Part shown: piece after piece, positions 1 through 64,000 of the stretch
Layout of the letters: every line of letters begins with the position of its first letter
Position numbering within the stretch: position 1 is the first letter of the stretch
IMG/VR virus record: IMGVR_UViG_3300020045_014031
Location: 1-64,000 of that record
Reading direction: 5' to 3' (one strand)
DNA length: 64,000 nt
Source: a virus
The notes under the pieces: generated by a model
Database searches by the model: none
What the model was told of the DNA's origin: nothing
What the model saw: the letters and a program-made list of their open reading frames with translations, nothing else
Translations under genes and position numbers: made by a program

Positions 1-1
1 T

Positions 2-262
2 TGTACTATAGTAAAGTATAAAAATACTTTTTATGTTTGTATTGATAAAAAATTTACAAATACAAATAATAGAGTTAAGATAAGAAAAAACATCAAAAAC
101 CATACAAATTACTATTTATTCTCAGGTTTATGGTATGAAGGTGATGTTTTAACCGATAAACCTTATGGTAAATGTTTAGAGATATTAGAAAAAGGTATGT
201 TTCCTAATATAGAAATAATAGGAAATGTAATAGATAAAAAATTAAGATTTTTACTTAAGTAA
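2..262 (+). CDS. YopX-like protein, 5'-truncated
   Basis: Open frame from window edge; WYEGDVL...IEIIGNVID motif typical of YopX C-terminus. Confidence 0.5.
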   Translation, partial: CTIVKYKNTFYVCIDKKFTNTNNRVKIRKNIKNHTNYYLFSGLWYEGDVLTDKPYGKCLEILEKGMFPNIEIIGNVIDKKLRFLLK

Positions 263-272
263 ATATAAAAAC

Positions 273-608
273 ATGGAAGCTATACAATATATTGCTGAAT
301 TATGGAATAATACAACAGACTTAAATATATCTGGTGTAAGTCTCCTTTTAAAAAACAAAGTAAGAAAGAATATTACTCTTAATTTAGAAGAAAAAGTATT
401 AGAATTATTTGATTTTAATAAACCAATTGTATTAGATACAATAGCTAATACAACTATATCTGTTTCTGATACAGATAAGTACATAAATAAAAAATGTACT
501 CGTGTAGGATACACAGAAACGTGGGATATAATAAAAATAAAATTTGATGATAATAAACAATACTTAGTAAATATTATTTCTTTACAAAGTAACAAATTTA
601 CTGAATGA
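273..608 (+). CDS. hypothetical protein
   Basis: 111-aa ORF co-directional with neighbours, A-rich leader. Confidence 0.7.
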   Translation: MEAIQYIAELWNNTTDLNISGVSLLLKNKVRKNITLNLEEKVLELFDFNKPIVLDTIANTTISVSDTDKYINKKCTRVGYTETWDIIKIKFDDNKQYLVNIISLQSNKFTE

Positions 609-651
609 GCCTTCTAAAATAATAAGGGTAAAACTTAAACAAATAAATACA

Positions 652-906
652 ATGAAAACAATACTTCTTTTACTATCTTTGTTACTTTTTCAAGTAACAC
701 CTCCTCTTAAAAGTATTACATATACTAAAGAGTTTGGGTTTAGTACATGGAAATTAGAGTATCATACAGCAGATACAACTTCTAATTTACATAATCAAAC
801 AATAAATTTTTATAAATTTATTGATAAACAAAAAGTATTAGTAGCTATATCTGTTAATAATCATATAATAGCTACTGATGCAAAATACATTCAAAAACTA
901 AAATAA
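652..906 (+). CDS. small exported protein (signal peptide)
   Basis: MKTILLLLSLLLFQ N-terminus. Confidence 0.65.
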   Translation: MKTILLLLSLLLFQVTPPLKSITYTKEFGFSTWKLEYHTADTTSNLHNQTINFYKFIDKQKVLVAISVNNHIIATDAKYIQKLK

Positions 907-914
907 ACAAAACA

Positions 915-1235
915 ATGAAAACATTTTTATTTATTATATTGTTATTTTTTGTACAACAAAAAGACCATATAATTACATACTCAATTCCTTCAAGTACAAC
1001 GCTCAACTTTAATGAGCAAAATTACAACGAAGAAAAAGACACTTGGACTGAAACAAATGAATCAAACAAAAAAACTATTTTAGTTAAGACTAAACATAGT
1101 TTAGCATTCTTAAACATGGAACACAAAGAGTATGTTTGGTGTTCTGAACATAAAGAATTTGTTTTAATTGCTGTTTTTGACCAATTTAGAAGTAAATGGA
1201 AATATAATCCAAAATTAAGTAAATACTATAGATAA
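915..1235 (+). CDS. small exported protein (signal peptide), N-terminus resembles 652-906
   Basis: MKTFLFIILLFFVQQ...ITY. Confidence 0.65.
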   Translation: MKTFLFIILLFFVQQKDHIITYSIPSSTTLNFNEQNYNEEKDTWTETNESNKKTILVKTKHSLAFLNMEHKEYVWCSEHKEFVLIAVFDQFRSKWKYNPKLSKYYR

Positions 1236-1250
1236 TTAAAGAAAATAAAC

Positions 1251-1258
1251 TATATTTG
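1251..1258 (+). promoter_or_regulatory. putative Bacteroidota sigma -7 element upstream of the ncRNA/tRNA region
   Basis: TATATTTG matches TAnnTTTG; no clear -33 TTTG. Confidence 0.4.
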
Positions 1259-1269
1259 TATTAAGTTTA

Positions 1270-1915
1270 TAAGTTAATAACAATGTGTAAGTTATAAAAT
1301 AACGCCTTCGGGTTAGGATGTCTATATCAAAGAAATAGAACTTATTATTAATTAATTTTATAATACAAAAAATAATGTACTGATAAGAAGCTTAAGATTC
1401 TGATGATGTACTAATTAAACATAACAGCTATTTGAAAATTATAATAGTTATAAGTTATGTATTTATCGCAAAATAAAAAACATAGAAACATATTCTTGTT
1501 CTAATAATTAAGCGTGGTAACAGTTAATTATTAGTTTGTTCTTTTTCGTTTGGTCGAAAAACTTAATTAGTGAACGAAAAGTTCTTTATTTAAAAAATAC
1601 TAATGGTAGATGAATAATAAAGTCCTGTTCAATTCAGTTGTAACAACTTGGTTAGAGTTATTAACGTTAGTAATCTAAGAGTATTTTTAAATAAAGTTTA
1701 TATTTCACTTTTACAAAAAACTTAATAACTTTTCAAGATATTGAGAACAGCAGTTTTTATTAATAAATACATTGCGGAATACGGGATATTTATTAAAGTT
1801 TTAGCTGTAAAATACAATAATAAAATCTATTATATTACCTAATGAAAGATGAGGGTCAGTAGCATAAGTTGCACATAAATATTTACAAAGCAGAAAATAA
1901 TGCGTTCATTAGTTT
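1270..1915 (+). ncRNA. putative array of structured non-coding RNA units
   Basis: ~650 nt with no ORF >=60 aa in an otherwise gene-dense genome; about seven consecutive stem-closed units, one with a cUUCGg loop. Confidence 0.45.
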
Positions 1916-1919
1916 TTAT

Positions 1920-1992
1920 ACTCAATTAACTCAGTGGTTAGAGTGCCACTCTTATAAGGTGGAGGTCATTGGTTCGATTCCAATATTGAGTA
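1920..1992 (+). tRNA. tRNA-Ile (anticodon UAU)
   Basis: Acceptor ACTCAAT/ATTGAGT, D arm ACTC-AGTGGTTA-GAGT, anticodon arm CCACT-CT TAT AA-GGTGG, T arm ATTGG-TTCGATT-CCAAT; followed by CAA not CCA. Confidence 0.93.
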
Positions 1993-2030
1993 CAATTTAA
2001 AATTTTGGGTAAATGAAAAATCTATTACTT

Positions 2031-2063
2031 AAACACTACTATATATTATAGTAGTGTTTTTTT
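2031..2063 (+). terminator. intrinsic terminator after tRNA
   Basis: AAACACTACTATA/TATAGTAGTGTTT stem plus T run. Confidence 0.8.
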
Positions 2064-2102
2064 GTTTTTATAAGAATCTAACAATTTAAACTAATAATAA
2101 AA

Positions 2103-2333
2103 ATGTCAAAATCAGGAAGAACAATGGATAATCATACAAAAGGTTATCAAAAATCAGAAGGTAAAAACTCTACTATTTCTTATAGAGAAACAGGATGTGG
2201 TATTCAAGCTACTGTAATAAGTGGAGGTAATGAATACAATTCAAGAAGTTTTAATACTAAAGATGAAGCAAGACAAGAAGCTTCTAATTTAGCTACTGAA
2301 TCACTATCTTTCCTATATGAAGACAACAATTAG
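2103..2333 (+). CDS. small protein with dsRBD-like (or integrase arm-binding-like) pattern
   Basis: ISYRETG-GIQATVISGGNEYNSRSFNTKDEARQEASNLATESL fits three strands plus C-terminal helix. Confidence 0.5.
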   Translation: MSKSGRTMDNHTKGYQKSEGKNSTISYRETGCGIQATVISGGNEYNSRSFNTKDEARQEASNLATESLSFLYEDNN

Positions 2334-2637
2334 TGAATCAGAATTAGAGATTGAGAATGATATTCTCAATCTCTTAAAAGAAAACCCAAACAAAAATAAC
2401 AAAACATATCCTTTAACAGATAAAAATAGAAGAAACGGTGTTAGAAACTATATAAAAACTAACGGAAAACACATAAAAGGTTTTTATAATAAAGATACAC
2501 AATTTGACCAATTTGAAAATAGAATAAACAATATTATCAGATTATATACCAAATGTGAAACTAAATCAGTAAGAGGTGCAACTCTTAGAATTTCACATGA
2601 CTTTAATAATTTTGTAGAATGGTTTAAACAACTATAA
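2317..2637 (+). CDS. hypothetical basic protein
   Basis: 106-aa ORF overlapping upstream gene. Confidence 0.7.
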   Translation: MKTTISESELEIENDILNLLKENPNKNNKTYPLTDKNRRNGVRNYIKTNGKHIKGFYNKDTQFDQFENRINNIIRLYTKCETKSVRGATLRISHDFNNFVEWFKQL

Positions 2638-2646
2638 TAAGATATT

Positions 2647-2779
2647 GTACAATGTTATTATAAAAGTAAGCTCTTGTTTAAAATATCTGACTGGGTGAAG
2701 ATAATGGGGAGATAATATCAAGCGTCACAAGATTAAAAATCCTCTTTTATAATAACAATTGTACGAGGGAGAAATCCCT
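2647..2779 (+). ncRNA. putative structured intergenic RNA
   Basis: 20-bp outer stem with one bulge (2647-2666/2744-2764), inner TCTTGT/ACAAGA stem, then AGGGA-GAAA-TCCCT hairpin. Confidence 0.45.
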
Positions 2780-2802
2780 AATAAATTTTAAAATTTAAAA
2801 CT

Positions 2803-3033
2803 ATGAGATATAAATTTGCTATATTTTTTGAAAAATCTTCTATTGAAGAAATGGTAAGTGAAAAAGAAATTGCTTCCTACTTAGATATGTTAGATAATTC
2901 AATTAAAGCTTGTATTGTAATTGATTATCAAAAAATGCCAAGTAAAAGATGGTTGTATGTTAAACATATAAAAAAAGAAATTGATTATGAGTTAATAAAT
3001 AAAATAAAAGAAGAAATTAGTTATCATATATAG
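2803..3033 (+). CDS. hypothetical protein
   Basis: 76-aa ORF followed by terminator. Confidence 0.65.
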   Translation: MRYKFAIFFEKSSIEEMVSEKEIASYLDMLDNSIKACIVIDYQKMPSKRWLYVKHIKKEIDYELINKIKEEISYHI

Positions 3034-3048
3034 TTTTAGAACGTGATT

Positions 3049-3090
3049 AAACTAACTATTAGTTATACTGATAGTTAGTTTTTATTTTTT
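3049..3090 (+). terminator. intrinsic terminator
   Basis: AAACTAACTATTAGT/ACTGATAGTTAGTTT stem plus T run. Confidence 0.75.
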
Positions 3091-3111
3091 AATACTTTAA
3101 ATAATAATAAC

Positions 3112-3567
3112 ATGAAACATTTGTTTACTATTACTCAAGAATGGTTTGAGTATAACAATAAAAGATATTGTAGAAATACAGATTTAGAAGTAAATGCTTA
3201 CTCTTGGTTCAATAATGATAGAGTTGTTAATACATTTTTATCAGAAGAATTAGAAAAAGAATATCAAAAAAATAAAAAGAAAATAAAAAATATAATCAAT
3301 ATTAACTTAGAACCGAGATTAATATATGAAATATATATAGATATAAAACATACAAGTAATGTTATTTATAATAGACTTGTTGTTTTAAACAACGATAAAA
3401 AAGAAGTTCCTAAAGATTATTATAATAGTATAAAAAAACAAAACAATACTTTAAATGGTATAAAACAAAATTTATATAATTTATTATGTGATAAATTAAA
3501 CAACGGAAAAATAATTCAAGAACATTTAATTAAACAAAAATTAGAAGAATATGAAAAAACTATGTGA
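3112..3567 (+). CDS. hypothetical protein
   Basis: 151-aa ORF. Confidence 0.7.
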   Translation: MKHLFTITQEWFEYNNKRYCRNTDLEVNAYSWFNNDRVVNTFLSEELEKEYQKNKKKIKNIININLEPRLIYEIYIDIKHTSNVIYNRLVVLNNDKKEVPKDYYNSIKKQNNTLNGIKQNLYNLLCDKLNNGKIIQEHLIKQKLEEYEKTM

Positions 3568-3832
3568 TGTTATTGAAGAAATATGTAACAAAATAGAAAA
3601 TTACGGTGAACATAAGTTACATTGTTCTGCTAAATTAGTTAGAACATTCTTTTTATCTGGTTTAAAACCGTATCAAGAATTTGTATTAGTTTCTAAGGAG
3701 GAGTATTTAGATTTATTAGAAGATAAATTATCAATAGCTAAATTTAATTATATTTTTTCTAAAACTAACGCTAATGAGTTTATTAAAATAAAACAAGAAA
3801 TACAAGAAAAAATAGATTGTTTAAAATCTTAA
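3551..3832 (+). CDS. hypothetical protein, paralog of 3837-4148
   Basis: shared KEEYLDLL..KL and QEKI..LK. Confidence 0.7.
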   Translation: MKKLCDVIEEICNKIENYGEHKLHCSAKLVRTFFLSGLKPYQEFVLVSKEEYLDLLEDKLSIAKFNYIFSKTNANEFIKIKQEIQEKIDCLKS

Positions 3833-3836
3833 TAGT

Positions 3837-4148
3837 ATGAAAGAAATATATAATTTAATAATTGATTTCAAAAAAGAAATAGAAGAAAGACATAATCATT
3901 CTTCATCAAGTTCAACTAAAAGAACTTACAATATTGCTTTAGGTAAGTTCAAAAAATTATTTGGAAACTTTACTAAAGATGATATTGCAATTAATAAAGA
4001 AGAGTATTTAGACTTATTGTATTCAAAACTATACTTACAAGAAAAAGGTGTAACTGTATTAGAAGATATTAAAACATTTAGTAATGTTTTAAAACATAAA
4101 GAAATTAAAAATCTTCAAGAAAAAATAGAATACCTAAAACTTCTTTAG
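3837..4148 (+). CDS. hypothetical protein, paralog of 3551-3832
   Basis: shared KEEYLDLL..KL and QEKI..LK. Confidence 0.7.
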   Translation: MKEIYNLIIDFKKEIEERHNHSSSSSTKRTYNIALGKFKKLFGNFTKDDIAINKEEYLDLLYSKLYLQEKGVTVLEDIKTFSNVLKHKEIKNLQEKIEYLKLL

Positions 4149-4253
4149 GTATCTAATTAATGCTTCACTGTAACTTTGCAAGGGTTACTTACATAGGTAA
4201 AAAGCAGAGCAATTAGAAATTTTCAAATAATTTAACAAAAACAACAAAAACAA

Positions 4254-4847
4254 ATGGAAAATTTAGCACAAGCAGTAACTACACAGGGAGTTGTAATTAC
4301 TAAAAATTCAAAATCAGAAGATTTAAGAGATGCTTTTAAAGCACAACTTGAATCTGGTGAAGTATTTACTTATTTTATTGAACAACCTTTAGATGATAAA
4401 GGTAATCCTAAAAAAGATAAGCAAGGAAAAGAATATCTTGTTGCTTTTATGGTACAAAGTAGAAAACTACGTGATGATGCAACAGATGATTTGAATGCTT
4501 TATTATTAGGATGGAATAATGAAAGACTTGTTCGTACATTACATAGAATTGACAAAGATTTGTGGGATAAATCTTTAAATAAAATCTTTGGTATTGGTGT
4601 TCTTCAATCAAATATTGAAGCATTGAAAGGTAAATCAACTAATATTCAAGTTCAACACAAAGAAGAACCTGCTTATGAAAATCAATCTCCAAGACAAATT
4701 GGTGATACTTGGTTATTATCTCCAAGTGGTAAATATTCTTATGAACACACTGAATTAGTTGTAGGAGAACCTAAAGACGAACTTTATGATTCTGTAAGAG
4801 TAGAAAAAGCAGGTTATGCCGACCCAAGTGGAGAGGGAGAATTATAA
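4254..4847 (+). CDS. hypothetical protein, probably highly expressed
   Basis: 197 aa, balanced composition, ATT rather than ATA Ile codons, long A/C-rich leader, acidic tail. Confidence 0.85.
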   Translation: MENLAQAVTTQGVVITKNSKSEDLRDAFKAQLESGEVFTYFIEQPLDDKGNPKKDKQGKEYLVAFMVQSRKLRDDATDDLNALLLGWNNERLVRTLHRIDKDLWDKSLNKIFGIGVLQSNIEALKGKSTNIQVQHKEEPAYENQSPRQIGDTWLLSPSGKYSYEHTELVVGEPKDELYDSVRVEKAGYADPSGEGEL

Positions 4848-4960
4848 TTTCCTTTATTTTTAGAAGGCTCATACATCACATTTGAGCCTTCTAAAATAAT
4901 AAATCAACTAATTTAATTAACTTTACAAATATTATTTAACAACACAAAACAATTACTAAC

Positions 4961-5212
4961 ATGACATTAGGAAGAAATATCGAAACTATTGAGTTATTAA
5001 ATACAGCAACAACTCACAAAACTTTTCAAGGATTAGAATATAACTACCCTTTAGTAGCTGTAAATAAAACTACACATACTAAAGAAGAAAAAGCTTTAGT
5101 AAAAAAACTTAAAAGAAGTATTTTTACTGATACAGATATTGATAGAAAAAATTCTATTAAAAGAAGACAATTACGTGTAAAGTTAGATTATCATTTTAAA
5201 AATAAAAACTAA
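4961..5212 (+). CDS. hypothetical basic protein
   Basis: 83-aa ORF. Confidence 0.7.
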   Translation: MTLGRNIETIELLNTATTHKTFQGLEYNYPLVAVNKTTHTKEEKALVKKLKRSIFTDTDIDRKNSIKRRQLRVKLDYHFKNKN

Positions 5213-5493
5213 TGAGAACAGTATTAGCAGGTATTATAGTAGTATTATTTTGTTTCTTAATGATACAAAATGAAGAAATAAAAGCAAACATAGAAATAAA
5301 ACAAAGAGTAACTGTTTGTAAAATTATTTACGGTGAGAAAAGTACACAAAAAGAAATATTAACTTACTGTAAACAAGGTTATAAATTAACAAATATATGC
5401 TCATCTACTTCTTATAGAGAACCAACCTATCCAGATATAGAAGGAAGTAATATTGGTTATGGTTACTGTTATATATTAGTATTTGAAAAATAA
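5212..5493 (+). CDS. small membrane-anchored/exported protein
   Basis: N-terminal hydrophobic helix; KQGYKL...YILVFEK ending. Confidence 0.65.
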   Translation: MRTVLAGIIVVLFCFLMIQNEEIKANIEIKQRVTVCKIIYGEKSTQKEILTYCKQGYKLTNICSSTSYREPTYPDIEGSNIGYGYCYILVFEK

Positions 5494-5497
5494 TATA

Positions 5498-5539
5498 AAA
5501 ACTCATATTACATTAATTTGTAATATGAGTTTTATTTTT
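5498..5539 (+). terminator. intrinsic terminator
   Basis: 15-bp perfect stem AAAACTCATATTACA/TGTAATATGAGTTTT. Confidence 0.8.
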
Positions 5540-5564
5540 GACCTTCTTTAAAAAAAAACTTGAC

Positions 5565-5882
5565 ATGAAACATAAAGTAAGAATAACTAAATATAATAAT
5601 GCAACAAAAATAAAAATACTACCTAATAAAAGAATTAGTGTAGGTAGAGTTTTAGAAAAAGATACTTTTGATGAAATAAATACTAATAATTTTTTTGTAG
5701 AAATGACAAATTATAGAAAAGAAGGTTTTCCAGAAAAAACTCGTGTTGTAAATCAAAATGTAAGTAACAATAATAAAATAATTGTTAGTGGATTTTATTT
5801 GACAAAAGAATCTGCTTATGCTTTATATTTAGCTTTACAACATGAATTACAATTATCAGATTTAAACAATATAGATATATAA
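5565..5882 (+). CDS. hypothetical protein
   Basis: Start moved to ATG 5565 since 5538 lies in the terminator tail. Confidence 0.65.
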   Translation: MKHKVRITKYNNATKIKILPNKRISVGRVLEKDTFDEINTNNFFVEMTNYRKEGFPEKTRVVNQNVSNNNKIIVSGFYLTKESAYALYLALQHELQLSDLNNIDI

Positions 5883-5886
5883 AAAT

Positions 5887-6138
5887 ATGGAAAGATATTT
5901 TATAGTATTTTATACTTATAATGCTGAACATAATGTTAATAATAATATTAATTCAAGTAATATAACAGGAGAAGGTTATAAAACTATCACTTGCAATGGT
6001 TTTGTAAATCAAAAAGAAACAGAAGAAAGTATTATAAAAGAATTAATGAAAAAATATAGTTTTTTCACTAATGTTAATCCTATAATTAAAAACATTATAG
6101 AATTAAATGAAGAAGATTACAATGATTGGCTAGGTTAA
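5887..6138 (+). CDS. hypothetical protein
   Basis: 83-aa ORF. Confidence 0.7.
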   Translation: MERYFIVFYTYNAEHNVNNNINSSNITGEGYKTITCNGFVNQKETEESIIKELMKKYSFFTNVNPIIKNIIELNEEDYNDWLG

Positions 6139-6158
6139 AAAATATAAACAATAAAACA

Positions 6159-6575
6159 ATGAATAAAATATTTAATAGTCAAACTTACAGACCTTATATA
6201 TCTGTAGAAGAGAAAAATTCTTTATTAGGTAAAAAAATTAAACATAAAGACGGTGTTTTTTATAAGTTAATTATAAGTATAACCAATTTAGGTGTTTGTA
6301 CATCTCATAGTTTTATAGATTATAAAGAGTTACTTGAATCATGTACATTTGAAGATGAAAGTCCTTGTGGTATTAAAGTAGAAAAAGAAAATAATGAATT
6401 TAATTTATCATTATTAGATTTATTTAATTATCCAGAAGGAACTGAGTTTTACTATCAAGACAAGTATGCTATTGTTACTGTTAAAAAAGGAATTTTATAC
6501 GAAATAACAATAGGAGGTTCTTGTTATGTAACAAAAAACTTATTGGAATCAAAATTTAAACAAGTAGAAAGATGA
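6159..6575 (+). CDS. hypothetical protein
   Basis: ATG at 6159 with A-rich leader; FEDESPCG motif. Confidence 0.7.
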   Translation: MNKIFNSQTYRPYISVEEKNSLLGKKIKHKDGVFYKLIISITNLGVCTSHSFIDYKELLESCTFEDESPCGIKVEKENNEFNLSLLDLFNYPEGTEFYYQDKYAIVTVKKGILYEITIGGSCYVTKNLLESKFKQVER

Positions 6576-6931
6576 TAAAAATAATAATTAATGAATACAG
6601 AACTATACTAATACCTTATGGTTCTATCGAGTATATTGATACAATAGGTAAAGAAATAAAAGAATTATTTATAAAATTTAAAAAAACAGTACCTGTATTA
6701 GGTGAAGGAGTACGTATAAACTTAGAAGGGTATAATTCTATTTTTAATATTATAATTCATAAATTACAACATAATTCTTTTGTTGAAATATATATCAAGG
6801 TTGACCCTACAAAAGATTATTTTACTTATTGTATTGATATTGAAAAACTTAATCAGTTAGCAAAAGAACACGAAGAAAAATATCAAATGTTACAAACACT
6901 AAAAGAAACTTTAAAAAATCCTTTAGAATGA
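6572..6931 (+). CDS. hypothetical protein
   Basis: ATGA overlaps on both sides. Confidence 0.7.
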   Translation: MIKIIINEYRTILIPYGSIEYIDTIGKEIKELFIKFKKTVPVLGEGVRINLEGYNSIFNIIIHKLQHNSFVEIYIKVDPTKDYFTYCIDIEKLNQLAKEHEEKYQMLQTLKETLKNPLE

Positions 6932-7776
6932 AATATAAAATACTAATATTAATACTATTATTTAATATACAAAATATTAAAGGTAGTATTCTTCCAGTAA
7001 AAATAACTATTAAAGAATCAGTTAGATTAATGATTTTAACTGATTCTTTAGTTAAACAAAATGATAAAATAACATTATATGCACAAGCTGTGTTAGAATC
7101 AGGTTACTTTAAACACCATAAGTATAATAATATTTATGGTATAATGAAAAGAAGTAGGTTAAAAAAGTATAACTCTATTGCTGAGTGTTATAATGATAGA
7201 ATTAGACTTTATATTAAAAAGAACCATACTGTACTTTCTAAAAACTATGCTAAAGATAAAAAATACAAAAAGAAAATTAATTACTTAGTAAATAAATTAA
7301 AAAATACTATGAAACACAACATAATAAAAGAAATTGAAACTGAAACGATACATGAGTTTACAGAAGAAGAAGAAATGTTATTTTTGAGAACAAAAAACTT
7401 TGCTCTTGATTATGATAAATTAAGTACAATAAATATAAGTGTTAGACTTACTAATTTACTTAATAAAATTGGAATACCTACTCAAAAAATTGAAGGTGAA
7501 GAATACTATATATTTGATAACGATTATCTTAATAGTATAAAATACATTAAAATTATATTGTTATCGCATAGTGATTTTATTTTATTTGAACAATGGAAAG
7601 AATGGTTAAATAAAGGTGTTATTCAAGAGAAACAGATTAAATCATTTTATGATAATAAATCACAAAAGTTAATAAGAAAATTAAGTATAAGTACTGAAAT
7701 TATTAATGATGTAGAATATTACATATTCAATAAAGAATATATTAACAATTTAAACATTAGAAAAAATGAAAGCTGA
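6928..7776 (+). CDS. GH73/FlgJ-type glucosaminidase-like peptidoglycan hydrolase with signal peptide, fused to unrelated C-terminal domain
   Basis: AQAVLESG, NNIYGI and YAKDKKYKKK motifs. Confidence 0.65.
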   Translation: MKYKILILILLFNIQNIKGSILPVKITIKESVRLMILTDSLVKQNDKITLYAQAVLESGYFKHHKYNNIYGIMKRSRLKKYNSIAECYNDRIRLYIKKNHTVLSKNYAKDKKYKKKINYLVNKLKNTMKHNIIKEIETETIHEFTEEEEMLFLRTKNFALDYDKLSTINISVRLTNLLNKIGIPTQKIEGEEYYIFDNDYLNSIKYIKIILLSHSDFILFEQWKEWLNKGVIQEKQIKSFYDNKSQKLIRKLSISTEIINDVEYYIFNKEYINNLNIRKNES

Positions 7777-8014
7777 CTTACTATTAAAAGAAATAATTAA
7801 AAATTATCCTAATGATAATGTTGTTGCTATTGCACAAGATAAAGATGAGAATAGTGTTTTTGTTTATTTTAATCAAATACCTGTAATAAATGATTCTGAT
7901 GAGAGGTGGTGTAATTTTCCTATTAAGTATTTAGCGTTTGATTTTAGTAAAATAATAAAATGGGATTCACATAATTGGAAACAAAGAATTGTAACAATAA
8001 ATGATTTAAAATAA
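7766..8014 (+). CDS. hypothetical protein
   Basis: IAQDKD...W...W pattern of small phage proteins. Confidence 0.7.
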   Translation: MKADLLLKEIIKNYPNDNVVAIAQDKDENSVFVYFNQIPVINDSDERWCNFPIKYLAFDFSKIIKWDSHNWKQRIVTINDLK

Positions 8015-8221
8015 ATGTTAGATGAAAAAATATTATTTGAAGAATTTAACAAAGAAGGTTGGTATCAATTTTATAGTCAAAATTTTTGGAGACATACTTC
8101 TCATAAAGGTAATTTAGACGGTTGTGATACCCAATATCTTTTATTAATTATAAGTAAAAAGAAAGGTTTTAAAAGACCAATTGATTATATAAACGATTTA
8201 ATAGCAAAACAAAATGAATAA
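8015..8221 (+). CDS. hypothetical protein
   Basis: 68-aa ORF abutting neighbours. Confidence 0.65.
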   Translation: MLDEKILFEEFNKEGWYQFYSQNFWRHTSHKGNLDGCDTQYLLLIISKKKGFKRPIDYINDLIAKQNE

Positions 8222-8627
8222 CACAGATTATTTAACATTAGGAGTATTATTTTTAATAGTAATGTTTATAACTATACATTTGTATATTTATAATAAAGAT
8301 TTAAAATTAAAAATACTTGATTTAGAAAGTAAAATAGATATTTTAGAGTTAAAAAATAAAAAATACAAATTCTATATTGAATTAAAAGATTTTATACTTT
8401 TTGAATTTAAAAACTTAAGTATTGAAACAGAATATTTTTTATCAGATAGTATAATAAAAGAAATTAATAATAATAAAGATTATTTTTATATTGAAAGTTC
8501 TGATAAATTACTAATACAGAGTATTTTTAGATTAATTATAAGATTTAATTTGAAAAATAATAAATTGTGTGATATAAATATAGAATATAAAACAAACAAT
8601 AATATTTTAACATTTAAAATAAAATAA
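8214..8627 (+). CDS. membrane-anchored coiled-coil protein
   Basis: N-terminal TM then heptad-rich segment. Confidence 0.7.
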   Translation: MNNTDYLTLGVLFLIVMFITIHLYIYNKDLKLKILDLESKIDILELKNKKYKFYIELKDFILFEFKNLSIETEYFLSDSIIKEINNNKDYFYIESSDKLLIQSIFRLIIRFNLKNNKLCDINIEYKTNNNILTFKIK

Positions 8628-8629
8628 AA

Positions 8630-9358
8630 ATGAAAAATTCAGAAATAACTATGTTAATTATTGTAGGAACAATAATTTGTTTATGTTTTATATCTTTTTT
8701 AATTTATTTAATTGTATTAGTTAGTAAACTAAAACAAGAAAATAAAAATACAGAAAAAGAGTATATAAATTTGTATAATCAAAAAGAAGGTATAAATAAA
8801 AAATGGATACAAGAAATTGAAAAAAACTCTACGTTAGAATATGAAATAATGTGGTTAAAAGAATCAAATAAAAGAGAGTATCAAGTATTATTAGAAAAAA
8901 ATAGAAATTTAGTACTTAAAAAAGATACTGAAAAAGAACATTTGATTAATAAAATTGAAAGTTTATCAGAAGAATTAGAAACAGAAAAAGAACTAAATAA
9001 TAAACATTTAGAATCTATTGATACACTTAAATTAAGAAAAAATATTAACAATGAAGAATTTTATTTATGTTTGTTAAGAACATATAAAAACTTTACAAAG
9101 ATTGATTCTTCTATTGATGGAAGAACTAAAGCTTTTAAAGATTTTATTTTAACTAAAGAAGCAATTGAATATTTAATTTTATTACTTAGTGATGAAATTA
9201 CAGAAAATAGTAATATAGTTAAAAAATTAAATTTAATCTCAAAAGAACAGAAATTAAAAACTATATTAAATAAAGAACGTATTAAAAATACAGAAATTGG
9301 TAATTATGATTTAATTGTAGAAAATAATCAAATCATATTTAAAAACAGATTAAAATAA
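8630..9358 (+). CDS. membrane-anchored coiled-coil protein
   Basis: N-terminal TM, long E/K coiled coil, IDGRTKAFK. Confidence 0.75.
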   Translation: MKNSEITMLIIVGTIICLCFISFLIYLIVLVSKLKQENKNTEKEYINLYNQKEGINKKWIQEIEKNSTLEYEIMWLKESNKREYQVLLEKNRNLVLKKDTEKEHLINKIESLSEELETEKELNNKHLESIDTLKLRKNINNEEFYLCLLRTYKNFTKIDSSIDGRTKAFKDFILTKEAIEYLILLLSDEITENSNIVKKLNLISKEQKLKTILNKERIKNTEIGNYDLIVENNQIIFKNRLK

Positions 9359-9392
9359 AATAAATAATTTAACAATTTAATCAATAACAAAA

Positions 9393-10127
9393 ATGGAAAC
9401 TTTATTAATTATATTATCTTTTATATTACTTTTTGTTTTATCTCTTTACTATGTTAATAATCAACATAAAAATCAATATTTAAGTAGAGAAAAAAAAATA
9501 GAAGATTTAAAAAGAAGTAATAGTAACTGTATTGAAAAACTAATTAAAAAAACAGAATACTCTATTGGTTTAAATAACACAATTGAAATATTAAAAGAAG
9601 AAATTGCAAGATTAGAAAACAAAATAGATTTAGACGCAATGTCCTTTGATGATATAATCAATAAAGAAAACAATGATACTCTTATTTCAAACTTTATTTT
9701 AGAATTACATTTTAATTTATTTAATATTGATAAATATATTGAAACAATAAAAGATAAAAGAAGTAAAGAATATAAAGAAGTATTAAAACAAAAGAAATTG
9801 CTAATGACATATATTGAATCAATAACTAATCAATTTAATGAAGATAAATTTGATGTAGAATTATTAAATAACTATAAGTCTTTAAGTTATAAAGACTTAA
9901 TTGTTTTTGATGAAGATATTGACTATAAATTTGCTTTAGTTGATACAGGAGATATTGATGAATTGGTATGTATAATACAATCAAACGCAGATTATATTTT
10001 TTCTGTACCTGATGAAATTGATTTTGTTAGTAAACCTAATACAATTACAAAAGAACAAGAAAATTTTCTTAAAGAAAATAATTTAACACATGATGCTTTT
10101 GTAGCTGATAAATCAGATTTAATTTAA
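9393..10127 (+). CDS. membrane-anchored coiled-coil protein
   Basis: N-terminal TM, coiled coil, KDKRSKEYK. Confidence 0.75.
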   Translation: METLLIILSFILLFVLSLYYVNNQHKNQYLSREKKIEDLKRSNSNCIEKLIKKTEYSIGLNNTIEILKEEIARLENKIDLDAMSFDDIINKENNDTLISNFILELHFNLFNIDKYIETIKDKRSKEYKEVLKQKKLLMTYIESITNQFNEDKFDVELLNNYKSLSYKDLIVFDEDIDYKFALVDTGDIDELVCIIQSNADYIFSVPDEIDFVSKPNTITKEQENFLKENNLTHDAFVADKSDLI

Positions 10128-10178
10128 CTTTTAAATAAACAAGAACTATAATTCAATATAGTTCTTGTTTTTAATATT

Positions 10179-10535
10179 ATGGAATCAAAATTTAAGTATA
10201 TACAACGTAAAGTTATAAAACAAATAACATTATGTAATGATAGATTTATACAAAATATAAAACCTAAAATAACTCCTGAGATTTTAACATATTTAAAACT
10301 TAAAGTAGATTTAGAATATTTATTTGAAAAAGCAAAAACATTTACAACTATATACAATAAAAAAGAAGAAGAACAATTAATTAAAGAATATAATAATGAT
10401 AATAAGCTTACCATTAAAAACACTATTGATAATGAATTAAGTAAGTTTTATAATCCTTATGTTTCTAATAAAAAACCAAAAGGTAAAAGAAATTCAGAAT
10501 GGAAAAAGAAAGTTAGTAAACTATATAAACAATAA
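10179..10535 (+). CDS. hypothetical protein
   Basis: 118-aa ORF. Confidence 0.65.
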   Translation: MESKFKYIQRKVIKQITLCNDRFIQNIKPKITPEILTYLKLKVDLEYLFEKAKTFTTIYNKKEEEQLIKEYNNDNKLTIKNTIDNELSKFYNPYVSNKKPKGKRNSEWKKKVSKLYKQ

Positions 10536-10540
10536 TAATT

Positions 10541-10855
10541 ATGGAAACTCGAAATATAGAATTTTTAAAAAAGACTATTGATTCAAGAAAAGAAATAAAA
10601 AAATTAGAAGACTTAAATGAAAATATAGGTTTAGAAGTTAAAAGAGAAGAAGGTACTAAAACTTTTAGTTTAAGTGTAAAAAATATTTCTCTTCATTCTA
10701 CTGAAATTTATTTATCTATTCATTTTTTAAAAGCTTTAAAAGAAAATATAGATTTATTATCTAAAAGAACATTAGAAATAGAAAAAGAACATTTTGAAAA
10801 AGCTTTAAAAGATGCACAAGATGAATCATTAGAAATACTTAAAGGTAATATTTAA
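10541..10855 (+). CDS. hypothetical protein
   Basis: 104-aa ORF. Confidence 0.7.
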   Translation: METRNIEFLKKTIDSRKEIKKLEDLNENIGLEVKREEGTKTFSLSVKNISLHSTEIYLSIHFLKALKENIDLLSKRTLEIEKEHFEKALKDAQDESLEILKGNI

Positions 10856-10867
10856 ACAATAATAATT

Positions 10868-11095
10868 ATGTGGAATTTAATAAAACAATTTTTAATTAGT
10901 TCAATAGAAGCTAATAAAGAAGTAATAAAACACTGTAAGAAAAATCAAGACTATATTAATTTTATGTTAGAAAGAAAACATACAGATTTACATTATGCAA
11001 TAACAGAAGAAAAACTAAGAGAAGATAATAATTTTACTAAATTAGGTTATTATGTTGTATCAAAACAAAATGTTGAAAAATACATAAAACAATGA
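10868..11095 (+). CDS. hypothetical protein
   Basis: 75-aa ORF overlapping polB start. Confidence 0.65.
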   Translation: MWNLIKQFLISSIEANKEVIKHCKKNQDYINFMLERKHTDLHYAITEEKLREDNNFTKLGYYVVSKQNVEKYIKQ

Positions 11096-14063
11096 AAGTT
11101 GAAGTAGCTGATATAGAAACATTTCCTTCTTTCTTTTGTATATGTTTTATTAACTTTCATACAAAAGAAAGAATATCATTTAGAATAAGTACACATAAAA
11201 ATCAAATTAAAGAATTATATGCTTATTTATTAGAAAACAAAAAAAATAAAGACTACTATTTAATATCTTTTAACGGTAATAGTTATGATTGGATAATAGT
11301 AAATTACTTATTTATTAATTACTATATGTTATCTAAATTAACAGTAATAGATATTAATGAAAGACTTTATTTAATATCACAAAATATAATAAGTAGTCAA
11401 AATACTAACAGTTTTCATTATAGCGAATTTAAAAAATATACTTATAATTTACCTTTTCAATCAATTGACTTAGCTGATTTCTGGGCAAAACTAACAATAA
11501 GAAATAAGAAATTATCTTTAAAGTTTTTTGCTGTAAGTTTAGATTTAGATATTATAGAGTGTCCTATATCATGGACAGAAAAATATTTAACTAAAGAACA
11601 AGAAGATATAGTATTAGAATATTGTTTTAATGATACAGAAGTAACTCATGCTTTAGCTTTAGCTCTAAGAGAACAAATAAATTTTAGATTAAAATTAAAA
11701 CAGCAAAAAGGATATGATTGTTTAAGTTGGTCAGGTGTTAAAATTGGTTTAGAATCACTAATAAAAGATTTAGCTATAACAAATAAAATAGATGAAAAAG
11801 TTATTAGAGATATGAGAACACATAGAAACAGTGTTAGATTATCTGATATTATTTTACCTACAATTAAATTTGAAACTCCTCCGACGGGTAATCATTGGAA
11901 AGTTAAAGCTAAGTCTTCAAAAAAAGGAGAAAATAAGTTTATTGACTGTTTTAACACCTTTTCAGACCTTCTCATTCACTTAAAGACTCTTACAGTCAAA
12001 GACACCAAATCAATTAATTGTCGTGTATTCTTCAAGGATATGATTTATGACATTAAAAGCGGAGGTTTGCATTCTTACCATGATAGCGAATTAAGATTTA
12101 GAGAAGAAGATAAACTTTATATTGATGAAGACGTAAACAAAACACTACTTGCGTCTTAACCCTCTTAACTGCTGGAAACCCTATTAGAAATCTAAGGGCA
12201 ATCAGCATCGAGCCGTACATACGGAACGTTCAGAGACTATCGAAAACACTTGTGCCAACAAGGAAGTGAGTAGAGTACATTTTTTAAATAAAAAATGGAA
12301 ACTGAGGGCAATTTCTTAAAAAAGGATTTTTATTTTGATTTAGGGTAATAACTTCGTACCTTTAGGGTAATAGAACTTAAATCAACAGTTAAATGAATGC
12401 TATTCAATTTAAAGGTATATCAGGTATATACTGTATAAAAAACAAACAAAATAACAAATGTTATATTGGTCAATCAAAAAATATTTATTTACATATAAAA
12501 CAACATATAACAGCATTAAACACTTGTAATAAAAAACAAGAAAATGAAAAGTTAATTGAAGATTGGAAAATATACGGTAAAGAAAATTTTGAATGTTTAT
12601 TATTAGAGGAATTTAGTAAAGAAGATTATAAATACAATACAACAGATATTGAATCTTTGTATATGGATGAGTATGATTCAATTGAAAACGGTTATAACTT
12701 AAGAAAAGATGGTTCATCAGGAATGATAACATATTCTTCAACTTCAATAAAATTAAGTATTGCAAGTAAAAAAAGATTTGAAAATCCTGACGAAAGAGTT
12801 AAACTAACAAATGGATTAGCAAAATATAAAGAAGAAAATCTTGATTGGAAAGAAAAAATGAGTAAAGCCGTATCAAAAGCTAAAATGATTTATAATTTTG
12901 AACAGTATGATAAACAAATGAATTTAATAAAAGTTTGGAATAGTATAGAAGATATTATTAAAGAAAATCCAGAATACAAATGGCAAAATATATATTCTGT
13001 ATGTAATGGTTATAAACCAACAATATACGGTTTTATATGGAAAAAGAAATTGAAGATATAGTCCGACACTCTTAGTAATAAGAGATTAACAGTAAGAAGC
13101 AGCTACTATCCAACTTTAGGAGCAGAACAAAGTTTTGTACCTTATCACTTTATTAAATTAGGTTTAGCAAACATACTAAAAAGAGATAAAACTGATAGAA
13201 TAAAAGATAAAAAAGAAGGAAGAATGTTAGAAGCAGAGTTAAAGAAACTTAAAATGAATGGAGGTTTCTACGGTAATACTAACAATGCTTATAGTTGTAT
13301 GTTTGATTGGTTATGTACATTACAAATAACATTAAACGGTCAATTATTTTTATTAATGAATGTAGAAATGCAAACAAGAAATAAAGGTATTGTAGTTGAT
13401 ATGTGTAACACCGATGGAATAAGTTACTATTTAGATAAAACAGAAAAAGAATATTTTGATAAAACAAATAAAGAATGGGAAAAAATAACTAAAACAGAAT
13501 TAGAATACGTTAATTATGAATTAGTTATTAAATCATCTATTAATGATTATTTAGCTTTTTATTATGATAAAGAAGGTAAAATAAAAATTAAAGAAAAAGG
13601 TTTTTATGTTACAAAACCTTTACTTGATATGAGTAAAGAATTTTTAGTAATACCTAAAGTGATACAAAAGTATTTTTTACATAAGTATTTTAAAAATGAA
13701 GAAATAAATATAGAACAAGAAGTTAAAAAACACTCTAATATTTATGATTTTTGTTCTTCAAGTAAAATTGATAAAGATTATCAAGTAATTTACAATGGTG
13801 AAAAAGTACAACAGTTAAATAGATATTATGTATCTAAAAAAGGTTCTTATCTTTACAAAAAGAAAAAAGAAAAAATAGAGTTAGAATCTGTACTTAAAAA
13901 TACAAAAGTAATTATCCTAAACAATAAAACAGAAGAAATAAACGATGAAAGAAATATTTTTGAAATTGATTATAAATACTACATTAATGCTGTACAAGAA
14001 CACATTAACAAATATAATAATGATGTTAGTATAGATACTAAAGGACAGTTTAACTTATTTTAA
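11092..14063 (+). CDS. polB: family B DNA polymerase, spliced (exons 11092-12134 and 13097-14063, 669 aa)
   Basis: Exonuclease DIET, FNGNSYD, YCFND; splicing restores DEDVSSYYP; KLKMNGGFYG and NTDG motifs in exon 2. Confidence 0.92.
12334..12372 (+). promoter_or_regulatory. putative internal promoter of the intron endonuclease gene with 12-bp direct repeat
   Basis: TTTG-N19-TACCTTTA; TTTAGGGTAATA at 12339 and 12361. Confidence 0.45.
12393..13061 (+). CDS. intron-encoded GIY-YIG homing endonuclease with NUMOD1-like C-terminus
   Basis: SGIYCI...YIGQS; QYDKQMNLIKVWNS...CNG...YGFIWK; stop lies in intron S element. Confidence 0.9.
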   Translation: MNAIQFKGISGIYCIKNKQNNKCYIGQSKNIYLHIKQHITALNTCNKKQENEKLIEDWKIYGKENFECLLLEEFSKEDYKYNTTDIESLYMDEYDSIENGYNLRKDGSSGMITYSSTSIKLSIASKKRFENPDERVKLTNGLAKYKEENLDWKEKMSKAVSKAKMIYNFEQYDKQMNLIKVWNSIEDIIKENPEYKWQNIYSVCNGYKPTIYGFIWKKKLKI

Positions 14064-14064
14064 T

Positions 14065-14442
14065 ATGAAGTTACAATTTGAATTATTTAATGAAGAAAAC
14101 AAAAGTAAAGTAAAAGAAAAAGTTAAATATGAGCCTTCTAAAATAATAGAGGATAAAATCAATTGGCTTGAACAAAAAATAAAATACACAAACGATACCA
14201 ATAAGTATACATGGTATGGGACTTTTACAGATAAACAAGAAATTGAAAAAGGTTTAATAGGAGAAAACTATTTTATAACTATTAATAATGCTACATGGTT
14301 AGAAGCAAGAAAATTTATGCTCAAAAAATTTCAAACTAAATTTAAAGAAGTTTTAAGGTATGAAGAGATGAATTTTAAAGGTAAACAAGAATATTTATTT
14401 ATAGATTTAACAAAAAAACAAGATTTAACATGGGCTTTGTAA
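14065..14442 (+). CDS. hypothetical protein
   Basis: 125-aa ORF. Confidence 0.7.
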   Translation: MKLQFELFNEENKSKVKEKVKYEPSKIIEDKINWLEQKIKYTNDTNKYTWYGTFTDKQEIEKGLIGENYFITINNATWLEARKFMLKKFQTKFKEVLRYEEMNFKGKQEYLFIDLTKKQDLTWAL

Positions 14443-14684
14443 CTTATTATGAAATAGTACTTAAATTAAATGTATTACTATTATTTATAAAATATATAGT
14501 TTTATTTGTATATTTTAGTAAGAAAAGAAATTCTGCATATTATGAACCTAAAAGTGTTTACTTAATGTGTTTATTTGTAGAATTAGTATGTTCTTTAATT
14601 CCATTATTTAACTTAGGTTATTTAATATTTAACGGAGCAAGAGTAGGTTATATAATAGTAAATTTTAATAAAGAATCAAGATGA
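14430..14684 (+). CDS. small membrane protein (2 TM)
   Basis: two hydrophobic stretches, LIPLFNL. Confidence 0.65.
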   Translation: MGFVTYYEIVLKLNVLLLFIKYIVLFVYFSKKRNSAYYEPKSVYLMCLFVELVCSLIPLFNLGYLIFNGARVGYIIVNFNKESR

Positions 14685-14953
14685 GTTATACAGAAGAACA
14701 ATTCGATAATGATGAATCATTAATAGATAAAGTATTAGCTCAACATCTTAATTTATATTCTAAAATATTACAAAAATATAAAGAAGTTGAAGGTTTTGGT
14801 TTTGAAATATGTAAAACTAATACTGGAAGTACTGTATTTGTAGAGTATAATTATGAAGAACAATACTTTGAAATGTTTATAGAGGAAAAACCTTTATGTA
14901 AATTTACTTTAGAAAGCGATTTTAACCGTTTAATACAACTTTTAACAAAATGA
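14681..14953 (+). CDS. hypothetical protein
   Basis: ATGA overlaps. Confidence 0.7.
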   Translation: MSYTEEQFDNDESLIDKVLAQHLNLYSKILQKYKEVEGFGFEICKTNTGSTVFVEYNYEEQYFEMFIEEKPLCKFTLESDFNRLIQLLTK

Positions 14954-15279
14954 AAATATTTAATATTATTTTATCCTCTTTTCTAACTTTATTTAGGAAA
15001 GAGGATGTTTTATTTTACCATAAACCAATAAATGATTCAGTATATGAATCAAATGGTGTTAAGATAAATTATACAAAATATGCTGATGTAATGAAACAAA
15101 AGCAAAAAGCTATTGATGGAGAATTAAAAGAAACAGAAAATAAAGTTAATTTTTCTGGTAACAGTAGAGTTAATTCTTATCAGTTAAGCCAACTCAAAGA
15201 ACTTATTTCTAAAGAAAATCCACCTTTATTTTTAGAAGGCGTAGAAGCAGTAATTAAAATTTTAAACATTAAAATCTAA
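14950..15279 (+). CDS. hypothetical protein
   Basis: 109-aa ORF. Confidence 0.7.
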   Translation: MKIFNIILSSFLTLFRKEDVLFYHKPINDSVYESNGVKINYTKYADVMKQKQKAIDGELKETENKVNFSGNSRVNSYQLSQLKELISKENPPLFLEGVEAVIKILNIKI

Positions 15280-15285
15280 TAATCA

Positions 15286-16857
15286 ATGTATGATTTAAAC
15301 ACAGGTTTTGCTAAAAAAAAGCAACCAATTGTTCTAAATGAACAACAAGAAGAAGCTGTAAAACTATTTAAAGAGTTTACAAGTTCAGCTAATTTATCAT
15401 TTAATCTTAGTGGCTTTTCTGGTACAGGTAAAACCACTACTGCAAGTTTCTTTCTACAACATTTAAGAACATTAGGAAAACATTTTATGGTATGTAGTCC
15501 TACACATAAAGCAAATAAAGTAATTAAAAATGCACTAAATATTGGTGCAGAAATTAAAACTATTGCAAGTTTATTTGGTAATAGATTTAATATTTTAAGT
15601 AAAAAATGGGAGTTTTGTGCTGTTTCAGAAGATTATTTACCGCCTAATATTACATTATTAGTAGATGAATGTGGTATGATAAACGATGAAACATTTATCT
15701 GTATGTTAGAAACTTGTAAACAAAGAAATATTCAATTAGTATTTATGGGTGATGAAGCACAAATTCCACCTATTAACTCTAAAACAATTTCTTTAAGTTT
15801 TACAGATTGTGATGTAAAATATACACTTACAAAGTTAATGAGACAAAAACCGTCTAATCCTTTATGCGAAATTTACACTTCAATTAGAGAAAACTTATTA
15901 GCTAATCATAGATTTGTAACATCAATAAATGAAGAAACAGGAGAAGGTTTAGAAATAGTAAATTCATTAGGTTTATTTGAAAGTGTAATTGAAGAAATGC
16001 TTTCTAAAGAAGAATTTAAAAAAGATAGTTCTTTCTGTAAAATTGCAGCTTATACTAATAATAGAGTATATAATTACAATAGAATTGCAAGAAAAGCTTT
16101 ATTAGAAGATGATTTAATTCCTTTTCAATTAGGTGAAATATTAACAGGTTATAACCAGATAGCAACAGAAGCTATTGTACAAAATAGCCAAGATTATGTT
16201 ATTTCAAAACATAACGGTATTGTAAACCATAGAATAAACTTTCTTGATGCCAGTTCAAAAGACAAAAAAGGAGTTTACAAGGAAAAAAGATTTGAATTAA
16301 AATCTTATGAAATATCCATTAAAGAAGTTGAGCAAACATCTTCATATTCCATGAAGATAAATATACCTTTAATTGATGATGAGTATAATTTTAATTTCTT
16401 TCATAATCTTTACAAAATAGCTATGGATTTTAATACAGAAAAAAGAAGTGATGTAAAAAAGACATTGTATAAAGCTATGGTAAATATTTTTAAAAATGTT
16501 CAATTATCTGATAGTTTGTTTATGTATGACGGTATTTGCCAATCTTTAACAAAACTAAAGAAAGAAAATAGAGAATTATTTATTCAAGATAGTTTCGGTT
16601 ATTCTAAATTTGACCAAATTATGAGTAATGGATTAGGTTATATATTAGAGAAAAACATAGATTATGGATATGCTGTAACTGCACATAAAGTACAAGGTAG
16701 TACATATCAAAATGTGTTAGTAGATTTAATTGATATTAATAATCCAGTAACTAATAAACAAATTAATAAAGAAGGTCAGCCTTTTTGTCTTGAAAGAAAT
16801 ACTTTAAAGTATGTAGCTTTATCAAGATGTAAACATAAAACAATTGCTTTACAATGA
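15286..16857 (+). CDS. SF1B helicase (Dda/RecD-like)
   Basis: GFSGTGKT, SPTHKA, VDECGM, GDEAQIPP, YGYAVTAHKVQGSTY, YVALSR. Confidence 0.92.
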   Translation: MYDLNTGFAKKKQPIVLNEQQEEAVKLFKEFTSSANLSFNLSGFSGTGKTTTASFFLQHLRTLGKHFMVCSPTHKANKVIKNALNIGAEIKTIASLFGNRFNILSKKWEFCAVSEDYLPPNITLLVDECGMINDETFICMLETCKQRNIQLVFMGDEAQIPPINSKTISLSFTDCDVKYTLTKLMRQKPSNPLCEIYTSIRENLLANHRFVTSINEETGEGLEIVNSLGLFESVIEEMLSKEEFKKDSSFCKIAAYTNNRVYNYNRIARKALLEDDLIPFQLGEILTGYNQIATEAIVQNSQDYVISKHNGIVNHRINFLDASSKDKKGVYKEKRFELKSYEISIKEVEQTSSYSMKINIPLIDDEYNFNFFHNLYKIAMDFNTEKRSDVKKTLYKAMVNIFKNVQLSDSLFMYDGICQSLTKLKKENRELFIQDSFGYSKFDQIMSNGLGYILEKNIDYGYAVTAHKVQGSTYQNVLVDLIDINNPVTNKQINKEGQPFCLERNTLKYVALSRCKHKTIALQ

Positions 16858-17183
16858 TGAAAAAATATAAAATTGTTAAGATAGAAGAAAATAAAATTAT
16901 ATCAAGTACTGTTTTACCTTCAAATGGTTTTAAAAGTAAATTAACATTAACTTGTTTAAGTCAAAATAAAGAAAATAAAATAATTAATTTTGATTATTTT
17001 GGAAGTAGTAGTGAAAAACATGACCATCATTTTATAGATTTATTTAATTCAAAATTAGTTAATACTGATATAATTATTATAAACTTAGAGCAACTAATAG
17101 ATTTGATATTAATTCACAACGAAAAAGATGATGATTTTGTATTATCTTATGAAACATGGAATCAATTTTTAAAGAAGGAATGA
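16854..17183 (+). CDS. hypothetical protein
   Basis: 109-aa ORF. Confidence 0.65.
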   Translation: MMKKYKIVKIEENKIISSTVLPSNGFKSKLTLTCLSQNKENKIINFDYFGSSSEKHDHHFIDLFNSKLVNTDIIIINLEQLIDLILIHNEKDDDFVLSYETWNQFLKKE

Positions 17184-17380
17184 CAGTGTATTCTCATGTT
17201 TTTGCAACAGGAGAAGGAAAAGTTCTTAAAGCAAAGAAAGAAACAGTAAGAACAAAATACAATGTTCATGTAAAAGAACAAAATTCTGATATAATTTATT
17301 CTTTTACAAAAGAAGGTAGAATATTTCCTCATGGAGGTATTTGTTTATCGTTAAATAAATTAGAACCAATAAATAATTAA
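17156..17380 (+). CDS. hypothetical SH3-like small protein
   Basis: FKEGMTVY..FATGEGKV...FTKEGR. Confidence 0.65.
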   Translation: MESIFKEGMTVYSHVFATGEGKVLKAKKETVRTKYNVHVKEQNSDIIYSFTKEGRIFPHGGICLSLNKLEPINN

Positions 17381-17385
17381 ATCAT

Positions 17386-17695
17386 GTGGAACTTGTAGAA
17401 GTAAAAGATGAAAACAGCTTAAATATATTAAATACTTATCTTGAATTACTTTGTCAAGATAAAGTTAATTTTGTATATTTTGAATTAAATAAAACATATA
17501 AGGTAATAGCTAAAAAAACAACATCCTTTTATACAAGATATTCTATCAGATAAAACATGGTTGTATGTATTAGAAGGTTATTATATTGCAGTAGAAGAAC
17601 AAATTATTTATGGTTTGTTCGCAGAAGAAAAACCTATACATAAAGTTTCTAATATAAATTTTATAAGTACTTTATTTAAACCAACAAAACAATGA
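17386..17695 (+). pseudogene. frameshifted ~102-aa gene (extra A in A7 run 17512-17518)
   Basis: GTG-started frame and a downstream frame ending in TGA overlapping the next ATG join if A7 becomes A6. Confidence 0.5.
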
Positions 17696-17874
17696 TTTCA
17701 TACATAAAACACAAAGAAACAAAAAAGAAATATCTTGTTTTAGCACAAGGTGTAATATTTAATTCAACAACTAAAATATCTGTATTTAAAGAAATAGATG
17801 TTGAAGATGCAATTCCTCAAGTATTATCAGAAGAAAAAATAAATGCTCAATTTGATAAAATACAATTAGAATGA
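17692..17874 (+). CDS. hypothetical protein
   Basis: 60-aa ORF, ATGA overlap with helicase. Confidence 0.65.
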   Translation: MISYIKHKETKKKYLVLAQGVIFNSTTKISVFKEIDVEDAIPQVLSEEKINAQFDKIQLE

Positions 17875-19319
17875 AAACAGATAGATTTAGTAAAGAAGAA
17901 ATAATTAATATTAATCTTTATTGTAAAGAAAATAACTTTTCTAATAATCAAAAGAAAGATTATATACAAACATTAATGATTAATAGAGGTTTAAAAACAG
18001 GTGCTAAAAATCTAATTTACTGTTGTTTTACTGGTTCTGGTAAATCTTTTATAGGATTAAAATTTATAGAAAGATTCTCAAAGAAATATCTTAATGAGAA
18101 AACAACAATTGTTTCACCTACTACTTTATTAAAAGATAAATGGATTGTAGATACTTCTAATTTTGAAAGAATAGAAAGTAAAGTTATTAATTCTTTTACT
18201 ATGTCTAATTCAGAAGAAGAAAGAACTACTGGATTACTAATTGTAGATGAAGTTCATCACGCATTAGGTAAAGATTCTAAGTATTTTAATAAAACATTAG
18301 ATTCTAAAGCATTGTTTAAAGTAGGATTATCAGCTACCTTAAACGAAAAACATATTGCTTTTTTAAAAGAAAAGAATTTTGAATATATCTTCTTTTTAAC
18401 TATTGAAGACGGTAGAAAGTTAAACATTATTCCTGATTATAAAATACTAAATATACCAGTAAAATTTACTAAATCAGAACAATTATTTTATGTAAAGAAC
18501 GAAGATGAAATAAGTAACATAGTAGGATTATTTTCATTTTTAATGGAAGGAAGTGTAGAAAAAAAGCAATACTTATTAGAGTATATTGTTTCGAGCCTTC
18601 TAAAAAAGAAAGATGAGGTAATTAAATTTCATGGTTTAGAAATGACTGTTCCAGATTGGATTGATTATGTGTTTAAAACAGCAATTGATAAAGGAATAAA
18701 AATTAACGATAAAGGTTCTATTGTAGGTCAAGCTAAAAAGTTACAGATTTGTTTAAATAAAAGACAATCTTTTATAAATGAGTGTTATAATAAAATAGCA
18801 ATAACAAATCACATCATTAAGTATATTAATAAAGAAGAAACTAAAAAATGTTTAGTATTTGTTAAAAGTATTAGTTTTAGTAAGAAATTAAAAGATTATT
18901 TAGAACAAAACAAAATTAAATCAAGTGTTTTTCATAGTAAACTTTCTGATAAATTATCTAAATTAACATTAGAAGCTTTTTATGCTGATGTTATTCCTAT
19001 ACTTATAAGTATTGATAAAATTAAAGAAGGTTTTAGTATTAATGATGTTTCATTAGCTATTAGATTAGCTTATAATGGAACACCACTTGATGCTGAACAA
19101 ATTATAGGTAGGATATTAAGGTTGGATGAAAAAGACAAGAATAAACAAGCTTTATTAATAAACTTATATGTTGATGATTTTACTTATACGGATGGAAGAT
19201 TATTTCAAAGTGAAGAAGTAAAAAAGTTACAGTATGCTTATAAAAATTTAGAATATAGTTGGGTAAACTCAATTGAAGAAGGTATGGAAACAAATAACGA
19301 ATTAGAATTAGAACTATGA
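17871..19319 (+). CDS. SF2 DExH helicase
   Basis: TGSGKS, DEVHH, GLSAT, EGFSI, QIIGRILR. Confidence 0.9.
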   Translation: MKTDRFSKEEIININLYCKENNFSNNQKKDYIQTLMINRGLKTGAKNLIYCCFTGSGKSFIGLKFIERFSKKYLNEKTTIVSPTTLLKDKWIVDTSNFERIESKVINSFTMSNSEEERTTGLLIVDEVHHALGKDSKYFNKTLDSKALFKVGLSATLNEKHIAFLKEKNFEYIFFLTIEDGRKLNIIPDYKILNIPVKFTKSEQLFYVKNEDEISNIVGLFSFLMEGSVEKKQYLLEYIVSSLLKKKDEVIKFHGLEMTVPDWIDYVFKTAIDKGIKINDKGSIVGQAKKLQICLNKRQSFINECYNKIAITNHIIKYINKEETKKCLVFVKSISFSKKLKDYLEQNKIKSSVFHSKLSDKLSKLTLEAFYADVIPILISIDKIKEGFSINDVSLAIRLAYNGTPLDAEQIIGRILRLDEKDKNKQALLINLYVDDFTYTDGRLFQSEEVKKLQYAYKNLEYSWVNSIEEGMETNNELELEL

Positions 19320-19930
19320 TTAGACCTTATGAAGTTACAGATTTTTGTAACACACATGATATTTCTGTGGAGGAGTTGTTATTGCTTCATAGAATTTATA
19401 CAAAACAGAAAAACTTAAAACAAGAAGTAAACTTTAACTTAGCTTCTGAATTATATCAAAAACAAAATAAAGAAATTCACGACTATAAGAAACTTGCTTT
19501 ATTACTTGAAGAAAAAGGTTTTATTATTAATGAAAATGAAACTAAAGATAAAATCTTAATTGCTAAATTAAAAGTTAGTGATAAATTTATTCAATCAATT
19601 TTTATTACTAAAGAAATTGCTTTTCAAGAAGCATTAAGTGTATATCCTAATTATCTTGTAGTAGAAGGTAAAGAAATACAAGCTAAAACTTGTAAAGAAG
19701 GTACTGCTTTTCTTGAAGAAGAATACTATAAAACAATTAAAGGAGGTGATAAATTTGAACACAATCGTTTTATTGAATTAACAAGCATTAATTTTCAAGG
19801 TAAAAAATATGCTAATGAGAAATTTATAACTTGGATTAAAAACTGGGGTATATTAGCTCCAATAATTGAAGAAAACATTAAAAAACAAGGTTCAAATAAA
19901 CAAGCTACTTATGGAAATAAAAGAAGATAG
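19316..19930 (+). CDS. putative replication initiator/helicase loader
   Basis: wHTH-like N-terminus, F.E....YP motif, position directly upstream of DnaB. Confidence 0.4.
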   Translation: MIRPYEVTDFCNTHDISVEELLLLHRIYTKQKNLKQEVNFNLASELYQKQNKEIHDYKKLALLLEEKGFIINENETKDKILIAKLKVSDKFIQSIFITKEIAFQEALSVYPNYLVVEGKEIQAKTCKEGTAFLEEEYYKTIKGGDKFEHNRFIELTSINFQGKKYANEKFITWIKNWGILAPIIEENIKKQGSNKQATYGNKRR

Positions 19931-21032
19931 TGAAGTAGTACCTATTTTTTTTGATGAAATCATTAAAGGTATAGAAAAAGTAAAAAATACTAAAATTAAT
20001 TTCTTACCTTTTTCAAATTTTAATAGATTTAAAAGAGATTGGTCAGGTATTTATAAATCAGATTATTGTATTATAACAGCAGGTTCGGGTGTAGGTAAGA
20101 GTAAACTTGCATTTAGTCAGTATGTATTTGAACCTTTTAATTTTTATAATAAAAATTCAGATGATATAGATATTAGAATTAATATTAATGTATTAGAAGA
20201 AGATAAGAAAAAAGTATTTTTATCAACTGTTTGTAACTTACTAAAAGAAAAAGGAGTTACAATTTCAGTAAAAGAACTTAAAGGTATTCCTGATACAGAT
20301 TCTATAACTAATGAATTAATTGAAAAAATTAAAGGATTAAGAGATTGGTTTGACTTATTTGAAAGAAAAGTTAATATTTATTCAAATAATACAACAACTA
20401 AACAAATATTTGATACTTCTAAGAAATTTTTAGATAATAACGGTAGTTTACATTGGATTACAGAGTATGAAGATGGAAAACAAGTAAAAAAACAAGTTTA
20501 TAAACCTAAAGATGACAAACTTTATTTTATTCATTTAACAGACCATATAGGATTATTACATCCAAGTAAAGAAGAAAAAAAGATATATGATGCTATACAT
20601 CAACACTCAGCTATTAATAATTTAATTTTAAAAAATACGTATCAGTGTCAAGTTGTAGATGTACAACAACAAGAAGGTACAAAAGATAAATTAGATTTTA
20701 ATTACAAAGGAGTATTAAATGAGCAAAAAAATAAACCTTCTAAAGATGGATTGCAATACAACAAATCAACATACGATAATGCTTCACAAGTAATTGGTCT
20801 TTACTCACCAGAAAAATACGGTATTGAATCATATAATGATTACAGTATATCAACACTTGGGGATAGTTATAGATATGTTGAAATGTTAAAATCTCGTGAT
20901 GGTGAAAGTGGAATGGGTATAGATTGTTTTTTTGAAGGTGCTGTAAATAAATTTTCAGAACTTCCACAAAACATGACAAATAGAGATTATGAAAAATTAG
21001 GTTTTAAAAATGACATTTATAAATTTGATTAA
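19911..21032 (+). CDS. dnaB: DnaB-like replicative helicase
   Basis: AGSGVGKS, DHIGLL, VQQQ, LKSRDG; first ATG at 19911. Confidence 0.85.
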   Translation: MEIKEDSEVVPIFFDEIIKGIEKVKNTKINFLPFSNFNRFKRDWSGIYKSDYCIITAGSGVGKSKLAFSQYVFEPFNFYNKNSDDIDIRININVLEEDKKKVFLSTVCNLLKEKGVTISVKELKGIPDTDSITNELIEKIKGLRDWFDLFERKVNIYSNNTTTKQIFDTSKKFLDNNGSLHWITEYEDGKQVKKQVYKPKDDKLYFIHLTDHIGLLHPSKEEKKIYDAIHQHSAINNLILKNTYQCQVVDVQQQEGTKDKLDFNYKGVLNEQKNKPSKDGLQYNKSTYDNASQVIGLYSPEKYGIESYNDYSISTLGDSYRYVEMLKSRDGESGMGIDCFFEGAVNKFSELPQNMTNRDYEKLGFKNDIYKFD

Positions 21033-21035
21033 AAC

Positions 21036-22641
21036 ATGGCAATAATAGTTGCAATAGTAGGAGACTCAGGAAGTGGTAAGAGTACTTCTATATTTAAAGA
21101 AGAAAAATTAGGTATAGAAGGTTTAAACCCTAAAGATACATTTATTTTTAATGTATCAGGTAAACCATTACCAGTAAGAAAAGGTGATATTTTATTTCCT
21201 AATGAAGGTAAAATATCAGAAACAAGAAGACAATTTAAAAATTGTGATGCTGTAAGTATTTCTAAATTTATGATAGATATTTCTGAAAAAGTTAAAGTAA
21301 TAAGAAATATGGTTGTAGATGATGCTCAATTTTTACAAGCTTTTAAATTTATGAGTACACTAAAAGAGAAAGGGTTAATTTCTTAGGCTCTTTTAAAACC
21401 TATCTAATTGACGGGAACACCCTTAGAGATTTACATACTAAACTATCATAGTAATATAGATAGTGGCTGAATTAATTACTCAGGTACAGTAAAAAATGTA
21501 AATATTGGACAATCCGCAGTGAAGTTTCCTTTTTAGGAAAAACATTCAGAGACTATCTCGAAAGAGAGTACTTAAAAATATTCTTAATATTTTTTGGGAA
21601 ACGGTAGGTAATTGATTTATTTCATATTAAATTTGGTTAAATTAAAATTTAATCAAATGGGAAAAATACCTTTAACAAGAGAAAACGGTAAAATATCTAA
21701 AGAATATAGAGCATGGAAAGCAATGAAAGCAAGATGTTATGCACCTTGCAATGTATCAATAGGAAACTATAATAAAAATAGTATAACTGTTTGTGAAAGA
21801 TGGTTAAATTCTTTTATTAATTTTTTAGAAGATATGGGAAAAGCACCTGATGAAAATAGTACTTTAGATAGAATTAATAATAGTTTAGGTTATTCACCAG
21901 AAAATTGTAGATGGACTGATTGGAAAACTCAAGCTAATAATAAAGAAAATAATTTAATATTTATATATAACAACGAAGCTCATACTTTAAAGGAATGGTC
22001 AAAAATACTAAATATAAAATATACTACTTTATATTTAAGAATAACAAAAAATAAATTGACATTTGAAGAAGCTATACAAAAAGACCCTTTTAATAAATTA
22101 ATAGAATATAAAGGAGAAAAAATGAGTTTAAAAAATTGGTGTATAAAATTAAATTTACCTTATCAACTTATAGTAGGTAGAAAATATGAAGGTTGGAGTA
22201 TAGAAAAATGTTTTGAAACTCCGTTTAAAAATTAATTAAAGATATAGTCCACCTTATACTGAAAAGTATAAGATTCGTGTTGAGAAATTTAATGATATTG
22301 GAGCAGTAGGGTTTAATCCTGTTAGACAAGCAATGACAATACCTGATGAAGATTTAGTTATTTTTTTTATTTATCATTCAGAAACAGATAAGAAAGGTAA
22401 GGAAAAAATTAAAACAGCAGGGCAGTTAATTGACCAGTACGTTACAATGGAAGGTTTGTTTACTACTGTATTATATGCTGAAAGTGAATTTAATCCTTTA
22501 ACAAGTAAAATTGAATATTTCTTCAAAACAAACTCTGACGGAAGAAATACAGCAAAATCTCCTTTTGGTATGTTTGATGATTTAAAAATACCAAACGATT
22601 TAGGATTAGTTGCAAAAAAAGTTAGAGAGTATTACCAATAA
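21036..22641 (+). CDS. AAA_24/Sak4-like ATPase (recombination), spliced (exons 21036-21375 and 22280-22641, 233 aa)
   Basis: GDSGSGKS, VVDDAQF; splicing restores KEKGFEKF; KTAGQLID, EGLFTTVL, AKSPFGMF, IPNDL. Confidence 0.88.
21376..22279 (+). mobile_element. group I intron in AAA ATPase gene
   Basis: P1 AAAGGGT/GCTCTTT, P10 TTTCTTAG with exon 2, P AATTGACGGGAA, Q AATCCGCAG, R TTCAGAGACTA, S AAGATATAGTCC, terminal G 22279. Confidence 0.93.
21657..22235 (+). CDS. intron-encoded HNH-type homing endonuclease
   Basis: WKAMKARC, ITVCERW, TLDRINNSLGYSPENCRW, tandem C-terminal IxY.GE..TL..W repeats. Confidence 0.85.
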   Translation: MGKIPLTRENGKISKEYRAWKAMKARCYAPCNVSIGNYNKNSITVCERWLNSFINFLEDMGKAPDENSTLDRINNSLGYSPENCRWTDWKTQANNKENNLIFIYNNEAHTLKEWSKILNIKYTTLYLRITKNKLTFEEAIQKDPFNKLIEYKGEKMSLKNWCIKLNLPYQLIVGRKYEGWSIEKCFETPFKN

Positions 22642-22654
22642 TAAGTAAAAGAAA

Positions 22655-22690
22655 TTTGCTTATTAATAAAAAAAGATGTAAATTTACATC
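22655..22690 (+). promoter_or_regulatory. putative promoter with overlapping 16-bp palindrome
   Basis: TTTG-N20-TAAATTTA; GATGTAAATTTACATC at 22675-22690. Confidence 0.5.
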
Positions 22691-22743
22691 AGATAACAAC
22701 AAGAAAAATAAATAAATAATTCATAATTAAAACAACAACAACA

Positions 22744-23358
22744 ATGTCTATTTCATTCGCAGGAATCTCATTTGAGAAAACAATCAACACAAGAGTAAAT
22801 TCAGTAGTTAAAGGAGAATCTACTACATCAAGAGTTTATTCACCTCTTACAATTACAGTAACAGAACATACAGACAAAAAATCAGGTGTTACTTCTTTAA
22901 AATCAATGTTTAAAATTTCAACAGAATATTCTGAGAAATTAAATATTAATGGTTTAGTAGGTGATATTCAAGAGGGAAAATCTGTTTTAGTAATGCACCC
23001 TGAGTTAGAAACACTGAAAGGTAAGATTTTCTGTTTTTCTGAAAAAGGAAAAGAAGATAAACAAAAAAGTAGATTATTTAAAGCAGATGCTTTATTAAAA
23101 AACTTAAAAAATGAAGGTTTAGTATCTTCTGATTTTGGTTCTGAAAAAGGACAAAAAATTAACTTAGGTTTAAAAGATATTTCTTCTGAAATTGAAGGTT
23201 TACCAGAAGGATTTTTCGCATGGAAAGTAGTTGCTTCTGATTTACCAGTAGAAAAAACAGAAGATAAAGAAGTTACACCAACAGTACAAGAAACTGTTGT
23301 AACTCCAGTATCAGAAGAAGTTGAAGAAGAAGATATTAAAGATGAAGATTTGTATTAA
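22744..23358 (+). CDS. hypothetical protein with acidic tail, probably abundant
   Basis: own promoter and terminator, optimal codons, EEVEEEDIKDEDLY tail. Confidence 0.8.
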   Translation: MSISFAGISFEKTINTRVNSVVKGESTTSRVYSPLTITVTEHTDKKSGVTSLKSMFKISTEYSEKLNINGLVGDIQEGKSVLVMHPELETLKGKIFCFSEKGKEDKQKSRLFKADALLKNLKNEGLVSSDFGSEKGQKINLGLKDISSEIEGLPEGFFAWKVVASDLPVEKTEDKEVTPTVQETVVTPVSEEVEEEDIKDEDLY

Positions 23359-23396
23359 TAAAAATCAAAACGTAAATTAAGGGTCGTTCCTTAAAT

Positions 23397-23431
23397 AAAG
23401 AGAAAATTATTTGATAATTTTCTCTTTTTTT
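23397..23431 (+). terminator. intrinsic terminator (overlaps putative promoter TTTG-N19-TATATTTA, 23410-23440)
   Basis: AAAGAGAAAATTAT/ATAATTTTCTCTTT stem plus T run. Confidence 0.75.
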
Positions 23432-23511
23432 GTATATTTAAGAATCTGTTTCTATTTTAAAAACAGTAATAACTAAAAATAATTAAAAATAAACAATTTA
23501 AAATTAATAAT

Positions 23512-24132
23512 ATGTATAATTTAGATGATGCTAATGAGGTTGTACAAGGTGGTCGTATTCAACCAAAAAACAAGAAACAAGGATTTAATAAAGGTATTTT
23601 CCTAAAAGAAGTGGAATTTACAAAAAGTAAAGCAGATAATGATATTGTAATTTTTACATTTGAAGATAAAGATGGTGATTCATTTACACACTTAGTACAT
23701 GACCCTGCAAATGGTGATGAAAAACAAGTAAAAAATAATCTTGTTAAGTTTAAACATTTATACGGTGCTTTTATTAGTTCTCCTATTATTGAAGTTAAGA
23801 ATGGTAAAGGTAAAACTGTAAAAGTAAAACAATGTTTTAATAATATTAAAGCTAACACTTTTCAAGAATTACATGAATTGTTTTACAAACAATTTGTACC
23901 TAATTTTCAAAACTTAGAATTGACATTAAAAATTACATATCCTAAAAAAGGTAATTATGCTCAATTTCCATTATTTCCTCCTTTTATTGCCTCACCATTA
24001 AACGATAAGTTAGACAAGATTGATTCTTGGACTTGGGATTCAAAATATGATTTTGATGAAATTCAAGAAACAAATGATGTACCAGATAGTGAAAGTGGAG
24101 GAGGAAGTAGTAGTGAAGAACCAAGTATTTAA
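23512..24132 (+). CDS. putative single-stranded DNA-binding protein
   Basis: OB-like beta pattern, acidic flexible tail, between recombinase and primase. Confidence 0.55.
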   Translation: MYNLDDANEVVQGGRIQPKNKKQGFNKGIFLKEVEFTKSKADNDIVIFTFEDKDGDSFTHLVHDPANGDEKQVKNNLVKFKHLYGAFISSPIIEVKNGKGKTVKVKQCFNNIKANTFQELHELFYKQFVPNFQNLELTLKITYPKKGNYAQFPLFPPFIASPLNDKLDKIDSWTWDSKYDFDEIQETNDVPDSESGGGSSSEEPSI

Positions 24133-24152
24133 TATTTAGTATTTTAAAGTAT

Positions 24153-24185
24153 AAAGCACTGTTATTATTTATAACAGTGCTTTTT
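24153..24185 (+). terminator. intrinsic terminator
   Basis: AAAGCACTGTTAT/ATAACAGTGCTTT stem. Confidence 0.8.
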
Positions 24186-24201
24186 AATTTTATTTTATTG
24201 T

Positions 24202-25194
24202 ATGGAGTTTACTTTAACTAAAGAAGATATTTTAAAAGAAGTATCAGAAACAGATATATTTAACTATTATTTAAAAGAATATTATATATCAGTAGATTTT
24301 AACAATAGATATGTTTCTCCATTTAGAAATGATAACAAGCCTGATTGTAGTTTTGGTTATTCTAAAAAAGGTAGTTTAGTATTTAATGATTGGGCATACA
24401 ATATGTACAATTGTTTTGATATTGTAATGAAAAAATACAATATTAATTTTGGTAAAGCTATTAGAAGAATAGAAGCTGATATTCCACATATAAAAAGAAA
24501 AGATTTTGATGTAAGTGGTATAAAAATAAATAAGACAAATAAGCCTTCTAAAATAAATGAGGAGAATCCAATACGTATCAAACGAAAATTATATTCTAAA
24601 AATGATTTAAAGTTTTGGAATGTTGAAGGATTAAACATAACTCCTAATTTATTACAAAAGAATAAAATTTATTCAATAGAATGTTATTGGGTTAATAATG
24701 TTCATTTTAGAGTTAATCATATAGGATTTGCTTATCATTGGGAAGATTTTAATTATGAAATATACTTACCTTATAATGACGGAGTATTAAAACCAAGATT
24801 TTTAATATCACCTAAGTTAATAATAGGTGATGAAGAATTTTTACCACAAACAGGAAATCATTTAGTAATAACTAAAAGTAAAAAAGATGCTTTTTATTTA
24901 AGATTATTAGGTGTTAATGCGATATTTATAGTAAGAGAAAAGATGATTATTGATGAATTTACAATGACATTATTTCAAGCAAGATTTACTAATATATTTA
25001 CATTATTTGATAATGATTTAACAGGTATTATTCTTACTAATAAATATTACAAAAAATATAATACAATTCCCTTATATTTTAGCAGGCTCGAATATAAAAA
25101 AGATTTCACTGATAACTTGAAATTCTTTGGTGTACAATGTATGTTAGAATTAATACAAGAAATAAAAGAACAATATGAAATTAACAATTGCTGA
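24202..25194 (+). CDS. DNA primase (TOPRIM, crAss-type)
   Basis: SPFRNDNKPDC, VITKSKKD, LFDNDLTG, KKDFTD. Confidence 0.85.
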   Translation: MEFTLTKEDILKEVSETDIFNYYLKEYYISVDFNNRYVSPFRNDNKPDCSFGYSKKGSLVFNDWAYNMYNCFDIVMKKYNINFGKAIRRIEADIPHIKRKDFDVSGIKINKTNKPSKINEENPIRIKRKLYSKNDLKFWNVEGLNITPNLLQKNKIYSIECYWVNNVHFRVNHIGFAYHWEDFNYEIYLPYNDGVLKPRFLISPKLIIGDEEFLPQTGNHLVITKSKKDAFYLRLLGVNAIFIVREKMIIDEFTMTLFQARFTNIFTLFDNDLTGIILTNKYYKKYNTIPLYFSRLEYKKDFTDNLKFFGVQCMLELIQEIKEQYEINNC

Positions 25195-25507
25195 TATTAC
25201 ACATTATAAATCAGGTATTATACAAATTGTTGTAGAAATAAAATCTAATGATAAAGATTATGTATGTACTTGTAATTCAAGAGGTAGTTTACAAATAAAT
25301 TTTAATAATAGATTAATTATATTTAATACAAGTGTTTTATTAGATATTAAAGAATATTATTTAGTTACTAATACCATTAATCACGCTAATATAACAACAT
25401 TTTATATATTTCAACTAACACCTTATAAACTATTAGGTAAACCAAACTTTAAAGAAAGAATAAAAAACTTAAAAAACAAGAATAATGAAATACAAAACAA
25501 AAGTTAA
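25175..25507 (+). CDS. hypothetical protein
   Basis: 110-aa ORF. Confidence 0.65.
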   Translation: MKLTIADITHYKSGIIQIVVEIKSNDKDYVCTCNSRGSLQINFNNRLIIFNTSVLLDIKEYYLVTNTINHANITTFYIFQLTPYKLLGKPNFKERIKNLKNKNNEIQNKS

Positions 25508-25623
25508 AATTATTAAATTATGGGATAAAACAAGAAAAATAAGAGATTTTATTATAATAAATATTTTATTTATTATAAGTATAGTAACTTGTCACTTTAT
25601 TTATGTTTTTATAGAAAAATGTT

Positions 25624-26391
25624 ATGAAACTTGTAAAAACATTCTTGTTCCCTAATTACCCAACAAAGATAAAACTTAGTGAAAAACAAAGAACTAAATA
25701 TTATATTTTTGGTAAAACAAAACTACTAAAAAAGTTCTTAAAAAAGAATATAGAAGAGGTAAAACAAAACGGAGAATTTATATATTATAATCAGTTTAAT
25801 AGAAAATTAAATAAAGATGAAATATTAAATCTTCATTATCAATGGATTCCTTATAAAGGAGAATACAGATTAGTAGATAATAATGCTAATTTAATGATTT
25901 CTAACTCTACTAAAGCAGGGTTACCTAAGTTTAAAGTAATAAACGGACAAGAATTACACCAATTAACAATACTACCACAAATTAAAAACAAAATAGTAGA
26001 TTTTTTAAAAGATTACTTTATTACAAATATTAAAAATCAAGAAATAAACAAAGATAAAATAAAATATCCTATATTTATACATTATATATTCTTCTTAAAA
26101 GAGTTAAATAGTGATATTAATAATCATTCTTTATTTTATGAAAAAGTATTTAGTGATATAATACAAAACAAAATGTTTATATCAAGAGGTAATAGTGTAA
26201 TTAACAAAGTAGGTTTTATTGAAAATGATTCAATAGAATTTAATGCAGGTTTTTCAATATTATTTGAAAAATTACCAAAAGAACATTTATTAGATACTTG
26301 TTTAATGATAAAAATATTTAACAAGGAAGAAACAATTTACTTAACAGAATTAGATAATAAACTTTTAAACATGGAGTTAGGGCTTCATTAA
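25624..26391 (+). CDS. RusA-like Holliday junction resolvase
   Basis: DINNH...KVFSDII...IENDS resembles D.DN..K...D...I.DD. Confidence 0.5.
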   Translation: MKLVKTFLFPNYPTKIKLSEKQRTKYYIFGKTKLLKKFLKKNIEEVKQNGEFIYYNQFNRKLNKDEILNLHYQWIPYKGEYRLVDNNANLMISNSTKAGLPKFKVINGQELHQLTILPQIKNKIVDFLKDYFITNIKNQEINKDKIKYPIFIHYIFFLKELNSDINNHSLFYEKVFSDIIQNKMFISRGNSVINKVGFIENDSIEFNAGFSILFEKLPKEHLLDTCLMIKIFNKEETIYLTELDNKLLNMELGLH

Positions 26392-26395
26392 AAAC

Positions 26396-27016
26396 ATGGC
26401 AACAATTTTTGATATTGAAAGAGATATTTTAGATGTTATATCTCAACTTGAAGAAAACGAAGGAGAAATAACAGATGAGATTGAGGAAATACTTAACATT
26501 AATAGAGATGAATTAAAAGATAAGTTAAAACAATATAGTTGGGTTAATAAAAAAATTAATTCAGAAATTGAATTAGCAAAATTTGAAATTAAAAGATTAC
26601 AAGGGTTAGTTAAAAGAAAAGAAAAAGCAATTGAAAAATTAGATGAGTATTCTGAAAAAGCAATAGAGCTGTATGGTTTAGAAAACGGTAAATCTAAAGC
26701 TAAAAAGAAACCAAAAGAAGTTGATTTAGGTTTAGAGAAAGCTGTTTTATCATATACAGAAGCAGTAGAAATTACAGTAGAACCAAAATCAGTAGCTGAC
26801 ATACCAGAAGACTTGCAATCATTTACCATTGTAGAAATTACAAAAAGTTACTTATATGAAGATGCTGTTAAACAACTTTCTAAAGAAAATCAAAATAACT
26901 TACCTAAAGTAACTTTTAATATTAGTAAAAAAGAATTAAAAGAAGAATTATCAAAAGAAGATAATAAAATTGAAAATGCTATTATAAAACAAAATTCAAA
27001 TTTAAAATTCAAATAA
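26396..27016 (+). CDS. siphovirus Gp157-like (Gam-like) coiled-coil protein
   Basis: EENEGEIT, K.EIKRL, ISKKELKE.L, NAII..N.NL. Confidence 0.75.
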   Translation: MATIFDIERDILDVISQLEENEGEITDEIEEILNINRDELKDKLKQYSWVNKKINSEIELAKFEIKRLQGLVKRKEKAIEKLDEYSEKAIELYGLENGKSKAKKKPKEVDLGLEKAVLSYTEAVEITVEPKSVADIPEDLQSFTIVEITKSYLYEDAVKQLSKENQNNLPKVTFNISKKELKEELSKEDNKIENAIIKQNSNLKFK

Positions 27017-27024
27017 ACAATATT

Positions 27025-27570
27025 ATGGTCTTTAATTATGAAACATTAAATGAATCTTTAGTTGGGTTAATTAAAGATTGTAATATAGTAAACTGCCAAT
27101 ATGCAGATATTAATACTACTAATAATTTTTTTCTTTTAAGAAAAAAAGGATTAATAAATCCTGTAAAAAGTTATTTAATTACTGTTGAGTTATCTAAAAT
27201 TACAATGTCAATAGATAATTTATACAGTAAAATAAAAACATTACTTGAAGTAAGTAATGTAACTTATAGAATTTATGACAGTAGTATTAATAAAACAAAA
27301 AACAATATAAGTTTTATATTAGTTCCTTATTTCATTGATGAAATAAACATTAATGATAGAAGAGTTTTAAGTTCTATAATGGGTGAGTATCATGTTTTAA
27401 ACACTCGTGTAGAATATGATTTAACAGAAAGAAATGCAATTATTGTTGATTTTACATATCGAAAAGATTTTGAAGATTTAAAGAATTATTTGAATAAAAA
27501 ACATTTAGACTATAAAGCTTTAAAATGGATAACTAAAAGTAAACTTTTATTAACAATTAAAACAACATAA
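27025..27570 (+). CDS. hypothetical protein
   Basis: 181-aa ORF. Confidence 0.7.
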   Translation: MVFNYETLNESLVGLIKDCNIVNCQYADINTTNNFFLLRKKGLINPVKSYLITVELSKITMSIDNLYSKIKTLLEVSNVTYRIYDSSINKTKNNISFILVPYFIDEININDRRVLSSIMGEYHVLNTRVEYDLTERNAIIVDFTYRKDFEDLKNYLNKKHLDYKALKWITKSKLLLTIKTT

Positions 27571-27573
27571 AAT

Positions 27574-28464
27574 ATGGCACTAATAGGAATATCAGGAAAG
27601 AAAAATTCTGGAAAAGATTTAGTTTATAATATAATTAATTATTTATATATAAAATATAAATATCCAAACATATATAAAGCTTATTTTTTAGATTTTGATA
27701 TGTATTTAGAACACAGAAAAAAAGATAAAGTAAGTTGGTTAGGGTTTGAAAACATAAAATTTGCAAATAAATTAAAAGATATAGTTTGTCTTTTAATTGG
27801 TTGTACAAGAGAGCAATTAGAAGATAGAGATTTTAAAGAAAAAGAATTAGGAGAAGAATGGAGAAGATGGTATTGGTCATACTATAAAGTTTCAAGTGAT
27901 TTTAATACTAAAGGTAAAATATCAGGTTATTTTAATTCAAAAGAAAAAGCTGAGGAAGGTAAATCTGACTTTAAAGAAATTCTTTATAAATCAGATAATT
28001 GGGAATTAAAAAGTGAAATACTAACTCCAAGAATATTACTTCAAGAAATAGGTACAGATTTATTTAGAAATCAATTACATTCTGATATTTGGGTTAATAG
28101 TGTTTTTAGTAATTATAAAGAAATTAATAAAAGCAAAAATAAACAAAGTGGAGGATTAATTCCTATAAAAGAATATTACAAAGATTTACCTAATTGGATT
28201 ATTACTGATTTAAGATTTAAAAATGAATTAAAAGCTATTAAAGATAGACAAGGTATTACTATTAGAATTAATAGATATACAGATAATGTTTTAATTAATA
28301 ATGATGTTCATGCTGTAATTGATTGGCAACATCCTTCTGAAACAGAATTAGATAATGAAACTTTTGATATTGTATTAAATAATGATGGAACAATAGAAGA
28401 GTTAGTTGAACAAGTAGATAAAAAACTATTTAAAAATGATGTATTCAGAAATTTATTATTATAG
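27574..28464 (+). CDS. deoxynucleoside monophosphate kinase
   Basis: GISGKKNSGKD, FANKLK, TPRILLQEIGTD, ITDLRFKNE, HPSETELD. Confidence 0.9.
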   Translation: MALIGISGKKNSGKDLVYNIINYLYIKYKYPNIYKAYFLDFDMYLEHRKKDKVSWLGFENIKFANKLKDIVCLLIGCTREQLEDRDFKEKELGEEWRRWYWSYYKVSSDFNTKGKISGYFNSKEKAEEGKSDFKEILYKSDNWELKSEILTPRILLQEIGTDLFRNQLHSDIWVNSVFSNYKEINKSKNKQSGGLIPIKEYYKDLPNWIITDLRFKNELKAIKDRQGITIRINRYTDNVLINNDVHAVIDWQHPSETELDNETFDIVLNNDGTIEELVEQVDKKLFKNDVFRNLLL

Positions 28465-28696
28465 AATAGCTGTTCATTTTAGAGATAAAAAGAAACCTAC
28501 TTATTATAAGTATCATACAAGTTTTTTACCTCATACATATAGTAATGATGTATTTAAAGAAAAAATAAAAAAGAAAATAACAAAGTATTTTAAAAATAAA
28601 ACAGAAAAGAAACATTTAGTTAAGTTTAAAGAAATAACAAAAGAAAGATATGAAGAATTACCTTATTGGTCACTTCAAAGACAAATTTTACTTTAA
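28436..28696 (+). CDS. hypothetical basic protein
   Basis: 86-aa ORF. Confidence 0.6.
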   Translation: MMYSEIYYYRIAVHFRDKKKPTYYKYHTSFLPHTYSNDVFKEKIKKKITKYFKNKTEKKHLVKFKEITKERYEELPYWSLQRQILL

Positions 28697-28746
28697 CTAT
28701 CGAGCCTTCTATTATTTTAGAAGGCTCATTTTTATTTAAAACAACT

Positions 28747-31320
28747 ATGATATTAACAGCAAATCAAGAAGATAACATAACTGTTGAAACTTCTGGTATA
28801 AATTCCATAGTAGGTGGAATTGATGAAAGTAACATTTCTATCATTATGGAAATGGTAAGTAGTAGTTTTTATTCTAATAAAATAGGTTCTATTATTAGAG
28901 AAATAACTTCTAATTGTTTTGATTCTCATAAGAGAGCAAATGTAGATAATCCAGTAGTAATAAAAGTAGATTTTGATTATGAAAATGATATTTATTATAT
29001 TGAGTTTAAAGATGTAGGTACAGGATTATCACCTGATGCAATAAAGTATATTTATATGAGATGGTTTACTTCTGATAAAAGAAGTAGTAATGAAGAAATA
29101 GGTGGATTTGGAATTGGAAGTAAAAGTCCTTTTGCTTATACAGATATGTTTTATATTAATACAGTATCAGAAGGGATTAGATATGATTATATTCACTACA
29201 AAGATGAAAGAAATGCTAAAGGAGTTAGAGAATTTAAGTTAGATTTACTATTAGAAGAACCAACAAATCAAAGAAATGGAACATCAATAAGAATTGATAT
29301 TCAAAAAGAAGATTTACCTAAATTTTTAAGTGAGATAAATGAACAACTATCTTATTTTGATAATGTTTTTGTTCAGAAAGGTGAATCAGTTTATAGTCAT
29401 TATGAATACAATAACAAATACAACATTGATAATTTTAATCGAGAAAAAATATTTGAATATAAAACTTTTAAATATAGAGATAGAATACATGGTCATAATC
29501 ATCAAGATTCAGAGTTATTTATTTTAATTGATACTGTAAAATACCCTATTAATTTTAAAGAATTAGATATTAAAGTATTAACAATTCCTTTTGGTTTAAA
29601 ATTTAAAATAGGTGAATTATCGGTAACTCCAAATAGAGAAAACATTGAATACACACAAAAAAACAAAGATTTAATTATTTCAAGATACAATGAAATGATT
29701 GAGGAAATAGCTTTTTTAATTCAAAAGCAAAATAAGTTTGAATTTGATACTTTAAAAGAGTATAGAAAATCAATTTCTTCTGTTTATTTAACATTAGGTA
29801 ATGAACAAAGTAATTGCAAGTTACTTTTAGATAAAAATGTTGTATTTAATCATTTTGGTATAGAAGTTAAAAAAGTATTTAAACCTTTAGAAAACTTTAA
29901 GTACAATATTACAAACACAGTATTAGATATTTTTTATAAACCAGTAGGAGTGATAAAATATGATGGTTCTGTTGAAGAACATAACTATATGTGTATATCT
30001 AATGTAGAAGAAGGAAGAGAAGTATATATTATTAATTCAATGTCTGAGTTAAGTAAAGCTATAAATTACTCATTATCTTCTGGTACTCAAATATATATAA
30101 GAAAAAAATTAAATAAAGATGATGTTTTTAATTTTTATAGAAATTTTGGTTATGTATACAATAAAAAATATCCTTATGGGGAAAGAAGACTAAATGATAC
30201 AAGTAAAGTAATATCAACAGATAAGTTTTTATGGTGTAATTACTATGATTATAATTTTGATGATGTAAAAGTTAAAAAAATAGAATATGTAAATGGTAAA
30301 AAAATAAAGCATGAATTTACAGTAAGACGTAATCTTAGAATAGGTATATCAATAGATAAAGCTGTTAATAGTTTTACCTTGTTTAAATATTTTGATTCTT
30401 TATTAAATAAAATAAACTATTCAGATATTGTTTTAACTCAAGAAATGATTGATGATTATAAGGAATTTCTTAAAGATAAAAATAAAACATTAAAAAGAAG
30501 GAAAAACGGTAAGATTCTTGTTTATATTCAAGGTGTTAGAAAAGAAATAAATATTTTAGAATTAGAAAAAGCAAAATTTGTTTTTTATAAAATTAGAAAT
30601 GAAAAATGTTATTTTAAAAATAACATGAATGAATTAATTGATGTAAACTATTCTGATATTAATCAAGTTATATATGAAGAACATTCTTCTGTAAAAAAAA
30701 GTATTAGAAGTTACTTTAATAATTCAATTATACTTGAGATAAGTAAGTCTAATTTTAATCAAATAAGACACTTAAAAAACTTAGTTACTTTTGGTGAATT
30801 TTTTAATAATCATTTTGTAAAATCATTAATGATTAAAAAAGCTTTTTATAAAAGAGTATATCAAATAGATACAGTATATAGTAATGAAAATCCTATATAT
30901 AAATTATGTAGATTATCTAATTACTATAAAAAAATACATCATGAAATATATATTAATAGAATAGATATTTTTAGTAATTTAGAACCTAAGCTATATTCTT
31001 TTACAAAAGAAGATATTCAAAAAAATAGTTATTTTAACCATGTATTAAATTTAATAGAGCAAGTTAAACAATGGAATAAAGATTTAGGTATTTTACGTTA
31101 TGTTAGTTATAATGCTCCTTTAAGTATATTAAGAGAAATATTATCTTACAATTGTAAAAAAATTAACAAAATAGAATATTTAAAATACTTAGACTCTTAT
31201 TATGTTTATCCTAATCATATATTATTAAATATAATAGAAACAGGAAATCACTATAAAAATCTAAAAGAAGAAAAAGAATTAGAATTACAAAATAAAAACA
31301 AAAATTTAGTATATTTATAA
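28747..31320 (+). CDS. rIIA: rIIA-like protein with GHKL/HSP90-type ATPase domain
   Basis: YSNKIGSIIREITSNCFDSH, DVGTGLS, GGFGIGSKSPFAY, TPNRENI; start moved past the repeat hairpin. Confidence 0.85.
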   Translation: MILTANQEDNITVETSGINSIVGGIDESNISIIMEMVSSSFYSNKIGSIIREITSNCFDSHKRANVDNPVVIKVDFDYENDIYYIEFKDVGTGLSPDAIKYIYMRWFTSDKRSSNEEIGGFGIGSKSPFAYTDMFYINTVSEGIRYDYIHYKDERNAKGVREFKLDLLLEEPTNQRNGTSIRIDIQKEDLPKFLSEINEQLSYFDNVFVQKGESVYSHYEYNNKYNIDNFNREKIFEYKTFKYRDRIHGHNHQDSELFILIDTVKYPINFKELDIKVLTIPFGLKFKIGELSVTPNRENIEYTQKNKDLIISRYNEMIEEIAFLIQKQNKFEFDTLKEYRKSISSVYLTLGNEQSNCKLLLDKNVVFNHFGIEVKKVFKPLENFKYNITNTVLDIFYKPVGVIKYDGSVEEHNYMCISNVEEGREVYIINSMSELSKAINYSLSSGTQIYIRKKLNKDDVFNFYRNFGYVYNKKYPYGERRLNDTSKVISTDKFLWCNYYDYNFDDVKVKKIEYVNGKKIKHEFTVRRNLRIGISIDKAVNSFTLFKYFDSLLNKINYSDIVLTQEMIDDYKEFLKDKNKTLKRRKNGKILVYIQGVRKEINILELEKAKFVFYKIRNEKCYFKNNMNELIDVNYSDINQVIYEEHSSVKKSIRSYFNNSIILEISKSNFNQIRHLKNLVTFGEFFNNHFVKSLMIKKAFYKRVYQIDTVYSNENPIYKLCRLSNYYKKIHHEIYINRIDIFSNLEPKLYSFTKEDIQKNSYFNHVLNLIEQVKQWNKDLGILRYVSYNAPLSILREILSYNCKKINKIEYLKYLDSYYVYPNHILLNIIETGNHYKNLKEEKELELQNKNKNLVYL

Positions 31321-31339
31321 AACTTAAAATCCTAATACA

Positions 31340-31873
31340 ATGCAAGTAGAAAAAAAAGGACAGTACGGAAAAACGTATGTTGTAGTTATTGATGGAGTTA
31401 AATACTCTAAAAACTTTGAAAAAGAAGAAATGGTTAAAATTAAAGAAGAAATTGAAAAATTTGAAAAAACTCTTTCTTCTAAAGCATCTACTTCTAATAA
31501 AGAAAAAGCATTTATTAAACTTACTTCTTTATTTACACCTAAGAAAGATGCTGTTAAAGTTGAAAAAAAACAAGAAAAAAAGAAGCAAGAAATTGAAAAA
31601 GAAAACAAAGAAAAAGAAGTTAATATAATTAAGAATGAGCCTTCTAAAAAGAAAGAGAAGACAAATCTTATCAAAAAAGTAGTTAATAAAAAAGAAACTA
31701 AAGAAGAAGTTAAAGAAGAAATTGATGTTCTTAAAGAAATAAATAAAGAACAAGAAGAAGAAATTAAATCTTTAAGAGAACAGTTGTTAAATAATAAAAC
31801 AGCAAATAAAGTAGTTGAAAATAACAGTACAAAACCTGTTATTGAAAGTAAAAGAAGGGGTAACGAATACTAA
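31340..31873 (+). CDS. K/E-rich coiled-coil protein
   Basis: low-complexity charged composition. Confidence 0.75.
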   Translation: MQVEKKGQYGKTYVVVIDGVKYSKNFEKEEMVKIKEEIEKFEKTLSSKASTSNKEKAFIKLTSLFTPKKDAVKVEKKQEKKKQEIEKENKEKEVNIIKNEPSKKKEKTNLIKKVVNKKETKEEVKEEIDVLKEINKEQEEEIKSLREQLLNNKTANKVVENNSTKPVIESKRRGNEY

Positions 31874-31878
31874 TCTAA

Positions 31879-32691
31879 ATGGAAGAAAGTTTAATACAAG
31901 AAGTAAGGGAGATATTACAAGTATCTCCTTTACTTTTATTTGATAAAGTTAAAAAAGATAAAAAAATCTTAAATATTGCTAATTCCTTTCTTCCATATAG
32001 TGTAGGTACTGAAATAGAAGCTTCATATATAATTGATAAAAATCCTACTTTAATAGGTAAATACTTGTTAGATAAAAGAATTGAATCATATTATAATGAA
32101 GTTTCTTTTAGAATACCTAACGGATATAAAGGATTATTAGCCTTAGAATTATTTTCAACAGAACTAAAAGATTATTTAACTCAAAGTAATTCTGGAAATC
32201 ACTATCATATTGATTTAAGTGATAATTATGGTGAATTAAGTTCTAAAATAAAATTAGAATCTGATTATATACTTACAGAATTAGATACTTGGAATTACAA
32301 AGGAGAATACAATAAAAGAATAATTGGTGATGGAAAATCTAAATGGGTAGGTTTACGTCATTGTTTTAAAACAGTAGAAATAAGAATAGGTGAATTAGCT
32401 ATTGATTATGTTACTTTGTTTAAAAGAATAAATCATTGTTCTGATATAATAACTAATGTAAGAGAAAAATATAATTTACAAAGAGAGTTATCTTTTGATA
32501 ATAATTTTAGTAAAGAAGATATATTAGAAACATTAGATAAAATAGATATTAATTATGAAGATTATCACAATAAATATATTAAGGATTCACTCTTGTTTAA
32601 AAAAGAAGAAAAGAAAAAAGATTTGTTTGTAAATCAAAATTCAAAATCAGGTGTTGATTTTGTAAAAAATAAAAAAATAATTTGTTATTAA
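31879..32691 (+). CDS. putative amidoligase (COOH-NH2 ligase type 2-like)
   Basis: GTEIE, EVSFR, SGNHYHID, TVEIRI motifs. Confidence 0.6.
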   Translation: MEESLIQEVREILQVSPLLLFDKVKKDKKILNIANSFLPYSVGTEIEASYIIDKNPTLIGKYLLDKRIESYYNEVSFRIPNGYKGLLALELFSTELKDYLTQSNSGNHYHIDLSDNYGELSSKIKLESDYILTELDTWNYKGEYNKRIIGDGKSKWVGLRHCFKTVEIRIGELAIDYVTLFKRINHCSDIITNVREKYNLQRELSFDNNFSKEDILETLDKIDINYEDYHNKYIKDSLLFKKEEKKKDLFVNQNSKSGVDFVKNKKIICY

Positions 32692-32692
32692 A

Positions 32693-33085
32693 ATGGAAAA
32701 CAAAGAAGTATTACCTAATAAAACACCAAGGTATTTTATTAGTAAGTTAATTAATAGTCAATTACAAGCTAAAATATTTCACTGGCAAGTAACACCAAAC
32801 GCTTTAGCTATGCACTTAGCTTTAGATAGTTATTATAATAAAATACAATCCTTAGTTGATACATTAGTAGAATCTTTACAAAGTGAAATTACAATAACTG
32901 AATATACTTCATTACCTTTTAAAGACTATACTAAAAAAGAACAGTTATGTGAGTATTTTAAAGATTTATTAAAATATATAGAAACAAATAGAAAAATTAT
33001 TTTTTCTGATTCTTCTATTTTAAATATTATTGATGAAATTAAAACATTAATTAGAACAACTATTTATAAATTAGAAAATCTATAA
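32693..33085 (+). CDS. ferritin/Dps-like four-helix protein
   Basis: FHWQV, HLALDSYY, DTLVESLQ, NIIDEI...YKL. Confidence 0.8.
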   Translation: MENKEVLPNKTPRYFISKLINSQLQAKIFHWQVTPNALAMHLALDSYYNKIQSLVDTLVESLQSEITITEYTSLPFKDYTKKEQLCEYFKDLLKYIETNRKIIFSDSSILNIIDEIKTLIRTTIYKLENL

Positions 33086-33246
33086 TGGTAAAAGTAATAA
33101 ATAAAACACAACTATATAATGAATTTGAAGAATTATTAGAACATAATTCTAAAGAAGATTTATTAAAATATTTATTTGATTATTTTAATAAACAAGATTT
33201 AGTTGATTTAATAGAACATATTAAAGAAGAAAAAGAAAATGAATAA
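33085..33246 (+). CDS. small hypothetical protein (53 aa, below ORF-track cutoff)
   Basis: MVKVINKTQLYNEFEELL... fills gap with TAATG overlap. Confidence 0.6.
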   Translation: MVKVINKTQLYNEFEELLEHNSKEDLLKYLFDYFNKQDLVDLIEHIKEEKENE

Positions 33247-33514
33247 TTGGCAGACAATAGATAAATTAAAAGAAACTGATATTGATATTCTTTTATTTTC
33301 AGAAGAATGGGTTAATGAGGATTTTAATCCTAATGGTATTAGAATAGGTTACAGACAATGCAATAATGATTTTTGTAGTGCAAGAATTGATGAAGACGGA
33401 GAATACTGGAACATGAGTGCAGAAGAAGAAGGTATTTTTCCTACTCATTTTCACGAATTAAAATTTAATGTACCAAAAGATAAAATGCAATTAAATATAT
33501 TTAAAAATGAATAA
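33239..33514 (+). CDS. hypothetical protein (DUF551-like)
   Basis: W..I...PTHF pattern; DFNPNGIRIG. Confidence 0.6.
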   Translation: MNNWQTIDKLKETDIDILLFSEEWVNEDFNPNGIRIGYRQCNNDFCSARIDEDGEYWNMSAEEEGIFPTHFHELKFNVPKDKMQLNIFKNE

Positions 33515-34604
33515 TATAAAAGCAACAATAGTAGCAGATTCTATTAATAATAAAGGAGATAGAATAACAAGTATGTTAGTAACTTTTCCAAGATTTATTT
33601 TAGCTGAATTAAATACTCATAGGTTATTTAGTAGAAACTCAGCAAGTAGTAGAGCTATTCCATTTGAAAAAATGGTACAATCAATAAAAGAAAATCCTTT
33701 TATTCCTATTGCATGGCAAAAAGAACATAAAGGTATGCAAGGTACTGAATATATAACAGAAACTAAAGGAATAGAATACTGTAAGAATTTATGGTTAAAA
33801 GCAAGAGATAGAGCAATAAATAGTGCTAAAGATTTAAACGATAAAAATGCTTATCCTAAAGGAGATTTTGACCCTTCTTTTAACGTAGGAGTAACTAAAC
33901 AACTTTGTAATAGATTATTAGAACCTTTTATGTATCATACTGTATTAATTACAGCAACAGAATGGAGTAATTTTTTTGAGCTTAGATGTCCTCAATATAG
34001 TATTACTTCTCAAGTATATAAAAGTTGGAAAGAACTGTCTAACAGTATTGCTGATTTAGAAGTAACTAAATCAATGGTAGATTCTGCTAATACTATTACA
34101 AAAATTAAACTTAATAAAGGTCAGTCAGAAATTCACATGATGGATTTAGCTGAAAAAATGTATGATGCTATTAATGAAAGTACACCTAAGTTATTAAAAG
34201 AAGGTGAATACCATATTCCGTTTGGAGATAATATTGATACAATACAGTTACAAAATTTGTATAAAAAATATAAAGCAAGTGGATATAATCCAGATAACCC
34301 AACCCCTGATGAGTATTATTATGAAGGATTAGATGATTTAAAAATTAAAATAGCTATTGCAAGATGTGCAAGAACATCTTATACTATATTTGGAGAAGAA
34401 AAATCTGACAATTATGAAGCTGATTTAAAATTATTTGATAGATTAAAAGAATCAGGACACGCATCTCCTATGGAACACATAGCTCAAGTTATGACAATTG
34501 AAGAATATGAAAATAATTACATTATAGAAAATGGTATAAAAACAAAAGGAATTAGTAGAAATTTTAAAGGGTTTAAACAATATCGACAAATTATAAATTT
34601 ATGA
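33507..34604 (+). CDS. thyX: FAD-dependent thymidylate synthase
   Basis: AELNTHRLFSRNSASSRAIP, KQLCNRLLEPF, HASPMEH. Confidence 0.92.
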   Translation: MNNIKATIVADSINNKGDRITSMLVTFPRFILAELNTHRLFSRNSASSRAIPFEKMVQSIKENPFIPIAWQKEHKGMQGTEYITETKGIEYCKNLWLKARDRAINSAKDLNDKNAYPKGDFDPSFNVGVTKQLCNRLLEPFMYHTVLITATEWSNFFELRCPQYSITSQVYKSWKELSNSIADLEVTKSMVDSANTITKIKLNKGQSEIHMMDLAEKMYDAINESTPKLLKEGEYHIPFGDNIDTIQLQNLYKKYKASGYNPDNPTPDEYYYEGLDDLKIKIAIARCARTSYTIFGEEKSDNYEADLKLFDRLKESGHASPMEHIAQVMTIEEYENNYIIENGIKTKGISRNFKGFKQYRQIINL

Positions 34605-35092
34605 AAGAGTTTAAATGTAATATTACAAATATAGTTTTATTAGTATCTCAAGAAGGTAAAGTATTTAAAGAAGGGAAAGAAATAAGAATTAATAGTAGTG
34701 GTCATTACCCTACTATTGAATTAAAAAATAGTAATGTAAGACGTAACTATATGTTACATAGAATTTTAGCTGAATTATACATTGAAAATACTTTAAACAA
34801 ACCTTTTGTAAACCACATAGACGGTAATAAATTTAATTATAGTTTAAATAACTTAGAGTGGTGTACACATTCAGAAAATATGATTCATGCTGTAAAAACA
34901 GGGTTACAAACTAACTGTCTTAAAAAAGGAGAAGAACATAACACTTCTAAACATAGTTTCGCTAAAGTTAATCAAATAAGAGAAGATTATAAAACTAAAC
35001 AGTATTCAATGAGACAATTAGCTAAAAAATACAATACTTCTTCTGGTTATATAAGTGACGTAGTAAATAATAAAATAAGAAATTTAAACTAA
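34601..35092 (+). CDS. free-standing HNH homing endonuclease with C-terminal HTH
   Basis: HRILAELYI, VNHIDGNKFN..LNNLEW. Confidence 0.88.
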   Translation: MKEFKCNITNIVLLVSQEGKVFKEGKEIRINSSGHYPTIELKNSNVRRNYMLHRILAELYIENTLNKPFVNHIDGNKFNYSLNNLEWCTHSENMIHAVKTGLQTNCLKKGEEHNTSKHSFAKVNQIREDYKTKQYSMRQLAKKYNTSSGYISDVVNNKIRNLN

Positions 35093-35098
35093 AGTAAT

Positions 35099-35335
35099 AT
35101 GGCAAATTTTGTAGTAGGTTACTTATCTTTTTTTGATAATAACTTAAAATTAATTAAAGTTGAGGAAGAATCTGAATATGAAGCAATTAAGAAAGCTATG
35201 ATTTCAGTTTGTGAAGAAGAATATAAACCAGAAGAAATTAAATGGCAAAATTCAGATGATTACCCTAAAAATAAAGAAAGTCTTATTGATTTACTTTATA
35301 ATATTGATGTAGCTATAAACATAATTGAAATTTAA
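35099..35335 (+). CDS. hypothetical protein
   Basis: 78-aa ORF. Confidence 0.7.
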   Translation: MANFVVGYLSFFDNNLKLIKVEEESEYEAIKKAMISVCEEEYKPEEIKWQNSDDYPKNKESLIDLLYNIDVAINIIEI

Positions 35336-35336
35336 A

Positions 35337-35837
35337 ATGCTAAAAAAAGTAAATAAATTCTTATATCTATTTAAAAGAGATAAGAATTTACAAGAATTAA
35401 CAGATAAACTTTTAATTAAAAAATTAGAAGAACAATTAAATCATAAAGAAGAAGTTATTTTAAAACTTCAAAATAAAATTAAGTTTTACACAGAAATAAC
35501 TAAAGCAGATAAAAGTTTTCAAGAATCGGTTAATTACTTTAAGAAAAATAATAATGAAAAAAAACTATTATTATATAGTTCTCTTGAAAGTATAACAAGT
35601 AAAATAAAACAAACTAAAGAAGGTATTTTATTAAATGAATATAAAAGAGAAAAAGGTATAATTCTTTCTAAAATTAAAACGTGTAATATATTAGATACAT
35701 TAATGAAAGAAAAATTTGTTTTATCGTGTGTATCATCAAAAATTACAGAGTTAAATAATAAAGAATTACTTAGTGAAATAGAAAAAGCACGTTCTTTTTA
35801 TAATAATTTAGAAAATTACTTTATAACTAAAAATTAA
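35337..35837 (+). CDS. hypothetical coiled-coil protein
   Basis: ATG at 35337. Confidence 0.7.
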   Translation: MLKKVNKFLYLFKRDKNLQELTDKLLIKKLEEQLNHKEEVILKLQNKIKFYTEITKADKSFQESVNYFKKNNNEKKLLLYSSLESITSKIKQTKEGILLNEYKREKGIILSKIKTCNILDTLMKEKFVLSCVSSKITELNNKELLSEIEKARSFYNNLENYFITKN

Positions 35838-35839
35838 TT

Positions 35840-36793
35840 ATGTTTTTAAGTAGAAGATATTATAAAACAATAAGTAAAACTAAAGATGAAGAAATAGAAA
35901 TAATATCATCTGAACTTAATGATATTTATGAAAATTATCACGAAGTTTTATTTATTAACTTACTAACAAAAGAATTTATGTTAGTAAGTAATTTTGATTT
36001 ACCTTATCTTGAAAAAGATACTGATAAAATAGAAAGATTTAATGAGTATACAGGTAAGTATACTAATAAAACAATTACATTTAAACCTAATAAAAATCAA
36101 GATTATATTACTGATATACAATTAAAAATTTTAAGTAAAATTCATTTTAGTTGGTACAACAATATGATTGATTATATAAGTTCTAATAAGTTTATTAATG
36201 TACTAAAAGAATTAGGTGCTGAAAGAAAAAAATATCCTGTATTTCCAGAAGTAGATAAACAATTTGTAGCTTATCAAAAATCTATATCAAGTATTAAAGT
36301 AATCTTTATTGGTTTAGACCCTTATACTACTGGTGAAGCAACTGGTATTGCTTTTGCTACTGATAGAAAAGTTAAACCTGTTTCATTGCAAAAAATAGAA
36401 GAAGGAATTAAAGATGATTTATTTAATTATGATGAAACAAGAAACTTACAAAATAATTTATTACCTTTGATAGAACAAGGAGTGTTATTTATGAATTGTG
36501 CTTTGACAGTTCCAAAAGGAAAAGTCGGAGGTCATATTGAATTATGGAAAGATTTTACTACTTCAATTTTAAAATCTTTAGATGCTCAAAAATCACCTTT
36601 ATTATTTGTTTTCTTAGGTAAAAAAGCTCAGGAATTTTCAAAACATATTACAAACCCAAAACATAATTGCTTTCTTTTAGAGCATCCTGCTAAAGCTTCT
36701 TACGAGGATAGAAAATGGAATCATCTTAATATTTTTTCACTAATTAATACACAATTAAAATATAATAAAAGAAAGGAAATAGAATGGATTTAA
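35840..36793 (+). CDS. ung: family-1 uracil-DNA glycosylase with N-terminal extension
   Basis: IKVIFIGLDPY, ATGIAF, QGVLFMNCALTV, H..LW..FT, LGKKAQ, EHPA. Confidence 0.9.
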   Translation: MFLSRRYYKTISKTKDEEIEIISSELNDIYENYHEVLFINLLTKEFMLVSNFDLPYLEKDTDKIERFNEYTGKYTNKTITFKPNKNQDYITDIQLKILSKIHFSWYNNMIDYISSNKFINVLKELGAERKKYPVFPEVDKQFVAYQKSISSIKVIFIGLDPYTTGEATGIAFATDRKVKPVSLQKIEEGIKDDLFNYDETRNLQNNLLPLIEQGVLFMNCALTVPKGKVGGHIELWKDFTTSILKSLDAQKSPLLFVFLGKKAQEFSKHITNPKHNCFLLEHPAKASYEDRKWNHLNIFSLINTQLKYNKRKEIEWI

Positions 36794-37095
36794 AAACTAA
36801 AATTTTAATTAGTGTTTCAATATCTTTTTTAACTATTGCTATTATATTTATTTTTAGTATAATAAACAATAAAAAAGAAAAACAAAAACTACAAGATGAA
36901 ATAGTAAAATTAAATAATCTTTTAAAGGTAAAAAATACTAAAGATAGTACTATTACTAAAGTAGAAAATGAAAAAGAAAGTAAAATATATCTTATTAAAT
37001 ATCTTACAAAACAAATTACTAAAGATAGTATTATTTTTATCAATAGTAATGATGAGTTCAAAGAACATATTTTCTCAGAAAATACAAATAATTAA
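36784..37095 (+). CDS. membrane-anchored coiled-coil protein (i-spanin-like topology)
   Basis: N-terminal TM then coiled coil. Confidence 0.55.
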   Translation: MDLKTKILISVSISFLTIAIIFIFSIINNKKEKQKLQDEIVKLNNLLKVKNTKDSTITKVENEKESKIYLIKYLTKQITKDSIIFINSNDEFKEHIFSENTNN

Positions 37096-37429
37096 GATAA
37101 TAGAACCTGATAGTTCATTTTTTAAGTTTAAGTTAAATGATAGTTTATATTACGGTATTAATAGAGTAAGATTTTTTAATGCTACTTATAAACTGTCTAA
37201 GTATAATTATTTAATCACAGTAAACAAAGAACAAAATGAAGTAATTAAAAAAGATTCTTTTTTATTATCTAATAAAGATGAAATAATTAAGTTTCAAAAC
37301 TATACTATTGATTCAATAAGTAAAGAAAATTTTAAATTAGTAATTACAGAAAAAACAAAAAAGAAAACAAATACAAAAATTATTGTATTAGAAACATTAA
37401 TAATTGTTTTACTTACATTGTTAAAATAA
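36968..37429 (+). CDS. exported protein with C-terminal TM, overlapping upstream gene
   Basis: hydrophobic KIVLFLSIVMM..IFS-Q signal-like segment, C-terminal IIVLETLIIVLLTLL. Confidence 0.55.
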   Translation: MKKKVKYILLNILQNKLLKIVLFLSIVMMSSKNIFSQKIQIIKIIEPDSSFFKFKLNDSLYYGINRVRFFNATYKLSKYNYLITVNKEQNEVIKKDSFLLSNKDEIIKFQNYTIDSISKENFKLVITEKTKKKTNTKIIVLETLIIVLLTLLK

Positions 37430-37435
37430 ATTAAA

Positions 37436-37933
37436 ATGAAGTTAAATTATGGTGATTATACATTAAACAAAATAGCCAAATCGCTTAGGTTTAATGTTTC
37501 TAAAAAGAAAATTAGAAAATCAAGACAAGGAGAAATGTATGAAGGAAGTATACCTATTGCTTCTGCTTTAAACTTAGATGATGCAATTCAAAGAATTGTT
37601 TATGATATACTTGAAGATAATAAAGATATAACTGAATTTAAAGATTTTTTATTAAATCTTGAATTAGAAAGTAAAAAAATAAGTAATTATCTTGATAATT
37701 TAGTAAATAATATTTACAATCATAAAAAATTAACATCTTATCTTTTTAAATCAGAAGATGAAGCAATTATATGGAAAGCATCATTAGGTAAAAATATAAT
37801 AAAAGCCTGTACAATATCTTATGAAGGTAATGTAAATGACATTCCAGAGAATTACCAAGAAGTAAATAAAATTTTCTTACAAAAAGAAGATGTTACAAAA
37901 GTAAATTATGTATTAATTTTAAAATTAAAATAA
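37436..37933 (+). CDS. hypothetical protein
   Basis: 165-aa ORF. Confidence 0.7.
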   Translation: MKLNYGDYTLNKIAKSLRFNVSKKKIRKSRQGEMYEGSIPIASALNLDDAIQRIVYDILEDNKDITEFKDFLLNLELESKKISNYLDNLVNNIYNHKKLTSYLFKSEDEAIIWKASLGKNIIKACTISYEGNVNDIPENYQEVNKIFLQKEDVTKVNYVLILKLK

Positions 37934-37934
37934 A

Positions 37935-38426
37935 ATGTCAAAACTATCAGGAATTGAAAAAGTAAAAGAGTTTATGGAAATGTCTAAGCAGACAATTAAT
38001 GATAAACCTTGTTTAGTAAGTAGAGAATTAGCTGAACTTAGATTTAAGCTAATAAAAGAAGAAAACAGTGAGCTTTTACAAGCTATTGAAGAAGAAGATT
38101 TAACAGAGGTATTAGATGCTTTAGTAGATTTACAATATGTTTTGTATGGTGCTGTTCTTACATTTGGTATGCAACATATTTGGAAACAAGCTTTTGAAGA
38201 AGTTCATGTTAATAACATGACAAAAGGTTGTAAATCAGAAGAAGAAGCTGATGCAACAATTGAATTTTATTCTAAACAAGGAATATCTGTTTTTGCTGAA
38301 AAAGTAGGTGATTTATATGTTGTTTATCGTACAAGCGATAAGAAAGTAATGAAATCAATAGATTATATAAAAGTTTCTCTTTCAAAATTTATTCCAGATG
38401 TCACTTCTAATAAGAATACAAGATAA
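37935..38426 (+). CDS. MazG-like/PRA-PH family NTP pyrophosphohydrolase
   Basis: LIKEENSEL, EVLDALVDLQYV, EVHVNNMTK. Confidence 0.85.
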   Translation: MSKLSGIEKVKEFMEMSKQTINDKPCLVSRELAELRFKLIKEENSELLQAIEEEDLTEVLDALVDLQYVLYGAVLTFGMQHIWKQAFEEVHVNNMTKGCKSEEEADATIEFYSKQGISVFAEKVGDLYVVYRTSDKKVMKSIDYIKVSLSKFIPDVTSNKNTR

Positions 38427-38814
38427 AATAAATAAAACAAGACCTGAATATAATAAAGAATATTATGAAGAAAAAATGATAGAATTAGGAATTGTTATTA
38501 TAGATTTTGTAAGATTAAACTCTGATAATAAAGAGTTAGTAGAAGAAACTTATAAAAAAGTATTTATAATAATGATTGAATTATGTAATAAGCAGTTATA
38601 TTTTCAAAATAAAAATCCTAAATTAAGTTTAGAAGTTTTAATTTATGAAAAAGATTCTGAAATATTATTACATCCTAAAATTATACTTTATAATTTCTTA
38701 GGTCAAGTTATAAAATGTCACGCATCAAAGTATGATGTGTTTACTTTAATAAAAATAGGAGAAAAACTAAAGATTAATATTAAAGATTTAATGATTGAAA
38801 TAGTTAATTCTTAG
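38398..38814 (+). CDS. hypothetical protein
   Basis: last plus-strand ORF. Confidence 0.7.
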   Translation: MSLLIRIQDKINKTRPEYNKEYYEEKMIELGIVIIDFVRLNSDNKELVEETYKKVFIIMIELCNKQLYFQNKNPKLSLEVLIYEKDSEILLHPKIILYNFLGQVIKCHASKYDVFTLIKIGEKLKINIKDLMIEIVNS

Positions 38815-38816
38815 TT

Positions 38817-38875
38817 AAATGAGCCTTCTAAAATAATAAGTGAGAATATCTACTTATTTTTTAGAAGGCTCATTT
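38817..38875. repeat. long hairpin formed by two inverted copies of the dispersed motif at the convergence point
   Basis: AAATGAGCCTTCTAAAA.AATAAGT ... ACTTATTTTTTAGAAGGCTCATTT. Confidence 0.9.
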
Positions 38876-38880
38876 GTATA

Positions 38881-38923
38881 AAAATAAACCCTATGTAACT
38901 AATACATAGGGTTTATTTTTTTT
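38881..38923. terminator. bidirectional intrinsic terminator between convergent gene blocks
   Basis: 17-bp perfect stem AAAATAAACCCTATGTA/TACATAGGGTTTATTTT. Confidence 0.85.
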
Positions 38924-39266
38924 ACTCGTTGAAAGAAACAGAAAGCCATTTACCTAAAGGACAATTTTCATTTATAGCTAATGTTTTACACCATAAGTTA
39001 CAACCACATCCTTTTACTACTTGACCTTTTGTTCTGTTTTGATTACCGTATTTAAAATCTTGTTCTACAATACCTATTTTTAATTGAGAACATATAGATT
39101 TATCTCTAATATCACAATTATCACATATTTTCATTCTTGAATATGCTAATTGTTCTGTTTCTTTTGGTAAATTAATAAATTGAGAAAGAAACAGATTACC
39201 ACACCCTTCTGCTATGTTTTTTAATTGTAAATCTCTTACAAATTCTAAAAACTTAAATAGTATCAT
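38922..39266 (-). CDS. Cys-rich zinc-binding protein (DUF6171-like)
   Basis: RMKICDNC...C...GCGCNL..KT....CPLGKW. Confidence 0.75.
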   Translation of the reverse strand: MILFKFLEFVRDLQLKNIAEGCGNLFLSQFINLPKETEQLAYSRMKICDNCDIRDKSICSQLKIGIVEQDFKYGNQNRTKGQVVKGCGCNLWCKTLAINENCPLGKWLSVSFNE

Positions 39267-41847
39267 AATTAATAGAACAGTTATTACAACATTTTTTACA
39301 ATTACATTTTTCTTTTTTAACTAATAATACATTACTAATATTAGATGTTTCATTATTTAAGTGAGCTATGGTATAGTAAGCATCACTAAAAGGAACTTCA
39401 TTTATAGTAAATAAACCTCTACTATCTACTATAATTCCACTAACTATAATTTCACTATTAGAATTATATAAAGTAATAGAACTTTGAGGTGTTCCTTTAC
39501 CTGTTATTGTATGATTAAAATAATTAATCAATTGAGGAGGTACTAACATACTTATATATTGAGTTATAGTAATATTTTTAGTTAATGTTACATTATACTT
39601 TTCTTCTATGTTTGTAACTACAACTGTTAGTATAGCTAATGAACTATTTGTCAATCTTATAGTTATAACATCTGTATTTAATCCTTGTTCTATAAAACCT
39701 CCTTGAATATCTGTATGAAAAACAAAAGGAGTTGAGCCTTGTAAATTTACAACATGATAAGTTTTTAACATATTTTTTAAAGATACATTATCACCTATTA
39801 TATTACCACCAGATACTCTTATTGGAGAACTTGTTATTGTTATACTTTCACTAAAATCAGATTTTAATTTATTAGGACAAGATTGTTTAGCCGTAATAAC
39901 ATCACCTACTTTTAAATTATAATCTAAAGGTACTGTTAATACATTACTACTTGCATTTCCTGTTTTATAAAAGATTGAATTTATATAAAAATCAACAACA
40001 GCTCCTATACAACAATTAACAGATAGGTATATACTATTTATATCGGTACTATTTAATACAGGAGGTAATGATTTTTCTATAAGTAAAATATTAGATGATA
40101 CAGTATAATCTATTTGTGAACTACAACCATAAACATCAGATATTTCAGTATCAGAAGATACTATTACAAGTATTGTAATATTACTATTTATAGAAGGTAC
40201 TTTATTTGATGGTATTAAACAATTTAATTTATTTTCTACTAATGATTGTGTACCTTGATAAAGTATGTCTAATCCTTTAGTTATTAGTATATTATAAGGT
40301 GGGTTATTTGTAATAGAACTTGAAAAATGAGGTTGAAAACTCAAATTTAAACCTTCACTTACTATTGATTCTACTATGTTTATAATATTAAAAGATTTAC
40401 AATCTTGTTGTTCACTTCCTAACAGTGTTGTTACATTAATATCATTAGAAATTATATCAAAAACAAAAGATGAAGATAATAAACTACAACTTGTAGTTAA
40501 ACTACTTATAAGTACTTTATATCCTGTACCTTCTATAATATTACTAAAATCAAGAACACCTTTTTTTTGATTTGTAACTTCTGTATTTACAGTAGTTAAA
40601 TTACCTGTTTGTAATATTGTATTATCTGAATTAAATAAAGTATATTTTACATTTATATTATCGGGATTTAAAAAAAATACATTAAATAAGTAATTAGTTA
40701 CTGTATCTCTTAATATAGTTATAAAAGATAAATTACAATCTGATGTACTTGAAATTATTATTTCATCACTAAATTCAGAAGTTGATAATTCAACTTGAGT
40801 ACTTCTAACTTTATATACACCTTCAACTAAACTTACAAAAGTATATTCATTATTTGAAGTAGATACACTTTGTAAAAAAACAAAAGAAGTAGAAGGTAAT
40901 ACTTTACCCCATAACTCAACTACTTTATTTTCATCTTGTGAACCAAGAATAACTTTTAAGTCATTTGTATTTACTAAAAGTAATGTAGGTGTTACAGTTT
41001 GTGATTGAGAAACAAAATTAAAACGTATTAAATTACTTTCTACTGATATATTACTATTTATATCTGCAAATTTAGCTACATAACCGTAATTACCTACATT
41101 AGGTGTTACTTCAAGTGTTTCTGTGTTACCTCTTGAAGATAGTAAATTAGTATCTAAATTTTTTTCATACCATAGTATATGTCCTCCAGAAGGTTTACTA
41201 CCTGTATATGTTAATATAGTACTATTACCTAATACAATATCATAAGTACCTCCTCCGTTTTGATGAAGAGTACATACAACTGTAGGAGGTGTTATAGTTA
41301 CACTTCTTGAAGTACCTACTATAAATGAAGTTGATATACTATTAATATAATCTGTTTTACTTAAATAAAAACTAAAAGTACCAGAAATTAAAAATGTAAT
41401 TTGAAAACCACCAGTAATACTTACTATTGTATAATCAATACCTACTTCTGCTGTACTACCGTTTAAAAATACATTTAATGTAGAGCCTGATTCTATATCT
41501 GTTATATTTAATTTTTCACCTATATATAAATCATCAGGTGTTAATACATTATCATTAATAAAAGTAGGTGTATTTAATGTAGGTGCTTGAGATACAGTAA
41601 CAATAGAAGAAAATAAAGAAGTTCCTTCACTTCCTCTTACATAATCAAATTTTAAAGAACCTACTAAACTTGTTAAATTAGAAAAAGTTTTACTTGTTCC
41701 ACTTACTATTTCACTACTATAAAAAATATTATTCAAATATGTCCTTAATGTATCACCCGTTTCTAATCCTGATACAGTAAGTGATTGAGTACTTAACCTT
41801 GAAGTACTACTTACAATAGGAGCTGTTAATGTTCCATCTAATGCCAT
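39253..41847 (-). CDS. virion structural protein with tandem Ig-like domains
   Basis: S/T/V-rich repeats (P.l...S.FS..I), Cys-rich C-terminus. Confidence 0.7.
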   Translation of the reverse strand: MALDGTLTAPIVSSTSRLSTQSLTVSGLETGDTLRTYLNNIFYSSEIVSGTSKTFSNLTSLVGSLKFDYVRGSEGTSLFSSIVTVSQAPTLNTPTFINDNVLTPDDLYIGEKLNITDIESGSTLNVFLNGSTAEVGIDYTIVSITGGFQITFLISGTFSFYLSKTDYINSISTSFIVGTSRSVTITPPTVVCTLHQNGGGTYDIVLGNSTILTYTGSKPSGGHILWYEKNLDTNLLSSRGNTETLEVTPNVGNYGYVAKFADINSNISVESNLIRFNFVSQSQTVTPTLLLVNTNDLKVILGSQDENKVVELWGKVLPSTSFVFLQSVSTSNNEYTFVSLVEGVYKVRSTQVELSTSEFSDEIIISSTSDCNLSFITILRDTVTNYLFNVFFLNPDNINVKYTLFNSDNTILQTGNLTTVNTEVTNQKKGVLDFSNIIEGTGYKVLISSLTTSCSLLSSSFVFDIISNDINVTTLLGSEQQDCKSFNIINIVESIVSEGLNLSFQPHFSSSITNNPPYNILITKGLDILYQGTQSLVENKLNCLIPSNKVPSINSNITILVIVSSDTEISDVYGCSSQIDYTVSSNILLIEKSLPPVLNSTDINSIYLSVNCCIGAVVDFYINSIFYKTGNASSNVLTVPLDYNLKVGDVITAKQSCPNKLKSDFSESITITSSPIRVSGGNIIGDNVSLKNMLKTYHVVNLQGSTPFVFHTDIQGGFIEQGLNTDVITIRLTNSSLAILTVVVTNIEEKYNVTLTKNITITQYISMLVPPQLINYFNHTITGKGTPQSSITLYNSNSEIIVSGIIVDSRGLFTINEVPFSDAYYTIAHLNNETSNISNVLLVKKEKCNCKKCCNNCSINYDTI

Positions 41848-41858
41848 TTTATTTTATT

Positions 41859-44000
41859 TTAGAAATTAAACATTTGACAATAATAATGTTTTGCTTGATT
41901 AGGTAAATTACTTAATGATGTTGTAGCATAATTATAGTCTGTTGTTTCCCAATCGTTTGTTGTTACATGAAAATATTTCATAACATTATTTATTGTAGTT
42001 CTTGCTATAAAAGCTAAAGGTTCAACTCCTTCTGGTCTAAAAGCAGTTACAACAACTTTATTACTTGATTTACTTATTCTTATAGGTAAAAAAGTAGAAG
42101 GATTTTCATCCCAATCAATTGCATAAGTTTTTATCCATGTACTACCTCCATCTAAAGAATACTCACTGTTCCAATACTCAGGTATTAAATCATTGTAAGC
42201 TTGTATTGCTCCTAAATTGTCTAACATTTCAATAGCACCAACTACTCCACTATAAGTATCTATTCCACCATTATTTAAAATACCTCTATCCCAAATTTCC
42301 AAATCTAAACCATTTGCAAACCCTAACAAAGTAAATAAAAAAGCATATTTACGTCCTATTTGTTTACCACTTCTTTCAACAATTAAATCAGGAAGTAATC
42401 TACCATCATAATTTCTTGAGTATTCATTTCTACCAACAAGACTACCTTTATCAATAATCATTTTAGGTATAAAAACACTTCTTCTATTATTTAATTTATA
42501 ACGACAATACCAAGCTTGTATTTCCATGTTATAACCTAAACCACAAAAAGGATTAAATACAGTTTTAGAACTTCCAAATTTATTAATTATAACATAATTA
42601 CCATCATAATCTAATTGATAATGACTACCTTGTTCAGCAACCATATCTCCGTATAAACTAAATTCATTACAAGGTAATATACGTGGATAATCAATTATAC
42701 TTACGTTATTTAAACCTCTTGAAGGTAAATCAGTTAGTGTACTTGGATTCCAACTTGCATTTAAGTTATTTATTGAAGGATAATTACCATTAATATCGGG
42801 ATAGTTATATCTTCTTTTATTACCTGTATCTAATTCAATAGTATAACCTAAAGTTAAAAAAACACCTGAGTATAAACTAACAAAATAACCTAATGTTTTA
42901 TTTGATGCTCCATAAGCAAATACATTATGTTTAATGTTACCATTTTCATCTCCGTTTTCAACATCAGCCATAACTGTTTCTCTTAGTGTTTTATTAGATA
43001 TATTATCACCTCCACCAAGCATATTACTTTGACCCACTTCATTACCTACATCATATATTTGTTCAAGAGTACCTGTAACCCACGGTTCAGTACCATAAAC
43101 AGCATTGTATTGATTATGACATCTATTATAGTAAGGTATTGCAGAAATAAAATTATAATAATCTGAATTCTTGTAATCAATTCCGTCTCTTGCAGGGTCT
43201 GCATCTACTATACCTCCATACACTAAACCTGCAAAACCTAATTCCCAAGCTTTTCTATTTGCTTGAATAAAAGATATGTGAGATAAATCCCAATAAACAG
43301 CCCAATTAGGTCTTACATAATTACTACTATCTAAATAAGTTCTTTGAGGTATTGTTCCAAAATGATTTAAGTTTAATACATTACCTGTTGTTAAGTATTG
43401 TAATAACTTTGTTTTGTTTGTTTTTGAACTTACATAAAAATCGTTTGTACTTAAATTAAAATCTCTCCATTTACTTATTACAACACTATTAGTACTATTA
43501 TTTGATTTAGAAGCTGATACAAAACCTCTTTGATAATTACTAAAATTAATACCTGATAAAGTAAATAATACAATCCATGTTATACTTGTTGTATTCTCAC
43601 CTTCTTTACTATAACTAACAACTAAAGTATTGTTTATTTTTTTTAAAGATAACCAAATAGGAAAAGTAATATTACTTAATGTGTAGTAGTTTGTTAGTTG
43701 AGTATTTTCAGATTCTCTAATATCTAATTTTAAAGATAAGTATTCTTTATCAATATATAAAAAATAACAAGGTTTTCCTCCTTGATTTATTTCACTTAAC
43801 AATGAATCTCTTACTATAATACCTGATTTACCATTAGATAATGATTTTATATATATTTTTGTTTCAAAATTAGAAGTATCTTCTATATTCCAGTAAACAA
43901 AACGAGCATTATCACCCTGTAAACCTTTTATATCTCCTATCCCTGTTAATTGAAATTTATTGTCTGTTCCAATAAATTTAATACTTGCATCTTGTGACAT
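41859..44000 (-). CDS. putative carbohydrate-binding/hydrolytic virion protein
   Basis: N-terminal ConA/DUF1349-like pattern (GD, KSGIIVRDSL, PIWLSL....YS) plus G/N/Y/W-rich large domain. Confidence 0.5.
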   Translation of the reverse strand: MSQDASIKFIGTDNKFQLTGIGDIKGLQGDNARFVYWNIEDTSNFETKIYIKSLSNGKSGIIVRDSLLSEINQGGKPCYFLYIDKEYLSLKLDIRESENTQLTNYYTLSNITFPIWLSLKKINNTLVVSYSKEGENTTSITWIVLFTLSGINFSNYQRGFVSASKSNNSTNSVVISKWRDFNLSTNDFYVSSKTNKTKLLQYLTTGNVLNLNHFGTIPQRTYLDSSNYVRPNWAVYWDLSHISFIQANRKAWELGFAGLVYGGIVDADPARDGIDYKNSDYYNFISAIPYYNRCHNQYNAVYGTEPWVTGTLEQIYDVGNEVGQSNMLGGGDNISNKTLRETVMADVENGDENGNIKHNVFAYGASNKTLGYFVSLYSGVFLTLGYTIELDTGNKRRYNYPDINGNYPSINNLNASWNPSTLTDLPSRGLNNVSIIDYPRILPCNEFSLYGDMVAEQGSHYQLDYDGNYVIINKFGSSKTVFNPFCGLGYNMEIQAWYCRYKLNNRRSVFIPKMIIDKGSLVGRNEYSRNYDGRLLPDLIVERSGKQIGRKYAFLFTLLGFANGLDLEIWDRGILNNGGIDTYSGVVGAIEMLDNLGAIQAYNDLIPEYWNSEYSLDGGSTWIKTYAIDWDENPSTFLPIRISKSSNKVVVTAFRPEGVEPLAFIARTTINNVMKYFHVTTNDWETTDYNYATTSLSNLPNQAKHYYCQMFNF

Positions 44001-44102
44001 TTTATTTATTATTTTAGATTAAAATTTCCTGTTTTTTATAGAAGAACAGGGATAGTAACAATAAAAATTTTAATTAAATAAATTTCTTATAAAATTATAT
44101 TT

Positions 44103-44495
44103 TTATTCTATTGAATTTATACTATGTTCTTCACCTAAAGTTAAATCTAATATTTTATCTAAAAATACTCCAGTAATAGTTAAATTATTCTTTAATTTAT
44201 TTTTACCAATTACACTACTTATTGTTTCATCTATATCTCCAAATGGGTGTATTGTATCATCTTTAATAAAGACACTGTTTAAAAATATATAACAAGTTGC
44301 ATTTCCAATTTGGTCTAAACCAATTGCATATTTTAATAATATATCTTCTAAAAATACTAAGATATTACTTCTACTTTTCCAAGTATAAAATAAAGCATAT
44401 AACAATGCTAATGGAATTATAATAAAAGATAATATTGTAGCTACAATAGCTAAAATTAAATTATTGAATAGTTTCATTATACTTAATTTTAACAA
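44103..44495 (-). CDS. membrane protein, DQ.GN...FG..DETISS.IG phage family (holin-like)
   Basis: N-terminal TM and conserved motif. Confidence 0.65.
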   Translation of the reverse strand: MLKLSIMKLFNNLILAIVATILSFIIIPLALLYALFYTWKSRSNILVFLEDILLKYAIGLDQIGNATCYIFLNSVFIKDDTIHPFGDIDETISSVIGKNKLKNNLTITGVFLDKILDLTLGEEHSINSIE

Positions 44496-44504
44496 AATTT
44501 ATTT

Positions 44505-44972
44505 TTAATTTAAGTTGTAAACTATTTGTTCATCCGAAATAATATTATCTACTTCTGTCATTATTATTTCATTTAAAGCATTTTCATCTATTTCACATTT
44601 AAAATATTGCAAAGAATCTTGAAACTGAAACAAAGACAATCCAACATTTAACACCTGAGTATTTTGCAATATCCTTTCATGTGTTATAAGCATAGGAAAA
44701 AAATCAACTGGAATAGCTCTTGTTTCTTGAATAAATATTTTTTCATCAAATTCATTATTTAAAAATATTTTCCTTCTAACAAGTTTCCATGTTATTTTAA
44801 TACAATCAATTAATTCAAAAACACCGTCTTGATTTGGTATTTCTGATTTTATTTTTTCTGGAGATAATTTTTCAATTATCATAAAATTAGGCTTCATTAA
44901 ACCCAATTGAGCGTCTTCCTTTTCGATTAAAGGTATTGCTATAAATCCTGCTTTAAATAATCTTTTATCCAT
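44505..44972 (-). CDS. hypothetical protein (possible tailspike-associated)
   Basis: directly downstream of tailspike, similar base composition. Confidence 0.6.
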   Translation of the reverse strand: MDKRLFKAGFIAIPLIEKEDAQLGLMKPNFMIIEKLSPEKIKSEIPNQDGVFELIDCIKITWKLVRRKIFLNNEFDEKIFIQETRAIPVDFFPMLITHERILQNTQVLNVGLSLFQFQDSLQYFKCEIDENALNEIIMTEVDNIISDEQIVYNLN

Positions 44973-44973
44973 T

Positions 44974-47820
44974 TTAGTATTTTAAAATTCTATAAACTAT
45001 TGTTGAATTGTTTCCTGTTTCTACTGTACCTGATGTATTTCTTGCATTTATTACAAGATTATTAGAAGTTGCAGTATAATCAAAATTTGCAATTGTACCA
45101 GAATGTGTTTTGATACTTAATTGTACTATTGCATTAGGGGTTAATCCAGATATTGTAATATTTCCTGATGTACCAGAAGTTAATGTAACAGTATTATATT
45201 CTTCTGCAATTGTTCCTGTTATCTCCTCTGTAAAAACAGAACCCCTTACAAATAAATAAGTTCTACCATTTATTAATTTTGTGTCTCTTCTATTTTTTAA
45301 ATAAAATCTACCATTTCCAAAGCCTACTGCATCATGCTTTAGTGTTGTAAAATCATCTTTACATTCTATTATTATTATTTGAGCAGGTGTTGCCCCTGAA
45401 AAGTAATTAATAAAAGTAGATGATGTATTAGCAGTTTGAAAATAATTAGACTTTGAAACATCAGGAGCAGTCGAATTTACAGTCAGTGTTGCTATTGCTG
45501 TATTACTATTACTATCATAATAATTACCTAATACAATAGGAACTTTAGGTCTTATAATTTTAGGTATAAACCCAGACCTAAAAAATTCTAAAAAAGAATA
45601 AGCAGAACTACCATCATCTTTTATTGTACCTATTATAAATTTATCTTTTAATTGTGCAATTCTTATATTTTTTTCATCTGTGTCTGCATCTGTAACATTA
45701 TATATATCTGCAACAGAATTTTTACTTGATAATTGAAAATTACCATCAGTATCGTAAAAATGCTGAGTACTTTTATGAGTACCATCTGAATTTTTATTAT
45801 AAATGACTAAATTATTTGTACCACCAGATTTTTTTAAATTTCTTAATTGAATACCTCCACCAGATTGTGTAAAAATAAATCCTGATAAATCATCAGCAAC
45901 ATCAGTTTCAGTCACACCAATAGAAGGTAAACTTCCTATTACATGGCAAACAGCATCTGCAACAGCATTTGCAGGAGAAATAGCTTCTTTACCAATTATC
46001 CATTTAGGTTTAACTGGATTGAATATTCCGTCAAAATGATTTGAACCTAAATTGTAAATACCACTTCTACAACCCTTTGGAATATTGAAACTCAATCTAA
46101 TATCTTTTAAGGTGTAGTTATTATTATAACCTATACCTTCATTTGTAATAGATGATAAGCCAGAAAAGGTTATAGTAGGTGTATTAATTTCACTCGTAGT
46201 ATTAACAAGAATAATAGCTTCTGTTACATCATCCCCTAATGTAGTATCAGGTGTGTATTTGTTACCAAATGCACCATAGATATTAACAGAACAATCTCTA
46301 TAACTGTCACCTATTTCAATTACATAAGGCTGAGCATATTTAAAGCCTGTTGTAGCACCATAATAGGGATTTGGTTTCATTTCTCCTCTTGTAGAATAAA
46401 AATTAAATACTCCTCCAGATAAAGTACTACTGATTTTGATTACTGCTCCTGCTGTATTAGCATCGCCATCACAATTATTGAATACTACAACACCATTACC
46501 ACTATTTTGACCAAGCCACTCTATACCATATCCGCCATTCCAATAGCAGTTAATGTGACTTAAATAACCCGGTACTCCACCTTTCCAATTAAAAAAGCCT
46601 GATTCTGGAAATTCTCTAATTTGAATATGACTTATATCATGTGTTCCGTTTAATCCTGCATAATTATCTATATCATCTCTATCAGTCCCTATATTTCTTA
46701 ATGAAATACCCCTTCCTACTGTATTTGAATTATTCCCTCTAAGAATAAAATTACCAAAATTAATTCCTGTAATTCTTTCTTGGTCTAAGCTTCTAAAGGT
46801 TCTAAATACAATTGCATCATCATTAACATTTGTTAATTGCATCAATACAGTTACATCTTGATTACCTTCATCTGGAGGTGTGTGTCCTGCACCTTCATTT
46901 CTTCTACCAAAGTCTCCTGTACCTGTTCCTCTGCAATAAATTCCATCAGGGAATGCAATTTGAGTGAAGAAATAAGAACCCTTTGAAAGATGTACTTTTT
47001 TTATAGTAGCATCAGCAAAATCTAAACAAGCTTGTATTTCATCTGTAGAATCATAAACAGGAATTGTAAATGATGAATCTTCAAAATATCCATCACAAAT
47101 ATTTACAGTAATACCATTAACAGTTCCTGTTACAGTTTTTGTATAGAAATTTTGATATACTTTAGCACCAAAGTTCTCAGGCTTTAAATAATCATAATTT
47201 GTAGCTTTTATTCTTTTTCCTGATGTTGTAACTAATATAGTTCCTCCATTGTCAGTACTTGTAGTATCTGCACTATCATAGTACCAGTCTTTTATTCTTC
47301 CTTGCTCTTTACATTGAAAAGAAGAAACTAAAGTTAATTGGCTATTTGTCAATAACCTAAGTTCTTCGATTGTAAATCCAGTAAATAATTTCCAAATAAA
47401 AACAAACCAACTTAATATTGTTGTATTATTACTTGAAATTAAATCTAAATAAACACCGTTATAAAAATACTTAACAAAAGAATTAGAAAAAGTTTCATCT
47501 TTTATAACATAAATATTACATATTAAATTTCCATAGTTATTAAGGTTAATATCTTCTTTTTTTACATAAAAATCCCCATAACTTGTACTTATACATTTTT
47601 TGTTAGTATTCGTATTATAATATCCCGAACCGTTCCAACCTTTTAAGTAAGAATTATTTATACAATAAATTGTTTTTATATCTCCTTTTAACGGTAAAAG
47701 AGATTCGTTATTAAAATAACGAATCTCTACTGTATCAAAAAGATTGATAGCTTTATCTACAAATTTCAGTATTTCTGAACCTATATATTTATCTTCTTCT
47801 TTATAGTTAATTATTTTCAT
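44974..47820 (-). CDS. tailspike / receptor-binding protein with beta-helix (pectate-lyase-like)
   Basis: YYDSADTTSTDNGGTILVT, PENFGAK...DSTDEIQACLD, G/N-rich repeats. Confidence 0.8.
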   Translation of the reverse strand: MKIINYKEEDKYIGSEILKFVDKAINLFDTVEIRYFNNESLLPLKGDIKTIYCINNSYLKGWNGSGYYNTNTNKKCISTSYGDFYVKKEDINLNNYGNLICNIYVIKDETFSNSFVKYFYNGVYLDLISSNNTTILSWFVFIWKLFTGFTIEELRLLTNSQLTLVSSFQCKEQGRIKDWYYDSADTTSTDNGGTILVTTSGKRIKATNYDYLKPENFGAKVYQNFYTKTVTGTVNGITVNICDGYFEDSSFTIPVYDSTDEIQACLDFADATIKKVHLSKGSYFFTQIAFPDGIYCRGTGTGDFGRRNEGAGHTPPDEGNQDVTVLMQLTNVNDDAIVFRTFRSLDQERITGINFGNFILRGNNSNTVGRGISLRNIGTDRDDIDNYAGLNGTHDISHIQIREFPESGFFNWKGGVPGYLSHINCYWNGGYGIEWLGQNSGNGVVVFNNCDGDANTAGAVIKISSTLSGGVFNFYSTRGEMKPNPYYGATTGFKYAQPYVIEIGDSYRDCSVNIYGAFGNKYTPDTTLGDDVTEAIILVNTTSEINTPTITFSGLSSITNEGIGYNNNYTLKDIRLSFNIPKGCRSGIYNLGSNHFDGIFNPVKPKWIIGKEAISPANAVADAVCHVIGSLPSIGVTETDVADDLSGFIFTQSGGGIQLRNLKKSGGTNNLVIYNKNSDGTHKSTQHFYDTDGNFQLSSKNSVADIYNVTDADTDEKNIRIAQLKDKFIIGTIKDDGSSAYSFLEFFRSGFIPKIIRPKVPIVLGNYYDSNSNTAIATLTVNSTAPDVSKSNYFQTANTSSTFINYFSGATPAQIIIIECKDDFTTLKHDAVGFGNGRFYLKNRRDTKLINGRTYLFVRGSVFTEEITGTIAEEYNTVTLTSGTSGNITISGLTPNAIVQLSIKTHSGTIANFDYTATSNNLVINARNTSGTVETGNNSTIVYRILKY

Positions 47821-47822
47821 TT

Positions 47823-48152
47823 TTAAAGTGTTTTAACAGTACAAAGTAATGTAGTTGATAAACCTGTAATTAATGTTATAGATACGTTATTTGTTTCATT
47901 ATACGAAATATCTAAATTTTGACCTTCATACAAAGCAACAGGACTTGCTGAACCTATTGTAATTGTTGCATTAACTCCTTTTACTAATACACTAAGTGAA
48001 TGAAAACTTCCTATAGGATAATTTTTTGTTGTATTAGCATTTACACTTTCAATACTTGTATTATTATATACATTAGTATTTGTAACTATATTTATCTGTT
48101 GAGGTAAACTTACCTCTCTATTTGTTCTAAAATTCTGACCTGCTATTATCAT
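47823..48152 (-). CDS. small beta-rich virion protein
   Basis: T/N/S/V-rich, in tail block. Confidence 0.6.
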   Translation of the reverse strand: MIIAGQNFRTNREVSLPQQINIVTNTNVYNNTSIESVNANTTKNYPIGSFHSLSVLVKGVNATITIGSASPVALYEGQNLDISYNETNNVSITLITGLSTTLLCTVKTL

Positions 48153-48406
48153 TTTTCTATTTTATCTTGTTTAATTATTAGTATAAAAAAATATATACAT
48201 CCACTTATACCTATTGTTAAAATATATTTTATCCATTCTTGAGGAAATAATGATAAAAGAGCTAACGAAATTAAAAGTAAACCTAAACCAAAGTGATATT
48301 GATGATTAGTATTTATTTTAATCATTTCTCTAATACCGTAAACAAATGATGTAATAACACTTACAACACTTATAATACTTATTAACTTAATTATTAAAAC
48401 TATCAT
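48149..48406 (-). CDS. small membrane protein (3 TM), holin candidate
   Basis: three hydrophobic helices, charged tail. Confidence 0.55.
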   Translation of the reverse strand: MIVLIIKLISIISVVSVITSFVYGIREMIKINTNHQYHFGLGLLLISLALLSLFPQEWIKYILTIGISGCIYFFILIIKQDKIEK

Positions 48407-48737
48407 CTTTACTTATATTTGAAACTTTATTTGTTATATATTTTTTAACTAAAACATCAATTGTTTCAGAAGTTTTACTTCCTGCCCATGAAGTAACTGC
48501 TGTTACCATTATAGCTGTATCTTCGTTTATGTACTTAAAACATAACCAACCTAATAAAATACTTAAACTTACAGAAATTATAAATTCATAAACTATATTC
48601 TTAAAATTTCTTTGAGCTTCATTTTTTATGTTTATTAGTGTTTTAACTACTGCGGTTAGTATTGATATAGGGATAAATTTTATTAATACTATTAACATAT
48701 CATAAAATGTATCTATTATCTTTTGAATTATTGTCAT
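48387..48737 (-). CDS. holin-like membrane protein
   Basis: 2-3 TM, basic C-terminus. Confidence 0.6.
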   Translation of the reverse strand: MTIIQKIIDTFYDMLIVLIKFIPISILTAVVKTLINIKNEAQRNFKNIVYEFIISVSLSILLGWLCFKYINEDTAIMVTAVTSWAGSKTSETIDVLVKKYITNKVSNISKDDSFNN

Positions 48738-48741
48738 TTAA

Positions 48742-49086
48742 TTACAGATTTGAAACTACAATTTTATCAAATATAACAATGATTCCTTCATTATTTTTTA
48801 CAGCTACATAATATTCTGTATTATCTGAACTGCTGAAACTAAAAACATTAGATGTTAAGTAAGTTCCTGTTAAAGGATTTGTACCTATATAATAAGTAAT
48901 TATTTCATTTTTAATTGAATTAATTGTAATTAATTTAATTGTATCTACTATTGAAACCTTATATGTTAATTTACCAATATCAATAGATGATAATTCTTCT
49001 CTTTTTTCTAAATCTTCATAATCACAATAACTATAATTATTAAATTGTGTTAATGAAGTATTTGAAGTATTACTAAAAATGCTCAT
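48742..49086 (-). CDS. hypothetical virion-module protein
   Basis: 114-aa ORF. Confidence 0.6.
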   Translation of the reverse strand: MSIFSNTSNTSLTQFNNYSYCDYEDLEKREELSSIDIGKLTYKVSIVDTIKLITINSIKNEIITYYIGTNPLTGTYLTSNVFSFSSSDNTEYYVAVKNNEGIIVIFDKIVVSNL

Positions 49087-49315
49087 TTTTAATTTGATTT
49101 AAAAATATAACTAATTGTTTTTGAGATAAAAAAGAAATATTTGAGCCTTCTAAAATAAATGAGGTTAAGAATAAATTATCTAATTCTTCATTATCTACTT
49201 GTTTCTTTGAAGCACTTATTGATTTATATTTATCTGAAATATGTTTATTAAACATAGTATTTGATAAATTAAGTAAAGCGTTTTCTTTTTTATCACATAT
49301 AAATTTATCATTCAT
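49073..49315 (-). CDS. hypothetical virion-module protein
   Basis: 80-aa ORF. Confidence 0.6.
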   Translation of the reverse strand: MNDKFICDKKENALLNLSNTMFNKHISDKYKSISASKKQVDNEELDNLFLTSFILEGSNISFLSQKQLVIFLNQIKNEHF

Positions 49316-49321
49316 TTTCCC

Positions 49322-50071
49322 TTATATTTTAGAAGGCTCTAACTCAGCATCCAAAGATTCAATAATAGAAGCAATTTTTAACATATCATTACTTTTTTTT
49401 AAACCTTCAATTGCTTTATATTTTAAAACAATGTCTCTTAGCTTTTGATTATTTTTATAAATCTCACTTTTATTAACAGAATCAACACTACCATTATTAT
49501 ACTCAATTGATAAACCTAACGTTTCTGTTATTTTTTGGTTTAACTGTAATGTATGAACTATATAATTAGAATTAGTATAACCAACATAAAGGCTTATAGT
49601 ATCGTTTATAAGTGTATCTTCTTTTAATTGAAGTACATTTTCATAACTTCTTTTTTTATCAATGTGATAAATATTATCGTTAATTAATACTACACTATAT
49701 TTTTCTAATTCGTAAACAGGAAAAGGAAGTATAATTTTTGACTGTTGTAATTCTACTGGAGTAGAATTAAATAAATTAAAAGATGAGTAAATAACTTCAA
49801 TCACACCACTTTTAATTTTTAATAAGTAAGAATCTACATCTGTTTTACCTAATGAAAAAGAATTAACAATTACTTCATCGTCATTATTAAAAAAATTATC
49901 AATATTTGGAGAACTTAATTCAGTAAGTATAATTTTATCTTTTTCTTCATTAAGCATTCCTATTTCTAAAATTATTTTATCAGGAAGAACACTAACATTA
50001 TAACTATTATCTTTTAGTGTTATAGTAGTTCCATCATTGTAAATTTTTGTTAATTTTATATTTGGTTTCAT
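49322..50071 (-). CDS. putative tail protein
   Basis: 249 aa, position after ejection proteins as in crAss-like gene order. Confidence 0.5.
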   Translation of the reverse strand: MKPNIKLTKIYNDGTTITLKDNSYNVSVLPDKIILEIGMLNEEKDKIILTELSSPNIDNFFNNDDEVIVNSFSLGKTDVDSYLLKIKSGVIEVIYSSFNLFNSTPVELQQSKIILPFPVYELEKYSVVLINDNIYHIDKKRSYENVLQLKEDTLINDTISLYVGYTNSNYIVHTLQLNQKITETLGLSIEYNNGSVDSVNKSEIYKNNQKLRDIVLKYKAIEGLKKSNDMLKIASIIESLDAELEPSKI

Positions 50072-50102
50072 ATTTAATTATCAATTTTTAATTGAATTTA
50101 CA

Positions 50103-53100
50103 TTAGTTTAAATCATCAACAAAGTGTTCAGACTGATACTTAAATTGAGAAGCTATATTTAAAACTGGAACAAGTTTACCTAATTTATATAAATACTTAT
50201 CAAAATCATAATCATCATCAGAAATAATTTTTACAGTTGCAGGAATTAAGGATTGTAAATTAGTAACAACACTATAAGCAGGAATTAAATTTCCTGCTAC
50301 AATCTCAGAAACAGTAGAAGGTGATATAACTGTTAAATCTCTTTCTATCAATAATGATTGATTAACTATAAAAGTTAATAAAGCATCATCTTCTTCATCA
50401 TCAGCTAAGTATCTTAATATATAACCTAATGTCATAAATGACATGATTAAACTTAATTCAATTGTATTTTTTACAAGATTATTAGCATCTGTTTCTGTTA
50501 TTTTTCTACCCTTATTATTTTTTAAATGTACATAATCTTTACTACCAAATATCCATGATTTATAAACTTGTAGAGTACCTACTAAAAAACCAGTAAAACC
50601 TAAATCAGAATAAGTTAAATATCTCCCTTTTATTGTTCTGTTTAATTTATAATCATAATGTTCTTTTTCTAATCTTGATGCAAATGCTTCTGGCATCCAT
50701 GATACTTTAAATTGACCTATTAATCTACCTACAAAAGATTTATTAATTAACTTAAATGAATGAGTATCGCCCATTACAATATCGTTAATTCTTTGAATTT
50801 TTAATATTATATTATTAATTACATCTTGTTCAATAATATTGTTTCCTTGTTTTTCTCCAATCCAATTCCCATCATTATCAAATTTAGTATATAAATCTTC
50901 TTTTTCAAGAATAGAAATCATTAAAGCATATCTAATAGCTTGTTCTGATTTTTCCATTAATTTAAACCCGTAATTATCAAACCATGTTTTCTCATCTAAA
51001 CCCTGTAAATCTATAACATTGTCTTGAACTAATAATTTTTGAGCAAGTTTAAATACTTTAAAAGCTTCTTGTTTATCTTTTACTATATTTGAAATCATCA
51101 ACGATGTTACTTTACCCACATTTTTAGTAAATACAACAGAATCGTATTCTTGACCTGCATTAACAATACCATTAAAATAACCCCCAACAAAATTTCTACC
51201 TGCTGAAAAAGGATTTAACCCTAAAGATATAGTTCTTCTAACTTTAATTAAGTAATCAGTTATTTTACTAAAGTAAATACTACTTCTATTTAACTCTCTA
51301 ATTCTTTTTTGTATTAAATCATTAGTTTGTATAAACTCTTCTTTTGTTATTTTACCTTCTCGTCTTAATTGCCTTGATGTATCTAATTTCTCCAAGTAAT
51401 AATTATATAACGTTTCAGCACTATCATAATTTTCACCTCTATACTTCTTTGTAAATTGATTTTTTATAGAATTTAATTTAGAAAAAACACCTTTACTTAA
51501 TGAATCATTTATATTTTTCTGAACATTATTTACTAATTCAATTTCATCATTAAGTTCTTTTTCTGTAAAAGGAGAGTATATTTTTTTATTTTTTAATGCT
51601 TTTTTATTTTCATTTATAATTGCTAAAACACCTGATAAATCGGTTACATCATAATTAGAAAAAATATTTATCTCTGGTTTTGTCTTTTCTAAAAACATTA
51701 CGTGATTAATAGTTTCTTCTAATAAAGTTAATTCATTAGACAAACCTTGACCTTTATCAAATTTCTTATCTGTTCCTTTACCTCTTTCTATAACAATATT
51801 TCCTTTATAGTCTTTCTGTATTGGTGTAGCATTCTTTAAAATACTTTGACCTAATAATACAGGTGCTTTAATTTGAGTATAGTAATAGTAATGATAAACA
51901 GAATCACCAAACAATTTTAATACAGGAATTAAATTAGTTGAAAAATCACCTTTATCTTTTGTAAAATTAGCTGAGTTTTTATGTTCTCCTATTTCTGGAA
52001 TAAAATTAATAGGTATTTCTTTATAATCATTTATATTATCTGATGCTGTAAAATTAGGTAATGTTAATAAATCTTTTACTTGTTCTTGAAAAGATAAACC
52101 TTCTTTTACTAAATAACTATCTACAACAGGTATAAAATCTTCTGATATTCTGTTTCTTATATTAGCAGGTAACTTACTTTTTAAATTATCAATTACTTTA
52201 GATAAATTGTTATATACTTCTAATTTTTTATTATCTTTAAATATATTTTCAAAATCAATATTCCAAAATTGTTTTAATACAGGTAGTGATACAACATATT
52301 TTCTTGATGATAAATAATTAGGTTTATCTTTATTTAAGTTTTCAATATATAAAAAAGGATTGTTAATATTATTCCACTTATTAAAATCTTCTTCTGAACT
52401 AATTTCTTTTCTTGTCTTAACATCTTCAAAATACTTATTTAATAAACTTAACTGTTGATTTATTTTTTCTTGAATTACATATTTTACTAATTCTTTATTT
52501 TCAACACTAATCTTATCAGATAAACTTTTTATTTCTAATTCTAAATTATCTTTATTTATTTCATAACCTTCTGGTGTTTCTATAAATAAATTTTTTAGAT
52601 TTAAAACAGTACCTTGAACTTTATGGTTTAAAGATTGGTCTTTCCATACTTCTTTAGATGTAGCTAAATCATTAGCTCTATTTTTTCTCAATAATAAAAC
52701 TCTTTCGTTTTCCATCCAAGAAGAAGTAAAGGCTTTAATTAATCTTATATCAGGTTCTTTTCCTTCTTTATTAACAGTTAAAAAATCTTTTGTATCAATT
52801 TTATTTTCTTTAACTATTTTCTCAATATCAATAAGAATATCTTGTAAACTATTAGATTCTCTTTTTTTAGATACATAAGCTAAATCTAAAAATTTATTAA
52901 TAGCTTGTACTGCAATATTAGCTGTTCTACCAGAACCAAGTAAAAAAGAACTTACAACATTTCTATCTGAAATATCTGTTGTTAAATTTTCTTTTTTAAT
53001 TTCTTCACCTATATTACTTTCTTTAATAAAAGATTGTATTTCTATATCTTTAAATTTTTTACTTAAAGAATCAAATTTAGATTGTATTAGCAGTAAATCA

Positions 53101-53747
53101 TCAGAATCTCTAATATCATCACCTACTAAATCTTTTATTCTTAACCAAAAATCCATTAAAAAAGAAAGTGATTTGATTTCATCAACACTTGTAGTTTTAA
53201 AATTATAATTACTTACAATATTATTAAAGTAATTATAATGTTTATTTGCTACAATCATTAAATTTACTAATGGATTATTAATATTACCTAAAGAATTAAT
53301 ATCACTTGCTAAATCATCTAATCTAAGTTGTCTTGATTTATTAAATAAACTACTATCTTTCTCTTGAAATATGTTATTTCTAATTATATTTAACTCAGAT
53401 ATTACTTTATTTAAAGGTTGTGTATTAACAATACTTGGAGCAAAAAAAGTATTACTATCTTCAATATCTTGAAGTATATTTACAAACTCATTATAAGAAG
53501 GTTCTTCTTTTGATTTAAGCCTTTTAAAAAATAAGGAAGAATATAGTTTAGATTTTATTCTTATAGCTTCATTTTCAGAATTTGTACTTTGAAGTATCTC
53601 TTGATATAGTTTACTATCATTCCCTTGGAAATCTTTATCAATAAAGTTTCCGTTATTTCTTGCAAAAACAAGATGTGCAAGCTCTTCTCCAAGAACTTGC
53701 ACTGTTTGTTTATAAAATTCGTTATTTTTATTTGGACAAATATTCAT
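50103..53747 (-). CDS. giant virion ejection protein (phi14:2 gp65-like position)
   Basis: 1214 aa helical, LGLNPFSA..N...G, GRLIGQFK.W, GRY.T, C-terminal hydrophobic helices. Confidence 0.75.
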   Translation of the reverse strand: MNICPNKNNEFYKQTVQVLGEELAHLVFARNNGNFIDKDFQGNDSKLYQEILQSTNSENEAIRIKSKLYSSLFFKRLKSKEEPSYNEFVNILQDIEDSNTFFAPSIVNTQPLNKVISELNIIRNNIFQEKDSSLFNKSRQLRLDDLASDINSLGNINNPLVNLMIVANKHYNYFNNIVSNYNFKTTSVDEIKSLSFLMDFWLRIKDLVGDDIRDSDDLLLIQSKFDSLSKKFKDIEIQSFIKESNIGEEIKKENLTTDISDRNVVSSFLLGSGRTANIAVQAINKFLDLAYVSKKRESNSLQDILIDIEKIVKENKIDTKDFLTVNKEGKEPDIRLIKAFTSSWMENERVLLLRKNRANDLATSKEVWKDQSLNHKVQGTVLNLKNLFIETPEGYEINKDNLELEIKSLSDKISVENKELVKYVIQEKINQQLSLLNKYFEDVKTRKEISSEEDFNKWNNINNPFLYIENLNKDKPNYLSSRKYVVSLPVLKQFWNIDFENIFKDNKKLEVYNNLSKVIDNLKSKLPANIRNRISEDFIPVVDSYLVKEGLSFQEQVKDLLTLPNFTASDNINDYKEIPINFIPEIGEHKNSANFTKDKGDFSTNLIPVLKLFGDSVYHYYYYTQIKAPVLLGQSILKNATPIQKDYKGNIVIERGKGTDKKFDKGQGLSNELTLLEETINHVMFLEKTKPEINIFSNYDVTDLSGVLAIINENKKALKNKKIYSPFTEKELNDEIELVNNVQKNINDSLSKGVFSKLNSIKNQFTKKYRGENYDSAETLYNYYLEKLDTSRQLRREGKITKEEFIQTNDLIQKRIRELNRSSIYFSKITDYLIKVRRTISLGLNPFSAGRNFVGGYFNGIVNAGQEYDSVVFTKNVGKVTSLMISNIVKDKQEAFKVFKLAQKLLVQDNVIDLQGLDEKTWFDNYGFKLMEKSEQAIRYALMISILEKEDLYTKFDNDGNWIGEKQGNNIIEQDVINNIILKIQRINDIVMGDTHSFKLINKSFVGRLIGQFKVSWMPEAFASRLEKEHYDYKLNRTIKGRYLTYSDLGFTGFLVGTLQVYKSWIFGSKDYVHLKNNKGRKITETDANNLVKNTIELSLIMSFMTLGYILRYLADDEEDDALLTFIVNQSLLIERDLTVISPSTVSEIVAGNLIPAYSVVTNLQSLIPATVKIISDDDYDFDKYLYKLGKLVPVLNIASQFKYQSEHFVDDLN

Positions 53748-53748
53748 T

Positions 53749-56700
53749 TTATTTACATTTTTTAACTAACTCTCTTGCTTCTTGCATATCTTCATTACTA
53801 AATATACTTTCTGATTGACTTAATTCTAAACTTAAATTATTTTCCTCAATATCTTGCATTAACTCTATTATGTTTTGAATAGAACTTCTTAATATAGAGT
53901 TATTATTAATAGGAATTGATAAGTTATTAGCTATTTCATTTATTAACTTATTTAACCATTCAACAAATTTATCAAGTAAATTAACTTCTGTATCTAAAAA
54001 TTCTATATTATTAAGTTTTCTTTGAAAATTTACATCTGTTAAAACACCAGTAACAAATTCTCTAATATCACTCAAGTAATATAAAGATACTAATTCTTTT
54101 TTACTTAAAGTAGAATTTTGTTCTATTTCTATATATTTATTTTTTCTTTCGGTTAAATCTTTAATTTTATGAGCTTTACTATATTCTTCAACAATACTTA
54201 ACTCACTTTCTAATAAAGATTCTTTTGCTGAATTAACTAATAATTTTAGTTTTACATAAGGTAAAGAACCTTTATTTTGATTTAGATAATTTAAAGTAAC
54301 ATGATGTACTGATTCATGTAATAAATTTCTTAATAATTTAGAATTGTTATAAGCTAATTGTATTTCTGAACCATTGTAATAACTCATTCCATTTTCATTT
54401 TCTACAATAGGTATATCAGCATTTTTATCATATATAAATTGATAAAGTATATTACTTAAATCTTTAAAAGGAGTGTCGTATTTTTCAATATTATGTAATG
54501 TACTTATTAAAGATTCTTTTCTTATACTATCAATTATAATTTTATTATTTTCTAAATTTTTTATTTGTTCTTGTTTTTCTTGTTTTTGACTGATTGAATC
54601 ATTGCTTTCAAATAAAAGTAAATCTTCAATATGTAAACCTTTTTGTGTTTTATTAATAGGTATTAATGAGTTATTAAAATCATTATTATAATTGTATTCA
54701 TTAATATAATAATTACCTAAAGTATCTATTTGTAATAACTTAACATAAAAAGTTTTATCTTGGTTTTCTCTTGATTCAATTACTTCATATAAAAATGTTT
54801 TATTTACTTTATATTCTTTACCTGTTTTTTCATTCTTAACACTAACTTTACCTTTTTTATACATAAACCTTGATAATTTATCAACTTGTAACTCAATTAT
54901 AGGTTTATCAAATTTTATATTTTTAGGTATTGGTTGACCTTCTTCTGGATTATGCTGATAATACTGTCTTACAAAATAATCATCATTTAAAGAAGGTTCG
55001 TTAATTGTATTCTTTAAAAATTCACTAAAGTTATTAATAATAATAGAAGGAGGTATTAATTGAATAAATGAATTATAATTATTTATACCACCATTAACAT
55101 AAGCGTATCTTACTAAATCACTTACAAAATTTCTTATTTCTAAATTTTCTGATTCTAACAAAATATAAAACTCATTATATATTACTTGTGAATCAGCTTC
55201 TAAATCTAATGTTCTATAAACAATATAATCAGGCTCTCCTTTTTTATCTGCTATTTTTGTTTCTAACTTATTAAATAATGTGTAATTTTTATATTTTAAT
55301 TTTAAATGTTGTAATCTTAAAGCTAAACTTTCATTATCACCTAATGTAAACATTAATCTTCTTCTTTCTTTACTATTATTTTCCCAAATATTATTAGCTG
55401 AATAAACATAAGACTGATAATTTGTAAGAATATCTCTAAGTTCTTTAGGGTTTAATTCTTTATCTTTTATTGATGTTATTTGATTAATTATATTATTTAA
55501 CTTGCTGTAATTAAACATTTCAGAAAAACTATTTAAAACATCTAATGTTAAATCAACTGTCTTACCTAATTCTGTTTGACCTATTGATTCTTCGTAAAAT
55601 AATTCTCTAAAGTTATTCACATAAGGAAATCCTTTTGAAGTATCAATAACAGATAAAGAGTTAATTTTTTGTTCTTTTGCAATACCTTCTAATATATTTG
55701 TACCAAAACCTTTAGTATCAACATTAGTAGCAATCATCATTTGAAATAAATTAGTACCTATATAATCAAGAACTAAAAAAGATTTTAATAAATTATAGTT
55801 ATTTTCTGGTTCTTTTAATTCTTTAATATTACCATTATTATCTCTAACAATACCTAAGTCACTGTCTGTTAAATATACATTTTCTTTTAGTACATCATAA
55901 ATACTACTCGGTATTTCATATATTTTTTTTGAAACATTAGATTCTGAACCAAAACGTAAATCAAAATCCTCTAATGTTTTTTCATAAGCTAATTGTTTAA
56001 CATCTTTTCCTTTTGCATCATTAAAAGTATCTCTGTATGATTTTAAGTTATTAACATAACTTTTTACAATATCGTTATTAATCAATTGAGCAGAATATTC
56101 ATTACTTACAGCATTATTATCACTTTTACTGCTATCTTTTAATTGTAATAATACAACATAAGCATTAGCTGTAATATCATTAAGATTAATTTTATCTGCT
56201 GTTTGATTTTTTGCATGGTCTACTGCTTCTGATTGTGGTATTACTATATTATCAGATGTTGTTCTTCTTTGTCCATTAAAATAACTATAACCAATACCAG
56301 AAAAAGTATTTAGATTTGTATTATTTATGTTTATCCTAACATTTCCTAAATTCATATTTTTAGTTCTTTGTAATAAAGTACTAAACGTTAAATTTAATGA
56401 AAAAGTACCAACTAATCTTTTAACACCAATATTACTTACATAACTTTCTAATTGATTAACAGGATTAAACAAATCTTTTATTTGTTTATTTTTGTTTGAT
56501 TTATTTCTCATTGATACTACATCTTGTAAATCTGACATATCAAGAGGTTGCATAATTTTATCAAACATTCTTGGTGCAATTAATATATTATAAAGAGTAT
56601 CAAAATAATCATTTTTTAACTCTTCAATTCCTTCTTCATATTCTTCGTTTATCTCTCCAAATTTATTAACATTTAGATTAGTATCAAGATAATTTATAGG

Positions 56701-59700
56701 TAATTCATTTAACTGTTGTTTATAGTTTTCTAACAATTCCCTGTCTTCTTTTAGTAGCTTTACAACTTTAGAAAAAGTATTTTTCTTATTGACATCTTCT
56801 ATATATGAAACAGTAAAAGCATTATAAACTTGTTTTTTAAACTCACTATCTATATTTTTAATTTTATTATATATAGTTCTTGTTTCACCTTTATATTTTG
56901 ATTTAACTGATTCTGCTCCTATACCTGTTGTATATGTTAAATCTCTAAGGTTAGTTAAATCATCAATATTAAAAGATTCAATAATTTTTTCTAAATTTTC
57001 AGAATCCAAATCACTTTCAATAAAATAAGAAATAACTTTTTCTTTTAAATTCTTTAAGTATTTGTCAGAAGTAATTGCTTGATAATATTTTTCTATTTGT
57101 TCATTTACTTTTTTAAACTCTTCTTCTGATAATTTATTATCTTGAAGTTCTTTTTCTTGATTTTTTATTTTTTGTTTTAATAATATATAATCATTTTTTA
57201 ATTGTAAATCAGGATATTTTTTTACTGGTTTATACTTTTTTTTGTAAACATAAAGTTTATCAATATCAAAGTCACTACCCATTTGTTTTGTAATCTCAGC
57301 AGGTACATATATTATATCACCTCCTATATTAGGTAAAAACCCTACAATTTCCATAGGTAACTGTGAACTATGTGATTGGTTAGGTATCCTTGCTCCTACA
57401 AACTTTAATAGTTCTTTATTTATATCAACACTTCCTTCATTTATAAACTGATTTATATCAATTCTTTGTTCTTTATTAAAGAAGTTAAAAGGAACTAATA
57501 CTTGTGCAGGAAGTATTTTTGCTGTAAAATTATCTGAGCCTTCTAAAATAATAGAAGAATTAACTAACTGTTGGATTTGCTCATTATTTATTTTAAAAGG
57601 CTCATTTGTTTTAGATAAATCTAACTGTTCTTGTGTTAAATATATCTCTATTCCAAATTGGTCATATAACTCAGATATTACAGGTCTTAATGGTCTTAAT
57701 CTTTTATCATCCCAACCTTTAACTTTTTTAACATCATTAGGTACTTCACCTGTTTTATCCATTTTACCAATACCTAAACTTGTAATTTGAACAAATGACT
57801 TACCGTTAATTTTAACTTGAATAGCTTTTCTAACAGCAGAAGCTATTTTTGATTGTATCTGATTAGAACTTCTATTAAATAATAAAGGAATTAACATTTC
57901 ATTATTATCATCTAATTGCAACTCTAATTTTTGATTAGTTGTTAAATCAGAAGTTGTTCTAAATATATAATCTCTTAATTTTGTTTTATCAACAAAATCT
58001 TCATAAATACCTAACTCATCTTTTAATTCATCAAAAGATATATCTAACATTCTTTTACGAATATCTTCTTTAATTAAGCACATTTCCTCACCTGTTTTCT
58101 TTTCTCCTTTATATTCAAATACAGGTTCTTTAATTGAAGTTAATGTATCAAGAATTAATTTATTTAATTGAGTTACAAAAGTAATTTTTTCTTTTGTTTC
58201 ATCATAAGGTATTTCTTGCTGTATTAAAAAAGCATCAGCATTCATTACTCTCATTGATTTAACTAATGAATCACCTTCATTTTTATAAATCCAATTACCG
58301 TTAATATCAAAAGGTTCAAAAAATACTACTGGATTACCTGATTTACCTGCTGTATCTAAACTAACTTGGTCAATACCGTTTTCTTCTATTAGTTTTCTTA
58401 AATTATCTAATTCAGTACCAGAAGTTATATTAGGTATTAAAGGAATTAAAGATGATTTTACATAATGAATATAACTATATACCCTATTAACACCTAATGG
58501 AGTAAACTTTCTATCTGTTTCCACAGGTTTCATAGCATACATATAAGATAGTTCTTCTGCATTTAAAAATTCACCATCTTTCTTTTTCATTATTTGACTA
58601 TAAACTCTTGTAGGTATTCTACCGTAATCAAATAGTATATTAGCTATTCTTTTAACAGAACAAAATTGAGAAGCATCCGAAGGGTCAATTTGTCCTTCTA
58701 ACTCTCCTTTCTTGTTTTGCTTTAATCCGTAGTAATTATTTAAAAATAAATCTTTATACTCTTCTGTAAATGTATTAGGTACTTTAATTGTTATTGCTTT
58801 ATAAGTTAAACTTTGATAACTACCTGCAATCCCAGGGGCTATATCTTTAGCTAATCTTTTAGTATATTCATCATAAGTTCTATTTATAGTATCTACTATT
58901 GTATCACCTTCTTTACCTTTATAAAATAAAGCAGGGTCACCAGATGTAAACATAGCTAACGATATATTAAAAATATGTTTATTAATAGCATACTGAGATA
59001 TACTACTAATATCTTCTTTTGATATTAATTCAATAGGTAATTTATTTTTTTGAATAGAATCAAAAACATTATTAATTATAATATCACTTCTATAACTAAT
59101 TACTTTATTTATTACATCAAGATACTTTTCTATTATGTTATCGTTCTCATCAAGAATTTTATCATTAATTGTATCTTTGTCTATCCATAATAAATCTATT
59201 TCTTCTTTAGAAAATAAATTACTACCGTCTATTGACTTAATATTACTTAAAATCTCATAATTAAAATCAGGTAACAAGTAAAATATTCCTGCTCCCTTTT
59301 TAACTTGTGCTGTTACATCTAATTTATCTTTATTAACTACTCTAATATATTCGGCTTTAAATATATAAGCATATTCATTACCCATTTGACTAAAAGGTAT
59401 TTTAGGTATTCCCGAATGAAAAGGAGTTGTTTTCTTGTCAGATTTAGTTAAATCAAAATAATTAGCTGTACTTTTACCTTCATTTCTAAAGTTTTCAATT
59501 TCAGTAACTAACTGTTCTCTAAAACTCATATTATCTCTTGTAATACCTTTTTTAGATTTTTCATTCTTAATAGCTTCAAATAAACCTAACTTATACTCTT
59601 CTAAAACATTGTTATTGTTAATTACATTTCTAAAAAAGAAAGAGTTACTACTAAATAAATCTTTACTTAATGTATCCCTATAGTTTTCACCATTAATAAT

Positions 59701-61401
59701 AGGGTTTTGAATAGCTCTTAATATCTCTCTAAATTGAAAAGTAGGTAAAATATAATCATATACTTTCTTACCTTCTACTGTTGTATGAGTAGATGTAATA
59801 ATATCTGAATATTTACCTTGTAACTCACCTAAAAATCTTGCTACTTTAGTATCAGTATATAATGGATTACTAATAGTTAAAGTTGCTTCAACTTCTTCAT
59901 CTTCATTTTCATATATACTTTCTCCTCTTAAAATACTTACAATATCTGAAAATAAACCAAATGGTTCAAAATCAGTTGTAGAACCTTTTTTAAGTTTTCT
60001 CGTATATTGAAATTGAGAAATAATATCTTTATTGTATCTTGATTTCTTAAAGAAAAAACTATTATTAAATAAATCTTCTCTTGTTTGTTCTGATATTGTA
60101 AAACCTAAACCATCAATAATTTCATTAGCTAAATCAATATACTCTTGTTTAACAGCTTTTTCTTTATTAGCTTTTAATATTCTATTATATATATTATTTA
60201 CTTTTTCTTTGTTTACAAAATAATTACCGTCATTATCAAAACTAATAAAATTATCTTTTCTATCTAAAGTATTTAGTTTTTGCTCTTCTTTCCAAATAGA
60301 AAGAATTTTATTAAGATAAGAATTTCTATTTCCTTCAATAGTTACAACTTTATAAGGAGTATTTAAACCTTCTTTTTCAGCTTTATAATCTTCTGTTTTA
60401 TTAAATAAGGTAACGTATTGTTTAGCGTTTACTTTCTTTAATGCTGATACAAATTCATTTTTAATTCTATCTTCTGAATTAATTAATCTTTCACCTAATT
60501 TATAAATAGTAGGTTGATTTTTTTTATTAAAGTCAGATTGTAATATAGTTAATAATTCATCAAAAGATAAATCTAATTTATTACTTGTGATAGTTACAAC
60601 TTTTTGATAAAGCTCATCGTAGTTATATAACTTACTTAATCCAATAGAACTTATTTGAGGAACAATATTTCCATTAACATTATCATATATAGGAAGAGTT
60701 GAAAGAAACAATTTAATTCTTTTTGACATTGTTTCTTTAGGGTCACGTTCTTCACTTGCTTTATGTTCTCCTCTTACATCTGCTTCCCCTGTTTCATTGT
60801 CTTCTAACAATGATTCATTAATTCTATCAACATCAATATTTAATTTTGAATATTTATCTTTAACAAAACTTTCAATCTGTTTTCTTGAATTAATTATGTT
60901 CTCATAATCTTTTATAAAAGGTATAAAAGAATAAAATTTACTTTCTGTATTATCTTCTAAAAAAGCTTTTAAAGTATTTTTATGTATAATACTTATATTC
61001 TTAAATACAATATCAAATACATCTTCTACTTTTAATTCTTTATTATCTTCTTTTGATTTTTTAATTAGTTCTTCAAAAGACATTTTAAAAACAACTTCAA
61101 TAGAATCTTTTTGTTTTACAATATCAAAAAATTCACCTGTATAGTTACCATTTGAATCTTGTATTTCAATATTATACAATCTTCTTTCTTCATTGTTATT
61201 TGATGTAACAATAGATTTATTAATTACTTGCTCTATTGTATATCTTTTTCTTTTAAATTGTTTTATCTTTTCACTAACAGAAATAGCTCCTTCATTAGAA
61301 GGAGCTATATTTTCTGCAAACCATACTTGTTGTGCATTTTCACCATGTTCAGCAACTAATTGTCTCCAATAATCACTGTTATAATTTGGACATATTTTCA
61401 T
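53749..61401 (-). CDS. virion RNA polymerase (crAss-like two-barrel RNAP) with C-terminal zincin-like domain
   Basis: RIPNQSHSSQLPMEIVGFLP...VPAEITKQMGSDFDIDKL catalytic motif; LLHESVHHVT...EFVTG. Confidence 0.92.
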   Translation of the reverse strand: MKICPNYNSDYWRQLVAEHGENAQQVWFAENIAPSNEGAISVSEKIKQFKRKRYTIEQVINKSIVTSNNNEERRLYNIEIQDSNGNYTGEFFDIVKQKDSIEVVFKMSFEELIKKSKEDNKELKVEDVFDIVFKNISIIHKNTLKAFLEDNTESKFYSFIPFIKDYENIINSRKQIESFVKDKYSKLNIDVDRINESLLEDNETGEADVRGEHKASEERDPKETMSKRIKLFLSTLPIYDNVNGNIVPQISSIGLSKLYNYDELYQKVVTITSNKLDLSFDELLTILQSDFNKKNQPTIYKLGERLINSEDRIKNEFVSALKKVNAKQYVTLFNKTEDYKAEKEGLNTPYKVVTIEGNRNSYLNKILSIWKEEQKLNTLDRKDNFISFDNDGNYFVNKEKVNNIYNRILKANKEKAVKQEYIDLANEIIDGLGFTISEQTREDLFNNSFFFKKSRYNKDIISQFQYTRKLKKGSTTDFEPFGLFSDIVSILRGESIYENEDEEVEATLTISNPLYTDTKVARFLGELQGKYSDIITSTHTTVEGKKVYDYILPTFQFREILRAIQNPIINGENYRDTLSKDLFSSNSFFFRNVINNNNVLEEYKLGLFEAIKNEKSKKGITRDNMSFREQLVTEIENFRNEGKSTANYFDLTKSDKKTTPFHSGIPKIPFSQMGNEYAYIFKAEYIRVVNKDKLDVTAQVKKGAGIFYLLPDFNYEILSNIKSIDGSNLFSKEEIDLLWIDKDTINDKILDENDNIIEKYLDVINKVISYRSDIIINNVFDSIQKNKLPIELISKEDISSISQYAINKHIFNISLAMFTSGDPALFYKGKEGDTIVDTINRTYDEYTKRLAKDIAPGIAGSYQSLTYKAITIKVPNTFTEEYKDLFLNNYYGLKQNKKGELEGQIDPSDASQFCSVKRIANILFDYGRIPTRVYSQIMKKKDGEFLNAEELSYMYAMKPVETDRKFTPLGVNRVYSYIHYVKSSLIPLIPNITSGTELDNLRKLIEENGIDQVSLDTAGKSGNPVVFFEPFDINGNWIYKNEGDSLVKSMRVMNADAFLIQQEIPYDETKEKITFVTQLNKLILDTLTSIKEPVFEYKGEKKTGEEMCLIKEDIRKRMLDISFDELKDELGIYEDFVDKTKLRDYIFRTTSDLTTNQKLELQLDDNNEMLIPLLFNRSSNQIQSKIASAVRKAIQVKINGKSFVQITSLGIGKMDKTGEVPNDVKKVKGWDDKRLRPLRPVISELYDQFGIEIYLTQEQLDLSKTNEPFKINNEQIQQLVNSSIILEGSDNFTAKILPAQVLVPFNFFNKEQRIDINQFINEGSVDINKELLKFVGARIPNQSHSSQLPMEIVGFLPNIGGDIIYVPAEITKQMGSDFDIDKLYVYKKKYKPVKKYPDLQLKNDYILLKQKIKNQEKELQDNKLSEEEFKKVNEQIEKYYQAITSDKYLKNLKEKVISYFIESDLDSENLEKIIESFNIDDLTNLRDLTYTTGIGAESVKSKYKGETRTIYNKIKNIDSEFKKQVYNAFTVSYIEDVNKKNTFSKVVKLLKEDRELLENYKQQLNELPINYLDTNLNVNKFGEINEEYEEGIEELKNDYFDTLYNILIAPRMFDKIMQPLDMSDLQDVVSMRNKSNKNKQIKDLFNPVNQLESYVSNIGVKRLVGTFSLNLTFSTLLQRTKNMNLGNVRININNTNLNTFSGIGYSYFNGQRRTTSDNIVIPQSEAVDHAKNQTADKINLNDITANAYVVLLQLKDSSKSDNNAVSNEYSAQLINNDIVKSYVNNLKSYRDTFNDAKGKDVKQLAYEKTLEDFDLRFGSESNVSKKIYEIPSSIYDVLKENVYLTDSDLGIVRDNNGNIKELKEPENNYNLLKSFLVLDYIGTNLFQMMIATNVDTKGFGTNILEGIAKEQKINSLSVIDTSKGFPYVNNFRELFYEESIGQTELGKTVDLTLDVLNSFSEMFNYSKLNNIINQITSIKDKELNPKELRDILTNYQSYVYSANNIWENNSKERRRLMFTLGDNESLALRLQHLKLKYKNYTLFNKLETKIADKKGEPDYIVYRTLDLEADSQVIYNEFYILLESENLEIRNFVSDLVRYAYVNGGINNYNSFIQLIPPSIIINNFSEFLKNTINEPSLNDDYFVRQYYQHNPEEGQPIPKNIKFDKPIIELQVDKLSRFMYKKGKVSVKNEKTGKEYKVNKTFLYEVIESRENQDKTFYVKLLQIDTLGNYYINEYNYNNDFNNSLIPINKTQKGLHIEDLLLFESNDSISQKQEKQEQIKNLENNKIIIDSIRKESLISTLHNIEKYDTPFKDLSNILYQFIYDKNADIPIVENENGMSYYNGSEIQLAYNNSKLLRNLLHESVHHVTLNYLNQNKGSLPYVKLKLLVNSAKESLLESELSIVEEYSKAHKIKDLTERKNKYIEIEQNSTLSKKELVSLYYLSDIREFVTGVLTDVNFQRKLNNIEFLDTEVNLLDKFVEWLNKLINEIANNLSIPINNNSILRSSIQNIIELMQDIEENNLSLELSQSESIFSNEDMQEARELVKKCK

Positions 61402-63998
61402 TATTCTGTACAGATTTTATTAAATAATTTATTTGCATCTTCCATAGATTGTACTTTAGATGCTTCTTCTAAATATTTGTTTTTAGAATTTTCTGATAAT
61501 TCATCATTCAATATAACATTTATATTTATAAATTCATAAACAAAGTTCTTATACTTTTCAACAGAATTTTTAAATGATTCTAAAAAAGAAGAATTGTTTT
61601 TGTAATCATCATTAATTGAAAATACAGAATCTAAAACATCTTCGTCTTCTTCATTAGATTTCTCACCTATATTTTTAGAAGGCTCATTTGTTTGTTCAAT
61701 AACTTTATAATTATAATCAAAATTAACCACAAAATCTTTAGTATAAACCAATTCTTTTTGTCCTTTGTTATTTATTATAAAATTATCTTTATTTACATCA
61801 AAATTAGTTTCTAAATCATTCTTAATATAATCATAATAAGTAAGGTTATTTCCTCCTTTAATTACAATTTCGTTATTTTCTAATACAGGATATTTAAAAC
61901 CTTTTGTTTGACCATTATTTAAAAAATCATTATCAAGAGTAAATAGTTTATTCAATAATTCTGTTTCTAAATTATCTATAAATTTTTTAAACCCTTGTTT
62001 ATCTAAATTATAAGAACTATTACTATTAGCAGGTTTTAAAGCAAATAAATTAACTCCTTTTTTACCGTTAGCATCTGACATATAAATTAAAGAAGGTAAT
62101 TTATTTTCTCTTCTTGTTTTTATATCGTTAATATAATTTACTGTTGTAAAATACTGTTGAATAAATTTATTAAAATTAGTTAATATATCATAGTTTAATA
62201 CTAAATCATTAGATATTTTATTTAATTTATCTAATGATATTTTATCTCCTTCAACAGTACCTTTATAGTATAAAGTAAATAATTCTTTTAAAGTATTTAT
62301 TTTATCTTTACTAAGTGTTTTAATTGTTAAAGGATATACTTTAGTTAAACCATTAATATCAGGATAACTTAAAACAGCAAGTAGTTTTTTATTTATTGTA
62401 CCATTTATTTCACTTTCAATTGAAGGGTATAAAGTACCATTAACCAATGAATGAACTTTAACTCTACTATCATTATTATCTATAATACCTTCTAAAGATT
62501 GTCTTGTTTTTTGAGTAATTGCTCTACCACCTGATTTTCTTTTAAGATTGGTTTTAATAACTACATTAGAATTAGTAGAAAACAGTTCTCTTATTTTTTT
62601 AATTTTTTGTTCGTTATAATTTCTATAATTAATAGAAATTATAACACCTTCTTGTGTTACAATACTTTCTTTATCTAATTTTAAATAACTTATTTGATTT
62701 AATACATCAAATAATTCATTTAGTATTTTTTGATTTTTACCTTCTGTATTATAATCTTTAATGTTGTTTTTACTATCTTTAATGTACGTAGTATTAATAA
62801 ATTCAATAGTTGGTAAATAACCAATTTTTTTGTCTGAGCCTTCTAAAAATATAGCTATCGGAAGCTCATCATTAATTCCTACTTGATAGTTTTTATCAAT
62901 TCTTAATTCTAATGAAGTACCCTTTTTTAACTTAGCTGTTTCTAAAGCATCTGCTGTTAAAGAATTATCATCTCTTATTTGACCATATTGAAATCTAAAC
63001 ATATCTAAAGTAAAAGGTTCTTCATACATTTCTTCTTCTTTTACTTCATTGTTAAAATTATCAATAATTTCTTCTGTTGTTTGTTCTTGTGTTTCTTCAA
63101 TAAAAGAGGGTTCTTCATTAATAGTTTTAGAAATAACAAGTTCCTCAACTTTATCTTTAACTTCTTCTTGATTTTGTTTAGCTAAAGTTATAGCATAACT
63201 TTCTTCAATTTTATTTTTAAATTCTGTAAAAGACTTTCTTAGTTCTTTTTTTATTTTTTTACTATCAAACATTAAATCTAATACTTCATCTGAAAAAGAA
63301 AATAATCTTAATTGTAATTTATATTTTTCTTCACCTGATAACTCTTTTATATTTTTATGAATATAGTCTAATAAAGTACTTGATAGATATTCTAAATTGT
63401 AATCACCAGAATCAAGAGAAGACTTAATAAAATTAAATACAAATGTTAAAATTCTATCATTTTTGTTTTCTTTAGAACCAAATGTACTTTTTATCTTATT
63501 TTCTAATTCTTGTATTTTTTTAGAAATAACTTTTTTCTTTTGTTCTCCTTTAGTAATTATTTCTTTTTTCCTTAATGTTTGTTTTTTAACAGGTTTTTTA
63601 ACAATAGGTTGTTCTATTAATTCTTTTAATAAATCATCATATTTAGCATTAATTTTTATAACAACAGGTTTTTTATTAAATTCATCAACTGTTTCATTTC
63701 CAGTAATTTCACTATCTAATTCTTCTTGTCTTCTTTTTTCTATATCAGCTTTTTTATCTTCTAAACTATTATTATTTTTAGTTTGTTCTGAAACAACAAC
63801 AGGTTTTTCTGATTCTTTGCTCTCTTCTGCTTCTTTCTCTTCTTTATTAATTTTACGTATTTCTTCAAGTAACTTATTATTAAAATCATTATCACTTTCT
63901 TTACCTTCTCCTTGTGGAATTTCAGACTCTTCTTGACCAAATGTTCTTAATACTTTAGGTTCTAAATCATCAGGAACTTCTATTTTTTCAACTTCTTT
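61401..63998 (-). CDS. giant virion ejection protein, 5'-truncated by window
   Basis: frame stays open from 63272 to window end; contains KKADIEKRRQEEL...INAKYD motif typical of crAss-like giant proteins. Confidence 0.8.
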   Translation of the reverse strand, partial: KEVEKIEVPDDLEPKVLRTFGQEESEIPQGEGKESDNDFNNKLLEEIRKINKEEKEAEESKESEKPVVVSEQTKNNNSLEDKKADIEKRRQEELDSEITGNETVDEFNKKPVVIKINAKYDDLLKELIEQPIVKKPVKKQTLRKKEIITKGEQKKKVISKKIQELENKIKSTFGSKENKNDRILTFVFNFIKSSLDSGDYNLEYLSSTLLDYIHKNIKELSGEEKYKLQLRLFSFSDEVLDLMFDSKKIKKELRKSFTEFKNKIEESYAITLAKQNQEEVKDKVEELVISKTINEEPSFIEETQEQTTEEIIDNFNNEVKEEEMYEEPFTLDMFRFQYGQIRDDNSLTADALETAKLKKGTSLELRIDKNYQVGINDELPIAIFLEGSDKKIGYLPTIEFINTTYIKDSKNNIKDYNTEGKNQKILNELFDVLNQISYLKLDKESIVTQEGVIISINYRNYNEQKIKKIRELFSTNSNVVIKTNLKRKSGGRAITQKTRQSLEGIIDNNDSRVKVHSLVNGTLYPSIESEINGTINKKLLAVLSYPDINGLTKVYPLTIKTLSKDKINTLKELFTLYYKGTVEGDKISLDKLNKISNDLVLNYDILTNFNKFIQQYFTTVNYINDIKTRRENKLPSLIYMSDANGKKGVNLFALKPANSNSSYNLDKQGFKKFIDNLETELLNKLFTLDNDFLNNGQTKGFKYPVLENNEIVIKGGNNLTYYDYIKNDLETNFDVNKDNFIINNKGQKELVYTKDFVVNFDYNYKVIEQTNEPSKNIGEKSNEEDEDVLDSVFSINDDYKNNSSFLESFKNSVEKYKNFVYEFININVILNDELSENSKNKYLEEASKVQSMEDANKLFNKICTE

Positions 63999-64000
63999 TT

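Follow-up and report, generated by a model that had tools for sequence, protein, structure and literature searches.

Throughout the genome studied here a single 13-nt word, GAGCCTTCTAAAA, recurs between genes and inside them, in different frames and on both strands, which raises the question of what reads it. The window is the 64,000-nt stretch that was analysed (positions 1 to 64,000 of IMG/VR record IMGVR_UViG_3300020045_014031), and it belongs to a genome of 97,183 bp which, judged by its gene content, is that of a crAss-like freshwater phage, the marker being a virion RNA polymerase (RNAP) with DFDID.

Copies of the word and their positions

The window holds 14 perfect copies of the word, 9 on the + strand and 5 on the – strand, all of them already reported in an earlier note; shuffles predict 0.01, and a hand calculation from base composition gives ~0.0014 chance copies, in line with the ~0.001 estimated there. 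Near copies are present at 15230 (–), 24541 (+), 25077 (–), 57591 (–), 28702 (+) and 53517 (+), and from these the earlier split of 11 sites on + and 7 on – can be reproduced. The whole genome contains 18 perfect copies, and GAGCCTTCTAAAA is its sole strongly over-represented word. A matrix scan of the whole genome returned 30 sites (17 on +, 13 on –), as compared to 0 in ten Markov shuffles of the genome.

The sites that fall in genes are not explained by the encoded proteins. In synonymous shuffles that preserve every protein and the codon usage gene by gene, perfect in-gene copies average 0.6 (maximum 4; n = 200) versus 12 observed, and selection is therefore acting on the DNA, which bears out the proposal that the nucleic acid and not the protein is being conserved. 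The word is accommodated as several different peptides (EPSK, KPSK, SSLLK, LEGS, LEGV and EPFK), each of which is encoded where it had been described. In the first site table 19/25 sites lie inside ORFs, and intergenic DNA is enriched in sites about four-fold.

The leftmost perfect site (607–619, +) covers only the stop codon of gene 273–608 and is followed 32 nt downstream by an ATG at 652. Two perfect intergenic sites stand back-to-back at 4858–4870 (–) and 4884–4896 (+), the latter upstream of gene 4961, and together make a hairpin. Further perfect sites encode EPSK within a 125-aa gene (14131–14143, +) and a 177-aa gene (31637–31649, +), and SLLK (of SSLLK) within the SF2 helicase gene (18593–18605, +), where the downstream A/T part is degraded at the point at which the reading frame bars TAA. 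A near copy with 2 mismatches (15230–15242, –; 28.5 bits) runs antisense within gene 14950–15279 and corresponds to LEGV. The primase gene carries two one-mismatch sites, one at 24541–24553 (+) encoding KPSK in a low-confidence linker of the protein model (residues ~100–123) and the other antisense at 25077–25089 (–). Between gene 28436–28696 and an rIIA-like gene a weak copy (28702–28714, +; 18.3 bits) and its perfect partner (28715–28727, –) form a hairpin with a 10-bp stem, followed by a T-rich run; with an ATG near 28747 as the probable start of the rIIA-like gene, this pair most likely lies between genes.

The two gene blocks converge at a long hairpin whose left arm is the perfect site at 38821–38833 (+), 7 nt past the last + strand gene, and whose right arm is the perfect site at 38859–38871 (–); a second, separate strong hairpin lies next to it at 38876–38925. 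Beyond this junction a perfect site is antisense within an 80-aa gene (49143–49155, +; LEGS), and another forms the 3′ end of gene 49322–50071 (49327–49339, –; EPSKI, stop), the next ATG being 11 nt on. A weak copy (53517–53529, +; 22.3 bits) is antisense within a 1214-aa gene. The virion RNAP gene holds a perfect antisense site (57536–57548, +; ILEGS, including LEGS) in a variable linker ~90 codons ahead of DFDID, and its partner, a one-mismatch sense site (57591–57603, –; EPFK). The last two perfect sites of the window are sense (61673–61685, –; EPSK) and antisense (62836–62848, +; LEGS) within a 1826-aa gene. The pair in the RNAP gene and the site in the primase gene are placed in variable or low-pLDDT linkers, without insertion relative to homologues. 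An in-frame miniature inverted-repeat element (MITE) was considered and rejected, as the RNAP linker is equally long in homologues that do not have the motif.

Anatomy, strand rules and clade range of the signal

The full signal spans ~29 nt (23–29 nt) and consists of (ACAAAT)GAGCCTTCTAAAA followed by five A/T, a G and purines. Among 25 sites, positions 0–12 are nearly invariant and conservation is weaker across the ~29 nt; positions 13–17 are A/T in 123/125 cells, position 18 is G in 20/25 sites and position 19 a purine in 22/25, such that an A/T stretch (positions 10–17) leads into a G and a purine (18–19). The downstream part of the motif pairs with CCTTCT above chance expectation. That the unit is in general a hairpin or palindrome was nevertheless rejected, since the folds of lone sites are no more stable than those of shuffles (z 0.44 and 0.98), hairpins are formed by paired sites only, and G is preferred over A at the pairing positions. 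The palindromic word ATTAGCTAAT, present in two genomes, turned out to be ordinary coding sequence. We also rejected an intrinsic terminator, as sense copies lie within long essential genes and the pair at the block junction has a separate terminator hairpin beside it, and a Bacteroidetes-type host promoter: TAnnTTTG is no part of the motif, though boxes of this type are present in certain other intergenic regions.

The sites obey rules that refer to the strand. Spacing is even on each strand separately (gaps 2.6–11 kb, CV 0.36; P < 2e-5 for + sites and 3.6e-4 for – sites), with same-strand sites never closer than 2.6 kb. Pairs less than 1.5 kb apart are opposite-strand in 10/10 cases (P = 0.0012, strand-label shuffling), and within 1.5 kb of 10/11 – sites there is a + partner (P ~3e-4 to 2e-3). 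Taken as loci, the sites are again regularly spaced (16 loci, CV 0.38). The geometry of the pairs varies from 13 bp to 1.4 kb, 7 being convergent and 3 divergent, and four opposite-strand pairs are only 13–55 bp apart, in A/T-rich DNA. Orientation shows no sense bias relative to transcription (17 sense, 13 antisense), as had been noted before, and in neither block is the first gene preceded by a site.

The word is kept in relatives with 79–95% protein identity and is missing at 55–61%. When IMG/VR and metagenome contigs were searched with the terminase, only relatives at ≤39% identity were found, and in four of these distant crAss relatives the word is absent and no analogous 11-mer is over-represented; megablast found no close GenBank phage (tblastn identities ≤32%), and scans of IMG/VR with a 14-mer, over five large records and for the inverted-pair pattern gave chance singletons or nothing. 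Among the sequencing runs listed for this phage there was none of RNA; the contigs from these runs, which share only a small part of the words sampled from the query, include relatives ~87–90% alike and contigs with motif pairs flanking differing short loops. Across 185,579 species genomes the exact 18-mer is multi-copy in none and occurs as 21 singletons, a result that applies to sampled hosts, as the host, probably a freshwater member of the Bacteroidota, may be unsampled; on account of these singletons we rejected the idea of a host repeat or uptake signal. The narrow clade, the absence from distant crAss relatives and the lack of a multi-copy 18-mer in the species genomes together suggest that the signal is probably read by a factor which the phage encodes, as the earlier note had supposed.

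Candidate readers of the word

Our best explanation, to which we give a probability of roughly 0.35, is that the word acts on single-stranded DNA as a strand-specific start signal, the copies being putative strong priming sites for the DnaG/T7 gp4-type primase of the phage (24202–25194, +). This gene matches PHROG 12622, DNA primase, at 9e-29, and some of its homologues have Toprim_2. Its AlphaFold model (mean pLDDT 88) has a Toprim fold preceded by a degenerate zinc-binding-like N-terminal domain, and its best PDB matches are T7 gp4 primase, Aquifex DnaG, T4 gp61 and S. aureus DnaG (probability 1.00). A DnaB-like replicative helicase encoded at 19866–21032 (+; weak match) is likely the partner of the primase. 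Read as template, a site would be 5′-GAGCCTT-CTA-AAAWAAWA-GR-3′, that is a G+C-containing primer-encoding block and a start trinucleotide, followed by 8 nt of A/T and two purines, and we infer that the primase reads the motif in this start-trinucleotide register to make a primer of approximately 5′-AGAAGGCUC. With one site per 3–11 kb on each strand, whichever strand the fork exposes could be primed, and adjoining + and – sites could start synthesis in both directions.

The anatomy of the site matches the extended site defined by experiment for T7 gp4 primase, in which a 5′-(G/T)2GTC-3′ block is followed by 8 nt of A/T-rich 'discriminator' and then by TA, TG, GA or GG as the '-10 element' (PMC12839067). 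In both cases a specific block, ~8 A/T and a purine-containing pair would be presented on a single-stranded template (as proposed here) to a Toprim primase of the same fold. T7 has ~26 strong priming sites, consolidated to 14 at 1–6 kb intervals (PMC12839067), and the present phage likewise has a few dozen sites, kilobases apart. Unlike in T7, where the strand switches at one origin, they occupy both strands along the entire genome. DnaG priming sites are trinucleotides (PMC2978363), and the sites found here are far sparser than ordinary sites of that kind. The restriction of the word to one clade is as expected if its reader is phage-encoded. The even spacing per strand, the opposite-strand pairs, the indifference to gene direction and the selection on DNA, with sites set where the proteins tolerate them, also favour the primase reading.

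Several observations count against the primase reading. At least 13 nt are nearly invariant, compared with the 3–5 nt of known DnaG/T7-type primases, which leaves the proposed sites without precedent in that family, and the N-terminal domain of the candidate is without the usual cysteines. The CTA register was picked after seeing the T7 model, and a two-base shift also fits loosely. Priming of the lagging strand alone leaves the pairing of + and – sites (10/11 – sites) unexplained, so that an added origin-like role or placement constraints are needed. Finally, a recognition block, an A/T melting stretch and a G start fit a promoter on the other strand equally well. In that case the motif would be the non-template strand of a start site for the crAss-type virion RNAP (53749–61401, –; 2550 aa, DFDID at residue 1377), with RNA starting at G18, and the RNAs would be replication primers, R-loop origins or genome-wide transcripts, the sites not being ordinary mRNA promoters. 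The phage packs this polymerase, which is homologous to crAss virion RNAPs, and the layout resembles promoters of single-subunit phage RNAPs (13–18 nt block, 5-nt A/T, G and purines). P23-45 gp96, likewise a virion RNAP with two barrels in a single chain, relies on a strongly conserved motif, and phi14:2 gp66 works on single-stranded DNA. Opposite-strand pairs would suit bidirectional origins, T7 and T4 origins being promoters, and a few sense sites (607, 4884, 49327, 82963) directly precede genes. We nevertheless regard such a promoter as unlikely: the sense and antisense counts are unbiased, the majority of sites lie within ORFs, including antisense in essential genes, neither block has a site before its first gene, the motif is missing in relatives with a well-conserved RNAP catalytic region, and in the published phi14:2 study no common upstream motif was detectable for the virion-polymerase transcripts. 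No sigma factor was found, a search for a T7-like RNAP gave no match with an uninformative control, and Rfam returned one tRNA only.

Equally doubtful to us is that the copies are docking sites on double-stranded DNA for a phage DNA-binding protein which organises, compacts or marks the genome, such as the weakly matching HU/IHF-like protein 88064–88696, the RepL-like winged-helix protein 95986–96414 or a virion cargo protein. The long asymmetric footprint, the clade-specific word and the 16 regularly spaced loci would suit such a protein, and its binding site would be harmless within genes in either orientation; moreover, the HU-like gene is preceded, at a distance of 20 nt, by a perfect site, and the RepL-like gene has a weak one directly in front of it. 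However, the HU-like match (17 bits) is under the Pfam cut-off, variable pair geometry speaks against a defined dimer or loop, same-strand sites avoid one another, and orientation-blind sites predict that half of the close pairs would be same-strand, where all ten are opposite. Orientation-blind docking, one of the roles suggested in the earlier note, is thus made less likely by the pairing and the even per-strand spacing.

Less likely than either the promoter-like or the docking alternative are self-marking, nick and recombinase sites. A Chi-like signal, of which one strand is read by a translocating helicase-nuclease (host or phage) so that phage DNA is protected or labelled from either entry end, would account for sites that are strand-specific, on both strands, evenly spaced and gene-independent, and the phage does encode a RecD-like SF1 helicase and an exonuclease. 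Known Chi sites are 5–8 nt long, far shorter than 23–29 nt; a host-specified word should abound in host genomes, which the 21 singletons of the 18-mer do not bear out, and the word changes inside a narrow phage clade, leaving this reading improbable. Site-specific nicking of virion DNA by the HNH or GIY-YIG nuclease of the phage is more improbable still, even though the nicks of T5, phiKMV-like phages and tf also follow a dispersed phage-specific consensus (9–20 nt, about 4–14 copies, one strand; PMC3517423), tf's 14 sites come near the copy number found here, and tf also has two convergent gene blocks. The present sites occupy both strands, nicking both members of the four pairs 13–55 bp apart would break the genome, and both nucleases look like ordinary homing endonucleases beside split genes. 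Nicking, which had been put forward earlier, thus loses ground, as does recombination, since a six-frame search found neither a tyrosine nor a serine recombinase at E ≤ 0.1 and no integrase was found. Overall the earlier interpretation, which listed organisation, ejection, packaging, nicking, recombination and decoys as candidate roles, is partly supported; the extended anatomy, even per-strand spacing, opposite-strand pairs, intergenic enrichment and resemblance to polymerase or primase initiation sites are new.

Relation to known signals and implications

Long, sequence- and strand-specific priming signals are known from RSF1010 ssiA and ssiB, which serve the RepB′ primase, and from G4-type complementary-strand origins, and ssiA and ssiB lie close together on opposite strands, like the pairs described here. 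Such signals need a stem-loop, and a replicon has only one or two of them, whereas ~30 copies are present here and lone sites have no significant fold; RepB′ is also an archaeo-eukaryotic-type primase, unlike the Toprim candidate. Promoters of single-subunit RNAPs (T7 class; P23-45, 10.1101/2022.12.01.518664) share an invariant asymmetric ~20-nt word, an A/T-rich stretch and a purine start, and are likewise tied to a single phage clade with its own polymerase, but they are upstream of genes and share their direction, and here orientation ignores genes and most copies are within ORFs.

The stoperators of cluster A mycobacteriophages (L5 gp71) are also asymmetric 13-bp sites, of which at least two dozen are spread across the genome and some fall in genes. 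Their orientation is tied to transcription, and the phages that carry them are temperate and have a repressor; the present sites have no orientation rule relative to genes, and no repressor was identified among the scanned proteins. The uptake sequences USS (Pasteurellaceae) and DUS (Neisseriaceae) resemble the word in occurring in both orientations, with many in-gene copies in tolerated frames and variable segments, in forming terminator-like hairpins as inverted pairs and in their unusually even spacing. They are found, however, at about one per kb on the chromosomes of competent bacteria, while the present word belongs to one lytic-type phage clade and no bacterial genome with many copies was found.

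A bolder extension, which we offer as speculative, is that this clade swapped loose trinucleotide priming for sparse 'addressed' initiation. The 23–29 nt word, at about every 6 kb per strand and overprinted on essential genes, would then be the only place where the primase, or a primer-making virion RNAP, can start, with Okazaki-type fragments and origins hard-wired in the sequence. If the word is indeed a priming or initiation signal, the phage fixes the starts of its DNA synthesis in its sequence and pays for this with constraints on its own proteins, and the word would provide a primase or virion polymerase of the crAss family with a defined substrate. The word is in addition a sharp marker of this freshwater crAss-like clade, and the per-strand spacing rule is a simple statistic with which similar signals may be found in other phages.

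A dispersed word overprinted on genes

The 13-mer GAGCCTTCTAAAA is present in 14 perfect copies in the window, compared to 0.01 expected from dinucleotide shuffles, and 21 matches are found when up to two mismatches are allowed (2.3 expected). An earlier note had reported these 14 copies, and every one of its coordinates is correct. The window covers bases 1–64,000 of an IMG/VR virus record of 97,183 bp, rated complete by CheckV. The full record contains 18 perfect copies, and an unbiased k-mer survey identified this as the sole strongly over-represented word in the genome (∼1,000–3,000 fold for 11- and 12-mers). Alignment of 25 copies demonstrates that the signal extends beyond the 13-mer originally noticed. 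Numbering the 13-mer as positions 0–12, the base just before it is T in 21/25 copies, with ACAAAT directly 5′ in ∼7 of the 25. Of the 125 cells at positions 13–17, 123 hold A or T; G occupies position 18 in 20/25 copies, and positions 19–21 are G-rich. Scanned with a position matrix derived from the 25 copies, the whole genome yields 30 sites scoring >12 bits (17 on +, 13 on –), and 10 Markov shuffles yield 0. The pentamer GAGCC is nearly exclusive to the motif, as 27 of its 29 genomic copies extend to GAGCCT; its scarcity elsewhere may indicate that partial sites are avoided.

The genes form two convergent blocks (+ strand, ∼270 to 38,814; – strand, 96,871 down to 38,922), and 19 of the 25 sites first tabulated lie within ORFs, including those for the 2550-aa virion RNA polymerase (53749–61401, –), an 1826-aa protein, an 861-aa protein, an SF2 helicase and the primase (24202–25194, +). 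Sense copies mostly encode (T N) E P S K and antisense copies I L E G S, the frames left open by stop codons in the motif itself. At the sites starting at 18593 and 31637, where the frame disallows TAA, degradation is confined to the downstream A/T part, which shows that the DNA word and the protein compete for the same bases. When synonymous codons were shuffled inside genes, with all proteins and per-gene codon usage preserved (n = 200), perfect in-gene copies averaged 0.6 and never exceeded 4, versus the 12 observed. Selection therefore acts on the DNA, as the earlier note had proposed from the variety of reading frames. Intergenic DNA holds ∼8 of the 30 sites and makes up 6.3% of the genome (P = 5e-4). 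The claim that orientation is independent of transcription also holds, with 17 sites sense and 13 antisense to genes, and the gene map of the genome places no site ahead of the first gene of either block.

Spacing, strand pairing and hairpins

Placement rules missed at first reading include even spacing along each strand and pairing between opposite strands. Gaps range from 2.9 to 10.3 kb on + and from 2.6 to 11.0 kb on – (CV 0.36 each), an evenness matched by random placement in <1 in 50,000 trials for the + strand and at a frequency of 3.6e-4 for the – strand. A + partner lies ≤1.5 kb from 10 of 11 – sites (P about 3e-4 to 2e-3), and all 10 close pairs (two sites <1.5 kb apart) are opposite-strand and none same-strand (P = 0.0012, strand labels shuffled). 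Their geometry is variable, as 7 are convergent and 3 divergent at distances of 13 bp to 1.4 kb. Together with the gene-independent orientation, these rules point to each strand separately requiring something every few kilobases, rather than to orientation-blind docking or an mRNA signal.

When single-stranded, close pairs fold into strong hairpins, such as those at 4858–96 (z = –7.8), 28702–27 (z = –5.8) and, at the convergence point of the gene blocks, 38817–38875. The latter adjoins a second, independent, strong terminator-like hairpin flanked by A-runs and T-runs (38876–38925); folded jointly, the two reach –38 kcal/mol over 111 nt (z = –14.7). This neighbor probably terminates transcription in both directions, which makes the motif pair dispensable for that purpose. 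Within the word, the purines following the A/T stretch can form 4.0 of 6 pairs with CCTTCT (1.9 by chance), and at these positions G is used in preference to A, a bias not called for by a palindrome or by a hairpin. As G is favored without a pairing need and lone sites fold no better than shuffles (z of 0.44 and 0.98), we conclude that the unit is a linear word, and that the hairpins are a by-product of two opposite copies sharing one scarce non-coding spot, where they may have a secondary use.

Candidate readers of the word

A specific block followed by an A/T stretch and purines is the anatomy of a site at which an enzyme that copies a template starts synthesis. Our tentative reading (probability roughly 0.35) is that the copies are predicted strong priming sites of the phage's T7/DnaG-type primase. 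The motif strand, as template, would read 5′-GAGCCTT-CTA-AAAWAAWA-GR-3′, a register picked after the fact, and the resulting primer would be ∼5′-AGAAGGCUC, which is unusually G+C-rich against a 24% G+C genome and might explain the fixed block. In this register the word reproduces the layout of the extended T7 primase site, whose parts, according to experiments from 2026, are a recognition block, a ‘discriminator’ (8 nt, A/T) and a ‘–10 element’ (TA/TG/GA/GG), the ∼26 strong T7 sites being consolidated to 14 at 1–6 kb from each other (PMC12839067). However, an invariant core of 13 nt is without precedent among DnaG/T7-type primases, and lagging-strand priming alone does not account for the co-location of + and – sites, which requires a further, origin-like role or limits on placement. 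There is a real chance that the word is something more unusual than extended primase or initiation sites.

Read instead as the non-template strand, the word resembles a T7-type promoter starting at G18, making it a putative promoter or primer-RNA start site, possibly for the virion polymerase. We consider this doubtful, as sense bias is absent and transcripts of the phi14:2 virion polymerase are reported to have no detectable common upstream motif; the same two points, together with the per-strand spacing rule and the presence of an encoded T7/DnaG-type primase, favor priming. Putative DNA-docking sites are similarly unlikely, since docking blind to orientation is disfavored by per-strand spacing and opposite-strand pairs. 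Nicking, an option in the earlier note, fares poorly because opposite copies lie as little as 13–55 bp apart and double nicking would break the genome. The class of nick sites known from T5, phiKMV and tf was rejected, as those all lie on one strand whereas the word is on both. Also rejected were stoperators (no orientation rule relative to genes, nor any hint that the phage is temperate), a MITE (no insertion relative to homologues), a terminator (sense copies within long essential genes) and, for any host sampled, an uptake signal or a Chi site. No description of a comparable signal in crAss-like phages was found in the literature.

The candidate primase gene matches PHROG 12622 (9e-29), and its predicted structure (mean pLDDT 88) matches T7 gp4 primase, Aquifex DnaG, T4 gp61 and S. 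aureus DnaG. Its N-terminal domain (24202–24420) retains a DnaG-like stretch, SPFRNDNKP, but contains only two cysteines, most of those in the DnaG consensus being missing; zinc binding may have been lost. Protein searches also identified a weak DnaB-like helicase match, SF1 and SF2 helicases, HNH and rIIA-like genes, RNase H and an exonuclease, and six-frame searches returned neither a tyrosine/serine recombinase nor a sigma factor. Near the start of the – block, at 95986–96690 of the full record (G000; 15986–16690 of its later piece, L122), lies the gene for a winged-helix protein resembling RepL (PF05732, 29 bits, above cut-off), with a weak motif copy (16.7 bits) immediately upstream. A perfect antisense copy precedes, by 20 nt, the start codon for a 210-aa protein with a sub-threshold HU/IHF-like domain (17 bits; G000 88064–88716, L122 8064–8716).

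The DNA polymerase is apparently split. A 355-aa N-terminal piece (11092–12159, PHROG 1252) is followed by G+C-richer non-coding segments (12160–12392 and 13062–13223) flanking a GIY-YIG/SegE-like gene (12393–13061), and by an ORF of unknown family (13224–14063). From its sequence 11092–14063 looks like a DNA polymerase gene with an intron and homing endonuclease; Rfam gave no match at gathering score. A further such segment of 225 bp (21387–21611), between ORFs 21036–21386 and 21612–22235, may be another intron. The ORF-free 867 bp at 1236–2102 contain the only tRNA, tRNA-Ile(TAT), at 1920–1993.

A narrow clade of crAss-like phages

Judged by its proteins the phage is crAss-like, as DFDID is found at residue 1377 of the 2550-aa protein, which aligns to crAss-type virion RNA polymerases, and the terminase matches crAss-like phages only (≤32% identity). 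SF1 helicase domains (PF13604, PF13245, PF05970) also occur in many homologous giant virion polymerases (3000–4400 aa); in this phage a RecD-like SF1 helicase has a gene of its own (15286–16857). At G000 80173–80267, a terminator hairpin is followed by a –7 box of the Bacteroidetes type (TATATTTG), which lies 42 nt ahead of a structural gene. This is a hint that the host belongs to the Bacteroidota and that its polymerase uses promoters different from the motif.

Four crAss-like relatives from IMG/VR (36–39% terminase identity) lack both the word and any analogue of it, and no IMG/VR contig has its inverted pair. Closer relatives were compared through their proteins. The EPFK and ILEGS peptides of the virion polymerase are retained at 84–86% identity, with one E-to-V change, and are missing at ≤61%; they lie in a variable linker whose length is constant among homologues, which rules out an insertion. 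The primase KPSK, located in the sole low-confidence linker of the predicted model, is retained at 95% and 82% identity, becomes KPTK at 79% and is missing at ≤55%; the relative at 82% no longer has the gene's second site. Aquatic and freshwater metagenome contigs ∼87–90% alike span the region, some with motif pairs around other short loops, and the exact 18-mer occurs as 21 singletons only across 185,579 bacterial and archaeal species genomes. This pattern indicates that the word is confined to a narrow phage clade, a restriction that would fit a phage-encoded reader with evolving specificity.

Follow-up and report, generated by a model that had tools for sequence, protein, structure and literature searches.

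A free-standing protein with a predicted double-stranded RNA-binding fold in an optional cassette of a freshwater crAss-like phage

Introduction

[quoted passage not shown] The dsRBD itself is a known domain; it is the phage setting that is unusual. In bacteria, hardly any dsRBDs are known outside the tail of RNase III. When the E. coli RNase III dsRBD was compared by tblastn with 50,697 phage records, three records only matched, and these look like host fragments. We found no description of a phage-encoded free-standing RNA-binding dsRBD in the searched literature, and the term dsRBD is absent from a catalogue of 268 phage anti-defence proteins.

The initial annotation of this DNA had called the product stand-alone. 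It does stand alone, because a search of the whole phage genome revealed no catalytic domain of RNase III. The candidate that the protein is one half of a split RNase III was rejected for the same reason. Here we describe the gene and its family, the predicted fold and the residues that may touch RNA, the optional cassette in which the gene lies, and the different models for its function.

The phage and its left-end block

The stretch of DNA that was analysed (the window) is 64,000 nucleotides long and comes from the start of an IMG/VR record of 97,183 bp, which is complete according to CheckV. A 2550-aa protein of this phage matches gp66, the virion RNA polymerase of phage phi14:2 (PDB 6VR4), with an E-value of 1e-19, and on this ground we assign the genome to the crAss-like phages. 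Among phages in culture, those closest to it are the Flavobacterium FpV4-type phages and Cellulophaga phage phi14:2, and the host probably belongs to the Flavobacteriia. Helicases, primase, DNA polymerase and rIIA are encoded in a block on the + strand, and the dsRBD gene lies in a left-end block of small genes.

The dsRBD gene and its start

2103–2333, + strand: gene of the stand-alone dsRBD protein, 76 aa with an ATG start, from the ORF list, the alignment, AlphaFold and Pfam dsrm

The peptide quoted in the initial annotation corresponds to residues 35–68 of this product. The ORF goes beyond chance because 16 other members of its family come from independent metagenome sources and eight residues are invariant among them. 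The genome's own gene call for the ORF, P0002, begins at Met8, which is the internal ATG at 2124. We place the start at 2103 instead, since the N-terminal MSKSG is conserved in the family and homology on a foreign contig starts exactly there: in sequencing run X2, from a microbial mat, the similarity sets in at the ATG at 2103 and the sequence upstream of it is unrelated. Searches of reference collections with the dsRBD protein were otherwise silent, with no tblastn match in the 50,697 phage records at E-values up to 10, nothing relevant in NCBIfam, and in PHROGs a sub-threshold match to an HNH family only.

A family of small proteins in metagenomes

The family currently has 17 sequences, namely the window protein and 16 metagenome relatives that are 42–93% identical to it. 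Four close relatives and P0002 were found by a word-indexed search, five further relatives by an exhaustive phmmer scan of 1.8 billion cluster representatives, and a profile search extended the family to its 17 members (alignment A4). They derive from JGI, ENA, Logan and NCBI, and the contigs that encode them are up to 179 kb long (179 kb for P0008, 92 kb for P0021, 59 kb for P0020 and 36 kb for P0015). Most of the members (15 of 17) are 73–95 aa in length. Besides the conserved MSKSG at the N-terminus, K13, Q16, N22, Y27, G41, S47, A56 and R57 are invariant in all 17 sequences. One relative, P0003, carries the automatic JGI name "dsRNA-specific ribonuclease".

When the family profile was run against proteins of 281–2000 aa, no fused or longer forms were found. 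Searches for related loci gave no relative among viral contigs (queries A1, P0008, P0011, P0020, P0015 and the phage helicase), nor among metagenome contigs and genome contigs. Two members, P0006 (160 aa) and P0007 (159 aa), have a C-terminal extension of about 85 aa after the dsRBD, with an F-x-[LV]-GDFV motif. This extension could be a fused partner domain; it matched neither the downstream ORF nor the rest of the genome, and no match was found in Pfam or to a named cluster of the ESM Atlas.

Predicted fold and structural matches

The AlphaFold model built from the 17 sequences (pLDDT 85.3, pTM 0.70) has the order alpha-beta-beta-beta-alpha, and the order of the elements was unchanged in a model built from 10 sequences (pLDDT 69.7). 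The predicted elements, in residues of the protein, are as follows.

Residues 3–19: helix 1
Residues 24–30: strand 1
Residues 33–40: strand 2
Residues 43–46: strand 3
Residues 53–72: helix 2

This model has the topology that defines a dsRBD (alpha1-beta1-beta2-beta3-alpha2 in approximately 65–70 residues), and in two independent types of superposition the solved dsRBDs fit it better than other folds do. VIA-align, which does not depend on Foldseek, was run against 48,161 PDB representative chains, and all 36 chains with Z of at least 8 are dsRBDs. The top matches are the two dsRBDs of HYL1, both with Z 10.1 over 67 residues: dsRBD1 (3adg) at an rmsd of 1.9 Å with 27% identity, and dsRBD2 (3adj) at 1.6 Å with 19% identity. 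Also among the VIA matches, PKR dsRBD1 is 25% identical to the window protein. In the Foldseek search of the PDB, each of the best 50 matches is a dsRBD, with TM-scores of up to 0.78. In a library of viral structures, the top matches were dsRBDs that come from eukaryotic viruses (TM 0.64–0.76), with reovirus VP5A and the ORF4a of a bat coronavirus as examples. In the ESM Atlas, the structural search returned first an unnamed viral cluster of 72 aa (TM 0.78) and then DRBM and RNase III clusters, and the search by features gave no match over the chance level (0.81).

The initial annotation had recognized the pattern of strand 2, strand 3 and helix 2 of dsRBDs in the peptide and had proposed AlphaFold and Foldseek as a check. 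The resemblance is borne out: the predicted topology is that of a dsRBD, the best 50 Foldseek matches are dsRBDs throughout, Z reaches 10.1, and one relative, P0003, exceeds the gathering score of the Pfam dsRBD model described below.

Sequence signal and RNA-contact positions

At the sequence level the signal is faint in the window protein and clearer in some of its relatives. The window protein matches Pfam dsrm (PF00035) with an E-value of 0.049 and 14.7 bits, below the gathering score of 23 bits. Six of the 10 members scanned match dsrm at E-values up to 1, the highest scores being those of P0003 (23.5 bits; 76% identical to the window protein), P0004 (22.5 bits) and P0008 (21.2 bits). When the 97-kb phage was translated in six frames, ORF 2103–2333 was the sole match of dsrm (E 0.0077). 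The best match of the family profile among PDB sequences is PKR, which at an E-value of 0.22 is not significant, and neither is the hhalign comparison of the family with a single E. coli RNase III dsRBD sequence (E 0.17 over 12 columns).

Canonical dsRBDs contact RNA through three regions, and two of these look retained here, holding invariant residues that are not structural, with the third one gone. The retained regions lie at the two ends of the protein. In helix 1 (region 1), K13 and Q16 are invariant and may face the RNA. At the start of helix 2 (region 3), the HMMER alignment sets K53-D54-E55-A56-R57 opposite the KKEAK of PKR dsRBD1 and the KQEAK of PKR dsRBD2. Here A56 and R57 are invariant, 16 of the 17 sequences carry a K or R at position 53, and the middle lysine of the KKxAK motif (position 54) is replaced by D, N or E in every member, so that the pattern reads K[D/N/E]xAR. 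The missing part is region 2, the beta1-beta2 loop with its GPxH motif, which appears as a gap of six residues against PKR dsRBD2 in the HMMER alignment and as a turn of two residues in the model. P0008 alone retains a longer beta1-beta2 loop, with GP and no His. The GPxH loop touches the minor groove, and it is a mark of the canonical RNA-binding (type A) dsRBDs and not of the fold itself.

RNA-binding dsRBDs are usually basic. The members of this family have pI values of 4.2–8.9 and are mostly acidic to neutral. In most of them the charge is unevenly distributed, with a net value that usually lies at +2 to +4 over residues 1–30 (range −1 to +4) and at −1 to −9 over the C-terminal third. Judged from its sequence, the protein is thus an atypical dsRBD, with the loop deleted, the KKxAK motif altered and a mostly acidic to neutral charge.

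Neighbouring RNAs and open reading frames

The surroundings of the gene contain several structured RNA elements and short ORFs, which are listed here in the order of their coordinates.

1920–1993, + strand: tRNA-Ile(UAU), upstream of the dsRBD gene (ARAGORN; Rfam tRNA, 71.5 bits)
2031–2059, + strand: hairpin resembling an intrinsic terminator, with a T-run, that ends the tRNA unit (z −4.71)
2317–2637, + strand: downstream ORF of 106 aa that belongs to no known family (sub-threshold Pfam and PHROG matches only)
2346–2374, + strand: perfect 13-bp hairpin (−16.1 kcal/mol, z −4.28, equalled by 0 of 200 shuffles)
2646–2765, + strand: intergenic long-stem element, in which about 22 bp close a branched interior of 76 nt (−35.6 kcal/mol, z −3.45)
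2766–2779, + strand: small GC hairpin after the long stem
2803–3033: ORF of 76 aa
3049–3081: terminator

The picture drawn by the initial annotation, of a gene between structured RNAs, is accurate in that the tRNA-Ile, the terminator hairpin and the long stem were all found. Since the hairpin at 2031–2059 closes the tRNA unit, the dsRBD gene opens the next one and leads a short unit with many RNA stems. Its immediate follower, ORF 2317–2637, shares a 17-nt overlap with it and is probably co-transcribed with it. The 13-bp hairpin lies 13 nt past the dsRBD stop codon, within the 5' end of this second ORF. The long stem has a perfect 14-bp core (2653–2666 paired with 2744–2757) and received a terminator-like call. 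It had also been considered as a phage sgRNA, a candidate that was dropped when the consulted paper gave no link. AAUAAAUUUU comes after the long stem and the small GC hairpin.

The window holds 36 perfect stems of at least 11 bp, and six of them are located within 1500–3100. Folded as a whole, the ORF-free stretch at 1236–1919 is marginally more stable than its shuffles (z −1.74). Rfam recognized nothing besides the tRNA in 1200–3200. At the left end of phi14:2, abundant early non-coding RNAs arise from long intergenic regions and persist through infection (bioRxiv 10.1101/2020.03.07.982082), and thus, by analogy only, it is plausible that the ORF-free structured stretches of the window are expressed.

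Optional cassettes in relatives

2097–2406, + strand: optional cassette of about 310 bp, from alternative contigs in run X3

Logan contigs from four public runs were compared with the window over 1200–3200. The cassette contains the dsRBD gene in full together with the 13-bp hairpin, and it extends over codons 1–30 of ORF 2317–2637. It was recognized in run X3, an aquatic metagenome, where two alternative contigs have common ends at 2017 and 2507 and differ in the presence of the cassette between flanks that are almost the same. One of them carries the dsRBD gene uninterrupted, with 37 differences and a depth of 7.6. The other one, with a depth of 9 and 82 nt on its shorter side, joins 2096 to 2407, and at the junction it has 15 other nucleotides, which provide a new ATG that continues in frame into ORF 2317–2637 at codon 31. 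The hairpin at 2346–2374 is therefore gained or lost along with the cassette.

Other segments are optional as well. The hairpin array upstream (approximately 1250–1838) is skipped in runs X3 and X4, where 1249 or 1230 is joined to 1839, and it behaves as an optional insert; the array-skipping contigs have depths of 15.8 (X3) and 7.8. In one relative, 224 nt are inserted at 2639/2642, between the end of ORF 2317–2637 and the long stem, and the same relative lacks ORF 2803–3033, with 2774 joined to 3014. The long-stem element (2642–2774) is retained at about 95% identity in an X3 contig. Because several segments are skipped or inserted, we regard the region as a mosaic of small optional cassettes.

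The initial annotation had suggested that the gene and the flanking array form an RNA-protein system and that the two should be followed together in relatives. In X3, the depth of the array-skipping contig (15.8) is close to the sum of the contigs with (7.6) and without (9) the dsRBD gene, so that the gene seems to occur without the array; the contigs are short and the observation is suggestive only. The array is skipped in a sample that holds the dsRBD gene, and in the two cultured relatives, phi14:2 and FpV4, neither the family profile nor dsrm gave a match. A dedicated system in which the protein works with the flanking array and the long-stem RNA is unsupported, since gene and array vary independently and the cultured relatives are without the gene.

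Proposed function and alternative models

We tentatively favour a model in which the protein is an accessory binder of RNA duplexes that acts on host RNase III or on RNA sensing, a reading that we hold to be possible and somewhat short of probable. We infer RNA binding from the predicted fold, the homology and the conserved contact positions; the target and the benefit to the phage are putative. The protein would grip A-form RNA helices at two places. One grip would be the long basic N-terminal helix with the invariant K13 and Q16, and the other the start of the C-terminal helix, where K53, A56 and R57 correspond to K60, A63 and K64 of PKR. As the contact of the beta1-beta2 loop is missing, we expect the binding to be of moderate affinity or to favour short stems or stem-loops. 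Seated on phage RNA duplexes, the protein would be a competitor of host RNase III or of an RNA-sensing defence. The duplexes in question might be the hairpins that intervene between early genes, the 13-bp hairpin of its own cassette and the sense-antisense pairs of convergent gene blocks. The gene would then be a dispensable host-interaction gene and not a core part of the phage. That the protein shields dsRNA from RNase III or RNA-sensing immunity, as the initial annotation proposed, is a reasonable suggestion, which is weakened by the deletion of the beta1-beta2 loop and by the acidic to neutral charge. We regard as unlikely the particular scenario in which the dsRBD of a mobile mini-cassette coats phage RNA duplexes against host RNase III or against a Bacteroidota defence that senses RNA duplexes.

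The same atypical features lead to a model of a different kind, which is somewhat unlikely on the present evidence and in which the protein is a protein-binding ("type B") dsRBD, that is, a small inhibitor or adaptor docking on a host protein and not on RNA. Its partner could be host RNase III, through pairing of dsRBD with dsRBD, or another enzyme, as T7 Gp1.2 binds dGTPase. The range of pI, together with acidic C-terminal tails such as DDDDDE, the deleted canonical loop-2 contact and the degenerate KKxAK all agree with it, and an optional cassette fits a host-specific inhibitor. The structural matches include dsRBDs in complex with a partner: TRBP with Dicer (7zpj_D, Z 9.1), dsRBD5 of Staufen with Miranda (5cff_E, Z 9.1) and DRB7.2:DRB4 (8igd, Z 9.7); T7 Gp1.2 bound to dGTPase (7u65_G) matches at Z 7.4. 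TRBP dsRBD3 (Dicer), Staufen dsRBD5 (Miranda) and Loquacious dsRBD3 are all among the top matches, and these domains bind proteins and not RNA. However, K13, Q16, R57 and the K or R at position 53 occupy the RNA-contact positions of canonical dsRBDs, and the matches of highest identity, dsRBD1 of HYL1 and dsRBD1 of PKR, are RNA-binding dsRBDs.

Three further models propose that the fold serves another type of ligand or activity. An oligomer resembling Acb4 of phage SPO1 might trap at its interfaces the cyclic-nucleotide signals of CBASS-type defences. Acb4 is likewise a small phage protein with a dsRBD-like fold, the dsRBD gene is accessory and lies in an early-type region, and the Foldseek search with the first, 10-sequence model included Acb4 (9e4w) in its matches, at a TM-score of 0.55. 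This match is far poorer than those of the canonical dsRBDs, though, and the Acb4 family PF13876 was matched neither by 10 members (E up to 1) nor in the six-frame translation of the genome (E up to 10). Moreover, the model has one helix per end and a beta3-helix loop of six residues, without the elements of the Acb4 pocket, all of which makes such a sponge improbable. Very improbable is the alternative raised by the initial annotation, an integrase arm-type or DUF2188 DNA binder that would recognize the dispersed GAGCCTTCTAAAA motif. An F.TK.EA-like string is present and 5 of 10 members have weak DUF2188 (PF09954) matches in residues 38–66, but the best of these (E 0.02, 15.5 bits) is under the threshold of 22 bits, as are all the others. 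In the model the N-terminal helix packs on a three-stranded sheet, which is the arrangement of a dsRBD; no arm-binding domain occurs among the 50 matches listed in each PDB search with the 17-sequence model, the top 50 of Foldseek and the top 46 of VIA-align being dsRBDs throughout, and the gene is optional among close relatives. We give hardly any credence to a HicA-like mRNA interferase toxin. Such toxins are described as small proteins with a dsRBD-like fold, but Pfam scans of the family gave no HicA match at E-values up to 1, no antitoxin-like neighbour gene was recognized, and there is no invariant His, H11 being F, L or Y in 10 of the 17 members.

Relation to known systems

Canonical dsRBDs (HYL1, 3adg and 3adj; PKR, 1qu6; bacterial RNase III, 1yyk and 7r97) have the fold in common with the phage protein over its whole length, at Z 8.2–10.1. 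They also share with it the Tyr of strand 1, the Gly of the beta2-beta3 turn and the K-x-x-A-(K/R)-Q-x-A...L-A pattern of helix 2. In contrast to them, the phage dsRBD is the entire protein, without a nuclease, a kinase or a second dsRBD. It has no GPxH loop, the middle Lys of its KKxAK is acidic or an amide, and it is further set apart by the long helix 1 (residues 3–19), the conserved MSKSG start, the acidic-to-neutral charge and the fact that it is encoded by a phage.

It also resembles the dsRBD proteins of eukaryotic viruses (MERS-type ORF4a, reovirus, rotavirus and poxvirus E3), which are likewise small, virus-encoded and without an enzyme; here, however, the host is bacterial. Eukaryotic-virus dsRBD proteins of the ORF4a and E3 type mask dsRNA.

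Two known phage proteins are also comparable. Acb4 of Bacillus phage SPO1 (PF13876) is a tetramer that binds 3'3'-cGAMP and acts as an anti-CBASS sponge, and its family has more than 1,300 members, phages of Bacteroidetes included. By its authors' comparison it has a dsRBD-like fold and sequesters cyclic dinucleotides, in a pocket to which three helices at the N-terminus (alpha1-3), two at the C-terminus and an extended beta3-alpha4 loop contribute. Like Acb4, the protein described here is small, stands alone, has a dsRBD-like core and is encoded by a phage in an accessory region of early type; unlike Acb4, it has no PF13876 signal, and the extra helices and the long beta3-alpha4 loop are missing from its model. 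T7 Gp1.2, the inhibitor of the E. coli dGTPase (7u65_G), is another small early protein of a phage, aligned over 73 residues at Z 7.4. This match has 7% identity and an rmsd of 3.1 Å, and it is ranked under 46 dsRBD entries.

The presence of a conserved free-standing dsRBD in a variable cassette of crAss-like phages suggests that RNA duplexes matter in infection, either in the processing of phage transcripts or in the evasion of defence. If the coating of duplexes were true, it would be the first phage counterpart of the E3- and ORF4a-type strategy of eukaryotic viruses, and in crAss-phage infections dsRNA would be a molecular pattern over which phage and host contend. In contrast stands Acb4, where a dsRBD-like fold has turned into a nucleotide sponge. 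The job of the present family, whether RNA binder, protein inhibitor or sponge, would thus reveal how phages reuse this fold, and a dsRBD protein of 76 residues is cheap and directly testable.

Additional observations

Some additional features were observed in the left-end block and in phi14:2. Upstream of the hairpin array, ORFs 652–906 and 915–1235 are small, stand in tandem and have hydrophobic starts resembling signal peptides (MKTILLLLSLLLF and MKTFLFIILLFFV), with no family match. Further downstream, ORFs 3551–3832 (93 aa) and 3837–4148 (103 aa) are adjacent paralogues (BLASTP E 3e-5) that share KEEYLDLL, and in ORF 3551–3832 a family of small terminase subunits (PF07141) is matched below threshold, over its N-terminal part (E 1.9e-4).

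In phi14:2 (NC_021806.1), ARAGORN calls a tmRNA at 4031–4502 with the tag GSSVQKLAMVA, at a place where the record has no RNA feature. The same segment scores 46 bits against Rfam tmRNA (gathering score 47; E 1.4e-16). The call lies just upstream of g006 and probably inside the g005-g006 junction, which is known as an abundant and persistent non-coding RNA of this phage (bioRxiv 10.1101/2020.03.07.982082).

Follow-up and report, generated by a model that had tools for sequence, protein, structure and literature searches.

The three giant proteins encoded by adjacent genes in this genome, hereafter denoted U, R and D, are probably tied head to tail by disulfide bonds; from the sequence pattern described below, and by analogy with a bond observed in a cyanophage, we place the probability of this reading at roughly 0.65. 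The proteins are the products of three consecutive minus-strand genes identified by translation of the window, the 64,000-nt stretch of viral DNA that was analysed.

Cysteines at the facing ends of U, R and D

R (53749–61401, minus strand; 2550 aa) is a virion-type RNA polymerase, homologous to phi14:2 gp66 by tblastn to phi14:2 and FpV4, and matching PDB 6VR4 with an E-value of 1e-19. This homology and its DFDxD motif (DFDID, aa 1377–1381; 57259–57273, minus strand) identify it as a giant RNA polymerase of the Crassvirales type. Its C-terminal domain carries a zincin-type HExxH motif (HESVH, aa 2362–2366; 54304–54318, minus strand). The polymerase is adjoined by D (50103–53747, minus strand; 1214 aa), homologous to phi14:2 gp65 and crAss001 gp49, which aligns with 23–62 relatives and whose HMM matches the C-terminal part of fused polyproteins with E-values down to 1e-239. 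U resembles the phi14:2 cargo protein gp67; the window truncates its 5′ end and contains only the 3′ part (61401–63998, minus strand), the complete gene occupying 61401–66881 of the 97,183-bp genome and encoding 1826 aa. PHROGs gave no match for U, R, D or the next gene, and Pfam gave merely sub-threshold noise on U. Taken together, these homologies make it most likely that the three proteins form a virion cargo module comprising a gp67-like protein, an RNA polymerase and a gp65-like protein. The phi14:2 and crAss001 cargo proteins are present in the particle and are delivered into the host, and by homology the same would be expected of U, R and D.

The single cysteine of U is residue 1824 of 1826 (codon 61410–61412, minus strand), two residues before the C-terminus (...MEDANKLFNKICTE; NKICTE in the final residues). 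R, which begins MKICPNYN and ends ARELVKKCK, contains exactly four cysteines, at positions 4 (codon 61390–61392, minus strand), 914, 1108 and 2549, the last being the penultimate residue (codon 53755–53757, minus strand). D begins MNICPNKN; its sole cysteine, Cys4 (codon 53736–53738, minus strand), is invariant in 62 aligned relatives, and it has no C-terminal cysteine. U, R and D thus contain six cysteines in 5590 aa, four of which lie at most four residues from a terminus facing a neighbouring gene's product; the mean cysteine content of the window ORFs is 0.92%. A chance origin of this terminal pattern is excluded. The counts agree with a preliminary description of the region, which had given R 'about four' cysteines, named the ICPN cysteine as the only one in D and the KICTE cysteine as the only one in U, and noted that U and R end close to a cysteine whilst D, the last protein, does not; the statement on U holds for the complete protein, although the length of 623 aa then given counts only from an internal ATG onwards.

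The first 31 residues of R (61309–61401, minus strand) and of D (53655–53747, minus strand) form a homologous 'CPN' module, as had been proposed, with 13 of 31 residues identical (42%; pairwise E 6e-8) and a module HMM E-value of 3e-16 for R. In an AF2 model of D, Cys4 lies in a coil tail ahead of two short helices (residues 10–19 and 21–30), followed by a low-confidence stretch with pLDDT mostly below 50 from residue 37 to 155. The C-terminal tails of U and R have no significant similarity to each other apart from an acidic stretch leading into K-x-C. Lysine and arginine make up 29–41% of residues at positions -3 to -1 and +1 relative to the C-terminal cysteine, against a background of 12.8%, the context that would be expected of a reactive thiol. 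Among relatives the CPN module swaps between R and D, and in one locus (L046) an internalised copy has lost its cysteine. CPN is just one of several N-terminal module types, which calls for a correction to the earlier proposal of docking on a CPN domain. We looked for a code pairing C-terminal tail type with N-terminal module type, but the types follow clades and gave no signal separable from phylogeny. In the window, the same module type stands at both junctions and does not explain link specificity.

Conservation at split genes and loss in fusions

The pattern was followed through phi14:2, FpV4, crAss001, crAssphage relatives, 80 environmental contigs and 150 cluster representatives. Where the genes are separate, a general rule emerges: a C-terminal cysteine, in most pairs within about 0–2 residues of the end, faces a cysteine at position 3–5 of the next protein. 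In phi14:2, the only cysteine of gp67 is its last residue, those of gp66 are residues 3 and 2179 of 2180, and that of gp65 is residue 3. In crAss001, gp47 has only Cys2339 (of 2341) and gp49 only Cys5, whilst gp50 has Cys5, Cys2404 (of 2412) and one internal cysteine. FpV4 encodes a 4287-aa U+R fusion whose only cysteine is residue 4286, and its next protein begins MAC. The rule is also obeyed by cr1_1, ProJPt-Bp1, cr3_1, Carjivirus and cr126_1.

A scan of IMG/VR with the single R protein found no close relative of R. The 80 IMG/VR loci were gathered with a four-sequence alignment around DFDID, a six-sequence RNA polymerase alignment being too divergent for scanning. At their R>D junctions both cysteines are present in 57 cases, neither in two and only one in a single case. 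At the U>R junctions both are present in 18, and in two more the upstream cysteine lies 11 or 14 residues before the C-terminus; neither is present in 12, each of which has only a short, cysteine-free upstream gene (436–664 aa), and nearly all the R proteins of these 12 loci exceed 4,100 aa, as would be expected if a U part were fused to them. The pair thus co-occurs at 75–77 of about 80 split junctions. A C-terminal cysteine in D, or an N-terminal one in U, never occurs. Searching with a profile of the C-terminal 600 aa of D gave 7658 cluster representatives at E <= 1e-3; 75 of 79 stand-alone D proteins have a cysteine in their first nine residues, and Cys4 is one of nine invariant columns among 62 D proteins of 20% mean identity. 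The rule is broken in two loci (L034 and L080) and in four of the 79 D representatives. The preliminary description had offered, as grounds for abandoning its reading, terminal cysteines that are not conserved or do not co-occur; the pairs are instead retained at about 20% identity.

That the cysteines are a by-product of a nucleic-acid junction signal, as in coupled translation, or of base composition in proteins that are merely cysteine-poor, is highly improbable and is already contradicted by the data. The U and R genes do abut or overlap (TAATG), and the genome is very AT-rich, but crAss001 gp47 retains its C-terminal cysteine on the strand opposite gp50 and far from it, both cysteines are kept across gaps of about 480–500 nt (L010, L020, L022, L025 and L036), and the distance of the cysteine codon from the stop varies from 0 to 14 codons. 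As for composition, internal cysteines make up 0.038% of 320,348 aa in the 80 loci, against 1.19% cysteine in flanking ORFs, and the rule also extends to phages that differ considerably in composition and to cyanophage A4 (below). The position of gp47 also shows that gene order is not required, contrary to the earlier suggestion of a chain that matches it.

Fused genes provide the complementary observation. A U+R fusion loses exactly the C-terminal cysteine of U and the N-terminal cysteine of R, an R+D fusion loses exactly the C-terminal cysteine of R and the N-terminal cysteine of D, and full fusions keep none. Ten R+D or U+R+D fusions, confirmed by the D HMM (E 1e-105 to 1e-239), have no junction cysteine; fused polyproteins reach 6334 aa, lack the junction pair and mostly lack any cysteine. 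Independent gene calling gave 51 proteins of at least 3000 aa; 31 of them are devoid of cysteine, and in none is there one at the C-terminus. On the RNA polymerase tree about 10 of 13 contrast pairs go in the predicted direction and none in the opposite one, the phylogenetically independent contrasts being few (p 0.03 and 0.125).

The point at which the genes are split also differs. In the window the zincin domain forms the end of R, but in phi14:2 it occupies residues 78–387 of the D protein gp65 (HMM E 2e-7), so that the R/D break falls after the domain in the former and before it in the latter; the cysteine pair is present at both break points. BLASTP gave no link between the C-terminal end of the window R and the N-terminal part of gp65, whereas the HMM did link them.

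These losses bear on whether the terminal cysteines are paired in some other way, with the portal, the capsid interior or other cargo, as U-U or D-D homodimers, or as an R circle closed through Cys4 and Cys2549, which we consider unlikely. R offers both ends and the junction modules in the window are alike, which leaves room for R-to-R polymers, R circles or a direct link between U and D; Carjivirus has a 1304-aa cargo-like protein with a lone C-terminal cysteine next to a neighbour without cysteine, and pairings are not assignable from sequence data. Yet each fusion removes exactly the two facing cysteines and full fusions retain none, although fused proteins would still need anchoring to other parts, and the missing D C-terminal and U N-terminal cysteines likewise speak against such partners. 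A split intein or trans-splicing was considered and rejected: the termini are short tails in which Pfam and PHROGs recognise no domain, and the cysteine is at position 3–5 after the methionine and not at a splice junction. A lipobox reading was also considered and rejected.

A cyanophage precedent and the proposed tether

A disulfide with this signature has been observed by cryo-EM in the pre-ejectosome of A4 (Anabaena phage A-4L), where Cys1715 of gp27 is bonded to Cys5 of gp26 and the C-terminal helix of gp27 sits in a cleft of gp26 (PNAS 2025, PMC12002296; PDB 9K2V, 9K3A). These are the only cysteines of gp27 (1717 aa) and gp26 (1114 aa), and the pair is retained in Pf-WMP3, Pf-WMP4 and TR020 at about 25% identity. 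As in the window, adjacent giant proteins are involved; in A4 the cysteines lie two residues before the upstream C-terminus and at position 5 downstream, and the corresponding positions in the window are U Cys1824/1826, R Cys4 and Cys2549/2550, and D Cys4. No homology between D and A4 gp26 was found by phmmer, hhalign gave a probability of 0.2%, the D profile did not match 9K2V or 9K3A in the PDB, and Foldseek with two AF2 models of D (pLDDT 62.9 and 68.9) gave no match to gp26. With no similarity of sequence or fold to the crAss D family found, A4 is an analogue and not a relative. It differs in having one link in place of two and no RNA polymerase in the chain; additionally, its authors see in the bond a means of stabilising a pentameric ring locally, not a replacement for a peptide bond, and describe no split/fusion series (PMC12002296).

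For crassviruses we infer the disulfide itself, docking, ordered ejection and reductive release from the sequence rule and the A4 precedent. The facing ends would first dock non-covalently, after which the two facing thiols would form an intermolecular disulfide within the particle. The product, U-S-S-R-S-S-D, would be a thread of about 5,600 residues in which the disulfide link replaces the peptide bond missing from the split module. Such a tether would hold U, R and D at 1:1:1 and let them be packaged, and later pulled through the tail, as a single string, and the reducing cytoplasm of the host could open the link. Particle assembly also takes place in a reducing cytoplasm, so oxidation would have to be proximity-driven or post-lysis. 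The virions of crAss001 do contain disulfides, in the tail. Published work was in no position to detect the bond: gp66 was isolated on its own, and both its crystallisation and its assays were carried out in DTT.

The same facing termini might instead be joined without a disulfide, by a shared metal ion or by non-covalent docking with the cysteines as contacts. The co-occurrence and co-loss data demand only that the two ends be partners, assembly happens in a reducing cytoplasm, and a zincin domain adjoins one junction. We nonetheless regard such joining as quite improbable: one cysteine per end makes a poor metal site, in two alignments only the cysteine itself is invariant, neither cysteine has a conserved His, Cys or Asp nearby as a partner, and A4, the sole solved case with the signature, is a disulfide. 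The disulfide tether therefore remains our preferred reading. Of the preliminary description, which had anticipated such a chain, the conservation and co-occurrence of the cysteines, their absence from fusions, the moving break and the A4 precedent all lend support, whilst two details, the restriction to CPN modules and the dependence on gene order, have to be amended.

Relation to other cargo modules and significance

The module resembles gp67-gp66-gp65 of phi14:2 and gp47-gp50-gp49 of crAss001 in its RNA polymerase with DFDID, its gp65/gp49-like D and its zincin domain. The proteins of those modules are likewise giant and cysteine-poor with the same terminal cysteines, although the polymerase core of the window phage is only about 26% identical to theirs; gene order equals that of the window in phi14:2 and differs in crAss001 by the reversed gp47. 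The literature on these two modules considers polyprotein fusion and possible cleavage, but we found no mention there of the cysteines or a covalent link, nor any description of a terminal-cysteine linkage in crassviruses in the searchable literature. In many crAss-like relatives the module is a single polyprotein of 4,000–6,300 aa whose domains follow one another as they do in the split versions, a peptide bond taking the place of the cysteine pair, and most of these polyproteins are cysteine-free; functionally, the proposed disulfide chain would amount to such a polyprotein. Further parallels are T7 (gp14/15/16) and N4 (gp50 vRNAP, gp51 and gp52), whose internal proteins pass a podovirus tail before or with the DNA and, in N4, include a giant RNA polymerase; their assembly is non-covalent as far as described, they have no homology to U, R or D, and the N4 paper that was checked makes no mention of cysteine or disulfide.

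A wider generalisation, to which we give even odds, is that terminal disulfides serve crassviruses as evolutionarily interchangeable, redox-cleavable substitutes for peptide bonds, and that the A4 family of cyanophages arrived independently at the same device. Split cargo would be rejoined after translation to a single thread several thousand residues long, packed, ejected in fixed order and freed in the host cytoplasm as active enzymes, with the ban on internal cysteines keeping the thread free of knots.

The tether would bear on the storage of about 5 MDa of cargo in crassviruses, on the passage of a giant RNA polymerase through a narrow tail and on the order of exit of the proteins, which the crAss001 structure paper considers probably dependent on packing and protein interactions. 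If true, a covalent head-to-tail link would account for equal stoichiometry, for joint packaging on the strength of one packaging signal, for ordered ejection and for the free evolutionary splitting and fusing of the cargo genes, and its signature would offer a simple sequence guide to tethered ejection proteins in other phages.

Cysteine positions in the cargo proteins of the window

The three giant genes U, R and D (encoding gp67-like, virion RNA polymerase and gp65-like proteins, respectively) lie consecutively on the minus strand and occupy the right-hand 14 kb of the window, with U continuing beyond it to position 66881 of the 97,183-bp genome. Cellulophaga phage phi14:2 has a distant homologue of R, its virion RNA polymerase gp66 (core ~26% identical); R matches PDB 6VR4 (E 1e-19), and carries a DFDID motif at residue 1377 and a zincin-type HESVH motif 188 residues ahead of its C-terminus. 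D belongs to the gp65/gp49 family, for which a profile built on the last 600 residues of D retrieved 7658 cluster representatives; PHROGs and Pfam searches with the cargo proteins gave no matches. Judged by sequence, U-R-D forms the cargo module of a crAss-like phage that is divergent and very AT-rich.

U (1826 aa) has a single cysteine, residue 1824, in the C-terminus ...NKICTE. R (2550 aa) starts MKICPN..., ends ...VKKCK and has cysteines at residues 4, 914, 1108 and 2549, whilst D (1214 aa; start MNICPN...) has a single cysteine at residue 4 and a C-terminus without one. The mean cysteine content of the window ORFs is 0.92%. The preliminary description had drawn attention to these terminal cysteines, and every countable detail of it was right. 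R and D are 42% identical over their first 31 residues (the CPN module), and both junctions have the same type of N-terminal module; comparison of the C-terminal tails of U and R revealed no significant likeness.

Just beyond the right end of the window, two genes upstream of U (66878-71310 of the whole record) encode cysteine-free products of 592 and 861 aa, probably smaller cargo proteins like gp46/gp45 of crAss001; the gene after them encodes 1236 aa with 9 cysteines. Within the window, the minus-strand structural block starts with a gene (39253-41847) for an 864-aa protein with 14 cysteines and a cysteine-rich C-terminus (...CKKCCNNCSINYDTI). A single tRNA-Ile (anticodon TAT) lies at 1920-1993 on the plus strand.

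Facing cysteines in reference phages and environmental loci

The same arrangement, a cysteine at the upstream C-terminus facing a cysteine near the downstream N-terminus, is found in reference phages. In phi14:2, gp67 (1797 aa) ends ...NTIC, and this terminal cysteine is the only one it has; the cysteines of gp66, which ends ...QECK, are residues 3 and 2179 of 2180 and no others, and gp65 has Cys 3 only. FpV4 encodes a 4287-aa U+R fusion with its only cysteine at 4286, and the following protein begins MAC. In crAss001, the only cysteine of gp47, the gene for which lies on the opposite strand and apart from gp50, is residue 2339 of 2341; gp50 has Cys 5, Cys 2404 of 2412 and one internal cysteine, and gp49 has Cys 5 only. 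The rule also holds in cr1_1, ProJPt-Bp1, cr3_1, one Carjivirus (crAssphage genus) and cr126_1. A 1304-aa protein encoded upstream of the RNAP module in Carjivirus locus L087 (1213-5127) has its only cysteine at 1303; the 857-aa protein that follows has none, leaving this terminal cysteine with no obvious partner.

With the DFDID region as query, 80 IMG/VR loci were retrieved. At the junction from R to D, 57 loci have both cysteines, 2 lack both and 1 has a single one. At the junction from U to R both were present in 18, with 2 more in which the cysteine lies 11 or 14 residues ahead of the upstream C-terminus; neither was present in 12, where the upstream gene is a short cysteine-free ORF of 436-664 aa. 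R in these 12 loci is nearly always longer than 4,100 aa, as would be expected if it includes a fused U part. Across 61 non-redundant loci, internal cysteines make up 0.038% of 320,348 residues, compared with 1.19% for the ORFs on either side; an N-terminal cysteine is present in 41/43 D proteins and a C-terminal one in none.

Independent gene calls on the top 150 of the 7658 cluster representatives gave a cysteine within the first 9 residues of stand-alone D in 75/79, 46 of which had no other. Of the 51 proteins in this set with 3000 aa or more, 31 have no cysteine (the longest 6334 aa), none has a C-terminal one, and in nine, all R+D-sized, the sole cysteine is the N-terminal one that would face U. 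An alignment of 62 D proteins (20% mean identity) has nine invariant columns, Cys4 among them, and in the junction alignments the cysteine is the sole invariant column. It lies at position 3-5 in 136/157 distinct N-termini and 0-2 residues from the end in 55/70 C-termini. Lysine and arginine account for 29-41% of residues around the C-terminal cysteine, compared with a background of 12.8%, which fits a reactive thiol.

Fusions, moving break points and N-terminal modules

Fusions of the R+D or U+R+D kind were confirmed in ten loci with the D HMM (E 1e-105 to 1e-239); the former junction has a cysteine in 0/10, and most of these fusions are entirely cysteine-free. On a FastTree phylogeny of the RNAP core the split state changes at least 6 times at the R/D junction and at least 12 times at U/R. 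In phylogenetically independent pairs, the cysteines track the split in ~6/9 (U/R; sign test p 0.03) and ~4/4 (R/D; p 0.125), with no pair in the opposite direction at either, support that is real but thin. The ORF directly after the R+D fusion in three loci (252-262 aa) has a cysteine-rich tail: ...KNCKPCATC (L006:16896-17654), ...TSSPTCTTC (L007:17114-17893) and ...SKPSGCGCS (L010:15408-16196).

The R/D break point itself shifts relative to the zincin domain, which forms the end of R in the window and in L012, L014, L019, L020 and L025, and lies inside gp65 of phi14:2 (residues 78-387; HMM E 2e-7); both break positions, before and after this domain, carry the cysteine pair. The D protein of L046 (10558-16272; also in L048) is 1904 aa long, with ~570 extra residues ahead of a CPN-like module; this internalised module (aa 571-606) has no cysteine, and the new N-terminus has Cys4. 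The RNAP reading frame of L047 (4104-12979) is broken into two segments, 4104-8237 and 9563-12979, which flank a 255-aa ORF; the break carries no cysteine, and could reflect an inserted element, or else an effect of assembly or recoding.

The preliminary description had also proposed the CPN module as the docking unit. N-terminal modules include CPN, MACxY, C-x-IIP and other types, which swap between R and D among different phages; the CPN module is therefore not the general docking unit. In an AF2 model of D (62 sequences; pLDDT 68.9, pTM 0.73) Cys4 lies in a coil tail followed by two short helices (10-19 and 21-30), a region with pLDDT mostly <50 (37-155) and a large, mostly helical body. 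The model is compatible with Cys4 being an exposed, mobile thiol, and says nothing on partners.

A putative disulfide link

The sole solved case of facing cysteines is a disulfide with docking: in cyanophage A4, cryo-EM reveals Cys1715 of gp27 bonded to Cys5 of gp26, with the gp27 C-terminal helix docked in gp26 (PMC12002296). In the A4 genome record gp27 has 1717 residues and gp26 has 1114, each with this one cysteine, and the pair is kept at ~25% identity to A4 in Pf-WMP3, Pf-WMP4 and Arthronema virus TR020, as lone cysteines at C-terminal position -1 or -2 and at position 5; the genes are annotated there as 'ParB-like nuclease' and 'tail fiber protein'. Homology of the crAss D family to A4 gp26 was sought with profile searches against the PDB, with hhalign and with two AF2 models in Foldseek, and none was detected; the resemblance of gp27/gp26 to the crAss cargo proteins is functional, not familial.

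In the literature searched, the rule is not described for crassviruses, and these cysteines are unmentioned in the crAss001 structure paper, the gp66 preprint and a recent N4 ejection paper. According to the preprint, gp66 was isolated on its own, and DTT was present during crystallisation and assays; the crAss001 structure paper reports virion disulfides, in the tail.

Our reading is that the facing ends of U, R and D are likely partners, for which a putative disulfide is the simplest link. Assembly of the crassvirus particle is cytoplasmic. Such disulfides would stand in for the peptide bond that joins the parts in fused forms, and would tie U, R and D into one thread.
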